NCBI RefSeq assembly: GCF_963921235.1
Contig: NC_086108.1
Span: 7,378,001-7,442,000 of the forward strand
Source: Mobula hypostoma
Taxonomy: Eukaryota
Reading direction: 5' to 3'
DNA length: 64,000 nucleotides
Shown here: in pieces, positions 1-64,000 of the stretch
Numbering within the stretch: the stretch's first letter is position 1
Layout of the letters: every line of letters begins with the position of its first letter
Position numbers and translations under genes: made by a program
Notes under the pieces: generated by a model
Database searches by the model: none
The model's input: the letters and a program-made list of their open reading frames with translations, nothing else
Told to the model about the DNA's origin: nothing

Positions 1-505
1 GGTTAGGCAGATATATATTCAGGGTGCCTGAGACTTGCACAGTACTCCATGTGCCTACGTGGAGAAGAGGGTGAGTGAAAATCTGGCAGCAGCAGAGGGT
101 GTTGGGAGTGGCGAGGGTGGAGCGCCAGCTGGACGGGTGTGGGACAGGTGGCAGAGAGGGAGTGCCAGGGGCAGGGCATGGCATGAGTGCAAACCCACTC
201 AGCACTGAGACACCAGGCAAGGTCATTTGATTTCAAACAAATGGTTTATTGATCATCACAGAATGTCTCTCTGGTGCTTCCCACTCCCTCCCCTCTCCCT
301 TCCCCTTTTCCCAGCCATGATTCCCCTTTCCCTGTCCCCTTCCCACTCTCAGTCCACAATAGAGACCCAGATCAGAATCAGGTTTATCGTCACTCACATA
401 CGTCATGAAACTTGTTTTTATTGTGTGGTGGCAGTACAGCACAATACATAAAATTACTACAGTACTGTGCAAATGATTTAGGCACCTTAGCAATATATAT
501 TTGCA
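1..505 (-). mobile_element. Composite non-autonomous element with palindromic mini-MITE ends (copy 1)
   Basis: Reverse complement of the core at 38369-38757 (aatcagaatcaggtttatc..., ccactctcagtccacaatagagaccc). Remnants of cagtactgtgcaaa..ttaggcac at both ends (1-47 and 459-505). Confidence 0.7.
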
Positions 506-558
506 CAATTTATCTTCCTTGCACATTGGTTGTTTGTCAGCCTTTATTTATGTATAGT

Positions 559-868
559 GGGCACATGGCCAAGTGGTTAAGGCATTGGACTAGCGACCTG
601 AAGGTCGTGAGTTCGAGCCCCAGCCGAGGCAACATGTTGTGTCCTTGAGCAAGGCACTTGATCACATACTGCTCTGCAACGACACTGGTGCTGAGCTGTA
701 TGGGTCCTAATGCCCTTCCCTTGGACAACATTGGTGTTGTGGAGAGGGGAGACTTGCAGCATGGGCAACTGCCGATCTTCCATACAACCTTGCCCAGGCC
801 TGCACCCTGGAGAGTGAAGACTTTCCAGGCGCAGATCCATGGTCTCGCAAGACTAACGGATGCCTTTA
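559..868 (+). mobile_element. Full-length tRNA-derived SINE with 17-bp TSD
   Basis: A box TGGCCAAGTGG, B box GTTCGAGCC, central gtgtccttgagcaaggcactt domain, tail ccatggtctcgcaagactaacggatgcc. TSD ctttattta(t/c)gtatagt at 542-558 and 869-885. Confidence 0.9.
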
Positions 869-1025
869 CTTTATTTACGTATAGTTTTTAACAAGTTCCA
901 CTGTATTTCCTGTAAATGCCTGGAGAAAACAAATCTCAAGGTGGTATATGCTGGCATACTGTATCGGTACTTTGATAATCAATGTGCTTTGATGTGATGT
1001 GAGGTTTGAGGGCAGCCATTCCCCA

Positions 1026-1044
1026 TGACCACCAGGTGGCGACA
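1026..1044 (+). promoter_or_regulatory. CTCF-like motif in unique sequence
   Basis: tgaccaccaggtggcgaca closely matches the CTCF core CCACCAG(G/A)(G/T)GGCG. Motif match only. Confidence 0.4.
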
Positions 1045-1219
1045 GTTACTGCGTTTGACATTGAGTGCGGCCCAGGGGAACACTCTGCTGGACAGCTCAA
1101 ACTGCATGGCCACGCTAAACCAAACCAGACAAGTGCAGCTGCCAGTCTAACCCAGCAGTATTCTATAAACAGCAAGCCGATAGCGACACCATAGAACCAC
1201 AGGTGAGAGCCTGCTTTGA

Positions 1220-1945
1220 ATCAAAGTAAATTTTATTATCAGAGTGCACATATACAGCCCAGAGGTTCACTTTCCTCTGGGCAAACTCAGCAAATCTATG
1301 GAATAGTAACTACAACAGGATCAATGAAAGATCTAGCAGAGTGCAGAAGACAGCAAACTGTGCAAATGCAAATATAAATAAATAGCAATAAATAACAAGA
1401 GCATGAGATAATGAGATAAAGAGTCCTTAAAGTGAGATCATTGGTTGTAGGAACATTTCAATGATGGGGAAAGTGAGTGTAGTTATTGCCTTTTATTCAA
1501 AGCCTGAAGGTTGAGGGGTAGTAACTGTACCTGAACCTGGTGATGCGAGTCCTAAGACTTTTGTACTTTCTTCCTGATGGCAGCATGGCCTGGGTGGTGG
1601 GGATCTCTGATGATGGATGCTGCCTTCCTACGACAGCGTTTCATGTGGACGTGCTCAGTTGCTGAGAGGGCTTTACCTGTGATGGACCGGACCGACCGAA
1701 TACCCTACCTTTCGTAGGATTTCCCATTGCCGGGCTTTGGTGTTCCAATCCCAGACCGTGATGCAACCAGTCAGTACACTCTCCACCACACACCTATAGA
1801 AATTTGTCAGAGTTTTAGCTGTCATGCTGAATATTCACAAACTCCTGAGGAAGTAGAGGTGCTGCTGTGATTGCACTTCCGTGCTGGGTGCAGGACTGAT
1901 CCTCTGAAATAGTAAGACCTAGGAATTTAAAGTTGCTGGCCCTTC
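1220..1945 (-). mobile_element. Rex1/Babar-type LINE 3' fragment
   Basis: Degenerate match to the family tail and to the KAASII.DPHHPGHA..PSGRRY coding region seen in other copies. Confidence 0.75.
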
Positions 1946-2264
1946 CCCACCATTTGGAAAATGTCTCCCCTTTTTTGATAAGGATCCTGTGGAACCTGGA
2001 TTCACTGTTCCCTCAGATCACAGCATCTCACTAGATGGAAACCAATTTTGCAATTACCACCTAGAAGGAAACCACTTTTTCCCCATTTTCACTGTGACCC
2101 CACAACGTACTCTCTCTTACCTACTAAACGTCTCCCTTTTAATTGTTTTCCCACTTATGACACCGGGTGAGCGGGGGAGGCAATTTACAGTGGCCAGTCT
2201 TGGGATGTGGGATGTATCCTGGAGGGATCCCACGTAGACACAGGGAGAATCCAAATGCAAAGGG

Positions 2265-3125
2265 GTTTGGATTCCTTGCAGGTAACTTGCAGGTTGAGTT
2301 GGTGGTGAGGAAGGCAAATTCGATGTTAGCATTCATTTTGAGAGAACTGGAATATAAAAGCAAGGATGTAATGTTGAGGTACTGGCGGGGCCTCACTTGG
2401 AGTATTGTGAGCAGTTTTGTGCCCCTTATCTAAGAAAAGATGTCCTGACATTGGAGAGGGTCCAAAGGAAGATCACAAGAATGATCCCAGAAATGAAAGG
2501 GTTCATGTATGAGGAGCATTTGATGGCTCTGGGCCTGGACTCACTGGAGTTTGGAAGAATTTGCGGGGGGGTGGAGGGAAGGACCTCTTTGAAACATATT
2601 GCACGTTGAAAGCCCTCAATAGAGTGGATGTGGGGAGGATGTTTCCAAGGGTGGGAGAGTCTAAGACTAGAGGGCACAGCCTCAGAATAGAGGGACATTG
2701 CTTTAGAACAGAGATGAGGAGGAACTTCCTTAGCGAGAAGGTGGTGAATCTGTGGAATTCATTGCCGCAGGCGGCTATGGAGGTCAAGTCTTCGGGTATA
2801 TTTAGGGCAGCGGTTGATAGATTCTTGATTAGTCAGGGCATGAAGGGATACGCGGAGAAGGCTGGAGATTAGGGCCGAAATGGATCAGCCATGATGAAAT
2901 AACGGAGCAGACATGATGGGTTGAATGGCCTAATTCTGCTCCAATATTCTTATGGTCTTATAATTGAAGTGGAGGTTGATAGGTTCTTGATTAGTCAGGA
3001 TGCCAAAGGTGGCAGGGAGAAGGAAGGGAAATGGGGTTGAGAGGGATAATAAATTAGCCATGATAGAATAGTGGAACAGATTTGATGGGCAGAATGGCCT
3101 CATTAGTTCCTGTGTCTTATGGTCT
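2265..3125 (+). mobile_element. CR1-type LINE 3' fragments (two adjacent 3' ends)
   Basis: Frameshifted peptides LEYCEQFCAPYLRKDVLTLERVQRKITRMIP and TRGHSLRIEG..RRNFLSEKVVNLWNSLPQ, followed by cttatggtctt tails. Confidence 0.9.
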
Positions 3126-3149
3126 TCTGGGAGGCAGGAGGTTACTCAC

Positions 3150-3207
3150 CAAGTTCCATCAGGCTGCCTGATGATCATGGACACAGGACCCAACGTTCAG
3201 AACATTT
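3150..3207 (-). other. Candidate 58-nt exon (possibly containing a start codon)
   Basis: Minus strand: polypyrimidine tract ...cttgttgctcctgctctgggcag| acceptor and TTG|gtgagt donor, in a non-repeat island. Confidence 0.35.
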
Positions 3208-3458
3208 CTGCCCAGAGCAGGAGCAACAAGTGGTGAGGGGGTGAAGAGAGGGAGAAGCTTCCTGAGGCCTAGTGCTTCGCGCAACGCTTTCCAGCCCCAG
3301 CGACCTGGGTCCTATTCCCGCTGATGTCTGTGGGGGGTCTGTACGCTCTCCTCGTGACCGCCTGGGTGTCGTCCAGGCGCTCCAGTTTCCAAAGGCGTAC
3401 GGGTTAGTGGGTCAGCTGATCAGCGCTGGCTCGTTGGGCTAGATGGACATGTTACCAC

Positions 3459-4213
3459 AGAAACCATAGAAACCATAGAAAAACTACAGCACAGAAACAG
3501 GCCTTTTGGCCCTTGGCTGTGCCGAACCATTTTCTGCCTAGTCCCACTGACCTGCACATGGACCATATCCCTCCATACACCTCCCATCCATGTATCTGTC
3601 CAATTTATTCTTAAATGTTAAAAAAGAACCCGCATTTACCACCTCGTCTGGCAGCTCATTCCATACTCCCACCACTCTCTGTGTGAAGAAGCCCCCCCTA
3701 ATGTTCCCTTTAAACTTTTCCCCCCTCACCCTTAACCCATGTCCTCTGGTTTTTTTCTCCCCTTGCCTCAGTGGAAAAAGCCTGCTTGCATTCACTCTAT
3801 CTATACCCATCATAATTTTATATACCTCTATCAAATCTCCCCTTATTCTTCTACGCTCCAGGGAATAAAGTCCTAACCTATTCAACCTTTCTCTGTAACT
3901 GAGTTTCTCAAGTCCCGGCAATATCCTTGTAAACCTTCTCTGCACTCTTTCAACCTTATTTATATCCTTCCTGTAATTTGGTGACCAAAACTGAACACAA
4001 TACTCCAGATTCGGCCTCACCAATGCCTTATACAACCTCATCATAACATTCCAGCTCTTAAACTCAATACTTCGATTAATTAAGGCCAATGTACCAAAAG
4101 CTCTCTTTACGACCCTATCTACCTGTGATGCCACTGTTAGGGAATTTTGTATCTGTATTCCCAGATCCCTCTGTTCCACTGCACTCCTCAGTGCCTTACC
4201 ATTAACCCTGTAT
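3459..4213 (-). mobile_element. Young CR1 LINE 3' end (uninterrupted 213-aa ORF2 C-terminus)
   Basis: ORF 3538..4179 contains LYKALVRPNLEYCVQFWSP...RRRIRGDLIEVYKIM...FFTQRVVGVWNELP. (gaaaccata)n tail at 3459-3480. Confidence 0.95.
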
Positions 4214-4616
4214 GACCCTGCCGTATCTCTACATCAAATCTTCCAACCGTGGAGGCAGGGCAGGGTTCCCAACCTTTATTATGCCATGGACCAATAGCAC
4301 GAAGCAAGGGGTCCGTGAGCCCCAGGTGAGGAACCCCTGCTGCAAGGGAAAACTGAAGCAAGAATGGGTGCATCTGTAGGTCAGGCAGCATCCGTGGAGA
4401 GAGAAAGAGTCAGTGGTTCAGTCTGTTTCTGCACAGTAATGTTGACTCACTGTCTGTCTCTCTTGACCTGCTGAGCATTTCCTGTTTTCTAGCATTGGTT
4501 GTTTTTCGGAGTGCCTGGCATGGTTTCGTTGCCCTCCCTCCAAAACAACATTTGCACTTTCACATTGCTAATTGTTCTGCGGTGAGGTCACCGAGAACCA
4601 GTTCTTCTGCATTTTT

Positions 4617-5130
4617 GACCATAAGAGATAGGAGCAGAATTAGGCCATTCAGCCCATTGAATATGCTCCATATTCTACCATGGCTGGTTTATTATCTCTC
4701 TTAACCCCATTCTTCTGCCTTCTCACCACAACGTTTGACATCCTGACTAAACAAGAACCTATCAACCTCCGCTTTAAATATACCCAATGACTTGACCTCC
4801 ACAGTCATCTGTGGCAACAAATTCCACGGATTCACCACCCTCTGGCTAAAGAAATTCCTCCTTATCTCTGTTCTAAAAGGACGTCCTTCTAATCTGAGGC
4901 TGTGCCCTCTGCTCCTAGACTCCCTCATTATAGGAAACATCCTCTCCACATTCACTCTACCAAGGCCTCTCAGTATTCAATAGGTTTTAATGAGATCCCC
5001 CCCGTCATTCTTCTAAACTTTAGTGAGTACAGGCCCAGAGCCATCAAACACTCCTCGTGTGTTAACTCGTTCATTACCAGAATCATTTTGTACACCTCCC
5101 CTGAACCTTGTCCGATGCCAGCATGTACTT
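4617..5130 (-). mobile_element. CR1 LINE 3' fragment
   Basis: Peptide SRGHSLRLEGRPFRTEIRRNFFSQRVVNPWNLLPQ, and gaccataagagataggagcagaattaggcc tail. Confidence 0.9.
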
Positions 5131-5217
5131 TTTTTTCGGTAAGGATTCAGATATCTGGCATCTACTGTGGTGAACACAAGTGAGTTTTTCACCATCTCAG
5201 AACATTCCTGAATTTAC

Positions 5218-5341
5218 CTCTGGTCTGCCCTGGCCCTCTCGATCTGCACCAACCAGGCCAGCTGCCCAAGACCTCATGTCCAGCACGTCAACAACCCTGC
5301 TCTGTGTACCTAACCTTGGCCCTCCAGTGTGGAATGTTTAC
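5218..5341 (-). other. Candidate 124-nt non-coding exon
   Basis: Minus strand ctgttgttggattttcag| acceptor and GAG|gtaaat donor in unique sequence between LINEs. Stop codons occur in all three frames. Confidence 0.25.
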
Positions 5342-5361
5342 CTGAAAATCCAACAACAGAC

Positions 5362-6540
5362 TTCTATCGATGCACAGTGGAGAGTATCCTGACTGGCTGC
5401 ATCACAGCCTGGTATGCAAACACCAATGCCCAAGAATGGAAAAGTCTACAGAAAGACGGCAGACAGACGTAACCCAGTCCATCACAGGCAAAGCCCGCTC
5501 CATCATTTCGTACATCTACAACGAGCACTGTTGCTGGAAAGCAGCATCCATCATCAAGGACCCCACCACCCAGGCCATGCTCTCTTCTTGCTGTTTCCAA
5601 CAGGCAGGAGGTACAGAAGCCTCAGGTACCACACCACCAGATTCAGGAACAGTTATTACCCCACAACCATCAGGCTCCTGAACCAGTGTGGATAACTTCA
5701 CTCACCACAATGAGCCTCAGGTCCCACACCACCAGGTTCAGGAACAGTTATTACCCCACAACCATCAGGCTCCTGAACCAGTGTGGATAACTTCACTCAC
5801 CACAATGAGCCTCAGGTCCCACACCACCAGGTTCAGGAACAGTTATTACCCCACAACCATCAGGCTCCTGAACCAGTGTGGATAACTTCACTCACCACAA
5901 TGAGCCTCAGGTCCCACACCACCAGGTTCAGGAACAGTTATTACCCTACAACCATCAGGCTCCTGAACCAGTGTGGATAACTTCACTCACCACAATGAGC
6001 CTCAGGTCCCACACCACCAGGTTCAGGAACAGTTATTACCCCACAACCATCAGGCTCCTGAACCAGTGTGGATAACTTCACTCACCACAATGAGCCTCAG
6101 GTCCCACACCACCAGGTTCAGGAGCAGTTATTACCCCACAACCATCAGACTCCTGAACCAGTGTGGATAACTTCACTCACCACAATGAGCCTCAGGTCCC
6201 ACACCACCAGGTTCAGGAACAGTTATCACCCCACAACCATCAGGCTCCTGAACCAGTGTGGATAACTTCACTCACCACAACACTGAACCGATTCCACAAC
6301 CTACAGACTCACTTTCAAAGACTCTACAACTCATGTTCTCATATTATTTATTTTATTTGCACTGTTAGTTTTGTTTTGCACATTGATTGTTTGTCAGTCT
6401 TTGTTCATGTATAGTTTCTTGTAAAACTCTATGGTATTTATTTCTTTCCTGTAAGTGCCTGCAAGGAACTCGATCTTGGGGCTGTGTATGGTACCGTAAA
6501 TGTACATACTTCGATAATAAATTTACTTTGATCTTTGAGC
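5362..6540 (+). mobile_element. Rex1/Babar-type LINE 3' end hosting a 95-bp tandem array
   Basis: YRCTVESILTGCITAWY...HHPGHALFLLFPTGRRYRSLRYHTTRFRNSYYPTTIRLLN, then a 3' UTR ending gataataaatttactttga. Confidence 0.85.
5618..6280 (+). repeat. 95-bp tandem array, 7 units
   Basis: agcctcagg recurs at 5618, 5713, 5808, 5903, 5998, 6093 and 6188. Units are nearly identical. Confidence 0.98.
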
Positions 6541-8572
6541 TTTAGTGCCACATGACTGAAAACTAACTTTCAGGCCAGTTAGCAGCTTCTGGTCAGAGAA
6601 ACCGACTCATCAGCCGTACAAAACCAAAACAACTTTTCAGAATTGCTTGCATCATACACCGGGGTGCTCTCTTCAGTTACCTAATGAGGTAAGCGTAGTC
6701 TTTGGCCAGGGGCAGATGTCGTCAGGTGGTGCCCAGCCTTCATAGAGTGTTTCGACCCTTAACCACTACACTGTCCGGTTGGCGGATCGGCAGTGGTGCC
6801 AAGTCACTGCCCATCTGCCCAACTCCCCTCGCCGGCTCCATATCCAGCAGGAGGATCTTTCTGCTTCCTCCCCCATCCTGTGAGCTGCTTGGTTCTTGGT
6901 CTTTTCATCAAAGCCCAGCGCAGACAGCAACCTCTATGCTGACCTTACCGGAAACCCTCTACGGCCGATCTCCACCGGGAATAGCCACGTCTGCCGTCCT
7001 TTGTCCCTGCACTCCTGGACTAAGGACTGGTACTTCAGGGCATTCCTCGCATGAGCCTCCTTGCCGTTCCTCCCATGGCACTGTGAGCTCCATTGGGATT
7101 ATTTCCTTGTTTTCAGAGGATCACAGTACGATGTCTGGTCAAAGTGTGGCTTATACCACCTGGGGAATCTGAAGCTTCCTCCTCACATTGACCCTCATCT
7201 CCCATGATCTGGCAGTTTGCAGCAGGTTGGATTTAGGCACCTTGATCTGACTGGCCTGGCCCTCTCCTGCTCCAGTGTGTCAGCAAGGGACAGCAGGACC
7301 ATGTCGTGGCACCACCTATACCATCCTTGTGTCAAAGCTGCTTTGCATCCTGACAGTAACCTCGCTGACCACAAGGCTTGCAGTTAGAGTCCTGTGTGTG
7401 CAGCTGTGATGGCACAGGGAGAGTGTCAAACACGGACAGCAGGAGGAAAGAAATGCGGAAGGGCTTCAAAGCCCTGCCCAAGTGATCTTACACTGGGGAA
7501 GATCCCATTTCGTCCAGGCACCCTGTGACCCCCAACTCCACTGCCCTCGGTAACCACCTTTCGTTCTTGTGGTTCCGTACTTCTGCCTGGACCATTTACG
7601 CCTCTCCCTCGCACTTGCACTCCCCCATCGTTGGAAGTGTGCAGAGCTGAGGCCTTGCCGTCCCAGGCATGGGTTGCCAATGATGTCTCTCAATTGCAGG
7701 GAGCTCACCGCCTGGTCTGTGGCCGAGCTAGTGGCCCAGTCTTCTTGTGACCCCTGCTTGGTTTATTAGCTTGTCATCGAGCCCCTCAGTGTCAACACAA
7801 CTCTACACTTTGCCACCTTGAACTCCTCCACTACCGATGACAACGGGAGCTGTATCTGGCCTGATCTTACGTAGGGCCCCACTGAAGAAAACTTGGTGTT
7901 GGGGGGCAGATCCCCAGCCATCTCCCCAGCTGCTTGTTGACTTTCCTCTCAATCCCTCTGCAGTGGCCATGGGGAGCTCATACACCATGAAAGCCAAAGT
8001 AGCCTTGGTAGAAGCCCATCTTAGTACAATCATGTCTTAAGTTTACCAGGAAGTCCAGTTTTGTCAATCTTCTTCAGCCACTCTTCAGTCTGATTTACAG
8101 TGTTGGTGATGTTAGTGGTGTCTGTTATTGCTGCTTTCAAACATTTTCCAAGACAATTTAATGGGTTGTCCTCTATGGCTGGAATGACTTTTCCCTGTAC
8201 TTGAAGACTGAATTTACTGCTAACCTTGCCCTTTTTGATCACCATGCATCTGGACTTCCTGGTCTTGAAGGTCATCCTAGCCCAGGTAGCTACGTTGTCC
8301 AGGGTTTCCAATACCCATCTTGCTTGGACATGAGTTACAGTGGTTACTGTGATGTCATCCACGAACCCCTGAGTTGCAGGTTGTCGGATGCCGGGGTCCA
8401 TCGCTGGGTCTCAGGTTACGTCTGCTGCCGCTGATATGAGGAGGTCCATACCCATGACGACCAAGATGGGGGAGATGGTACAGCTGGTTGGAATCCCTTT
8501 TTGGAGGTTTTGCCACCCAGTTGTAAAGTGGGCTGAAGTGAAGTGTGGCTTGAATCCTCCCAGGTAGCTGGT

Positions 8573-9465
8573 GACACACACATAATGCTGGAGGAACTCA
8601 GCAGGCCAGGCAGCATCCATGGAAGAGTCAACATTTTGGGCCGAGACCCTTCAGTAGGCCTGGAGAAATAAAAGATGAGGAGTCAGTTAGGAGGTAGGGG
8701 GAGGAGAGGAGAAACACAAGGATGGGCGAAACTGGGGGAGGGGTGAAGTAAAGAGCTGGGAAGCTGATTGGTGAAAGAGGTACAGGGCTGGAGGTGGAAG
8801 AATCTAATAAGTGAGGATAGGAGGCCATGGAAGAAACAAAAGGGGGAAGGAGCACCAGAAATAGGCAGGCAAGGAGATAAGGTGAGAGAGGGAAAAGGGG
8901 ATAGGGAATGGTGAAGGGGGAGGGCATTACTGGAAGTTCGAGAAATCGATGTTCATGCCATCAGGTTGGAGACTACCAGATGGAATATAAGGTGTTGTTC
9001 CTCCAACCTGAGTGTGGACTCATCATGACAGTGGAGGAGACCATGGATAGATATATTGGAAAGGGAATGGGAAGTGGAATTGAAATGGGTGGCCACTGGG
9101 AGATCCCGTTTGTTCTGGCAGACGGAGCACAGGTGCTCAGTGAAGCGGTCTCCCAATCTACGTCAGGGCTCACCGATATGCAGGAGGTCACACCGAACAC
9201 AGAAAATGACCCCAACAGACTCACAGGCGAGGTGTCGCCTCACCTGGAAGGACTTTTTGGGGCCCTGAATGGTAGTGAGGGAGCAGGTGTAGCACTTGTT
9301 CTGCTTGCCAGGATAAGTGCCAGGAGGATGAATGGACAAAGGAGTCACATAGGGAGCGATCCCTGCGGATAGCAGAAAGTTGGGGGGGGGGAGGTGTGCT
9401 CAATGATGGGATTCCGCTGGAGATGGTGGAAGTTGCAGAGAAAATTATGTGCTGGATGCAGAAGC
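8573..9465 (-). mobile_element. Penelope-like element, 5'-truncated, nested in the Hero-like element
   Basis: GIY-YIG C-terminal peptides LLHIGEP..LGDRFTEHLCSVCQNKRDLPVATHFNSTSHS..RLEEQHLIFHL, pyrimidine-rich 3' region, degenerate hammerhead at 8625-8662. Confidence 0.9.
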
Positions 9466-11194
9466 ATGGTGATCAAGAGGAAGATTTGGACTAAAGGCTC
9501 TATCCCACCAAGCTGGAAAATGGCTGAAGGATGCTTTGTTGCTAAGGAAGAAGATTCCTCCACAATCACCCAGATTAGGACCATCTCCCTCCTTAGCATG
9601 GGTTGCAAGATATTCTTCTCGGTGCTTGCGAGAAGGCTGGTCTCTGACTTAATGAAGAATCACTATATCAACACATATGCTGGGTTTTTCTTGCTGATTA
9701 TGTCTCATGTTACTGGTGGGATATGGTAATGTGCAGGCCAGCCTGGATAAGGACATGTGGAATTGACCCGTAGGTGTTGGCTAGGTCTACTCAGACGACT
9801 GTCAGGTCGCCTTTCTACTGCCTGGCCTCGCTGATTATTGAGGTGTGTTCAGGGCACCCAGAGAAACCTGGGGTGTCACCTTTCTGGAGGGATGTGTTGA
9901 TATAGTGGTTCTCCATTAAGTCAGAGACCGGCCTTCTCACAAGCACCGAGAAGGATATCTTGCACTCCCTGCTAAGGAGGGAGATTGTCCTAAACTGGGT
10001 GATTGTGAAGGAATCTTCTTCCTTGGGAACAAAGAATCCTTCAGTTATTTTCCAGCTTGATGGGATAAAGCCTTTGGTCCAACTCTTCCTCATTATCTTC
10101 CACAACCTCCAGAGGAGTTTTGGACATTTCTTAGGTATTCCACTTGCTCCTGGGGTGACAGGTGACTTTGCTGTCTTCTGCCACGTTCAGCTCAGTTGCT
10201 GGAATTCTTGGTTGGGGGACTTTCGGATTGAACTGTAGTTTCTGATTCCTACGGGGATCTCCGTGTGATTTCTGCAGAAATTCTTCCACCTCCTGCTTTG
10301 AGCTGGTTAGGGTGCCAGGTTTTTGATGGCTGAGAAGAGCCTAGGTGAACCTGAGCGGGTTTTTAACAAACTGCACTCTCCTTCTCTCTTTCTCCCTTCT
10401 TCACCTTCACAGCTGCTCCACCCTCCTGAACTTGCACAGCTGTTCCTGCAGTTTGCCGGTTCGATCCTTGACAACCTTTATCGCCAGGTGAACTGTTTTT
10501 GAATTGTTTGTTCAGGGTCTTTGTCTCACTTCTCAGGTGGCGAATCTCCTATTTCCTCCTGGTTGGTTGCTGTGATGGTTTAAGATCCCCTTTCTTCTTC
10601 ACTGGGCTGAATCAATCTTTTGGCAAAGTTGAACACAATGGCTGTGAGGAAGTCAGTTTTCATGTAGACAGGCCCTGCCAATGTAACTTCCAAGCTGCAA
10701 TCCAGGTTGTCATCAACCTGTTTCCATGATACATTGTCTGACGATCTTGGCCATCTGATCCTCTCTTTCTTTGATGAATGGATTAGGTGTCAGAAGGGGC
10801 ACTCACTTGGTCTCTCTGGCACTGGGACAGCTCAGGTGTAGAGAGATCTTCAGCTCTGTGGGGTGCTTCCTGGCTGGAGTTCTGCATCATCTCAGCGGAC
10901 GTTGAGTCTGTGCATTGCCCTTTGAGTCACTTTCATTCCACAGCTGGACCTGCTTTGATGTTTTTGCAGATTTTGCCACGATAGTACTTTGCAATGAATG
11001 CCTCCCTGGTCAGTGTCGTTCGCTTGAGCCTTCTCATTATCATATTTCCAGTCCTGGCTGTTGTCATTATGTCTGTCCCATAGCCTCTCATTCTTCCCCC
11101 CACCCCCACCACCCGGGAGACTCTGGGGGGTATTGTGTATTTAGATCATCCGGAGCTTGTATGGTGCCCCCTTGCGAGTGCTGCACACAAGGTT

Positions 11195-11278
11195 GCTAGC
11201 CCTGTGTGTCCGTGCCAGCCTTTCCTGGAGGCTGGCGCTAGCCCTGTGTGTCCGTGCCAGCCTTTCCTGGAGGCTGGC
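11195..11278. repeat. 42-bp tandem duplication
   Basis: gctagccctgtgtgtccgtgccagcctttcctggaggctggc occurs twice in tandem. Confidence 0.95.
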
Positions 11279-11339
11279 TCTCTTTCCAGCATCACCAACC
11301 GTTCTCAGTTGCCATCCAGACTTTCCACGTCACGCCTAT

Positions 11340-12015
11340 CACTTGCATTTGTTATCTTTGTGGCAGCAGTTCAATGCAATATATAATAATAATAATAATA
11401 GAAAAACATCAAGAATTACAATAAGTATATATATTAAGTAGTTAAATTTTAAAAAGTAATGCAAAAATAGAAATTTAAAAGGTGGTGAGGTAGTGTTCAT
11501 GGGTTCAATGTCCATTCAGAAATCAGATGACAGAGGGGAAGGAGCTGTTTCTGAATCGTTGAGTGTGTGTCTTCAGGCTCCTGTACCTCCTCCCTGATGG
11601 TAGCAATGAGAAGAGGGCAGGTTCTGGGTGATGGGCGTCCTTAATGATGGACGCTGCCTTTTTGAGGCATCGCTCCTTGAAGATGCCCTGGATACTACAA
11701 GGGCTAGTGCCCATGATGGAGCTGACTGAGTTTACAACCCTCTGCAGGTTATTTCAATCCTGTGCAGTAGCCCCCACCGCGACCCCCCACATACCAGACA
11801 GTTAGATTGCTCTCCATGGTACATCTGTAGACATTTGCCAGTGTCTTTAGTGACAAACTAAATCTCCTCAAACTCCTAATGAAATATATTTACTGTCGTG
11901 CCTTCTTTGTAACTGCATCAATATGTTGGGAGCAGATTAGACCCTCAGAGATATTTACACCCAGGAACTTAAAATTGCTCACTCTTTCCACTCTGATCCC
12001 TCAATGAGGACTGAA
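11340..12015 (-). mobile_element. Rex1/Babar-type LINE 3' fragment
   Basis: CLKKAASIIKDAHHPEPALFSLLPSGRRYRSLKTHTQRFRNSSFPSVI (ORF 11523..11714). Confidence 0.85.
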
Positions 12016-12469
12016 CATCCACCCACAATAATCCTTTTTTATTCTTCCCACAGATTAGACCAGTAAACCATAAGATATAGGAACAGAATGAGGCCATTCG
12101 GCCCAACAGCTCTGCCTGCCCATTCCACCACGGCTGATTTATTATCCCTCTCAACCTTGTTCTCCTGCCTTCTCCCCGTAACCTTTGACACTCTTAGTTC
12201 TATCCCCTACCAACACTCAGCAGACGGCTTACAGTGGTCAACTAACTCATGGCCTTGCGCGTCTTTGGACTGTGGGAGGAAACTGGAGCGCCCGGTGGAA
12301 ACCCACGTGGTCGCAGGGAGAGCTTGCAGACTCCACACTGACAGCTCCAGAGGTCAGGGGTCGAAGCTGACAGGCAGCGGCTCTACACACTCCCTGCAAA
12401 CAGTGAGGCAGTGAAGAGGGCTTCATCAGCAGGAAGCCTCTGCCTCTTCTCCTCACCTCCCCCGCTGCC

Positions 12470-12935
12470 CTTCCTCCCAAGGCCCACTCTCCTTTCCCAT
12501 TAGATTCCTTCCTCTCCAGCCCTTTACCTTTTCCACCAAGCACCTCCCAGCTTCTCACTTCATTTCCCCCCCCACCCTACTCACCTTCTAATTTATTTAT
12601 TTGTTTGTTTGTTTGTTTATTGAGATACTTAATCACAGGACAATTTACAATGACCCATTAACATACCAACCGGCACGTCTTTGGACTGTGGGAGGAAACC
12701 TGAGCACGTGGTCGCGGGAAAAATGTACAAACACCTCACAGGCAGTGACGGGAATTGAACCCAAGTCGCCTGTACCGTAAAGCGTTGTGCTAACCACTAG
12801 GCTATTGTGCTGCTCCCTTATTCTGGCATCAGATTCCTTTCCAGTCCTGATGAAGGGTGTTGGCCCGAAACCGTTTATTCATCTTCACAGGTGCTGCCTG
12901 GCCTGCTGAGTTCCTCCAGCACTTTACGTGTGCGT
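12470..12935 (+). mobile_element. Penelope-like 3' end with a tRNA-SINE inserted on the minus strand (~12590-12815)
   Basis: ccagtcctgatgaagggtgttggcccgaaa and gctgcctggcctgctgagttcctccagca tail. SINE motifs ggactgtgggaggaaacc and gggaattgaacc. Confidence 0.75.
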
Positions 12936-13369
12936 GCATAGGCGGCGAGATTCATACTCAGAACCGGAACCAGGTTGATTATCACAGACGTACAGCTGTA
13001 CAGTGCAAGGCGTAAAAAAATTATTATAGTGTTCATGGATCATTCAGTAACCTGATGGGGAGTGGAAGAAGCTGTTCCCGAATTGTTGATTCTTTGCTGC
13101 CCTCTGACACTTCGACCATTTCCTGGAAATCTGCAGATTTTCTTGTGTTGATATTGACCCCCCCCCCCCCCGAGGGTAGTAATGAGAAGAGGGCATGTCC
13201 AGGGTGGTGAGAGTCCTTCATGATGGATGTCATCTTGTGTTTTGAAGATGACCTTGCTGGTGGGGAGAGTATGCCCATAATGGAGCTGGTGAAGTCCACA
13301 ACTCCCTGCCACGCCTTTCAATCCTGTGCACTGCAGTCTCCACACCGGGCAGAGATACAACCCGTCAGA

Positions 13370-13822
13370 ATCGTAATCACAAAGTGCTCTGCAGATGCTG
13401 GGGTCAAAGCACCACTCACAGCAAGCGTGTTGTGAGTGTTGCTTTGACCCCAGCATCCGCAGAGTATTTTGTGTTTACCATTCGCTACTCTGCTGCGAAG
13501 TCTCTCCGCGGTATTCCTACCCTGAAGAAGTTTAAATCTTCTCTTCAACGGGAGTTCAGTGAGACACTCTCTCACTGCTCCCCCTCTGTGATCTCCGCCT
13601 CTCTCCGACTCTTCGACCAGATCCTGACCCAGACCCGCTCTGGTTTTTCACCTGGAACCTACCAGCCTTCTCCTTCCCACCCTCCCCCCAGCTTCTTTAT
13701 AGGGCCTCTGCCCCCTCCCTCTACAGTCCTGACGAAGGGTTCCGGCCCGAAATGTCGACCGATCGTTTCCACGGATGCTGCCCGACCTGCTGAGTTCCTC
13801 CAGCGTGTTGTGAGTGTTGCTT
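13370..13822 (+). mobile_element. Rearranged Penelope-like insertion (hairpin + putative ORF start + terminal repeat) with 12-bp TSD
   Basis: TSD caacc(c/g)gtcaga at 13358-13369 and 13823-13834. 34-bp inverted repeat at 13387-13464. Peptide SSLQREFSETLSHCSPSVISASLRLFDQILTQTR resembles a Penelope ORF N-terminus. Confidence 0.75.
13724..13761 (+). ncRNA. Minimal type-I hammerhead ribozyme motif (Penelope-associated)
   Basis: cagtc-CTGACGA-a-ggg ttccgg ccc-GAAA-t-GTC-gaccg: both core boxes, stem II and stem I are present. Confidence 0.75.
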
Positions 13823-14544
13823 CAACCGGTCAGAGAGCTCTCCGCGGTGCATTGCAGAAATTTATGAGTGTCTTTGGTAACACAACAGATGTCCTCAAAC
13901 TCCTTATGAAGTACCACAAACAAGAGGAAATCTCTTCCAAGCCACACACACCAAATGCTGGAGAAACTCAGCAGGTCAGGCAGCGTCTATGGAAATGAAT
14001 AAACAGTCGACATCTTGGGCCGAGACCCTTCATCAGGAAGGAATGAAGTATAGCTACAGGCGTGCCTTCTTCAAGATTGCATCAATGTGTTGGGCCCCAG
14101 GATAGATATTTTAAGACAGTGGTTCCCAGGAAGGTGAAGCTGTTCACCTGTCCCACCGCTGGCCCCTCGATGAGGACTGGAGTGAGTTCCCTCAACTTCC
14201 CCTTCCTGAAGTCCACAATCAATTGCTTGGTCTTACTGGCATTGGGTGCAAGGCTGTTGCTACAGCGCCACTCACCCAGCTGATCTCCTTCACTCCTGCA
14301 CACCAACCCATCACCATCTGAGGTTCTGCTGACAGCAGTTCTGTTATTGACAGATTTATAGATGGCCTTTGAGCTGTGCCTAACAACACAGTCATGGGTG
14401 TAGAGGGAGTAAGCAGCGGGCTAACGCCAAATCCTTCAGCTGCGCCAGTGTTGATTGTCAGCGAGGAGATGTTATTTCCGATCTTCACTGACTGCGGTCT
14501 CCCAATGAGGAAGTCAAGGATCAGTTACAGAGAAAACTACACGT

Positions 14545-14877
14545 GTATGTGTGAGTGTGTATTGTGTGTGTGCGCATATCAGTAAATGTATGTCTGTGCC
14601 TGTGTGTCTGTGTTTGTATCTGTGTGGGTTTGTGTGTGATGGTGTGTGTCTGTGTTTCTATGTGTCCGTGCTTGTGTCTATATGTGTGTGCTTATGTGTG
14701 TGAGCGTCTGTGTGTGTGTGTGTGTGTATCTGTGTGTGTGTGATTGTGAGTGTCTGTGTGTGGGTATTTCTGTGTGTCTGTGTGTTTGTGTTTGTGTGTG
14801 TGGGTGTACATGCGTGTGTTTGTGTGTGTCAGTGTACATATGTGTGTGTTTGTCTGTGTGTGTGTGTCAGGGTTTAT

Positions 14878-14932
<55 letters not shown>

Positions 14933-15044
14933 GGTGTGTGTTTGTGTTTGTGTCAGGGTGTATATGTTTGTGTGTGTGTGTGTGAGGGTGTGTGTGTGTG
15001 TGTGTGTGTGTGTCAGGGTGTATATGTTTGTCCGTGTGTGTGTG

Positions 15045-15075
<31 letters not shown>

Positions 15076-15092
15076 CAGGGTGTATATGTTTG

Positions 15093-15178
<86 letters not shown>

Positions 15179-15197
15179 AGGGTGTATATGTTTGTCC

Positions 15198-15238
<41 letters not shown>

Positions 15239-15295
15239 AGGGTGTGTGTTTGTGTTTGTGTCAGGGTGTATATGTTTGTGTGTGTGTGTGAGGGT

Positions 15296-15346
<51 letters not shown>
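14545..15346. repeat. Compound (TG)n microsatellite with recurring tcagggtgtatatgtttg spacer
   Basis: Directly visible. Confidence 0.98.
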
Positions 15347-15350
<4 letters not shown>

Positions 15351-15819
15351 CTCTCCACATCCCACTGTCACCGGCACAGCAGAATCAGGGGTTGGATGGG
15401 TTGGGGATGGGGGTGGGGGTGATTACTGTCGCCCAGACACAGACACACTCATGGTCACCTGCCAACTCTACAGGCAGTGAGAGTGGGTGGCTGTCTGCAG
15501 CGGCCTTTCCATCCCCAGGGGTCTGTTTCAGATCAGACACAGCTGATAGTAGGTGGGAAAGAAAGGCTCTCTGTCTCTCCCAAATCCTTCAAAGGAATTC
15601 CGCCTCCCACTTCCCAACCCTCATCCGTCCCGATATAGCAGCAAACTAACCCCCCAGACAGAGCAATGCCAGCTGCCCGTGCCCTGTAAACAGCTCACTC
15701 GGACGTCTTAGATTCGCCAGCAACCCGCGGTCACACCAGCCTTGGCTCAGACACACGCCCCCCTGAGGGCCCAGAACCAGTCCCCAGCCTCACGTATTCC
15801 TGCAAAGATCAAGAGCGTG

Positions 15820-16390
15820 CTCCCACTCCCCATTCTGGTTCCCCTCTCACCCTCTCTCCTCTCCTCACCTGCCTATCACTGCCCCCTGGGCCCCCTCCTC
15901 CCTCCCTTTCTCCATGGTCCACCCTCCTCTCCCATCAGATTCCTTCCTCTCCAGCCCTTTACCTCTTCGTCCTATCCCCACCTAGCTTCCTACTTCATCC
16001 TCCCCTCACCCAATCTCAGCTATCATCTCCCTCTGGTTCCCCTCATCCTTCCCTTTCCTCAAAGGTCCACCCTCCTCTCCTACCAGATTCTTTCTTCTTC
16101 AGCACTTTACGTCTTCCACCAATCACGTCCCAGCTTCTTACTTCAACCCCCCCCTCCATTTTCCCCTTCAAATGGTTTCACCTGTCACCTGCCAGCTTGT
16201 CCTCGTTCCCCTCCCCCCGCCTTCGCATTCTGGCCTCTTCCCTCTTCCCTTCCAGTCCTGAAGAAGGGTCTCGGTCTGAAACATAGACTCTTTATTCCTT
16301 TCCATAGACGCTGCCTGACCTGTTGAGTTACTCCAGCATTTTGCGTGTGTGTTCCTCCAGATTTCCGGCCTCTGCGGAATCTCTTGTGCT
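15820..16390 (+). mobile_element. Penelope-like 3' region with degenerate hammerhead (16253-16290)
   Basis: cagtcctgaagaagggtctcggtctgaaacatagactc, followed by a gctgcctgacctgttgagttactccagca tail. Confidence 0.75.
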
Positions 16391-16704
16391 TATTCAGTTC
16401 CCCGGATTTTTACTAGAGAAGCTGAGCAACCAGGACTTACTTCAGCATCTAAAGGGGAATGGAATTAGAATGGACACCAGCAGCTGTAGCGTGAATCCTA
16501 GCAGATGAACAATGGGCCCAATGGCCTCTTTTTCATAGAGTCATAGCAGACTACAACACAGAAACAGGCCCCTTGGCCCATCGGTTCCATGCCCTGAAAT
16601 GTATCCCCCCATACCCCTCCCTTCCATGTCATTATCATCACATTATGATGTGCCGTGTGCAGAATGACCTCCCAGCTTCTTACTCCCCAACCCTATATAA
16701 TATA

Positions 16705-17005
16705 TACATACCGCGCAAAAGTCTGAGACACATGTGTATAGCTAGAGTACCTCAGACTTTTGCGCAGTACTGTGGTCCTTTTATGTATTGCTACCGCAAA
16801 AAAAAAATCATGACATATGTGAGTGATGATAAACCTGATTCTGATATGGGTCTCTATTGTGGACTGAGAGTGGGAAGGGGGCAGGGAGAGGGGAATCATG
16901 GTTGGGAAAAGGGGAAGGGAGAGGGGAGGGAGCAGGAAGCACCAGAGACATTCTGTAATGATCAATAAGCCAATTGTTTGGAATCGAGTAACCTTGCCTG
17001 GTGTT
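16705..17005 (+). mobile_element. Composite mini-MITE element (copy 2, partial)
   Basis: Hairpin end at ~16708-16773, then the same core as 38369-38605. Confidence 0.7.
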
Positions 17006-17194
17006 TCACCTCCCAGCTTCTCACCCCATCCTCCCCCCTCACCTGCTCTCCCCTATCACCTGCCAGCTTGTAACATCCAAGAGGGATGAAGGGTGCAGAA
17101 GGGGTTACAGAGATTGGGAGGGAAAGACATTACGGGTTTAGTAGGTTAATTGGTCACATAGGTGTAACCAGGCATACAGGAGCAAGATCTATCA

Positions 17195-17660
17195 GCTGGT
17201 TGAATCTTGCACTCAACATCAGTAAGACCAACGAGCTGATTGTGGACTTCAGAAAGGGTAAGACGAGGGAACACACACCAGTCTTCACTCATAGAGGGAT
17301 CAGAAGTGGAGAGAGTGAGCAGTTTCAAGTTCCTGACTGTCAATATCTTTGAGGATCTAACCTGGTGCCAACGTGGAGAAGGCAAGACAGTGGCTGTATT
17401 TCGTCAGGAGCTTGAGGAGATTGGATTTGTCACCTAAAGCACCCGGAAACTTCCAACAGATGCACTGTGGAGAGCATTCTGACTGGCTTCATCGCCCTCT
17501 GCTATGGGGGGGGGTGCTACTGCACAGGATTGAAGTCAGCTGCAGAGAGTTGTAAACTCAGTCAGCTCCATCACGGGCACTAGCCTCTGTCGTATCCAAG
17601 ACATCATCGAGGAATGGTGGTTCAGAAAAATGGCTTCCATCACCAAGGTCCCCCACCATA
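17195..17660 (+). mobile_element. Rex1/Babar-type LINE fragment
   Basis: LALNISKTNELIVDFRKGK and VERVSSFKFL peptides. Confidence 0.8.
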
Positions 17661-17985
17661 CCACCAGCGGGCTATTATAAGCAAGCATTCACGAAACTGC
17701 ACATGTTGTCCGTAAGGAAGAAACAGCCCATCTCGATGCACTTCAAATTGTAGTCAGCAACTTTAACTAGACCTGTTTGAAGAAAACCCTGCCCGATTAT
17801 CACTAGCAGGGAACCTGTTGCACCGGATGTCACAGCCCACTCGACCACTGCTACACTGTGATAAGGACTATGAACCATTCCTTCTCAGGACTGCATTTTG
17901 GCAAGTTGGATCATTTGATTGTACTCCTAACTCCTCCATACAGACAGAGCCTAGGGAGCAAGGCTGCAGAGATTAGGGGAACTAA

Positions 17986-18415
17986 AGGCTGATTTATACT
18001 TGTGCGTAGCCCTACGCCGTAGCGAGCATGCGTAGTTGTGTCTGCATCGCTCTGCAATTCACCGCCAAAACGCTCATTGGCGTTGGGGTTTCTATGCCAC
18101 TGTGTTGAGTTTCTTCGTGAGAGACTTGGACGAGGAAATGCATGTCAAATATTTTCGGATGTCGGCAGGTAGGTTTGACGATTTGGTGCATCGTCTCCAA
18201 TGGTTTATTTCACATCAGTGTGCAGACATGGCAGAGAAAAGCAACCAGAAATTCGTATGAGGAAATGCGATGCTACCAAGCGAACCAATCACAGTTGTTG
18301 CAGTCTGCGTTGCCGTGACACGTGAGATACATTTTTGGGGAGGTGCACGTCACCCTACGGTGTAGGGTACATGGTACCTATGGCGTACATTTGATGCACA
18401 AGTACAAATCAGCTT
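17986..18415 (+). mobile_element. PIF/Harbinger non-autonomous deletion derivative
   Basis: TIRs aggctgatttatacttgtgcgt / atgcacaagtacaaatcagctt, TAA TSD on both sides, internal peptide [23 protein letters not shown] (Harbinger transposase N-terminal motif). Confidence 0.85.
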
Positions 18416-18554
18416 TAAGAGGAAGTCGTGGGAGGCAGAGGAACGGTGACAGGATTGCCTTGAGTCAGTGGACTAGGCTGAGTTCAAGAACTCATCTGAG
18501 GACCTAGATGACTACAACAACTACAAATAACAGACTGTATTAAAACAGCTGTAG

Positions 18555-19583
18555 ATGAGTGTGTCTTGATACAATTTTGAAATCATTGTTCCCTCAACAA
18601 TTTCAAGCTGTCCCGGCCCTGAGGCAGCAAAGCTATCCCAAATCATGATGCTCCTTTCGCCGTGCTTCACAGTTGGGACGAGGTTTTGGTGTTGATGTGC
18701 AGTGCCCTTTTCCCTCCAAACACAGTAGTGTGCATTTCTGCCAAGATGTTCAACTTTTGTCTCATCTGTCCAACAGAACATTGTTGGCCCAGAAACATTG
18801 TAGAACATCCAGGAGGTCTTTTACCAAATTGAGATTTGCAGCAATGTTTTTTTTTGGAGAGCAGTGGTTTCCTCTATTGTGTTCTTCCATGAACACCATT
18901 CTTGTCAGTGTTTATCTTATATTGGACAGAGGAGCAGAGACTTCAGCAAGTTCTGAAGATTTCTGCAGGTCTTTTGCTGTTACCCCTGGGTTCTTTTTCA
19001 CCTCACTCAGCATTGCACGTTGTGCTCTTGGTGCGATCTTTGCAGGCTGCCCACTCCCAGGGAGAGTAGCAACAGTACTGAGCCTCTTCCATTTGTACAC
19101 AATTTCTCTTATTCAGGTCTTTAGAAATGCTTTTGTAGCCTTTTCCAGCTTCATGCATCTCTACAATTCTTCTTCCAAGGTCCTCTGAAAGTTGTTTTGA
19201 TCAAGGCATGGTGCACATAAACAGGTCTTTCTTGAGAAGAGCAGGCTCTGTCAGTAACCTGACTTTGTGTGCCTTTGTTATAGGGCAGGGCACCTCTACA
19301 ACCCACACCTCCAATCTCATCTCATTGATTGGAACACCCGACTCCAAATAGCTTTTATAGAAGGCATTATCTCAGAGGTTCACAACTTTTTCCAACAATA
19401 CATGTAATATTGGATCATTTTTCTCAATAAATAAATGAAAGAGTGTAATATTATTTGTGTTATTTCAATTGGGTTCTCTTTATCTAGTTTTAGGACTTGG
19501 TTGAAGATCCGATCACATTTAAGTCATATTTATGCAGAAATAGAGAAAATTCTACAGGGTTCACAAACTTTCTAGCGCCACTG
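18555..19583 (-). mobile_element. Tc1-like transposon, 3'-truncated and degraded
   Basis: Terminus TA|cagtggcgctagaaagtttgtgaacc at 19583. Peptides KWKRLSTVATLPGSGQPAKI, WTDETKVE and PTVKHGERSIMIW. Confidence 0.9.
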
Positions 19584-19624
19584 TATGTGGTGACTCTGAT
19601 AATAAATTTTTCTTCGAACTTAGA

Positions 19625-19915
19625 ACACCACCCAGGACATTCCCTTTGCTCATTGCTACCATCAGGGAGGAGATACAGGAGTCTGAAGGCACACCCTCAA
19701 CGATTCAGGAACAGCTCCTTCCCCTCTGCCATCCGATTTCTGAATGGACATTTAACCCATGAACACTATTTGAAATTTCTGTTTTTGAACTATTTAACTA
19801 TTTAATATACATATATATACTAACTGTAACTTATGTTCTCCTATATTTATCATGTACTGCCGCCACAAAGATAACAAATTTCATGGCATATGCCGGTGAT
19901 ATTAAACCTGATTCT
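19625..19915 (+). mobile_element. Rex1/Babar-type LINE 3' end
   Basis: HHPGHSLCSLLPSGRRYRSLKAHPQRFRNSSFPSAIRFLN, then a gatattaaacctgattctg tail. Confidence 0.85.
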
Positions 19916-20499
19916 GCAGCCTTGCTGAGGCAGAGGGGCCTGTTAATGTGCCGTTATCTCTGAATAAATAAATACAAAAACTGAGTCCAGATGAAGGCAT
20001 TTCATTCAAAGACCAGGGCATTACTGAGAGGTTAGGTGGTGAGACCCCCAGGGAATTTGTCCAACTAGAACTGATGGGCTTAGTGGCAGGAGGGAGAATT
20101 CCGTGCGGGCAGCAGAGACTTATCAAAGCTCCGGAGTTCCCCCTTGGGTCAGCATGATATCAGGATGCAGCGAAGTGGCTGCTCGAGAGATTCACAGGGA
20201 AATTCCCAGCCTGTCAACATGGTTTAAGCTCACATTCTCACCTCACACTTGCTTCTGTGAAGTGGCAGTGAGCTCCAGCAGCAACGATCGGTGTCTCTCG
20301 TGTGAGAAATTGCCCCAGGACATCTCGGGGGTGGGGGGGGGATACAGGAAAGACACAAAGGGCCTGGTTGAAAAGGAGCAGGGCAAGGAAAGATGATTAC
20401 AGGAGTTCCTTAAGGCTCGGGACAGGAACCTGGGAGGAGTAGAAATCAGGAGTTGCTGGAGTGAAGAGCTCATGGAGGGGTGTGTGAGCTAGCGGGGCA

Positions 20500-21485
20500 G
20501 GGGGTTACAGAGATGGGGCGGTGTGTAGGGGAGGGAGGGGTTTACAGAGACAGGGAGGGGTGTAGGGGTGGATGGGGTTACAGAGACAGGGAGGGGTGTA
20601 GGGGATGGAGGGGTTACAGAGACAGGGAGGGGTGTAGGGGAGGGAGGGGTTATGAAGTCAGAGAGAGGAGATGGGGAGGGAGGGTGTTACGGAGATAGGG
20701 AGGGGTGTAGGGGAGGGAGGTGGTTACGGAGACAGGGAGGGGTGTAGGGGAGGGAGGTGGTTACAGAGACAGGGAGGGGTGTAGGGGATGGAGGATGTTA
20801 CAGAGACAGGGAGGGGTGTAGGGGAGGGAGGGTGTTACGGAGACAGGGAAGGCTGCAGGGGAGGGAAGGGTTATGAAGTCAGAGAGGGGAGCTGGGGAGG
20901 GAGGGTGTTACGGAGATAGGGAGGGGTGTAGGGGAGGGAGGGGTTTCCAGAGACAGGGAAGGGTCTAGGGACAGAGGGTGTTACAGACACAGGAAGGGCT
21001 ATAGGGGACGGAGAGGGTTACATAGATGGGGTGGTGTGTAGGGGTAGGAGGGTGTTACAGAGACAGGGAGGGGTGTAGGGGTGGGAGGGGTTACAGAGAC
21101 GGAGGGGAATTGGGGAGGGGTTACAGAGAAGGAGTGGTGTAGGGGAGGGAGGGGTGCTGGTGAGGGAGGAAGTTTCTGAAACAGGAAGGGGTGTAGGGAG
21201 GGAGTAGACAGGGAGGTGTGAAGGAGACAGAGGGGGTTACAGTGTCAGGGAGAGGTGCAGGGGAGAGAGGTGAAAGATAGGGAGTGTAGGGGAGGGAGGG
21301 GATGACAGAGACAAGGAAGGGTGTAGGGGAGGGAGAGGGGTTACAGAGACAGGGAGGGGTGCAACAGATGGAGGGTGTTACAGAGACAGGGGGGTATAGA
21401 GGATAGGGAGGGACTTTAAGGAGATGGGGGAGAGGTGTAGGGGAGGGAGGGGTTTACAGCGACAGGGAAGGGTGTAGGGGCTGGA
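20500..21485. repeat. G-rich minisatellite, ~33-36-bp unit
   Basis: Repeated ggggttacagagacagggaggggtgtaggggagggag, degenerating towards the edges. Confidence 0.95.
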
Positions 21486-23044
21486 ACAGTTACACTACAG
21501 ATTACTTTGAGATTAATTTACTTGCAGGCATTTACAGGAAAATAAAGAAACAATAGAATTTATGAAAAACTCTACATAAAGATTGACAAACAAGAAGACG
21601 AATTGTGAAAATAAAAATTAGATTGTACTAAAAATTAAATAATACTGTATTTTACCAAGTTTTAAATAATAGTAGGATCCTTGAAAGTAATTCTGTAGAT
21701 TGTGGAATCAGTTCAGATTTGAAGTGATGGAGGTTATCTCAACATCTACCATCAGGTCCCCTCAGCACTTTATTTTAATGAGATTTATTTCCTTATTTCA
21801 AGTCCTTAGTTCAGTAAGATAACATCTCAATAATCGTTTCTGTGTTCTACCTCAAAGCACTGTGGAATGATTTTATCTGTACAAACAGAATGCTAGACAA
21901 ACTTTTCATTGCCTCTTGATACTGGTGGCAAGAATACACCCACTCCAATTTCTATTCCAGTGCAATACGAGATTCAGTTTCAGATGAATTGATCACAAGT
22001 ATTGAAACACTCAGTGAAATGCATTATTTCCATTAACAATCAACACAGCCTATGGCTGTGCTGGGGGCAGCCCACAAATTCCAGCGGTACGCCCACAACG
22101 ATCGGGAGAGCTTTACTGGGCCATTTCCACTACACCTTGGTCGGATTTTCCGTTCAAGGGCATTGGTGTTTCTATACCGGGCCACAATGCTGCCAGTCTA
22201 CATACTCTCCACCACACATCTGTAGAAGTTTGTCTAAGTTTTAGGTGTCACGCCGAATCTTCGCAAATTCCTAAGGAAGTAGAGGCGCTGCTGCGCTTTC
22301 TCCATAATTGAGTGCTGGGCCCAGGACTGATGCTCTGAAATGATAACACTGAGGAATTTAAAGTTGCTGACCGTCCCCGCCTCTGAGCCTCTGCTGAGGA
22401 CTGGCCCACGGACCTCAGGTTTCCTCCTCTCAGTAATCAGCTCCTTGGTCGTGTTGACATTGATAAAGAGGTTGTTCTATGGCACCACTCAGCCAGATCT
22501 TCAATCTCCCTCAAGTCAAGAACAGTGAAACAAGTCCCTTTCTCATCCCTCCCACCCACTCAAACACACAGGCAGGCCTCCAACCTCAGGACAAGTGGCC
22601 TCCAGGCCTCCAGTCTCCGGGCCTGGACTCTCAGGCTCATAGACCCAGACTCACTGACATCTGTCCTCTGACCTCTGGACAAATCCGACTCAGGACCTTT
22701 GAACTTCGGGCCTCTATCGCCAATGAAGGGGCTTCCCAACTCCGATGAAGATGAATTCCTTTTTCTCCCCTCAGACACTTATGAATCTTTGGAATACTTT
22801 ACCGCAAGGCATCTGTGGAACATATTCCAGGTGGAATTTTGTGGGGAAGTCATGGGAGCTCAGACTGGGGTCATACCTGTTACAAACTACTAAATGGTGC
22901 GACAGGCTTGAGGGGATGTGGGCTCTCCTTTGATAAAGATGACTTGGCTGGTCTTTTCAGCAACATCTTCTTGGGTCAGATTCAGATTAACCTGTCACAT
23001 GTATATTGAAACATCTAGTGAAATGTGTTGAATTATTTTTTTAA

Positions 23045-23642
23045 TTTAGAAATGCAGCTGGAATAGGCCCTAACGACCCTTCAAGCCGCACTCCCCTAGC
23101 AACACCCGCCAACCTTGGCTTAACCCTAAATGGTGCTTGTCCATCGTGTCCGACGATGACAGGGAACCTGTGCAGGAGAGTTTTTAAAGTGGAAAAATTG
23201 TCGCTCTGGGGCAGTTCCACTCTCTCGATCCTCAGAAGTCCGAGTCCAGTGGTACAAACAAGTGTCACAAACCGTGGTCTTCCTTGGTTTCAATGGATGA
23301 CCATGAGGTCTTCTGTGCCTTGTCGTGCTCTTCGCTCTCCACGGAGCGTTGCAGAGCCACCTTACTGGCCATTGGATCGCACTGTAGATCTCATCCACGC
23401 AGCCTGATGGAGCAGACTTCGCATGCTAGGACAGGTACGTCCCTATAACCCTGACCTAATCATATAACGATTTACAATGACCAACTGAGCTACCCGATAC
23501 GTCTTTGGACTTGTGGGAGGAAACCAGAGTGCCCGGAGAAAACCCACACATTCCATGGGGAGGACATACAGAGACTCCTTACAGAGGATGCCAGAATTGA
23601 ACTCTGAACTGTTATAGCGTCACGCTAACCGCCACGCTACAG
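23045..23642 (-). mobile_element. tRNA-SINE interrupted by an unclassified ~320-bp insertion (23128-23445)
   Basis: SINE motifs tttacaatgaccaa, gtctttggacttgtgggaggaaacc and gctaaccgccacgctac. The insert is flanked by a taaccct duplication. Confidence 0.65.
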
Positions 23643-24099
23643 TGTAAAGGTGTTGTTTGCCTAAGCAACTAAGGCTGTGCCAGGGACAGCCCGCAAGTGA
23701 CACCACACATGCCAGTGCCAACACAACCCGCTCCTTGGGTTAATGAGGGTGGCAGAGGGAGAGGAGGATCTGGAGCAGCCACTGCAATGGTGGACAGAGA
23801 CGGAACTGAAAACTTTAACAGTCAGAGTGCTGGCCTGCCCACCTGTTGCCGAGGGAGAGCCTCGGGGAATAGGAAGGGCGTCTGAGATGGTGTCACGTTC
23901 AGACTGCCCTTGAGAGCTGCAGACCACTTGTGTCCCACAGCTTCTAAATCCATCCTTGGGCTCAGACACTGGCGCTCACACAGATGCCTCCCGTGGGTCC
24001 GTGTGGATCAAAAACAAGGGGGGGGCGTCATCAGACACAAGCAGGTCTCTCAGAGCTCCCGGGGGCCATTTCCACCCTGGTGTGACTATACTGTCTCAG

Positions 24100-24542
24100 G
24101 TTAGAGAGGTTGGAGAAAGAGAGGGAAGGAGAGAGTGGGGGAGGGAGGGAGAGAGGGTGATGGATGGAGAGAGTAAAAAGAAAGTAAAAGAAAGAGAGAG
24201 GGATGCAGAGAAAAAGAGACAAGGTAGAGGGAGATAGTGAGAAAGGGAAGGAGAGAGTGTAGGAGAAAGAAAGACAGAGAGAAAGAGAGGGGCCAGAGGG
24301 AGATAGAAAGAATGGGAAGGAAAAAGTGGGAGAGAGTGTAGGGGAGAGAGAGGGCGGACAGAAAAAGAGAAACAGAGGGAGAAAGAAAAACAGACACCTG
24401 TTGCAGGGAGAGAGAAAGAGGGAGTGAGAGAGAGGAGAGAGAGAAGGGGGAGAGAGGCAGAGAGGGGGGGAGGAGAGAGAAAGTGAGAGAGAGAAGGGGA
24501 GAGAAAGAGAAAGAGAGAGAAAGACAGAGTGAAAGAGAAAGG

Positions 24543-24578
<36 letters not shown>

Positions 24579-24875
24579 CAGAGGGGGGTAAGAGAGACAG
24601 ACAGACAGACAGACAGAGGGGGGAAGAGAGAGACAGACAGACAGAGGGGGGGAACAGAGAGTGAGAGAGAGAGGGGGGAAGAGAGAGACAGACAGACAGA
24701 CAGAGAGGGGGGAAGAGAGAGAGAGACAGACAGACAGACAGAGAGGGGGGAAGAGAGTGAGAGAGAGTGGGGGGAAGAGAGAGACAGACAGACAGACAGA
24801 GAGGGGGGAAGAGAGAGACAGACAGACAGACAGACAGAGAGGGGGGAAGAGAGTGAGAGAGAGAAGGGGGAAGAG
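24100..24875. repeat. Purine-rich (AG/AGAC) low-complexity tract with ~35-bp sub-repeats
   Basis: Directly visible. Confidence 0.95.
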
Positions 24876-25284
24876 TGCGAGCTATCAGATGAGCAATGGA
24901 TCAGTATTTTAGTCTCTGAGCCAGGAGGTTGGCGGTAGGGGTTGAGGGTTCTGGATTTAAGCAGGGAAGTCAGACTTTCACTCTGTTCGGATACAAGGTA
25001 CGAGCTGCTGTAGTGAAGCGGCTGCCCACTTGTGCGCCAAGATGAACTGCTACCGGGGCTAGTTGATCTGCAGCAGGAGACAGGGACGGTCCCAGGGCAG
25101 TGTGGCAGAGTCTGTATTGTTCCTGTCATGGACTCCCTTTGTCTCTCAGCCGAGACCTTGCTGTACCAATCTGCCAATGTCATACAACAATACCGCACAG
25201 AAACAGGCCCTTTGGCCCAACAGATCCATGCTGTCAAAGATGTCCACCTTTGCTAATCTCATTTGTCTGTATTTTGGCCGATAT

Positions 25285-26262
25285 CCATAAGACCATAAGG
25301 TACAGGAGCAGAATTAGGCCATTTGGCCCATCATGGCTGATCCATTTCCCTCTCAGCCCCAGTCTCCTGCCTTCTCCCTGTACCCCTTCATGCCCTGACC
25401 AATCAAGAATCTATCAACCTCTGCCTTAAATATACCCACTGACTTGGGCTCCACAGGTTCCTGTGGCAGTGCATCCCAAGGATTCACCACTCTCTGGATA
25501 AAGAAATTCCTCCTCATCTCCGTTCTAACTGGAGTCATTCCATATTGAGGCTGTGCCCTCTGGTCTTAGACTCTCCCACCATAGAAACATCCCCTCCACA
25601 TCCATCCCATCAAGGTTTTTCACCACTCGATAGGTTTCAATAAGGTCGCCCCTCATTCTTCTGAATTCCAGTGAGTACAGGCCCAGAGCCATCAAACACT
25701 CTCCATATGACAAGCCGTTCAATCCTGGAATCATTTTCGTGAACCTCCTTCGAATCTTCTCCAATATCAGCACATCATCTCTTAGATAGGGGAACCAAAA
25801 CTGCTCACAATACTCCAAGTGAGGCCTCACCAGTGCCTTACAAAGCCTCAACATTACATCGTTGCTTTTATACTCTAGTCCTCTCGAAATGAATGCTAAC
25901 ATCACATTTGTCTTCCTCACTACAGACTCAACCTGCAAGATAACCTTTAGAGAATCCTGCATGAGAACTCCCAAGTCTCTTTGTGCCTCAGATTTTTGAA
26001 TTTTCTCTCCATTTAGAAAATAGTCTATGCTTTTATTTCTTCTACCAAAATGCATGACCATACACTTCCCAACACGATTCCATCTGGTACTTCTTTGCCT
26101 GTTTTCCTAATCATCTAAGTCTCTGCTTCCTCAAAACTACCTGTCCCTCCACCTATCTTCATATCATCCGCAAACTTGGCCACAAAGCCTTCAATTCTGT
26201 CATCCAAATCATTGACAGAGAGTGTGAAAAGAAGGTGGTCCCAACACAGACCCCTGTGGAAC
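25285..26262 (-). mobile_element. CR1 LINE 3' fragment
   Basis: ORF 25525..26061: VMHFGRRNK...QRDLGVLM...LVRPHLEYCEQFW...RRMRGDLIETY. Confidence 0.9.
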
Positions 26263-27339
26263 GCCACTAGTCAAATACCCACCAGTACATCTTTGGAATG
26301 TGGGAGGAAGTTGGAGAACCTGGAGAAAACGCACGCAGTCACGGGGAGAACATACAAACTCCTTACAGGCAGTGGAGGGATTACCCTCTCATTTTAAGCC
26401 TATACCCTCTGGGTTTCCATTCCCTTTCCATGGAAAGAACACTATTGGCGTTCACCATCTCTATACCTTTCAAGATGTTATATTGTACATCTCTGTAAGG
26501 CCACCTCTCAGCCTCCTATGCTCCAAGAAATAAAGTCCTAACCTGTCCAGCCTCTCCCTATAACTCAGCTCCTCGAGTAACTGAACGCACATCAGCGCCT
26601 TTACTTCCTCAGAAGGCTGAGGGAATTCAATGTGTCCCTGTTGACCCTCACCACGTTTTATACATCTGTAACCCTCTCACTGTAGCTCGTAACAAACCAG
26701 GCCCGTTAGCTATCTCTGGCTAACAGCCATGTGACTCAGCATTGGAGTGGTGACGGTGAGGCACCCACCTTCAGTGACCAACACATGTCCAGGCTCGGTA
26801 TGAACTGGGTTCAACCAAACAGGAAAGTTGGAACGGAAGTTATGGTGAATGCTGTACAAATACTGCCCGATGCAAAAGTTACCGTTTGCCAGGACCTAAC
26901 GGAACTTACACCAGCGGTAACTTAAAGTGGAAGTATTCTTACAAATATTTCAACTTTAACAAACAGTTCACAGGAAAAGGGCCCATTACAGTTAAGCCAG
27001 TCTAAATGTGCACTTAAACTTTGGAACTCATCGCTGGGTAGTCAGGTGCTTGGCTTTAATTACTCACGCTTCTGAATCCACAGTCTGCATGAAAGACACC
27101 AGCTACAGTTCAGATGTCCGTTAAAGACTGTTATGGACAAACTGGCTAGCTCAGAGGTATGGACAATTCCTGCTTGGAACCATTTGTCTACCTAAAACAC
27201 TTTGTACAATGGGATCTCTCCTTCCAGGGGGTGAGGGTGGGGGGAAATGGGTTCCATGCATGTCTTCCCTTGTGCTTTTTTCCGCACCACCACCTCCCAA
27301 AAAGACCCGAAACCAACTCACTGCCTCCTAGAAATGGTG

Positions 27340-28092
27340 ACATACAATCAATGGCCACTTTGTTAGATACACCTGTACATCAGCTTGTTAATGCAAATAC
27401 TAATTAGTCAATCATGTGGCAGTAATTCAACAAAAAACATGCAGGCATGGTCAAGAGCCTCTCAAAGTCTAACCTACATCCCCTTTGTGAGAGGTGGAAA
27501 TGGGTAAGGCCGGCCAACAGGGCTCTGGTGAAGCTGTAGAGCCCAATCCCCTGTACAGTAGATTGAACGGATTACAGAAACATTGATCAACTCCAACCAT
27601 ACCATCGACTTTGGACGATGGGAACAGGAGGTCATCACAGGGAGCTGAGGGCCCAGGAAGAAGATGGTCAAGAAGTTCAGTTGTTGTTCAGCCCAAACAT
27701 CAGAATGGGGAAGAAACGTGATCTAAGTGACCTTGACTGTGGAATGATTGTTGGTGCCAGATGGGATGGTTTGAGTATCTCAGAAGCTGCTGTGCTCCTG
27801 GGATTTTCACGCATAGTAGACTAGAGTTTACAGGGAATGGTGTGAAAAACGAAAATCAGCCAGTAAGTGATGGTTCTGTGGGTGAAAAAGCCTTGTTAAT
27901 GAGAGAGGTCAGAGGAGAACGGCCAGACTGGTTCAAGCTGACAGGAAGGTGACAGTAACTCAAATAACCACACATTATACCAGTGGTATGCAGAAGAGCA
28001 TCTCTGAATGCACAACACATCGAACCTTGCAGTGGACGGGCTACAGCAGCAGAAGACAACAAACACACGCTGAGTAGCCACTTTATTAAGCA
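27340..28092 (+). mobile_element. Tc1-like non-autonomous element with a nested ~205-bp insertion
   Basis: MGKKRDLSDLDCGMIVGARWDGLSISEAAVLLGFSR (Tc1 HTH). Directly repeated gccactt(t)..tta(g) motif at both ends. Insert ~27457-27663 is flanked by a duplicated atggtcaaga. Confidence 0.8.
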
Positions 28093-28684
28093 GAGGAAGA
28101 AACGAATAAAGAGGCCGCTGAGTGCATACAGACTGTTCTTTGATAATAAATTGACTTTGAACTTGAACATGAACTGCTCACAGAGTTCAAAGTCAGGATC
28201 AAAGTTGAGTTTATTGTCACACGGACAAGTGCAATGAAAAACATACTGTACTTGTAGCAGCATCGTAGGCACAGAGCATCAGATATGCAGCATTCACAAA
28301 AGAAATACAAGTCACATTTATTACAAGCAATGGAAAAAGAGGAAGCAGGGAGGAGAGAGAAGTGTCCAGAAGTTAGAGAAGTTGATTTCTTCCACCTCTC
28401 CCAATGAGAGGAGAGGCCAACTCCATCATCAAGACAGCACCTCTGAAGGGCAGAGAAAACGCGGGAGAGCGGAGGCAATGGCACTCTATTATAGAGACAG
28501 AAATGGGGTCCCCGAACCATACCTGGGGCACAATAGACAGAGATGTGGAACATTCATTGCTGCGCTAAATGCTAGTAGTGTAACAGAAAGTAAGTAAGTA
28601 TCTTTCCTACTGAAGGGCATTAATAAACCAGGTGTGTTCCTAACCCAGTCTGACAGTTTCTTGGTCAGTAGTGACTACTTGCCC

Positions 28685-29440
28685 ACTTACTTGGGCCTAA
28701 GCTCCCAGTGGAGAATAGGCCATCGATGACCTCCCGTCTCCATTGTTCAAAGTCGATGGTACATAGTCATAGTCATAGTCATAGTCATACTTTATTGATC
28801 CCGAGGGAAATTGGTTTTCGTTACAATTGCACCATAAATAATTAAATAGTAATAAAACCATAAATAATTAAATAGAAATATGTAAATTATGCCAGGAAAT
28901 AATTCCAGGACCAGCCTATTGGCTCAGGGTGTCTGACCCTCCAAGGGAGGAGTTGTAAAGTTTGATGGCCACAGGCAGGAATGACTTCCTATGACGCTCT
29001 GTGCTGCATCTCGGTGGAATGAGTCTCTGGCTGAATGTACTCCTGTGCCCAACCAGTCCATTATGTAGTGGATGGGAGACATTGTCCAAGATAGCATGCA
29101 ACTTGGACAGCATCCAAGTACGGTTGGAGTTGATCAATGTTTCTGTATTCCATTGTACCCACTCTACCGGGGATTGGCCTGTACGGCTTCCTGTCGGCCA
29201 GCCTTACCTGTTTCCACCTCTCATGACGGGAATGTAGGATTGGACTTTTGAGACCCGACTAGTGACTAAGACTGAATGTAAGTGTCCCAGGACCCACGGC
29301 GGGATCCGTTCCAAGTATTCAGCCCTGTGGATGATTAGTCCGGATACATAACCACTGAATTTCCATCTCAAGGTCTTGGCCTGTAGTACCACACTGCCTG
29401 AGGCTCCTCAAGTAACTCAGAGGTGCGCAAGCGTTGCCTC
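28685..29440 (-). mobile_element. Short retroposon (same family as 27457-27663) interrupted by a Rex1-type 3' end (28763-29113)
   Basis: Shared gaaacattgatcaactccaacc.taccatcgacttt motif. The nested piece encodes HPLHNGLVGHRSTFSQRLIPPRCSTERHRKSFLPVAIKLYN and has an (atagtc)n tail. Confidence 0.7.
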
Positions 29441-29894
29441 TCTTCTGACACAGCATAGCCCGCCCACAACTTACTAACCCTAACCCGTATACCTTTGGAA
29501 TGCGGGAAGCTACCAGAACATGGTAGTGTTATGGTTAACGCAATGCTTTACAGCGCCAGCAATCAGCAGTAGGGGTTCAATCCCCATGACTTTGTACATT
29601 CTCCCTGTGTGTGTGTGTTGGTTTGCCCTGGGGGCTCTGGTTTTCTTCCCACATTCTAAACATAAGGGTTAGTGGTTGGGTTGAGCTGTTCTCCGACCTT
29701 GGCAACTTGCTTGCAAGTGTTTTGCCACCATGTGAGAAGACAGCAGTGGTGTGCTGCTAATTGTGTTAGTAACTCGTGGGCATGTTACGTTGGCACCGGA
29801 AGCATGGCGACACTTGAGGGCTGGCCCCCCCCCCCCAAAAGCACAATCCTCAGACTATGTTGGTCCTGGATGCAAAAAAACGCACTTCACTGTA

Positions 29895-30570
29895 CAGTCG
29901 GCCCTCCGTATCCGCGGGTTCCGCATCCACGGATTCAACCAACCGCAGATCGAAAACATTCAAAAAAAGAATTCCAGAAAGTTCCAAAAAGCAAACCTTG
30001 AATTTGCCGCGCGCCGAGCACTACGCTGAATCCACGCGAGTGAAGTGATGTGTGGGCATACCCCGCTGTAGCCTCCCGCCATTTCACAGATCCTCAGTCT
30101 CTCTCCAGCACTCGTTATTTGAGCATTGTTCATCTCGTGTCTCGTTTGTTCGCGACTTGTGTTGTGAGCGAGAGGAAGGAGTTTAAGGCTAGTAAGGGAT
30201 GGCTGGCTGGCTATGTAAAGCGCTACAGCCTCAAGAACTTAAAGATCGCGGGAGAATCGGCATCGGCTGATGCCAAGGCAGCATCAGCGTTCCCAGAAGA
30301 GCTACGATGGTTGCGTCTGTACTGAACATGTATAGACTGTTTTTTCTTGTCATTATTCCCTAAACAATACAGTATAACAACTGCTTACATAGCATTTACA
30401 TCGTATTAGGTATTCTAAGTAACCTAGAGATGATTTAAAGTATATGGGAGGCCGTGCGTAGGTTATATGCAAATACTACGCATTTTATATAAGGGACTTG
30501 AGCATCCGCGGATTTTGGTATCCACAGGGGGTCCTGGAACCAATCCCCCACAGATGCTGAGGGACGACTG
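29895..30570 (+). mobile_element. pogo/Tigger (MER2/Tigger3-like) deletion derivative
   Basis: TA|cagtcggccctccgtatcc ... gatgctgagggacgactg|TA. Internal EFKASKGWLAGYVKRYSLKNLKIAGESASAD (CENP-B HTH/Tigger motif). Confidence 0.92.
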
Positions 30571-31346
30571 TATGTTTCAACGTCCCTGTGACAAATAACA
30601 CTAATAACTCTGTCTCTCTCAGGCTGACGGGAAAGATCGTCAGGCATTATTCCTTGTAAACATGACCAACAATTCTCCCACAATCAAAATAAATTACCTA
30701 ACTGTTTATTAATTTCCTGTTAATGAAACGTCGGCCTCAAGCAGCCAGTTCCACAAGGGATGCCGGTGTGAAGTGTCTCTGGCAGCTGATAAAATTCTTA
30801 CTAATTATTATCTATTAAACTGCACAATTTATTTATATCTCTTCGAGGGGAAACATCTGTCAGAGGCATTCCAAATTTAAAATATATTAAGTTATCCATT
30901 TCGACCTTTCACCGAATTTATGAGATCATATCGCTCCCCATTTCGACTGCTCACACCACAGGGTGAGATCATTTCCTGTGACTCGTGCTTCCTGAGTAGA
31001 AATTCACTGTGACCACAGAAGTCAAGGGTCAAGCACATGTTCCTCTCAGTCTGGGAGCATAGGTGCGGCCCTGGGCCCAGGAGCCAATGTCTCGATCCCG
31101 TTACAGTTCCATGGGCCCAGGAGTTGGTTTCTACGACATATCTAACGCTGGCTCTCCCACCTCTGATTCCCCTTGTTTAAATTTATCTGGTTCACAGGGA
31201 AAGCTCTGGTGAGAAGGATGAGGAAAGCAGATCCGCTCCTCGGCTTTAAACCCATGTTACACTTACTGCAAACTCATCCCAAACTCATTCCAATCTCAAA
31301 GTTCAAATTAAATTTTATTATCAAAGTACATATATGTCACCATATA

Positions 31347-31767
31347 CGAGGAGTGATTGATAAGTTCCTGGCCTAAGGCAGAAGGAGTCAATTTTAGAAA
31401 ACCTAGCACATTTATTTTTCAACATAGTCCCTTCCTACATTTTCACACTTAGTCCAGCGGTTGTGGAGCATACGGACCTTGGACTTCCAGGAAGTGTCCA
31501 CAGCAGGGGTGATTGATAAGTTTGTGGCCTAAGGTAGAAGGAGATGAGTTGTACAGTTCTCTTTACATACACGTGCAGTTTGACTCTTTGAGTGATTACG
31601 CAGAAAGTTTGAGGTTAATAACTTAACAGGGGTGATTGATAAGTTTGTGGCCTAAGGAAGAAGGCAATGAGTTATTGAAAATATGACTATGTTGAAAAAG
31701 AAATGTGCTAGCTTTTCTAAAATTGACTCCTTCTACCTTAGGCCACGAACTTATCAATCACCCCTCA
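31347..31767. mobile_element. Mariner-type MITE with ~85-bp TIRs and two internal TIR-end repeats
   Basis: TA|cgaggagtgattgataagttc...caacatagtc mirrored by gactatgttg...acttatcaatcacccctca|TA. ggggtgattgataagtttgtggcctaagg also occurs at ~31506 and ~31629. Confidence 0.88.
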
Positions 31768-31899
31768 TAGAACACCTGTATTCACTTTCTTGTGGGCATA
31801 CTCAGCAAATCTATAGAATAGTAACTATAACAGAATCAATGAAAGATCAACCAGAGTGCAGAAGACAACAAACTGTGCAAGTACAAAAAGAAGAAATAA

Positions 31900-32042
31900 C
31901 AATCAATAAATCAATAAATAAACAAACAAATAAATAAATAAATAAATAAATAAATCAATAAATAAATAAATAAATCAGTCAATCAATAAATAAATAAATA
32001 AATCAGTCAATCAATAAATAAATAAATCAATCAATCAATCAA

Positions 32043-32073
<31 letters not shown>

Positions 32074-32250
32074 ATCAATAAATCAATCAATCAATCAATC
32101 AATAAATAAATAAATAAATAAATAAATCAATAAATAAATCAATAAATCAATAAATCAATAAATAAATCAATAAATAAATAAATCAATCAATCAATCAATC
32201 AATAAATAAATAAATAAATAAATAAATAAGCAAGCAAGCAAGCAAGCAAT
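31900..32250. repeat. (AAAT/CAAT)n microsatellite expanded inside a Rex1 3' UTR (host ~31295-32460, minus strand)
   Basis: Directly visible. Flanks match the Rex1 UTR at 1300-1590. Confidence 0.95.
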
Positions 32251-32499
32251 AATTATCCAGAACATGAGGTGAAGAGTCCTTGAAAGGGAATCTATTGGTT
32301 GTGGGAACATTTCAATGATGGGGCAAATGGAGTGAAGTTATCCCCTTTTGTCCAAGAACATGATGGTTGAGGGTTAGTAACTGTTACTGAATCTGATGGT
32401 GTGAGTCCTGAGGCTCTTGTACTTTCTTCCTGATGGCAGCAGCGAGAGGAGATCACATCCTGATTGGCTACCCCTTCAGCTGACCTTTGAATTCTATTG

Positions 32500-32808
32500 G
32501 CTTTTAAGGGTTTGTAGATGGCGTCAATTCCAATACACTTGTTTACCAAGTTATCAGAGGAGAACCTTCCAGAACCTTCGTGATATCCCAATTAAAGTGG
32601 AGTCCTTCTTGATCTTCACGTACCAAGAGCAGCAAAAGTAGATCATGCCTCCGTGCCGCCAGTTTGTGTTTCCATAAACAGGTTGGGAGTTACGTCCTGT
32701 CTGGCCAATGTAGCCTCCACAGGTGATCCCGGACACCACATTGCTCTTGTTGGTTGCCTTTCCTGGTGCCTTGGTTCTTGAGACAAGCTTCCTTAAAGTC
32801 GCCATTGA
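32500..32808 (-). mobile_element. Second Penelope-like family, GIY-YIG fragment
   Basis: TLRKLVSRTK..NKSNVV..CGGYIGQTGR, then frameshifted HKLAARRHD..EGLHFNWD. Confidence 0.75.
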
Positions 32809-32811
32809 TTT

Positions 32812-33725
32812 AGACCATGAGACCATAAGATATCGGAGCAGAATTAGGCCATTTGGCCCATTTTATCATGGCTGAAGCGATTTTCCTCTCAGTCCCATTC
32901 TCCTGCCTTTTCCCACCTACCCCTTCATACCCTGACTAATCAAGAATCTATCAACCTCTACCTTAAATATACATAAAAATTTAGCCTCCACTGCTGCCTG
33001 TGGCAAAGAATTCCACAGATTTACCAATCTCTCGCTACAGAAATTCCTCCTCATCTCTGTTCTAAAATTACACCCTTCTATTCAGAAGCTGTGTCCTCTG
33101 GTCTTAAACTCTCCCACCAGAGGAAACATCCTCTCCACATCCACTCTATTGAGGCCTTTCACCATTCAATAGGTTTCAATAAGGTCACCCCTCATTCCTC
33201 TGAATTCCTGTGAATACAGGCACAGAGCCATCAAACACTCTTCATATGACAAGCCTTTCAATCCTGGAATCATTTGCGTGAACCTCCTTTGAACCTTCTC
33301 CAGTTTCTGCACATCCTTTCTAAGATAAGGGGCCAACACTGCTCACAATACTCCAAGTGAGGACTCAAAAAATTTACAACGTTTCAACATTACATCCTTG
33401 CTTTTATATTCTAGTCCTCTTGAAATGAATGCTAAAGTTACATTTGCCTTCCTCACCACTGACTGAACATTTAGGGAATCCTGCACAAGGACTCCCCAAG
33501 TCCCTTTGCGCCTCAGTTTTTTTGTGTTTTCTCTCCATTTAGAAAATAGTCAACCCTTTCATCTCTTCTACCAAAGTGCTTGACTATACCCTTCCCGACA
33601 CTGTATTCCATCTGCCACTTCTTTGCCCAATCTCCTAATCTGTCTAAGCCCTTCCGTAGCCTCTCTACTTCCTCAAAACTACCTGCTCTCCCACCTATCT
33701 TCATATTGTCTGCAAACTTTGCAAC
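32812..33725 (-). mobile_element. CR1 LINE 3' fragment
   Basis: KIGGRAGS..LDRLGDWAKKWQMEYSVGK, and gaccataagatatcggagcag tail. Confidence 0.9.
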
Positions 33726-34852
33726 ATAAAAATTGTGAGTGATTGCGATTCTTTAAGGTTTGAGCAAGTTGAACTGTCGTTTTTAATATATTCTTGATCT
33801 AAGGTAAGGTTGTGCATTTCAATAATGTTCAGTAAGATCTGAATAACTTTCTCTCCTTCATAAACATCTCCTAATGAAAATCAGGATTGTTTAACGTAAT
33901 TTCCATTACATGAGGGTAAAGGAGAACAAATAATTGTTACTCCAGATCCGATGCAGTACAAAAAAAACGCATTAAGATAAAGAACACGATAATAAAAAAC
34001 ACAATAAATATAAATACATAAGAGAGCTCATATACATAGAATGATTGTACATCTGTGAAGCAACTCCAGGCACAGGAGTGACGCTGACAGGAAATGACTA
34101 GGGGTGGTTGGGGGTGTGGAGGGGTGGGTCAGTGGGTGGAGGTGTTGATCAGTCTCACAGCTTGGGGGAAGTAACTGTTTTTGAGTCTGGTGGACCTGGC
34201 ATGGATTCTACACAGCCAGGGGACAAACAGGGTGGATGGGATCCTTCATGATGTCACTGGCCCTTTCCCAGCACCCTTCTGCATATACATCCTTAATCAC
34301 GGGTCAGATACTATTGTCAGTCATGATGATAACAAAAATAATGGCGACAACCGCCTTCGTTTATCGGAGCACTTGAACTAAAGATATTCAGTGGACACTC
34401 TCTCAAATAAAACTTATACTGAGCCAAGAGAGTAGAAATTAGAGATGACAGCAAATGTTTGGTTGGAGAGGGGATTATCAGGAGCATCTCGAAGCTGGAG
34501 AGAAAGGTGCAGAGGTTGACGGAGGGATCAGAGTCCAGACGAGTGAAGGTGTAACCACCAGTGAGGGGGCAATTAGCTTCAGGGAAGAGCGGGGAGACAA
34601 CGGATAACGGGAGTAAAGAACACTTGTGATATCAATGGATTAGGCAAAGTCTACATGGATTTATGAAAGGAAATCGTGTCTGAAAGATAGGAGCTTGTGT
34701 AGTGTCTGAATATTTTGAGGATGCATCTGGGGGGACAGATAAGAGAGAACCAGTGGGAGTAGCTCATTTGGATTTTCAGAAGACTTTTGATAAAAGTCCC
34801 ATCTACTGTAAGAGGCTCATCAGAAGAACCTAAAACATATGGGTTTAGAGGC

Positions 34853-35190
34853 ACAAATAATTCTGCAGATGCTGGAAAGAGCAATATACACAAAATGCTG
34901 AAGGAACTCAGCAGGTCAGGCAGCATCTGTGGAAATGAATAGACAGTCGATGTTTCGGGCCGAGACCCTTCTTCAGGACTGAGAAGGAAGGGGGAAGATG
35001 CCAGACCCACTGAGTTTGCTCCAGCATTGTGTGTGTGTCTGTCTGTCTGTCTGTCTGTTTGTATGTGTGTGTGTGTGTGTGTCTGTCTGTCTGTCTGTCT
35101 GTTTGTGTGTGTGTGTGTGTGTGTGTATGTCTGTTTATGCGTGTGAGTGTGCATGTGTGTGTGGGTGTGTGTGTGTGTCTGTCTGTCTGT

Positions 35191-35231
<41 letters not shown>

Positions 35232-35312
35232 TGTGTGTGTGTTTGTGTGTGTATGTGCACGTGTGTGTGTTTTGCTTTGGATTTCCAGCATCTGCAGTCT
35301 TGCTCGTGTTCA
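34853..35312. mobile_element. Penelope-like ends in inverted arrangement with internal (TG/TCTG)n expansion
   Basis: ctgcagatgctgga on the left is mirrored by tccagcatctgcag on the right. Microsatellite at 35028-35270. Confidence 0.75.
34944..34981 (-). ncRNA. Minimal type-I hammerhead ribozyme motif
   Basis: Minus strand cagtc-CTGAAGA-a-ggg tctcgg ccc-GAAA-c-ATC-gactg, with a perfect 5-bp stem I. Confidence 0.7.
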
Positions 35313-35754
35313 TGATATTTCAGGTTGACTGTTTATTCATCTCCTGACCTGCTGAGTTCATCCTGCCATGAGCCCCATGGCCTCTACAGCTTGCCGTAGA
35401 GCATTGAGCTTCTAGCATTCTTGAGCACCTCTATTTGCTAATTAACTATCTTAACTAGAACCATTAAGCCCTTGTGCTTTCTGTTTAATCTAGTCAGGTT
35501 GGTTGTGACTGGCATGGGTTTCCCGCATTCTATGATTATTTAAAGAGGACTCTCGTTCAGTGGCTTAGCAGAGCCATTGTGCTGGAGAGAATGATTTGTC
35601 CCACGGTTTCGCTCGGTCGTTCCTCTGAGGCTCTGTTGGGATTCCTGTCTAACCTCTTGTTTCCTCCAAGAGGACCACAGTCTTGTCATTGGGTTTGGAG
35701 GCTTGTGTGTCTCAACGACCTGGAGAGCTATGTTGACTGGAGTCAGGGCTTTAT

Positions 35755-36900
35755 CAGAGTCAGAATCAGCTTTATTATCACCGGTATGTGTCGTGAAATT
35801 TGTTAACTTAGCAGCAGCAGTTCAATGCAATACATAATTTAGAAGAATAAGGAAAGAAAAATCAATCAATCAATCAATTACAGTATACGTATATTGAATA
35901 GATTAAAAATCGTGCAAAAGAGAAATGATACATTTTGAAAAAGTGAGCTAGTGTTCAAGGGTTCAATGTCCATTTAGAAATCAGATGGCAGAGGGGAAGA
36001 AGCTGTTCCTGAATCACTGAGTGTGTGTCTTCAGGCTTCTGCATCTCCTACCTGACGGTAACAGTGAGAAAAGGGCATGCCCTGGGTGCTGGAGGTCCTT
36101 CGTTCCTGTGCATTAGTCCCCCACCCCCATACCAGACAGTGATGCAGCCTGTCAGAATGCCCTCCGCAGTACATCTATAGAAGTCTTTGAGTGTTTTTGT
36201 TGACATGTGAAATCTCTTCAAGCTCCTAATGAAGTATAATCACTGTTTTGCCTCCTATATAGCTGCATCAATATGTTGGGACCAGGTTAGGTCCTCAGAG
36301 ATCTTGACAGCCAGGAACTTGAAACTGCTAACTCTCTCCACTTCTGATCCTTCTATGAGGATTGGTATGTGTTCCTTCATCTTACCCTTCCTGAAGTCCA
36401 CAATCAGCTCTTTTGTCTTACTGATGTTGAGTGCCAGGTTGTTGCTGCGACACCATTCCACTAGTTGACATATCTCGCTCCTGTACGCCCTCTCGATGCC
36501 ATCTGAGATTCTACCAACAATGGTTGTATCATCAGCAAATTTATAGATGGTATCTGAACTATGTCTAGCTATACAGTCATGGGTATAGAGAGAGTAGAGC
36601 AGTGGGCCCCTGAGGTGCACCAGTGTTGATCGTCAATGAGGGGGAGATATTAACCCCAGTCTGCACAGATTTTGTTCTTCCAGTTAGGAAGTTGAGGATC
36701 CAATTGCAGAGGGAGGTACAGAGGCCCAGGTTCTGTAACTTCTCAATCAGGATTGTGGGAATGATGGTATTAAATGCTGAGCTATAGTCGATGAACAGCA
36801 TCCTGACGTAGGTGGTTGTGTTGTCCAGGTGGTCTAAAGTCACGTGAAGAGCCATTGAGATTGTGTCTGCCATTGACCTATTGTGGCAATAGGCAAATTG
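35755..36900 (-). mobile_element. Rex1/Babar-type LINE, RT domain to 3' end
   Basis: [46 protein letters not shown] and LALNISKTKELIVDFRK. Confidence 0.92.
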
Positions 36901-38303
36901 CTGTGGCTCTTGGTAGGGTCATCCATGCCAAACAGGTCAAAGGGTAGAAGTCAGGGTAAAGGGTAGTGGTCCCCTGCTCCTCCGGGTTCGGGGGTTCAGC
37001 TCAGGGCTAACAGCCCTGACTGGTCAAACAAAACTGTTACAGAAACAGCAATGAAGCATCTGAGCGAGACGATTTTCCTGAGTGTCCACCCAGGACTTGC
37101 GTGACTGACAGTAGCGAAAACTGAGAGGAAGCTACTGACGCGATGAAGGAAGCTTTGAACGCCAGCAGAGATAAAGGATCTTCATTGCTGCCCCAAACGC
37201 CAGTGTTGTAGTGGGCAGTAATAACAACAGTTCTGTGCATTCTCCATTCTGTGTGTGTTGCACTGAGGTTTGGGGTGGCTTATAAGCTGCAATGGATGAT
37301 AAATGATTTGACAGGCAGGAAATTGGTAAGATATTGCAGTAATCAGTCCTTGAATCCAGCTTTTTCCGATATCCCAGTCATCTGGAGGAGGGAAACACAT
37401 GCAATATTTGCTGGTCTGCAGAAGATACAAAACTCGGTGGCACTGTAGGTTTTGAGGAGGATGTGATTTCCAGTAAGATGGCGGCGTGCTTGCGGCAATG
37501 AACTTTCTGGGTCAAAATAAAGGTGCTATACTTCGTCCTTTATCAAAGTTCAAAGTAAGGTTCAAAACAAATTTTATTATCAGAGTGCATATATGTCACC
37601 ATATACCTTTCCTGCGGGCAAACTCAGCAAATCTCTAGAACAGTAACTCTAACAGGATCAGTGAAAGATCAACCAGAGTGCAGAAGACAACAAACTGTGC
37701 AAATGCAAACATAAATACGTAGCAATAAATAACGAGAACATGAGATAATGAGATAAAGAGTCGGTAAAGTGAGATCATTGGTTGTGCGAACATCTCAATA
37801 GATAGGCAAGTGAGTGAAGTTATTATTGTTGCAGCCTGCCTCATCCATCCAAGGAGGAAAGCGTCGGAGGCCGTGTGCGGAGATAGTGCTTAGACATTTT
37901 TATTCTGATCATAAGACACTGTTGGTCATTGGTATTATAGAAAACTGTGAGTCTGATTCACTGGTTCATTGGCAAGACCGACAGGAGATCTGCATGTCCT
38001 CTGTGTACCCTGGATCAGGCCCTCACGCCTCGGGGTTGCCTGTTGCAGTCGCTGGGGGAGGGGACACCAGAGCTAGCTGTGTGCTGCTGGATGCCGTATT
38101 GGCCTGGGGATTGGTGTCTCCCCTCCAGTGTTCGCCAGTGGAAGAGAAGCCAGATTGCGTTCATCTGCAGCCGCACTTGAGCGAGATAAGAAACTGCTGT
38201 GGGCTTGTTCTTGCGGAAGTGTGGCTCCAGGATATCACCCATGCACTATCTATCTACAGCCCATGACTATTATTATTTTTTTAATGTAGTTTTTGTATCT
38301 CCA

Positions 38304-38823
38304 CAGTGCTGAGCAAAATTCTTAGGCACACATATAGCTAGTGTGGCTAAGACTTTTGCACAGTACTGTAGCAATTTTATATATTGCACTGTACTGCTGC
38401 AAAAAAAGGCAAATTTCATGAGATATGTGAGTAATGATAAACCTGATTCTGATATGGGTCTCTATTGTGGACTGAAAGTGGAAAAGGGGACAGGGAGAGG
38501 GGAATCATAGCTGGGAAAGGGGAAAGGGAGTGGGAAGCACCAGAGAGACACTCTGTAACGATCAATAAACCAATTGTTTGGAATCACATAACCTTGCTTG
38601 GTGTCTCAGGGCTGGGTGTGTCTGCACCCATGCCACCCCCTGCATCTGGCACTCCGTCTCTGCCACCTGTCCCACACCCCTCTCTCAGCACTCCACCCTT
38701 GCCATTCCCAGCATCCTTTGCTCTCACCATAATCTCTTGGCTCCACATTGACAAATACAGTACTGCACAAAAGTCTTAGGTACCCTAGCTATATATATGT
38801 GCTTACAATCTTTTGCAGAGTAC
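38304..38823 (+). mobile_element. Composite element bounded by two ~65-bp palindromic mini-MITEs (most complete copy)
   Basis: Hairpins at 38304-38368 and 38758-38823 (cagtactgtgcaaaagtcttagg-type arms) in opposite orientation. The core begins with a Rex1-type tail (..gataaacctgattctga). Confidence 0.75.
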
Positions 38824-39587
38824 ACCTTTTGGCACTGGGCTTTGCACCTTGGTCCCAGAGTAACACTGTCTCGCTTGGCTCTATTCATGGTATTCATGTT
38901 TGGTTCAAACTTGAACTTGAAATTGATTTAGCCAATTACTTGAGAGGGTGAGTACATGACGGGGCAAATATCATGCAGGTAACTGTCAGCTTGTCCATCC
39001 AGACTCGGCCAGACCATCAGGGGCACGTCCTCCACACCCTTGATGACATCCTCAAAAGGTGATGCCTCAAAAAGGCAGCATCCATCATTGAGGACCCTCA
39101 CCACCCAGGACGTGCCCTCTTCTCATTGCTACCGTCAGCGAGGAAGCACAGGAGCCTGAAGACACTCAACATTTTAGGAACAACTTCTTCCCCTTCGCCG
39201 TCGGAATTATGAACGGTCCATGAATGCTACATCACTATTTTGCTCCCTTTTCACACTTTTGTATATAACTAACTAAGTAAATAAATAAATAATATATATA
39301 TATATATATAGCTGGGTTAAGCTGTTCTCCGATCTTGGCAAGCCATTTGCAAACATTTTGTCACCATACGAGTAGACATAATCAGTGCGCTGTTGACTTG
39401 TGTCTTCCGAACACTCGGCATTTACATACTCATCGATCAGCTGATTGGTTGTCAACATGGAAACTCAATTGTGATGTAGGGAGAGGGTCATGTCGCTGAT
39501 TAGTTGCGTGGCGAACTCTGTTTTATGGTCTGGAATTTTGCCTGCATCAGCTCATAAGCAGGATTGAGGTCTATGTGCCTGTTTACA

Positions 39588-39623
<36 letters not shown>

Positions 39624-39994
39624 GTAATTTATAGTATTTTTTATATATTGCACTGTACTGCTAATGCAAAACAACACATTTCACAACATCTGTCACTGAT
39701 GCTAAACGAAAATCTGATTTTCCTGTATTGGTTGCTTTGAGCTGGCGTTGACTGGAAAAGCTGCACAGTTTTGCAGACTTAGTCAGCCCCAGCATGGGTG
39801 CTAGCTTTCCCACACACTGAGCCTGTCACTGAGGACATCTTGAATAGGTGGTGCCTCAACTAGGCAACACCCATCACGAAGGACATGCCCTCTTCTCATT
39901 AGCATCTTCAGAGAGGAGCTACAGGAATTAACATTTCAGGAGGCTTCTTCCCCTCCACCATCAGATTTCCAAATGATCCATGAATGCATTACTA

Positions 39995-40869
39995 CAGGCT
40001 GACGACCGGTTTTCCAGAACCTGGTGGTTCAAAAACCTCTTTTAACTCAGATGAAGTTATGAAGCCAGGTATCGCTCACTCTTCATGAAATGGTCTGTTA
40101 GATAAGGTGAATGCTGGCAATTCTGTACAGACAGTTATTAAAGAGTTTAACATGAGGGATATTCTTTGGTTCATTGCTCGAGGGTGGGAGAAGCTAGAAC
40201 CCTGAATAGCTGGCACAAGCTGTGGCCTGCTTTGATGTCTGATAATGTACCTGAAGAAAAGCTTGAAGATGACTTTACGGGATTTCATGTACCAAAGGAG
40301 AAAGTAGTTCTTCATGATTTGCTTGTGTATGCAAAAAGTCTTACATGACCTGCTTTAAAAGATATAGCAAGTAGTCTTGATGAAGAAAATCTATGTGAAT
40401 GGATGATTGTTAACAGTGAAACACCTTACGGACTCAGGACTTATAGACAGTGTTCTGAATGCTGATAAAAACGCTGCAAGTGATGAAGATGCAGCGATGC
40501 TGATGAAACCGAAAAATTTATTATTGACAAGTTAACTGAGTTGTTGGATGATTTAATCAAAGAGTCAGAGAACCGTACCTTCATGACAGAACAAGAGCTA
40601 AAGAATTTTTATTTGTTGCAAGAAAAATTACAGAGGGAGAGATCAAAACACCTGGATGAAATGTTTAAAAAGATAACTGAGAAGCAGCATTCTTTGTCAG
40701 CACAGTAATTAATGAATTTACATTTAATTTTTGTTTAATTAATAATCCTTTTTAAACTTCTACAGTCTATTTTTGACATTATTGTTGCGTAACCTCTTTT
40801 AATTCGGCAAAAATATTAATCCAGCAAGGCTCAGGAACTGAGGGTGCGGGAAAATTGGTGGTCAACCTG
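39995..40869 (+). mobile_element. pogo/Tigger (Jerky-like) deletion derivative
   Basis: TA|caggctgacgaccggttttcc ... ggaaaattggtggtcaacctg|TA. Peptides KEFNMRDILWFIARGWE and NSWHKLWPALM..DDFTGF. Confidence 0.8.
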
Positions 40870-41199
40870 TATCTTGCTCTGGTCTCAGAGCGGTCTGAGA
40901 GTGAGGAATGACCCACTGTTTGGATGATTTAAGAACTGTGCCAAATTGAAAAGATTAGTGTGTCGGGGCCGGAGGTGAGTTGAGGGCTGGGCTCTGCTCG
41001 CCGCTCCCCGTCCTTTACTCGGCTGTGCGCTGAACTGATGCTGTGGCCTGCTCCAGCTGCTGTGGTGCCTGGCTTCGTGTCTTTTGTAAAACTTCATTCC
41101 TGAATGTTATTTGCTTACTTTTATTGTTTGCACAATTTGTTTTTTTCTCTCTCTACCTTGGGTGTTGGAGGGTATTTTTTAATGGGTTCTGTTGGGTTT

Positions 41200-42530
41200 A
41201 AACCATAAGACACAGGAGCAGAATTAGGCCGTTCAGCCTATTGTTTGCTCCGCTATTCCATCATGGCTGATCCTGGATCCCACTCAACCCCATTATACCT
41301 GCCTTCTCGCCGTATCCTTTGATGCCCTGACCGATCAGGAAACTATCAACTTCCACCTTAAATAAATGCACCTCCACCGCAGTCTGTGGTAGAGCATTCC
41401 ACAGATTTACTATTCTTTGGCTCTTTACCTCTCTTCTAAAGGGTTGCTCCTCAATTTCAAGACTGTGCCCTCTAGTTCTGGATACCCCCATCATAAGAAA
41501 CGTCCTCTCCACATCCACCCTATCTAATCCTTTCAATATTCAACACACATCAAAGTTGCTGGTCCAGCATCTGCAGAATTCCTGTTGTTTGCCTTTCAAC
41601 ATTCGGTAGGTTTCAATGATATCCCCCGCGTCTTTCTGAATTCCAGCGAGTACAGGCCCAAGGCTGCCAAATGCTCCTCATATGTTAATGCCTCATTCAT
41701 TCCCAGAATCATTCTGGTGAATCTCCTCTTAACTCTCTCCAATGACAACACATCCTTTCTGAGAAATGGGCCCCAAACTGTTGACAATACACCAAGTGCG
41801 GCCTGACTAGCGTCTTATAAAGGCTCAGCATTATCTCCCTGCTTTTATATTCTATTTCCCCTTGAAATAAATGCCAGCATTGCATTTGCCTTCTTTACCA
41901 CAGACTCAACCTGTAAATTAACCTTCAGGGAGTCTTGCACGAGGACTCCTAAGTCCCTCTGCACCTCTGATGTTTGAACCTACTCCCCATTTAGATAATA
42001 ATCCACGCTATTGTTCCTTCTACCAAAATACATTATCATATATTTTCCAACACTGTATTCCATCTGCCACTTTTTTTGCCCATTCTTCCAATTTGTCAAA
42101 CTCCTACTGCAATCGTATTGCTTCCCCAGCACTACCTACCCCTCCACCTGTCTTTATATCATCTGCAAACTTTGCCACAAAACTATCAATTCCACCATCT
42201 AAATCATTGACAAACAACGTGAAAAGCAGCTATCCCACCTGACCCCTGAGGAACACCACTAGTCACTGGCAGCCAACCAGAAAAGGCTCCTTTTATTCCC
42301 ACTCGCTGCCTCCTGCCTGTCAGACATTCCACTATCCATGTCAGTATCTTTCCTGTAATACCATAGGGTTTTATCTTGTTAAGCAGCCTCACGTGTGGCA
42401 CCTTATCAAACGCCTTCTGAAAATCCAAGTAAATGACATCAACTGCCTCTCCTTTGTCCGCCCTGCTTGTTACTTCCTCGAAGAACTCTAACAGATTTGT
42501 CAGGCAAGATTTTCCAATGCAGAAACCATG
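41200..42530 (-). mobile_element. CR1 LINE 3' fragment containing a 50-bp Penelope-end micro-insertion (41542-41591)
   Basis: DFQKAFDKVPHVRLLNK..VTSGVPQGS. The insert is flanked by TSD cctttcaa(t/c)attc. Confidence 0.9.
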
Positions 42531-42706
42531 TTCCTTTGTTTTGTGGCTGCTTGTCAGGAGATGAATCTCATTGTATAATGTATACAGTACATACTTTAAT
42601 AATAAATGTACTTTGAGCTTTGAAATATATCACCATATAATTCCATGAGATTCATTTTCTTGCAGACATTTACATGAAAATAAAGAAATGCAATAGAATC
42701 CATATA

Positions 42707-43017
42707 CAGTCGGCCCTCCTTATCCGTGGGTTCAACCAACCGCGGATCAGGAAAACCCGGAAGATCTCTCTCCAGCATTTGTTGTTTGAGCATTTTTTCT
42801 TGTCATTAAACAATACAGTATAACAACTATTTACATAGCATTTACATTGTATTAGTTATTATAAATAATCTAGGGATGATTTAAAGTATACGGGAGGATG
42901 TGCGCAGGTTATATGCAAATACTACGCCATTTTATATAATGGACTTGAGCATCCGTGTTTTTTGGTATCCGCGGGGAGTCCCGGAACCAATCCCCCGTGG
43001 ATAAGGAGGGCCGACTG
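42707..43017. mobile_element. MER2-like Tigger MITE
   Basis: Perfect TIRs cagtcggccctccttatcc / ggataaggagggccgactg with TA TSD. The body matches 30340-30570. Confidence 0.92.
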
Positions 43018-43439
43018 TATGAACAAAGACTGACAACCGGTGTGCAAAAGAGGACAAACTGTGCGAATAAAAAATCAATAATACTGAGACCATGAGTTGT
43101 GGAATGCTTGAAAAAGCCTGTGGGTTGTGGGATCAGTTCAGCTGAGTTGAGTGGAGTTACCTACACTGGTTCAGGAGACTGATGGCTGAGGAGTACTGTT
43201 CCCTCCTGGCAACATCCCCATAACTTGTTTCTGCAGCAAGATAGCCCGGCTTCTACACTCCAAAGACCATCGTAACACCTGCTTTCGTCACCTCCTGGCA
43301 TGTTTCCCTGTGGTGACTGTGAACCAGGACACCAGATTTCACACTACCTCTGTCTTCCTCGCCAAATTGGGTACTGAAATACAAGACGATCCTGAAGGCC
43401 TAGTGGCCAGACCCTGCTCCTGCACATCTGCTTCCATAC

Positions 43440-43880
43440 ACAATATTCCATCTGCCACTTCTTTGCCCTTTCTCCCAATCTGTCTGAACCCTTCTGCAGA
43501 CCTCCTGCTTCCTTAACTCTATCTGGCCCTCCACCTGCCTTTGTATCATCTGCAAACTTGGCCACAATTCCATCATTCAAATCATTGACATATAACTTGA
43601 AAAGAAGCGATCCTGTTACTGAACCCTGTCGAACACCTCTTGTCACTGGCAGCCAACCAGAATGGGCTCCTTTTATTCCCACTCTTTGCCTACTGCCAAC
43701 CAGCCAATCCTTTACCTATGCTAGTTTCTTTCTGATGTTAACCCATCCCTTGTCAAAGGCCTTTGCAAAATCCAAATAAGCAACATTTACTGATTCATCT
43801 TTGTCTATCCTGCTTATTATTTCTTCAAAAAATTCCAGCAGATTTGTCAGGCAAGATCTCCTTAAGGAAACCATGCTGCA
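43440..43880 (-). mobile_element. CR1 LINE RT fragment
   Basis: VTRGVRQGSVTGSLLFKLYVNDL..AKFADDTK. Confidence 0.85.
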
Positions 43881-43884
43881 CACG

Positions 43885-44212
43885 GCCACAGAGTCAGTTC
43901 GGTGTTGAGGGAGTGACGATGGTTGTAGGTCACAGTCACAGAGTTAGTTCAGTACTGAGGGAGTGACGATGGTTGTAGGTCACAGTCACAGAGTCAGTTC
44001 AGTACTGAGGGAGTGACGATGATGACAGGCCACAGTCACAGAGTTAGTTCAGTACTGAGGGAGTGACGATGGTTGTAGGTCACAGTCACAGAGTCAGTTC
44101 AGTACTGAGGGAGTGACGATGATGACAGGCCACAGTCACAGAGTTAGTTCAGTACTGAGGGAGTGACGATGATGACAGGCCACAGTCACAGAGTTAGTTC
44201 AGTGCTGAGGTG
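43885..44212. repeat. 50-bp tandem repeat (~6.5 units) with a duplicated 100-bp dimer
   Basis: Unit cacagtcacagagt(t/c)agttcagtactgagggagtgacgat(ggttgtaggt/gatgacaggc). 43971-44070 is identical to 44071-44170. Confidence 0.97.
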
Positions 44213-46229
44213 AGTAAAGCCTCCCAGAGTAGTGAGCTGAACAATGGTTCGTCCTCCACCCTCAGCCTCAATGCCTTAATCTTATTAATGTGGCTTGGCG
44301 TTTAAATTGGCGAATTACCGATTTGCTTTTCACTCTCGGGTCTGGGTCCCCCTGGCCCAAAGTTACAATCCGGGCCGAAGTCTGCTCCAGCAATGGCCGC
44401 TGTGACCATACCTGCATTCTCGAGAGTCCAGTTGGCTGAACCCCTGAAGGTTTCATACAGGTGGTCCAAAAGCACACCTCCCTACAGGAAATTACAGGGT
44501 GCAGATTACAGTGATCGCAGTCCTGAAAAGGTACCTTTAGTAGAATTGTTAGTCACTTTGTCAGCTGCCTGTAAAACGTTGCTGTGTCTTGTCACATGGA
44601 CTAAAGAAAACTGACAGAAAACTGGAGGGCTATGTGGGAGGGAAGGGTTAGATTGAATTAGAGTATGTTAAAAGGGTGTGGGCCGAAGGGCCTGTACTGT
44701 GCTGTGGGGAACAAGGGCACTGCGTTTGCTCTCCGGTCTGCCATTTGTCCTCAGGCTGAGGATGTGGATTGATGGGAGAGGAGAGGTGGAAGGCAGATCG
44801 GCTGTTCGGGACTGGGCTCTGGCCTTAAAGACTAGATTAGCTTTATCTGTCACTAGTACATTGAAACAGTGAAATAGTGGAATGTCAATGACCAGCACTG
44901 TCTGAGGATGTGATGCTACAATTTGTTTTGATGTTTGGATGTACATGTAATATAGAAAGCTTATCTTTAATCTTCTATATCATCCTTCTTCCCACCCCTT
45001 CCCTCCCTCCGCCTCTATCTGTTTTCTCTCTTTCTCTTTTCTCCCCCATTCATCCCCTCTCTTTCATCTCTCTGCCCCCACTCTCCCCCTCTTTTCACTG
45101 TCTCCCTCCCTCCCCCCCTTTCTATCTCTCTCCCTCTCTCCATTCCCCTTCTCATTATCTCTCTCCCCTCATCCCCTCTTTCTCACTCCATCTCTTTCCC
45201 TTCCTTCGCCCCCCTCTTTTTATCTCTCGCTTGCTATCTCTCCATTCCCCCCTCTCTCTCTTCCCCTTTTTCAGGAGAAGCGCTAAGGTGGTGCTAGCTG
45301 GTGTTATAGCCCCAGCAGAAATTACAATAGCACCAGCGTAACACCACCAAGAAATTAACTGAAATTTCACACACAAATTGTAGCTGCTTTGCTTTCTCTG
45401 TATAGTTTTGAATACAGTTTGTTTCTCCAGTTGATCTAATGAAACAGCGGCCCCAATTACCATAGCACCCACACAGCAATAAAGTTATAAACTCTGTCAG
45501 ATCCACTCTACACTTCTGCTTATTCATTCGTTGTCAATGTCTTGCCATTGCTGTCCTCAGATCAGTTAAGCTGATCTAAGATCACTTCAGGTGGTGACGT
45601 CACTCACGCTCACTTACGCGAGAGATTGATAAGTGTACATCCAGTCGCAAATCCATGGTCTCGCAAGACTAACGGATGCCACACACACACACATTGTGCT
45701 TTTACAAGCAAGCGTGCGCCTGGCACGTGCATTATTTTGGCCGGCGTGAAAAATGGATCGATTTTTAGTCAGAAAACGACCTCATCCAGAGGAATCAGTG
45801 ATGTCTCAGCCTGAGCCTGTCTTAATTGAAAGTGACATGCAGAAAGGAGTAAGTGGGGATGAGGATGACAGCAGTTCATCGAAGGAGTGTGAGGGCGAAG
45901 TAGAGGAACAAGAAATGGAGCCGGATTCGGAAGAGAACGTGGATGAAGCTTCTCTTAGTGCGAGTGGGAATACTGTTAGTGTCAGCCAGCAGCCTGAGGA
46001 AGGACCCCATCAGCCAGCATTGAAAAAGTACCCTTCGCTGCCTGCAACAGTTTGGCAATCAGCAAAGGAGTTTTATTCGAGGCTGCTTTGACTGGCTGGA
46101 ATATTCGACCACGAAAGATACTAAGTTCTGCTTCACAAACACAAAATACTCTGCAGATGCTGGGGTCAAAGCAACACTCACAACACGCTGGAGGAACTCA
46201 GCAGGTCGGGCAGCATCCGTGGAAACGAT

Positions 46230-46267
46230 GAGTCGATGTTTCGGTCCGGAACCCTTCGTCAGGACTG
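46230..46267 (-). ncRNA. Minimal type-I hammerhead ribozyme motif
   Basis: Minus strand cagtc-CTGACGA-a-gggttccggacc-GAAA-c-ATC-gactc. Confidence 0.65.
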
Positions 46268-46907
46268 TAGAGGGAGGGGGCAGAGGCCCTGTAAAGAAGG
46301 TGGGGAGAGGGTGGGAAGGAGAAGGCTGGTAGGTTCCAGGTGAAAAACCAGTAAGGGGAAAGATAAAGAGGTGGGGGAGAGGAAGCAGGGAGGTGACAGG
46401 CAGGAAAGGTGAAGAAGGAATAGGGGAAAACACAATGGGTAGTAGAAGGAGGCGGAACCATGAGGGAGGTGATAGGCACCTGGGGGAGGGGGCAGAGTGA
46501 CATAGGGATGGGGGAAGGGAGGGGGAGGGAATTACCGGAAGTTGGAGAATTCTATGTTCATACCAAGGGGCTGGAGACTACCTAGACGGTATATGAGGTG
46601 TTGCTCCTCCAACCTGAGTTTAGCCTCATCATGGCAGTAGATGAGGCCATGTATGGACATATCTGACTGGAGCTGCACTCTGCCCCCTCCCCCAGCTGCC
46701 TATCACCTCCCTCATGGTTCCGCCTCCTTCTACTACCCATTGTGTTTTCCCCTATTCCTTCTTCACCTTTCCTGCCTGTCACCTCCCTGCTTCCCCTCCC
46801 CCACCCCTTTATCTTTCCCCTTACTGGTTTTTCACCTGGAACCTACCAGCCTTCTCCTTCCCACCCTCCCCCCACCTTCTTTATAGGGCCTCTGCCCCTT
46901 CCCTCTT

Positions 46908-46945
46908 CAGTCCTGACGAAGGGTTCCGGCCCGAAACGTTGACCG
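46908..46945 (+). ncRNA. Minimal type-I hammerhead ribozyme motif
   Basis: cagtc-CTGACGA-a-ggg ttccgg ccc-GAAA-c-GTT-gaccg, with palindromic AACGTT at helix III. Confidence 0.72.
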
Positions 46946-49900
46946 ATCTTTTCCACGGATGCTGCCCGACCTTCTGAGTTCCTCCAGCATGTTGTGAGTG
47001 CTACGTTCTGCTTCGCATGCAGGCATTTCCTGTGTGGAGGACATGGCTTCCATTCTGAGTCCACCTTCACTGTCACCGGTTACCGCAACTGGTGGAAAGC
47101 TACAACAGCTTTCAAAACCCACCATGTAAGTGCAGTTCATAAGTTTGCGATGGAGGCAAGGGCCAAATTCAGACTGAGAAAACAAGGCGGTTAAAGATTA
47201 GGAAATATGCTTGACAAAGGACATGCAAAGATTGTCCAAGAAAATCGTGAGTATATGAGAGCAGTGGTTGAGTCTCTAGCAAGGACAGACAGTGAATGAC
47301 ACAGTGGAATTTCTAGCTCCAATGAGACCCTACCGCGATGTATTTATAGATTTATACAAACCAATCTGCATATCACTGACTCTACCTGCGACATCTGCTT
47401 CATGCAAACGGAGTTTCTCTTGCCTCAGACGCCTCAAAAACTACCTAAGGAATAGCAGCGGCGACGCTCGGAACAGCAACTTGGCCCTGTTGGCCATAAA
47501 CAGCCGGAGGACCAAAGCACTTCACATCCAGAAAATCATTGATGCTTTCACCACCAATCACAACAACAGATGGATTGTGCTTCTCTGAAAACATCAATGG
47601 TGAGTGCAGTTAATTTTTTAAAAATTTGGTCCAAGACTAATGCTGATTATTATTATTATTTTGTGATGGATACCCCATAGTCCTTATGTTTCCTGCAAAT
47701 CCCAAAATATTACATTTACTGCTATTAAGCCCACTGGTTTTGCTTAGACTTCCAAGTGGTGATTCTGTTGATTTTTGTTTTAAATTCAGTAGCCGAATTA
47801 ATTGAGGTATTACATGGTCAGGGTACAATTTGTCCAACTCCTGGTAAAGCCTTGCACCTGTTGTTTGCCTTATTTCATTTTAATAACGGTGTATCTTTTG
47901 GCATTGTCTGTCTATGTAATGTGAATAGCAGTGAACATTGTGGGTTAGTGTTGTGTTTTTCAGTTGAAAAGCATGCATTTGGTGCTGATTGTGGGATTGG
48001 TGCGTGATCCACATTGTGCGCTGTGGGTCGGATGCTCTGTTGGTTTGCTTGTTTATGCTCTGTGTAGCCCGGGTTGTCTCTGATGCTGTTGACACTGTCA
48101 CAGTTCACTTCTACATTATATTTATCAATTGCTGTTGCTTGTGAATCAACAGAAGCATTTATAGTAGGCACATAATGCTTGAAACTGACTTTTGAATGCC
48201 ACGCGTCTGGCCTTGCGAATACATATAACCATACAGTACATCCCTCAGCACCATCACTGAGTAATTCAGCCCCACTGTAGCACCAGCAAGAAAAAATCTC
48301 TGGCCCACCACTGCCCTTTTTACCTCCCTCCCCCTCTTTCTGTCCCTCCCTCCCTCTACTCCCCCATCTCTTTCTACCCACTCCCCATCTATCACTCTCT
48401 CTACCCCTCCCCATCTCTCTTCCTTCCTCTCTCTCTATCTCCTCCCCCATTTCCCTCTTTTTCTCCCCCTCTCTTTCTACCACCTCCTCTCCCTCATCCC
48501 TCTCTCTTTCTCCAAACAGCAGTGATCACGGTCACGCCATGGATACAGCCAACTCTCGTCCAATTACCTGGTGAACGAGTGACCTCACGTTAACAACACG
48601 GAGTAACAGTTTAAATTAAACGATGATCTCAGTGTGTTTGTCAGGGGCTGTTATTGTTTTTTTTTTCGCTTTGCATACACAGAGATTAAAAAATTGGGTG
48701 ATGTCATTGAGGTTCGTTCAAAGAATGAGTCAACCCTTCTCTCTCTCTCTCTCTGAGGAGCGGACAGAGAAGTGCAAAATCTGCCGCTTCCTCTCGGTGA
48801 TAAAAACCGCAGGACCTGAGCACGTGTGGTTAAATGCTTGTCTCATTAGTGGCTCACACTACCAATGCAACAGGAATGTGGGAAGCGATGGTGCCTGAAG
48901 GCAAGGAAGTAATTGTGTTTGGGGCGGGCTCCTGCCGCGCTACCATCAAACTTCATAAAACATCAAACATTCAGCAAAGGAACAAGACCTTCGGCTGTGC
49001 CGAACTAACTCACCTAGAATTAAAGGGCCCGACTAAATGAACCCCTCCCGTCCGCACAAGAAATCAGAATTATTATCAGAAAATATCGGAATTATCCGAA
49101 AATTATTCAGAAAATATCAGAAACGAGTTTATTACCTCTGACATAAGACATGAAATTTGTTACAAAAAGAAATATACCTATATGTATTTTAATGCTGCCT
49201 AGCAACCCTTCCCCGTATGTTAATTAATACCTACAGGCAGCGGCGGGAATTGAACCCGGATCGCAAATTCCTTAAAGTGTTGTGCTAACCACTCGGCTGT
49301 CATACAACACTGGAGTCTTTGGTGACGTATCAAGTCTCCCCGAACCCCCAATAATATTAAGATATGAATAAATTGTGATCTAAAAATAATATTCCTGAAA
49401 TTCCTCTTTCGTGTCTTCATGGCACATATGATCCCGAGTTCTGGTCTCAGAACAAAAATAAAACTCTTTGTACTGAAACATAGGCATTTGTTTAGCACTT
49501 TCCATGTTAGAAAAGATCTGAGGGCTTGGAACAGGAAACAAGGAAGCCAGTTGCCACACTGCAAGCTCTGGCAGACCATGAGACACTGTGTGAGTGGCTC
49601 GTTTTTAATGATGTTTGGTGGGGGATACATTTGGGTTGGTGGACCTCCAGAAGAATGTTAAACAACAGCTGAGAAAGGATGTGAATGCATCTCAGATGGG
49701 CATCTCATCCAGGAGACTTGGCTGCTGCCCATGGCTGACAGCTGAGTGAATTTTTATTGTATTTATTTTATTTAGAGATACGGCATGGATCGACAGGCCT
49801 TTCCGGCCCCAAAAACCACCTGCTTAGGCCTAGCCTGATGACAGGACAATTTCTTTGGACTGTGGGATGAGACCGGGGCACCCATGCGCTCACGGGAGGG

Positions 49901-51051
49901 ACATACAAACTTTCTATAGATGCCGTGCAACTGAACTCTGAACTCTGATGCCTTGAACCGTAATAGTGTCATGCTAACTGCTACACTACCATGGCAACCT
50001 CCCCACCCACCCCCCACCCACCCACCTTTCCAATTCTTTGAACAGGTCTACATGGTGCACATTGGTTCTTGAAGCAACCTGCAAAACCCTAATCCTACCT
50101 CAGCTATGAAATACTGTGGACCACCTGAGTCTCTACAACTCTTTCTATGGTCCAGGTGTGGGTTGATGGGGGCTAGGCCAACTAGATGGGCTGAAGGGCC
50201 TGTTTCTGTGCTGTAGTGCTCTATGATGCAATGACACCTTCCTACACTACTATGGACATCTCCTAGGGGGGGAGAAGGTGTTTTGATGTTGTTCTCAGTA
50301 TCTTTGTTCCGCTTGCGTTGTTTGACAGCATTATGGGTATGCCCATGTTAGCACCAGATTGGCGGTGACTCTCCTGGGCTGCCCCCAGCACATACTTGGT
50401 TGCTAATGCAAACGACGTGTTTCAATGTACATGTGAAAAGGTTCCTGAAGGTTGAAATAGCCAGGGGTTGTAATGGAGACAAACTCCCACTACCTATTAA
50501 ATGCTCCCAATGACGTGCGTCTCAAATAGCCTCTGACAACCAAGTCCACTTCCTGGTCTTCACAAATGGCCTAGCTACTAAGCCCAGCGGAACCAATTCC
50601 ACTGACAGGAGAAGGGGCAAAGGTGGGTTACTGGCACCTTAAAACCAGCCGCTTTGGGCAGATGGGGCTCATCAGCCACGGTTGGCAGCTGGTTTAGGAG
50701 AAGGAAAACTCTGATCTCAAACTTCTGCTGCCTTGCACCTACACCCACTCATGGGGAAGGCTTCAGGAGTAATCACTTGGGAAAAATCCGGAGCTGGAGT
50801 CCCTAAAGCAGTCCTATGGTGCCAAACGGTCTCTCACGATCATTTGGATTAATCGGCTGCGTGGAGAGGGGGAGCTTGCTCTCCACATCGTACTGCCCTG
50901 ACTTGAGTATCAGGTAGACAGCTAGAATGTAACATCCATGGTTGACCCTGACCAATGGAGGGCCTCAAGTGTGCAAATCTGAATCTGATAATTAATGTCT
51001 TTGTTCTTGCACAGTCAAATTCAGAATCAGGTTTATTATCACTGGCATCTA

Positions 51052-51205
51052 CAGTACTGTGCAAATATCATAGGCACATGTATATACTGTAACTAAGGTG
51101 ACAAGGACTTTTGCACAGTACCGTAGTGGTTCTATGCATTGCGCTGTACTGCTGTCTCAGAAAAAAAACGTGACATATGTGAGTATTGATAAACCTGATT
51201 CTGAC
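51052..51205 (+). mobile_element. Composite mini-MITE element (copy 4, left end only)
   Basis: cagtactgtgcaaatatcataggcac...gacttttgcacagtacc, followed by the same captured tail to gataaacctgattctga. Confidence 0.65.
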
Positions 51206-51214
51206 ATAAGGCAA

Positions 51215-52570
51215 ACTTATAGGAGCAGAATTGGGCCATTTGGCCCATCAAGTCTGTTCTGCCATTTCATCATGGCTGATCCATTTCCCTCTCAGCCCCA
51301 GTCTCCTGCCTTCTCCCCGTATCCCTTCACGCCCTGACTAATCTACAGTCTATCAACCTCTGCCTTAAACGACTTAGCCTCCACAACCATCTGTGGCAAC
51401 GAATTCCACAGACTCACCACATTCTGACCGAAGAACTTTCTCCTCAACTCCATTCTAAAAGAACGCCCATCTATGCTGAGGCTGAGAACCTAACCTGTAG
51501 TGTTAGTCTCAAAGGAGGTTCACAAAAATGATTCCAGGATTGGAAGGGCTTGTCATATGAGGAGTGTTTGGTGGCTCTGGGCCCGTGCTTGCTGGAACTC
51601 AGAAGAACGAGTACAGATTTCATTGAAATTTATCGAACATTGAAAGGCCTCGATAGAGTAAATGTGGAGAGGATGTTTCCTATGGTGGGGAAGCCTAGGA
51701 CCAGATATGTAGAGTTAAATAAGTACCCTGTATTACAAAAAGAGAGTCTTATGGTACCTCACTACTTTTATAGGAGCAGTATATAGCGGTCAGCACAATG
51801 TTTTACAGTACAGGCGACCTAGGTCCAATTCCCGCTGCTGTCTGTAAGGAGTTTGCAAGTCCTCCTGGAGACCACATGGGTTTCCTCCAGGTGCTCCAGT
51901 TTCTGCCCATATACTGGTTGATTGGTCGTTGTAAATTGTCCCATGATTAGGCTAGGATAAAATCAGGGGGTTGCCGAGTGGTATGGCTCGAAGGGCCAGA
52001 AAGGCCAGAAAGGCCAGAAGGGCCTATTCCTCACAGTATTTGAATAAACAACAAACAAATTTCTACAGATGTACCAGGGAGAGCATTCTGACTGGTTGCA
52101 TTACCGTCTGGTATGGAAGGGCCACTACACAAGATCAGAAAAAGCTGCAGAAAGTTGTAAACTCGGACATCTCCAGCATGGACACTAACCTCTCCAATGT
52201 CGAGGTCACCTTAAAAAGCCAATGCCTCATGAAGGCGGCATCCATCATTAAGATCCCTCATCACCCAGGACATGCCCTCTTCTCATTGAACCATCAGGGA
52301 GGAGGTACAGGAGCCTGAAGACACACATCCAGTGATTCAGGAACAGCTTCTTCCCCCCTGCCATCCGATTTCTGAATAGTTCATGAAGTCATAAATCCTA
52401 CCTCATTTTGCTGCTCTCTTTTTGCACTACTGAAAAAATTATGTATAAAGTATACTGTATATATGTCTTATTGTAATTATATATTTTATGTATTGTATTG
52501 CACTGCTGCTGCAAAACAACAAATTTTATGATATATGCCAGTGATATTAAACCTAATACTGATTCTGATT
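51215..52570. mobile_element. Cluster of CR1 fragments (both strands), a tRNA-SINE (~51775-52045) and a Rex1 3' end (~52055-52570)
   Basis: Peptides LSYEECLVALG..LKGLDRVNVERMFP and FYRCTRESILTGCITVWYG..KAASIIK. SINE motif gaccacatgggtttcctccaggtgctccagtttc. Confidence 0.8.
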
Positions 52571-53107
52571 CCTGAGTGGGCAAGAGGGATTAATTTATTT
52601 GGGCAGTTGGCTGCCAGTCCAATTATTTTGAATTCTGCCATGCAAAAGGAGAAAGATTGAGTTTGGATCGAGCCAGCCATCTCATAAATACCCAGTGCTG
52701 TAGAAATATCATCAGAAGCTCCAGACACTTCATCCCTGGGAGAGAAACGATCTTTACTGGCTGGGCTACTGAGAGACTGACGCCGGACAGAGGGCTCTGG
52801 AGAGCTGCTGTCGCCTGCCCAGCTCCGGTGGGGGTGGTGGGCTGAAGAAGGTGAACATTTCAGCACAATGTGAGATGGGCCGAAGGGCATGTTCTTGTGC
52901 TGACTGGTTGGCATTCTATGCTCTATGATCTTCACACCGGGAACAGAGCAGATCTTTGCTTCTAGATTATCTAACCAGATCATGTGATGGCTTCTGACAC
53001 ACCTCCCCTTTAATAAACCTTTAAGGGCCATAACAGTGAAAATGAAACTGGGTCCTAGCGACATGTTGCAATAGTTACTCTCACATTACACTTTCTTACA
53101 AAGATCA

Positions 53108-55280
53108 AAGTTCAAAGTAAGTTTATTGTCAGAATCAGAATCAGAATCCTTTGTTATCGCCAGGTATGTGGACACATACAGGGAATTTGATGCCTCAAAG
53201 TACAAATATGTCGCCATACGCAACACTGAGATTCATTTTCTTGTGGGCATTCTCAATAAACAGAATAATAACTATAACAGAATCAATGAATGACCACCCA
53301 ACTAAGGCGTTCAACCAGAGTGGAAAACTCAACAAATTGATCATGTTTAAAAAGAAGAAATAATAATAATAAGTAAACAAACAATAAATATCAAGAACAA
53401 GAGATGAGGAGTCCTTGAAAGTGAGTCCATTGGTTGTGAGAATGTTTTAATGATGGGGCAAGTGAAGTTATCCACACTGGTTCAGGAGCCTGATGGTTGT
53501 GGGGTAATAACTGTTCCTGAACCTGGTGGTGTGGGACCTGAGGCTCATTGTGGTGAGTGAAGTTATCCCCACTGGTTCAGGAGCCTGACGGTTGTGGGGT
53601 AATAACTGTTCCTGAACCTGGTGGTGTGGGACCTGAGGCTCATTGTGGTGAGTGAAGTTATCCACACTGGTTCAGGAGCCTGATGGTTGTGGGGTAATAA
53701 CTGTTCCTGAACCTGGTGGTGTGGGACCTGAGGCTCATTGTGGTGAGTGAAGTTATCCACACTGGTTCAGGAGCCTGATGGTTGTGGGGTAATAACTGTT
53801 CCTGAACCTGGTGGTGTGGGACCTGAGGCTCATTGTGGTGAGTGAAGTTATCCCCACTGGTTCAGGAGCCTGATGGTTGTGGGGTAATAACTGTTCCTGA
53901 ACCTGGTGGTGTGGGACCTGAGGCTCATTGTGGTGAGTGAAGTTATCCACACTGGTTCAGGAGCCTGATGGTTGAGGGTAATAACTGTTCCTGAACCTGG
54001 TGGTGTGGGACCTGAGGCTCATTGTGGTGAGTGAAGTTATCCACACTGGTTCAGGAGCCTGATGGTTGTGGGGTAATAACTGTTCCTGAACCTGGTGGTG
54101 TGGGACCTGAGGCTCATTGTGGTGAGTGAAGTTATCCACACTGGTTCAGGAGCCTGATGGTTGTGGGGTAATAACTGTTCCTGAACCTGGTGGTGTGGGA
54201 CCTGAGGCTCATTGTGGTGAGTGAAGTTATCCACACTGGTTCAGGAGCCTGATGGTTGTGGGGTAATAACTGTTCCTGAACCTGGTGGTGTGGGACCTGA
54301 GGCTCATTGTGGTGAGTGAAGTTATCCCCACTGGTTCAGGAGCCTGATGGTTGTGGGGTAATAACTGTTCCTGAACCTGGTGGTGTGGGACCTGAGGCTC
54401 ATTGTGGTGAGTGAAGTTATCCACACTGGTTCAGGAGCCTGATGGTTGAGGGTAATAACTGTTCCTGAACCTGGTGGTGTGGGACCTGAGGCTCATTGTG
54501 GTGAGTGAAGTTATCCACACTGGTTCAGGAGCCTGATGGTTGTGGGGTAATAACTGTTCCTGAACCTGGTGGTGTGGGACCTGAGGCTCATTGTGGTGAG
54601 TGAAGTTATCCACACTGGTTCAGGAGCCTGATGGTTGTGGGGTAATAACTGTTCCTGAACCTGGTGGTGTGGGACCTGAGGCTCATTGTGGTGAGTGAAG
54701 TTATCCACACTGGTTCAGGAGCCTGATGGTTGTGGGGTAATAACTGTTCCTGAACCTGGTGGTGTGGGACCTGAGGCTCCTGTACCTTGTTCCTGATGGC
54801 CTCAGTGAGAAGAGAGCATGTCCTTGGTGGTAGGTGTCTTTGATGATGGATGCTGCTTTCTTACAAAAGTGTTTCATGTAGAAGTTCTCAATGGCCACGG
54901 GGGTGGGGGTCTTTACCCATGATGGGCTGGGTCATATCCACTACTTTGTGTAGAATTTTCCATTCAAGGGCATTGGTGTTTCCATACCAGGCTGTGATGC
55001 AGCCAGTCAGTATACTCTCCACTACACATCTATAGAAGTTTGTCGAAGTTTTCAATGTCATGCTAAATCTCAGCAAACTCCTAAGGAAGTAGAGGTGCTG
55101 CCATGCTTTCTTCATAATTGCACTTGTGTGCTAGATCCAGGAGAGGTGCTCTGAAATTATAACACCTTGGAATTTAAAGTTGTTAACCAATTCCACCTTT
55201 GATCCTCTGATGAAGATTGGCTCATTGACCTCTTGCTTCCTTCCCCTGAAGTCTATAATCAGCTCCTTTGTCCTGCTGAA
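53108..55280 (-). mobile_element. Rex1/Babar-type LINE 3' end hosting a 95-bp tandem array
   Basis: KKAWQHLYFLRSL..FYRCVVESILTGCITAWYGN and KAASIIKDTYHQGHALFSLRPSGTRYRSLRSHTTRFRNSYYP. Confidence 0.88.
53461..54779 (-). repeat. 95-bp tandem array, 14 units, with a 5-unit (474-bp) higher-order duplication
   Basis: agtgaagttatc recurs every 95 (twice 94) bp from 53461 to 54694. Reverse complement of the 5618-6280 unit. Confidence 0.98.
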
Positions 55281-55834
55281 CGGGGAATGCAGACAATTTC
55301 TGTGACTTGCTGAGGATTAACAGCAAGGAAAGCCTTGAATTTCCAATGAGAAGACGTGCCTGAGATGTGGCCGTTTCATCCATTGGGACTGGTGATTGGT
55401 GGGTGATGGGACTGTACCAATTGGATGGGTATTCAGGCTGACCAATGGCAGGGACTGCGACAGAGGTCCACACCAGCATTGTTGGCCATGCAGGAAGCTG
55501 CCATTGTTGACCTCAAATGCTCACAGAAATGATCTACATCTCCTGGCTCGCGTTAATCTGATCCATTCTTGTCGTGGCCTCAGATGTCTCAAGAGGCTTT
55601 ATACCCCCAGTGAACCACCCAGTGTCCTCCAACCACCAGTCCTCTCCTACAGTCTCAGCATTAACCCCCAGAGATCTTCACCATCACAGGGAAATATCTC
55701 TTAACTCTCAGGCAAGACTACATCTGGCCATTTTAGGTTAGCAGTGATGGTTATTGTCTTCCAACCTTGCTTCTTCTGTGATGTTCCAATTGCCCAAGAG
55801 TAAGCGCGCCTCTCCTGACTTCCTGAATGCCCAG

Positions 55835-56232
55835 CGGCAAGGTAGCGTAACGCTTTACAGCACTGCTGTCGTAAGTTCTCCCTGTGACCGTCGGCTTTCC
55901 ACTAGGTGTTCAGATTTCCTCCCACATTCCAAAGGTGTACAGGACAGCGTTGGGGAGTTGTGGGCAAGCGAGTGTGGTGGTTAGCTCAACGCTTTACAGT
56001 ACAGGTTGCCCAGGTTCAACCCGCCATGACCTATAAGAACTCCGTACATTCTCCCCGTGACCACGTGGGTTTCCTCCGGGTGCTCTGGTTTCCTCCCACA
56101 GTTCAAAAGGTAATTGGTCATTGTAAATTGTCCCACAATTAGGCTAGGATTAAATTGGGGGGATTGCTGGGAAGCATGGTTTGAAGGGCCGGAAGAGCCT
56201 ATTCTGCTCTCTATCTCAATAAATAAATAAAT
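55835..56232 (+). mobile_element. Two adjacent tRNA-derived SINEs
   Basis: gtagcgtaacgctttacag and gtggttagctcaacgctttacag heads, ccccgtgaccacgtgggtttcctccgggtgctctggtttcctcccaca body, (aaat)n tail. Confidence 0.8.
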
Positions 56233-57894
56233 GCTCTCGTCACTCAAGAGAGCTGACAAGTTCTCAGCTGAAGAAAGCTGCCTCCTGCACTCAATGGGAT
56301 GGACCTGTGCATTCTCACTACTGGAAGAGAGATTGCAACCGGGACCTTTAGGGCAGTGTGTCATAGTTACAGAGGGTGGTAGTCACCTCAGAGATGTAGG
56401 GGTCCAAGCTGGTGTTAGTAAAAGAACGGGACCATTAGATACAAGAGCAGAATGGGGCCATTCAGCCCATTGAGTCGGTTCTGTCATACAATCATGGCTG
56501 ATTTTCTTTCTCCACCCTATAACCTTTAACCCCCTTGCCAATCTAAAACCCATCAATGTCTATCTTAATTACATTCAATGACTCATCCTCCCGCAGATGT
56601 CTGTGGCAACGAATTCCACAGATTCGCACCCTCTGGCTGAAGGGTTCAAAGTTCAAAGTAAAAGTTATTATCTATGTACATATATACTACCTTGAGATTT
56701 GTTTTCTGACAGGTATTTACAGGAAAAATAAAGAAATGCTCGGAAAATATGGAAAACTAAGCCGGTTGAGTGATCTCGTGTCTTGCTGTCTATGAGTGAG
56801 TCTGGTGAGGTTTTGAGTGGAGTATGTGGCCTGGAGGTCAAGAAGCCCGCAGATGGGGTGAGAGCGTGCCCACGGTCGAGGCCATTTCTCACCAAATCTC
56901 ACTGATTAATGTATTGAAATCAACCAGGACGAGAGTGGAAGACGAGTGGGTGTGTGTGTGTTCAGCACTGTCTGCCTGTGTGAACCGTTCTCTCTCTCGC
57001 TCTCACTCACTGCTGCCGGGGGAAGGTGCCGGCATTTGACCGGTCTCTCTCTCCCTCTGGTTTGACATTGGCAGAAGATGGGGCTGGGGCCTTGGGTCTT
57101 CAGCAACGTTTAATCGACACTGTTTGTGGATTGGTCTCTAGTCCACGTTATGATGTGTTTCTGGTGACTCCTTTTCTCGTTGCTGTTTTGTGTGATTTTG
57201 ATCGGGGCAGACTGGCTCTGCGCTCTGCAATCAGTGAAGAACAGAGCACTAAACTGAATCAAGCTGATCTAGACTGAATATTTTTAGACTGTTCCAATGT
57301 TTGCTGCTTTATGTTCAGAGCACTTTTTGCCCATTTTTCTGCCGTTTGCGCGATTTGTTCTTTTTTTTTTGCGTGTTGGAGGTTTGAAGTTTTTTTTAAC
57401 GGTTCCATGGTGTTTCTTTGTTTTGTGGCTGTGTGTGGACAGGATGAATCTCACAGTTGTATATTGCTTACATACCTCGATAATAATAAATGTATTTTGA
57501 ATCTTAAACAGACAAATTCTGACAAACAACCAATCTATAAAAAAAAACAAAAATCATGCAAGTAATAAGATAATTCCCAGAAAATGGGTTTTAAAGAGTC
57601 TGCAGGTTGTAGAATCAGCAGTTCGGAGTGAAGTTATGTACACCGATTCAGAAGCCTACTGGTTGTAAAGTAATAAATGTTCCTGAACCTGGTGGCTTCA
57701 GTACCACCTGCCAATGGTAGCAAAGAGAAGAGGGCACGGTCCCTTCACCTCAGATTTAAAAGGACATCCCTTTATTCTGAGCCTGTGCCCTCAAACCCCA
57801 GACTCTCCCACTAGAAAAGCAGAAAAAACAGTAAGTTCAGTTTGATTGGTCGCAAGTACATTGGAAAATACAGTGAAAGGTCTTTCCTCCTTTG

Positions 57895-58260
57895 TAAATT
57901 TGATAGAGGTATACGAAATTATGAAGGGTATAGATAGGGTAAATGCAAGCAAGCTGTTTCCACTGAGTTTGGGTGGAACTACAACCAGCGGTCATGGGTT
58001 AAGGGTGAAAGGTGAAAAGTGTATCTGAAACATGAGGGAAAACTTCATCACTCAGAGGGGTGTGAGCATGTAGAACCAGCCGCCAGTGCAGTGGTGGATG
58101 CGAGCTCAATTTCAACATTTAAGAGAATTTTGGATAGTACGCAGATGATAGGGATACGGGGGGGGGGGGCAGGTCAGTGGGAGTAGGCAGTTTAAATAGT
58201 TTGGCACAGACTAGATGGGCTGAAAGGCCCGCTTCTGTGCTGTACTTTTCTGTGACTAGG
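57895..58260 (+). mobile_element. CR1 LINE 3' fragment
   Basis: LIEVYEIMKGIDRVNASKLFPL..GHGLRVKGE. Confidence 0.85.
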
Positions 58261-59024
58261 TACATTTTGAAAAGTGTCGAGTTATGTCAACAGACAAGGC
58301 AGGTTGAACACGTGCTGGGGGCAGCCCACGAGTGTCGCCATGCTCCCGGGACGAGGTAGCATGCCCACAACCCACTAACCTTGACTCTGCATCCTTCGAA
58401 TGTGAGGGGGAACTGGAGTCCTGGGGAGAACCCGCATGGTCACCGGGTGAATGTAGAAAGTGCTTGCAGACGGCAGCGGGAATCAGCAACTGATGAGTGA
58501 TTGCTGGTGTTGTAAACTACCCTACTGATGGAAATATCTTCTCCACATGAAGTCTATCCAGCCCTGTCAGTGGGCAGGCCACTCCCTGAACACCCTGCGC
58601 TGTTCCCAGGACGTAAGCACCCATCACCTTGACGATCAGCGAGAGCGGTTTCTGCACGCTACACGGCCGGGTGAGATGGGGGCATCGAAGCACCCACCTG
58701 TGTAATAAGGTCAACAGGTGGGTGGTTTGCACCTGATCACAGGTGAGACAGATCGAGACATGCAAACAGTGGCGGCGTCAGTATTGATTACTGTGTAAAC
58801 AGTTCCGCAAGTCAGAGAAGGCAAAACACCAGCACACACGCACTTCGACTGCCAGGCATGCACGCAAAGGTTTTCTGCTCCCGTGGCACTCCTGAGGGCC
58901 TGGATTCTGTCTCCAACCTCACACCCTCCAGTCTTTGGGAATTTCTACAGTGCCTTTGACAAAAGCTTCTACTTCCTCAGGAAGCTGAAAAAAATGCATC
59001 ATGTCCCCGTTGACTTACCCATTA

Positions 59025-60723
59025 CACAAGACAACAAATTTTTTCGGAAGTGTGTTGCTTTCTTTTTTTTGTTTATGATAGACCACTTGAAGTTGAACAC
59101 AAATAGAATTTCAGACTACTTGTATCTTGTACGAATTTGGAGAAGCAAGGAATTAACCTTTATTGAATATAATGTGTTTAATCACATAATGGTGCTGATG
59201 CTTTGCATTAGTTCAACTCAGCTAAAAATGTTTTGTTAATGTTTTTCATTTGTGCTCGGTGTCTGAGGCTTCTCGCTTTAAGTGTCCAACAATAATCAGC
59301 CAGCATTGATGGATTCCAGTTGCCCTGTTGTGGATAGTCTGGAGGGCTGTCAGAGGTTACAGCAGGACATCAATAGGATGCAGAACTGGGCTGAGAAGTG
59401 GCAGATGGGCTTCAACCCAGATAAGTGTAAAGTAGTTCATTTTGGTAGGTCCAATTTGAAGACAGAATATAATATAAATGGTAAGACTCTTGGCAGTGTG
59501 GAGGATCTGAGAGATCTTAGGGTCCATGTCCACATGACACTCAAAGCTGCTGAGCAGGTTGACAGTGTTGTTAAGAAGGCGTATCGTGTGTTGGCATTCA
59601 TCAACCGTGGGATTGAGTTCAAGAGCTGTGAGGTATGTTACAGCTATATAAGACCTTGGTCAGACCCCACTTGGGGTACTGTGTTCAGTTCTGGTCACCT
59701 TACAACAGGAAGGATGTGGATACTATAGAGAGTATGCTGAGGAGATTTACAAGGATGTTGTCTGGATTGGAGGGCGTACCTTATGAGAATAGGTTGAGTG
59801 AACTTGGCCTTTTCTCCTTGGAGCAACCGAGGATGCGAGGTGACCTATTAGAGGCGTATAAGATGATGAGGGGTATTGATCATGTGGATAACCAGAGGAT
59901 TATTCCCAGAGCTGAAATGGCTGACAGGAGGGGGCACAGTCTTCAGGTGCTTGGAAATAGGTACAGCGAGGACGTTAGGGGTCAGTTTTTCACACAGAGA
60001 GTGGTGGGTGCATAGAATGCACTGCCAGCAGTTGTGGTAGAAGTTGATACAATAGGGTTTTATAAGAGACTCTTAGACAGGTACATGGAGCTTAGGAAAA
60101 TAGAGGGCTATGTGCTGGGGAAATTCCAGGCAGTCTCTAGGGTAGGTTGCATGGTCAGTACAACATTGTGGGCCAAAAGGCCTGTAATGTGCTGTAAATT
60201 TCTATGTTCTGTGTTCTATTTTCCATGATACTGTTTCTCCATGACCACAGTGTCCTGGTGAAACCTTTCACCATGCTCATCACTGACAGCGCCAAGATTT
60301 TGCAGAGAAAAAGTCTAAATGGGAATGCAGAAAATGAATCTTCAGTCACATATTGCACTTCATGGTTTTGTATGCTTGAAGCTTGTTGTCAACCAGCTGC
60401 ACGTAGTTTGATGTCTGTAGTTGCCAACAAAATTTTCAACAACATCCTTGAAAGCCTTCATGTGATTTTCTCTGGTCCCACTAGAAGTTCATCGAATTGC
60501 CTGTCATCAATTACCGGTTTGATTTGTGGACCAACAAAAATGCCTTCCTTAATGTTGGCATCAATTATTCTGACTTGAATTATGAATTGAAATAACAAAT
60601 ATAGGCAATTTTTAAAAATGGTGCATGATAGGGAAATTTTCATAGTGATTTTCACGATCAGCAGCCCAAAACCCATAACGTACACCCAAAAGTACCTGGA
60701 AGTAAAATCTTTGTTGTCCATCG
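59025..60723 (-). mobile_element. Chapaev3-like (CMC) DNA transposon deletion derivative, split by a CR1 insertion
   Basis: TTA on both flanks and imperfect TIRs sharing gacaacaaa. Minus-strand peptides IKEGIFVGPQIK..WKAFKDVVENF, LKIHFLHSHLDF, LGAVSDEHGERFHQD..MEKQY, resuming after the CR1 as QGNWNPSMLADYCWTL. Confidence 0.75.
59325..60222 (+). mobile_element. CR1 LINE 3' fragment nested in the Chapaev3-like element
   Basis: LQQDINRMQNWAEKWQMGFNPDKCKVVHFG and LYKTLVRPHLGYCVQFWSP. Confidence 0.92.
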
Positions 60724-60784
60724 TTATTATCAGTGCACCACAGAAAGCATTTTGTCTCGATGCATAATGGTTTGGTACAGCATG

Positions 60785-60972
60785 TGACCACAAGAAATGA
60801 GCTGGGGTCACCCACCTTGCAGAGACACTGTCCAGAAGAAGGCGATGGCAAACCACTTCTGTAGAAAAATGTGCCCAGAGCAATCATGGTCATGTGACCA
60901 TGATCGCCTATGTCATACAACTTGGTACATCATGATGATGTCATATGACATGGCGCATAATGATGATGATGG
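60785..60972 (+). mobile_element. RTE-type SINE/LINE 3' end
   Basis: gaagaaggcgatggcaaaccacttc motif resembles RTE/Bov-B-related ends, with a (gat)n tail. Confidence 0.5.
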
Positions 60973-61304
60973 AGATTGTACATAGGGCCTCCCACATTCC
61001 ATAGGTGTAACAGTTAGGGTTAGTGAGTTGTGGGCAAAGGTTCAAAGTACATTTATTATCAAAGTGTGCATGCAGTGTTCACCCCTGAGGTTCGTCCTCC
61101 CGACGGACAGACACACCATGGAAGAGTGACAACACCTGTGGGGCTGGCCCCAGCACATCCTTGGACTGTGTTGGTTGTTGACACACAAGACGCATTTCAC
61201 TGTATGTCTCAACATTTTGGTGTACATGTGACAAATAAAGTTGTAATCTTTAATGTTCAAAAGTTCAATGGTTCCATTTAATATCAGAGAATGTATACGG
61301 TATA

Positions 61305-61782
61305 CAGATTGATTCCTGGGATGGCAGGACTTTCATACAATGAAAGACTGGATCGACTAGGCTTGTACTCGTTGGAATTTAGAAGATTGAGGGGGGATCT
61401 GATTGAAACGTATAAGATCCTAAAGGGATTGGACAGGCTAGATGCAGGAAGATTGTTCCCGATGTTGGGGAAGTCCAGAACGAGGGGTCGCAGTTTGAGG
61501 ATAGAGGGGAAGCCTTTTAGGACCGAGATGAGGAAAAACTCCTTCACACAGAGAGTGGTGAATCTGTGGAATTCTCTGCCACAGGAAATGTTGAGGCCAG
61601 TTCATTGGCTATATTTAAGAGGGAGTTAGATATGGCCCTTGTGGCTAAAGGGATCAGGGGGTATGGAGGGAAGGCTGGTACAGGGTTCTGAGTTGGATGA
61701 TCAACCATGATCATACTGAATGGCAGTGCAGGCTCGAAGGGCTGAATGGCCTACTCCTGCACCTATTTTCTGTGTTTCTATG
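61305..61782 (+). mobile_element. CR1 LINE 3' fragment
   Basis: RLIPGMAGLSYNERLDRLGLYSLEFRRLRGDLIETYKILKG..VVNLWNSLPQ. Confidence 0.92.
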
Positions 61783-63194
61783 TATACAACCTGAAATTCA
61801 TACTCTTCACAGACATCCTCAAAGCGAGAAACCCCAAAGAGTGAATGACAGAAGAATTGCCGAACCCCAAAAGAGCCCCCCCCACTGCCATGCACGAGCA
61901 GCAGCAAAGCCTCTACCTTCCTCCTGCTTATTCCAACAGAAAGCATCATCCCCCACCCCCACCTACCCACCCACCATGCAAGCAACAGCTACTTCACTTT
62001 GAGGGTGGTGAGAGTGCGGAACGAGCTACTGTCAGGTTTGATTTAAGAGAAGTTTGGGTAAGCGCACGGATGGGAGGGGTGTGGAGAGCTATGGTCTGGG
62101 TGCGGGTCGATGGGATAGAATAACAGTTCGGCACGGACTAGATGGGCTGAAGGGCTGCAGCATTCTATGATAATGAATCTAGTGCCCGGAAGGGGAGGAG
62201 AGAGAGAGGGCGATTCATCATACCTGTTTGGTCTGATGACTTATCTCACAGGAGATGAGATGATGTAACCTTCCCTCTGTTGGCCTGCTATTGGTTCCCA
62301 GTGATGTAATCTACCTCTAAACTAACACAACAGCAGTGGAAAATCAATACAGTGGAAGAATGTGGCGTGAGAAGCCCCGATTGGTCGGAAGGTGATGATT
62401 TAAATATGAATGAGTATTGTCAAAGTGCTGGAGGCTCTAAGTGACCTTAGATCAGGAACTAAGCGTCAGTTGAAAACCTCAGTGCGGTCTCAGGGCAGAG
62501 CTCTCTGTTGTCGGGACTTTCAGCAAATATCAATTACCTCATGCTGCAGCAGTGCAGTGTACTTTCCAGATGTTTCTCAGGGCACAGCCAGCTGCTCTTT
62601 GAAATGACAGCGTGGGGCTCCGAGTCGCTCTGTACTCAGCCGGTGCCTCGAGAAGGCAGCATCCTCACCTCTCCTCTCGTCAGGGAAGGAGCCCGGGAGG
62701 TGGAGGGAGCAGGAAGAAGGGGAAGGGTCAGGAGGCAGGAGCCGGGGAATCAGAGAGTGCTGAAGACACACACTCAGTGCTTTAGAAACAGCTCCCCTCC
62801 GCCATGAATGGTCCATGAACCCATGAACAGATTTATAGTCATTTTATGTTTTTGCACGGTACAACAGATTTCAAGTCATTGACAATAGATCTGATACTGA
62901 TTCTGCCATAAGGGGTAAATATAAAGGTATGTCACCTCGGAACAGCGCATTATATTCCCCCGCGGTAGTCTACAAACTCGGTAACATGGAATTCTCCAGT
63001 CTCCGGTGAATGGCTTCCCATGAGTCCCCCTTCTCTCTCCCTCTGCCCTACCCTGTTCCTCTGACACCCAGACCAGTCCCAATCACCCACTCCTCCACAC
63101 CTTCCATCTGCCCGTCACTCACACCCTCCCCCCACGCAGTCTCCTACCCCGCTGTTCCTGTCTGCCCTCCCACCTCCCTACCTCTCCTCCTCCA

Positions 63195-64000
63195 TCACCT
63201 CGATCCCTCCATCACCTCGATGCACCCATCACCTCCCAGCCTCCGTCACTATTCCCACTCTCCCCTCCTCAATCAGCCTATCATCCCTCCTCACCTCGAT
63301 CCGCCCATCACCTCCCAGCCTCCGTCACTATTCACACTCTCCCCTCCTCCATCTGCCTATCATCCCTCCTCACCTCGATCCACCCATCACCACCCGGCCT
63401 CCGTCACTATTCACACTCTCCCCTCCTCCATCTGCTTGTCTCCCTCCTCACCTCGATCCACCCATCACCTCCCAGCCTCCGTCACTATTCACACTCTCCC
63501 CTCCTCCATCTGCTTGTCTCCCTCCTCACCTCGATCCGCCCATCACCTCCCAGCCTCCGTCACTATTCACACTCTCCCCTCCTCCATCTGCCTATCATCC
63601 TCCTCCCCTCGATCCGCCCAACACCTCCCAGCCTCCGTCACTATTCACACTCTCCCCTCCTCCATCTGCCTATCAAACCTCCTCACCTCGATCCGCCCAT
63701 CACCTCCCAGACTCCGTCACTATTCACACTCTCCCCTCCTCCATCTGCCTATCATCCCTCCTCGCCTCGATCCACCCATCACCTCCCAGACTCCGTCACT
63801 ATTCACACTCTCCCCTCCTCCATTGGCCTATCATCCCTCCTCGCCTCGATCCACCCATCAACTCCCAGCCTCTGTCACTATTCACACTCTCCCCTCCTCC
63901 ACCTCCCTATCATCCCTCTTCGCCTCGATCCACCCATCAACTCCCAGCCTCCGTCACTATTCACACTCTCCCCTCCTCCACCTCCCTATCCTCCCTCCTC
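63195..64000. repeat. C-rich 78-79-bp tandem repeat (~10 units, runs off the window)
   Basis: ctccgtcactatt recurs at 63241, 63320, 63399, 63477, 63555 and onward. Confidence 0.97.

Follow-up and report, generated by a model that had tools for sequence, protein, structure and literature searches.

The 64-kb window, by which we mean the whole stretch of DNA analysed, contains no N letters and carries two tandem arrays of a single 95-bp unit, 47 kb apart and inverted with respect to each other, each flanked on both sides by a LINE copy (host A and host B). The features that matter here are the following (window positions, strand).

5356..5617, plus strand: host A, the 5'-truncated, frameshifted end of a LINE ORF2, subtype A, sharing 76% identity with host B across 269 bp
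5618–6280, plus strand: array A (TRF: period 95, 7.0 copies, 98% matches)
5703..5721, plus strand: first tandem junction, in the order CACCACAA, TG, AGCCTCAGG
6281..6543, plus strand: 3' UTR of host A, subtype A, with a poly(A)-like signal and a short CTTTGA-like tail
52879..53099, no strand assigned: single-copy sequence beyond host B, found in three read runs
53100..53460, minus strand: 3' UTR of host B, subtype B, with a poly(A)-like signal and tail
53461–54779, minus strand: array B (TRF: period 95, 13.9 copies, 98% matches)
54305..54493, minus strand: fourth and fifth units of array B (B4, B5), B-like at unit positions 45–46 and 72
54779..55300, minus strand: host B, a 5'-truncated LINE ORF2 end with stops and frameshifts, subtype B

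Array A comprises six 95-bp units and a last unit of 93 bp, and array B comprises 13 units (two of them 94 bp long) and a last unit of 85 bp, in keeping with the seven plus-strand and 14 minus-strand units that a preliminary description of this DNA had placed here. As that description also had it, the unit contains the final codons of ORF2, the stop (TAA, unit positions 76–78) and the first bases of the 3' UTR; it aligns to four single LINE copies of the window at 77–84% identity, and is thus homologous to part of a transposable element. The unit also appears less decayed than either host LINE.

The two arrays share both unit and junction, again as previously described. In particular, a 19-nt junction motif occurs in 19 exact copies, six in array A and 13 in array B (chance expectation 0.03), with no further match in the 64-kb window outside the arrays when up to three mismatches were allowed. 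Of the 19 junction-ended units, 12 match the commonest sequence exactly; variant sites number at most two in any unit. Between the arrays, the first units agree at 83/85 positions and the last units at 84/85, and net divergence is about zero (0.01 differences per 85 bp). The six substitutions of array A are each private to one unit, and the variants of array B are absent from array A and vice versa. The break at the 95-bp junction lies at no direct repeat and carries one or two extra bases.

Identity falls sharply outside the arrays. Units are ~99% identical between arrays, whereas the flanks are 74–78% identical (77 of 99 aligned bases in the upstream 100 bp and 51 of 69 in the downstream 70 bp), so that the earlier claim of units more homogeneous than their flanks stands; with background divergence set at 10–24%, the step from flank to unit has a binomial p of 1e-3 to 1e-9. 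The flanks are not as alike as the units, as they would be around a retrotransposed or segmentally duplicated array. Nor do these two loci have the common parental flank haplotype that the preliminary description had named as evidence against its own reading; their hosts are of different subtypes.

Upstream of its array, host A has the majority state of subtype A at two of three diagnostic sites, the remaining site being private, and its 3' UTR is 83% identical to the in-window copy at 43070–43145 and differs at 3/30 sites from the majority non-B UTR of the read-run contigs. Host B has the subtype-B state at all three diagnostic sites of its ORF2; its 3' UTR is 81–84% identical to three in-window B-type copies and 69–78% to A-type copies, and differs from the contig majority at nine sites within 53374–53460. 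Thus the subtype of each host is the same upstream and downstream of its array, and the flanking markers show no net exchange, a pattern that an even number of crossovers would also give. The last unit of array A leads into CACCACAACAC in the host A flank and the last unit of array B into TGCCCCATC in the host B flank, and CACCACAA is missing from host B's own flank, all of which agrees with the earlier description of the two UTRs.

Assignment of the host family to Rex1, the name used in the preliminary description, is plausible. Both hosts are themselves truncated, and it is a longer in-window copy that has an RVT_1 domain. Relatives carry reverse transcriptase (RT) and endonuclease domains (PF03372, PF00078 and PF09004 in the relative P0007), and host B matches PF09004 at 54912–55130 (E 5.7e-08). 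PF09004 downstream of the RT is what we take to be a mark of the Rex1 clade. Both hosts end in the manner of Rex1/Babar LINEs, in which an oligonucleotide tail comes after a conserved 3' UTR (PMC6274825), and in another report it is rays that have the highest Rex1 coverage (PMC13343379).

The single-copy flank behind host B differs at 0/253 bp from the same-species read run and at 1/249 and 26/249 from the runs of two other species, and contigs from all three runs stop within the host-B tail. This tail occupies the orthologous position in a species whose flank is 89% identical, so host B is an old insertion. A search for target-site duplications, at each host and in exchanged form between the two, gave only 5–8-bp matches in unfitting places. 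Apart from the arrays, the two neighbourhoods share no young similarity; in the window, 110 other dispersed pairs of at least 100 bp have a median identity of 75% and a maximum of 95.7% (a count that takes in offset array-to-flank rows). A search for a host gene among 258 stop-to-stop frames of at least 70 residues, with low-complexity frames left out and on a scale that short exons would escape, returned only RT, PF09004, hAT and one sub-threshold match.

Within subtype-B host B, array B consists entirely of subtype-A sequence. Its first and last units are non-B at 9/9 diagnostic sites (sites at which both in-window B-type copies agree, there being only two such copies), and the array is foreign to its host, its two boundaries both lying within the stretch of homology. 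Near-identity that is sharply bounded (83–84/85 inside, 74–78% outside) between otherwise diverged paralogues is what gene conversion leaves. (Note that host identity of only ~76–81% is low for homologous exchange.) A few B-like variants occur within the patch: B4 has one at position 46 and the adjacent unit B5 one at position 72, the pair recurs five units on in B9 and B10 (53831–54019), and the position-72 variant is also present in B13. Two of the three variant events of array B give the B-diagnostic state (p ~0.003), as against none of six in array A. The five-unit higher-order repeat that this recurrence suggests is visible but not significant (p 0.075 by shuffling). Position-46 T is the family majority, at ~75%. 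Each B-like variant is an isolated site amid A-type neighbours, and so may be a new mutation or derive from any other family copy. Likewise, CACCACAA also occurs in an A-type sub-lineage (loose ends at 53463), so the donor was not necessarily host A.

The junction at no direct repeat, with its one or two extra bases, and the differing host subtypes together show that the junction of the 95-bp unit arose once and was afterwards placed in a second, already resident LINE. The preliminary description was thus right that the array was not born twice independently. Moreover, the subtype of host B on both sides of the array rules out retrotransposition and duplication, leaving homology-directed replacement, on this comparison of sequences, as the sole simple route. 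Of the homology-directed invasion proposed earlier, placement in a second resident LINE of different subtype holds up; the idea of a mobile satellite with landing pads in LINEs throughout the genome lacks support, in that no excess of the junction was found.

That last result comes from read runs, in which the stretch compared was one junction plus the downstream side of host B. The same-species run showed no excess of the junction, in contigs or in depth, over two other species: 64 contigs ran over the stretch ends, as against 33 and 67, and depth in the last bin was 135,894 against 138,238 expected from one-base chance overlap alone. (Summed contig depth is not a copy number, and contigs drop variants.) A loose upper bound of ~15,300 junction copies follows. 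Word shares were 0.73–0.75 in organism A and 0.42–0.50 in eight other organisms, and those of organism A fit the junction's share of positions (0.24) added to the non-junction share (0.47); ~10% of simulated samplings could give the observed shares even if the same-species run lacked the junction. No contig bridging the junction or the edge of array B exactly was present among the matches listed. The orthologous flank of host B was found in the two other species, and the native segment of host B was absent among the matches listed.

The same LINE end yields other arrays in several rays, with units of 47, 48, 70 and 73 bp, all four bounded by 5–8-bp direct repeats, unlike the 95-bp unit. Contig joints that go back 57–58 letters with 12 letters between fit the 70-bp unit. 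A HMMER search with a 67-residue frame across two junctions gave four protein matches, none with the junction peptide; considered as possible copies of the 95-bp unit, three proved to be the different, 70-bp unit of the LINE end and the fourth, P0028, an unrelated repeat. None of 13 candidates scored in a word-indexed protein search with the junction-spanning frame. The one metagenome match to the junction was a lone chance 19-mer in unrelated AT-rich DNA. A hairpin seems no driver of the array, as the 9-bp stem of the unit is no stronger than those of shuffles (z -1.26; 23/200 shuffles as good).

The proximity of the arrays and the lack of a junction excess in the same-species run favour local exchange between neighbours, and we see an even chance that the array is a neutral, LINE-derived minisatellite that was born once and then copied locally to a neighbour. 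End-joining or a template switch would have duplicated 93 bp of a subtype-A copy (the end of ORF2 and the start of the UTR) with the addition of one or two bases, most simply in host A itself, and unequal exchange may then have enlarged the dimer. The old subtype-B copy, inverted and 47 kb distant, would next have suffered a break in its corresponding segment, and DNA repair most likely copied the array across, by non-allelic gene conversion or a template switch. Subtype-A units now stand in place of the 85-bp segment of host B, between its own upstream ORF2 and UTR and without net exchange of flanks; at least two would have entered in this way, and array B would have expanded to 14 units, retaining two B-type sequence traces. 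No protein or function is required. The product is a young, ~99% identical inverted repeat pair made from two old, recombination-silent LINE copies, between which exchange could continue and could invert the intervening 47 kb.

How far such copying extends beyond the window bears on the other readings. Excised circles or long-range conversion might repeatedly invade dispersed family copies, so that the array would lie at tens to hundreds of loci. This we hold to be doubtful, if far from idle: one invasion of a different subtype is demonstrated, the family offers very many landing sites (59,165–69,982 contigs aligned per run), the unit is seemingly less decayed than its hosts, and there are precedents, namely Rsp-like clusters seeded at 1.688 clusters (PMC7403614) and the snake satellite sSat3, one unit of which is found at up to thousands of loci (PMC10702118). 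However, neither contigs that cross the junction nor depth are in excess in the same-species run, and the bound of ~15,300 copies tells against it, since 1,500 arrays scattered at random would place a partner within 47 kb at most 3.5–5% of the time; the junction peptide, missing from all four protein matches, is a weak further point. A genome-wide mobile satellite is not supported by these comparisons, and beyond the two neighbouring loci of the window there may be tens more. A related proposal, that a lineage-young unit without a protein of its own spreads in a homing-like manner by replacing the homologous 85-bp segment in resident LINEs of any subtype, we likewise consider unlikely. Were it true, every old copy of an abundant family would be a potential landing pad, a landing beside the donor would make an inverted or direct repeat pair able to rearrange the DNA between, and the window would have captured a single hop no older than the split between sister taxa.

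The inverted arrangement of the hosts 47 kb apart would also suit a crossover between array A and the native segment of host B that inverted the intervening DNA and split the array, followed by a second crossover that restored the orientation. Recurrent inversion between homogenised inverted repeats is known (PMC9731477), and the variants of the adjacent units B4 (46) and B5 (72) would be the expected trace of one crossover between those positions. We nevertheless regard this as improbable, because it requires two crossovers, the present flanks are subtype-concordant, and array A has no B-like variant among its six. Misjoined reads, which might account for one array or for its placement in host B, would explain why an exact bridge is absent among the matches listed, and the ~10% of simulated samplings cited above point the same way; yet each array has variants missing from the other, both are short (0.66 and 1.3 kb), the word shares fit the presence of the junction and the window has no N, which makes an artefact quite improbable. 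There is very little likelihood that a transcript of array A was reverse-transcribed by the family RT, primed at an intact 3' end, and that the cDNA recombined into host B. The array does adjoin the LINE 3' end and its unit can form a 9-bp stem, but no preference for a neighbour would be expected, host B has kept its own UTR and tail, and the fold is no better than that of shuffles. Finally, the repeated emergence of tandem units from this LINE end might suggest two independent duplications, or else retrotransposition or segmental duplication of a pre-formed array. This is scarcely credible given flanks only 74–78% alike, differing subtypes and no young similarity past the arrays; moreover, the recurrent units have direct repeats where the 95-bp unit has none, and CACCACAA cannot come from the UTR of host B.

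On the reading of local copying, the window illustrates, cleanly and on a small scale, how repeats are already known to spread. How a new tandem repeat reaches a second locus from the one where it was born has usually to be deduced from large numbers of old arrays; in the present case the subtype of the host, on either side of the array, identifies the second locus, and a sister taxon whose flank is ~99.6% identical may retain the empty site. Should the count of loci remain at two, the case is a neat local instance of an established process, without evident function.

Minisatellites born within retroelement copies, as here, were treated in a study of human multilocus tandem repeats by Ahmed and Liang (2012). 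The consulted part of that study places 185 of 5,932 clusters at more than one locus and has some repeats start at 5–20-bp direct repeats, like the 47-, 48-, 70- and 73-bp units but unlike the 95-bp unit, and it shows no discordant host subtype at a second locus (PMC3389668). Chicken HinfI (CR1 3' UTR and partial ORF2) likewise draws its unit on the 3' UTR and the last part of ORF2 in a CR1-group LINE, but LINE-derived satellites of this kind are abundant (PMC9659126), whereas the present case amounts to 21 units at two loci. The SINE-derived satellites (sSats) of squamates have units of 70–290 nt from part of a retroposon with host sequence at the ends, 89% alike within and between loci against 64% for the host elements (Vassetzky et al. 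2023, PMC10702118). They differ in their SINE origin, in reaching up to thousands of loci and in having host sequence mostly at one end only; in the parts consulted the paper does not test for entry into hosts of another subfamily, and its main text does not use the term 'gene conversion'. Our literature search, mostly of open-access papers, found none that deals with the 95-bp unit or with transfer of an array from one LINE subtype to another, and the supplements of two (PMC10702118 and PMC3389668) may hold cases. Non-allelic gene conversion between human LTRs gives the same sharply bounded, near-identical patch in copies otherwise diverged (Trombetta et al. 2016, PMC4921805), but what passes between the LTRs is substitutions, whereas the 95-bp tract brings a tandem junction with it and founds a new array. 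Also similar (PMC7403614, 2020) is the entry of Rsp-like repeats into 1.688 satellites: a junction is common to the loci, new arrays stand at sites of a homologous resident repeat, and the candidate routes include interlocus conversion, template switching and circle reintegration. There, however, the repeat landed in an unrelated satellite by way of a hybrid repeat, and did so at many loci (one junction type in 19 of 31 clusters), whereas here the landing pad is an old LINE of a sister subtype, its homologous segment replaced, with two neighbouring loci known.

The preliminary description of this DNA reported two oppositely oriented arrays of a LINE-derived 95-bp unit, and both were recovered where it had placed them:

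5618-6280, + strand: array A, period 95 bp, 7.0 copies, 98% matches.
53461-54779, - strand: array B, period 95 bp, 13.9 copies, 98% matches.

As had been described, the unit comprises the final ORF2 codons, the stop and ~15 UTR bases; its commonest sequence accounts for 12 of the 19 junction-ended units. The motif at the junction, the joint between successive units, occurs in 19 exact copies within the window (chance expectation 0.03), all of them in the arrays, and the 60-bp contexts around these junctions take just 2 distinct forms. A 9-bp stem within the unit was no stronger than chance.

The LINE copies around the two arrays (hosts A and B) are short, broken, 5'-truncated ends of one family. 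The upstream piece of host B is matched by Pfam PF09004 and has its best relatives in stingray, sawfish, catshark and skate, which makes a ray the most probable source of the DNA; longer relatives carry endonuclease and RT domains. The name Rex1 is plausible for this family, fitting both in the 3' end, as described in excerpts of PMC6274825, and in the high Rex1 load of rays reported in part of PMC13343379. Several single copies of the family lie in the window, with UTRs of two kinds (subtypes A and B): the UTR of host A is nearest to an A-type copy (83%) and that of host B to B-type copies (81-84%). Upstream of the unit, contigs from three sequencing runs yielded two majority sequences (527 and 1,825 contigs in run X1); host A agrees with one at 2/3 diagnostic sites, the third being private, and host B with the other at 3/3. 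Because UTR and upstream diagnostic sites are concordant, each host is, judged from these alignments, of one subtype on both sides of its array; how upstream types pair with UTR types is read from the in-window copies only.

The units were said to be far more alike than the LINE flanks, and indeed hosts A and B share 77/99 bases upstream of the arrays and 51/69 downstream, whereas the first units are identical at 83/85 positions and the last at 84/85. Mean differences per 85 bp were 1.7 among the units of array A, 1.0 among those of array B and 1.4 from one array to the other; net divergence of the arrays is therefore approximately zero. At 9 sites the two B-type copies of the window share a state that differs from the unit's, and there the first and last units of array B side with the unit; CACCACAA is absent from host B's flank, as previously noted. 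On sequence grounds, array B is foreign within host B and has replaced the homologous segment. A comparison of the two hosts' neighbourhoods revealed no further young similarity outside the arrays. In array B, 2/3 variant events (positions 45-46 and 72) yield B-type states (p ~0.003 under random change), as against 0/6 in array A; each of these B-like patches is one site long, and most of the family likewise has T at position 46, such that they are only suggestive of host B as the recipient.

Other tandem units of the same LINE end were found:

53461-53546: LINE-end tandem units (contigs; protein records P0001, P0025, P0026 and P0027).

Contig joints going back 48 bp, with 5 shared letters, occurred in 16, 11 and 15 contigs of runs X1, X5 and X17, respectively. 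For joints going back 73 bp, support was much stronger in X17, with 15 contigs against 1 each in X1 and X5, and further joints were compatible with 70 bp. A 70-residue period is present in two manta predicted proteins, with the same unit in one stingray record; a second stingray predicted-protein record has a period of 47 residues. One of the 70-bp arrays forms part of an annotated manta UBE2Z isoform. Host B contains direct repeats CCATCAGG (spacing 70), TCAGG (spacing 48) and CATCA (spacing 47), and B-type copies contain CTCAC (spacing 73). In several rays, units of 47, 48, 70 and 73 bp derive from this LINE end, all delimited by direct repeats of 5-8 bp, and such units can arise repeatedly. 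In CR1-group LINEs, the ORF2/UTR end is already known to have given rise to satellites (PMC9659126, in part). The ends of the 95-bp unit, however, have no direct repeat, and its junction, found in 0/4 of the protein matches, contains 1-2 extra bases. Because the junctions are identical, their comparison demonstrates a single origin of the 95-bp array, bearing out the view that it was not born twice.

The window holds further repeats:

8030-8410 and 9348-10238: regions in which two similar, decayed retroelement-like frames, 9373-9729 (+) and 9815-10186 (-), may form an inverted duplication.
11195-11278: perfect 42-bp duplication, two copies.
20499-21480: G-rich 37-bp minisatellite, ~27 copies, strongly strand-skewed.
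43887-44215: 50-bp tandem array, 6.6 copies, 91% matches.
63182-64000: 79-bp tandem array, 10.4 copies, 93% matches, cut off by the end of the window.

Two young inverted copies (46175-46499 and 46676-47000) share 95% identity across 325 bp and are separated by 176 bp; a third lies at 13640-13822 (95.6%). The pair may be a foldback structure or a short, young element present twice, and hAT-like frames flank it on both sides (Pfam hAT match, 47280-47585). A match to the junction 19-mer at 402-420 of metagenome contig L001 was rejected as chance in an unrelated contig, which itself contains two diverged copies of a ~1.1-kb repeat.

The preliminary description proposed a mobile satellite with dispersed Rex1 LINEs as landing pads. 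Placement in a second resident LINE of the other subtype holds; genome-wide spread is not supported, and we consider a dispersed satellite improbable, if the least so of the alternatives. X1 is from the same species as the window because it shows 0 differences in 253 bp of single-copy flank and is identical over 137 bp of host B's UTR; in that flank X5 differs at 1/249 and X17 at 26/249. Flank contigs of all three runs end within host B's tail; host B therefore predates their splits. In X1 there was no excess past the junction (64 contigs over the ends against 33, with 84% of the run read, and 67 in other species), and last-bin depth was 135,894 against 138,238 expected for one-base chance overlap; at face value this bin allows at most ~15,300 junction copies, summed depth not being copy number. 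Even 1,500 scattered arrays give a 0.035-0.05 chance of a partner within 47 kb (assumed genome sizes 4 to 2.76 Gb). Sampled words of 53300-54900 were present at 0.73-0.75 in four organism-A runs, which are one sample and possibly the source of the assembly, and at 0.42-0.50 in eight other organisms (16 runs). Junction words account for 0.24 of positions and the unit's non-junction words for 0.47; on our assumption that words count by position, the simplest reading would be that the junction is confined to organism A, and in a simulation of 1 in 32 sampling, 40/419 fitting draws were compatible with organism A lacking it. The balance favours a local event, with tens of loci also compatible.

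The likeliest course, to which we give an even chance, is local: the unit would have been born in a LINE copy of subtype A, with host A the probable birthplace, and the array grown by unequal exchange; host B, its inverted neighbour, would then have suffered a break and been repaired from the array, replacing host B's own segment with no exchange of flanks, and array B would later have expanded further. Donor, direction, pathway and timing are what we infer here. Conversion between retroelement copies is already known (PMC4921805, in part). Inversion followed by re-inversion is unlikely; recurrent inversion is known for homogenised inverted repeats (PMC9731477, in part). An assembly artefact is less likely again, and cDNA-mediated conversion less still. 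Had a finished array been retrotransposed or duplicated, it would have brought along the flanks, which have diverged; these routes are excluded, and duplication or independent origin together are barely credible. No host gene was found among 258 stop-to-stop frames (at least 70 residues) of the window. On present evidence, the transfer is a local, neutral event of known kind. The preliminary observation is real, was correctly seen and is mechanistically informative; its twist is a recipient locus marked by subtype.

A search of the literature, main texts only, turned up no account of the 95-bp unit, nor of any array that had passed from one LINE subtype to another. The two-array case belongs to the class of TE-derived multilocus tandem repeats, as delineated in excerpts of PMC3389668, and the arrays resemble squamate sSats as partly described in PMC10702118. 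In its working, the proposed transfer is like the seeding of Rsp-like at resident 1.688 clusters, to judge from part of PMC7403614, but differs in that the pad here is a LINE and the loci are two.
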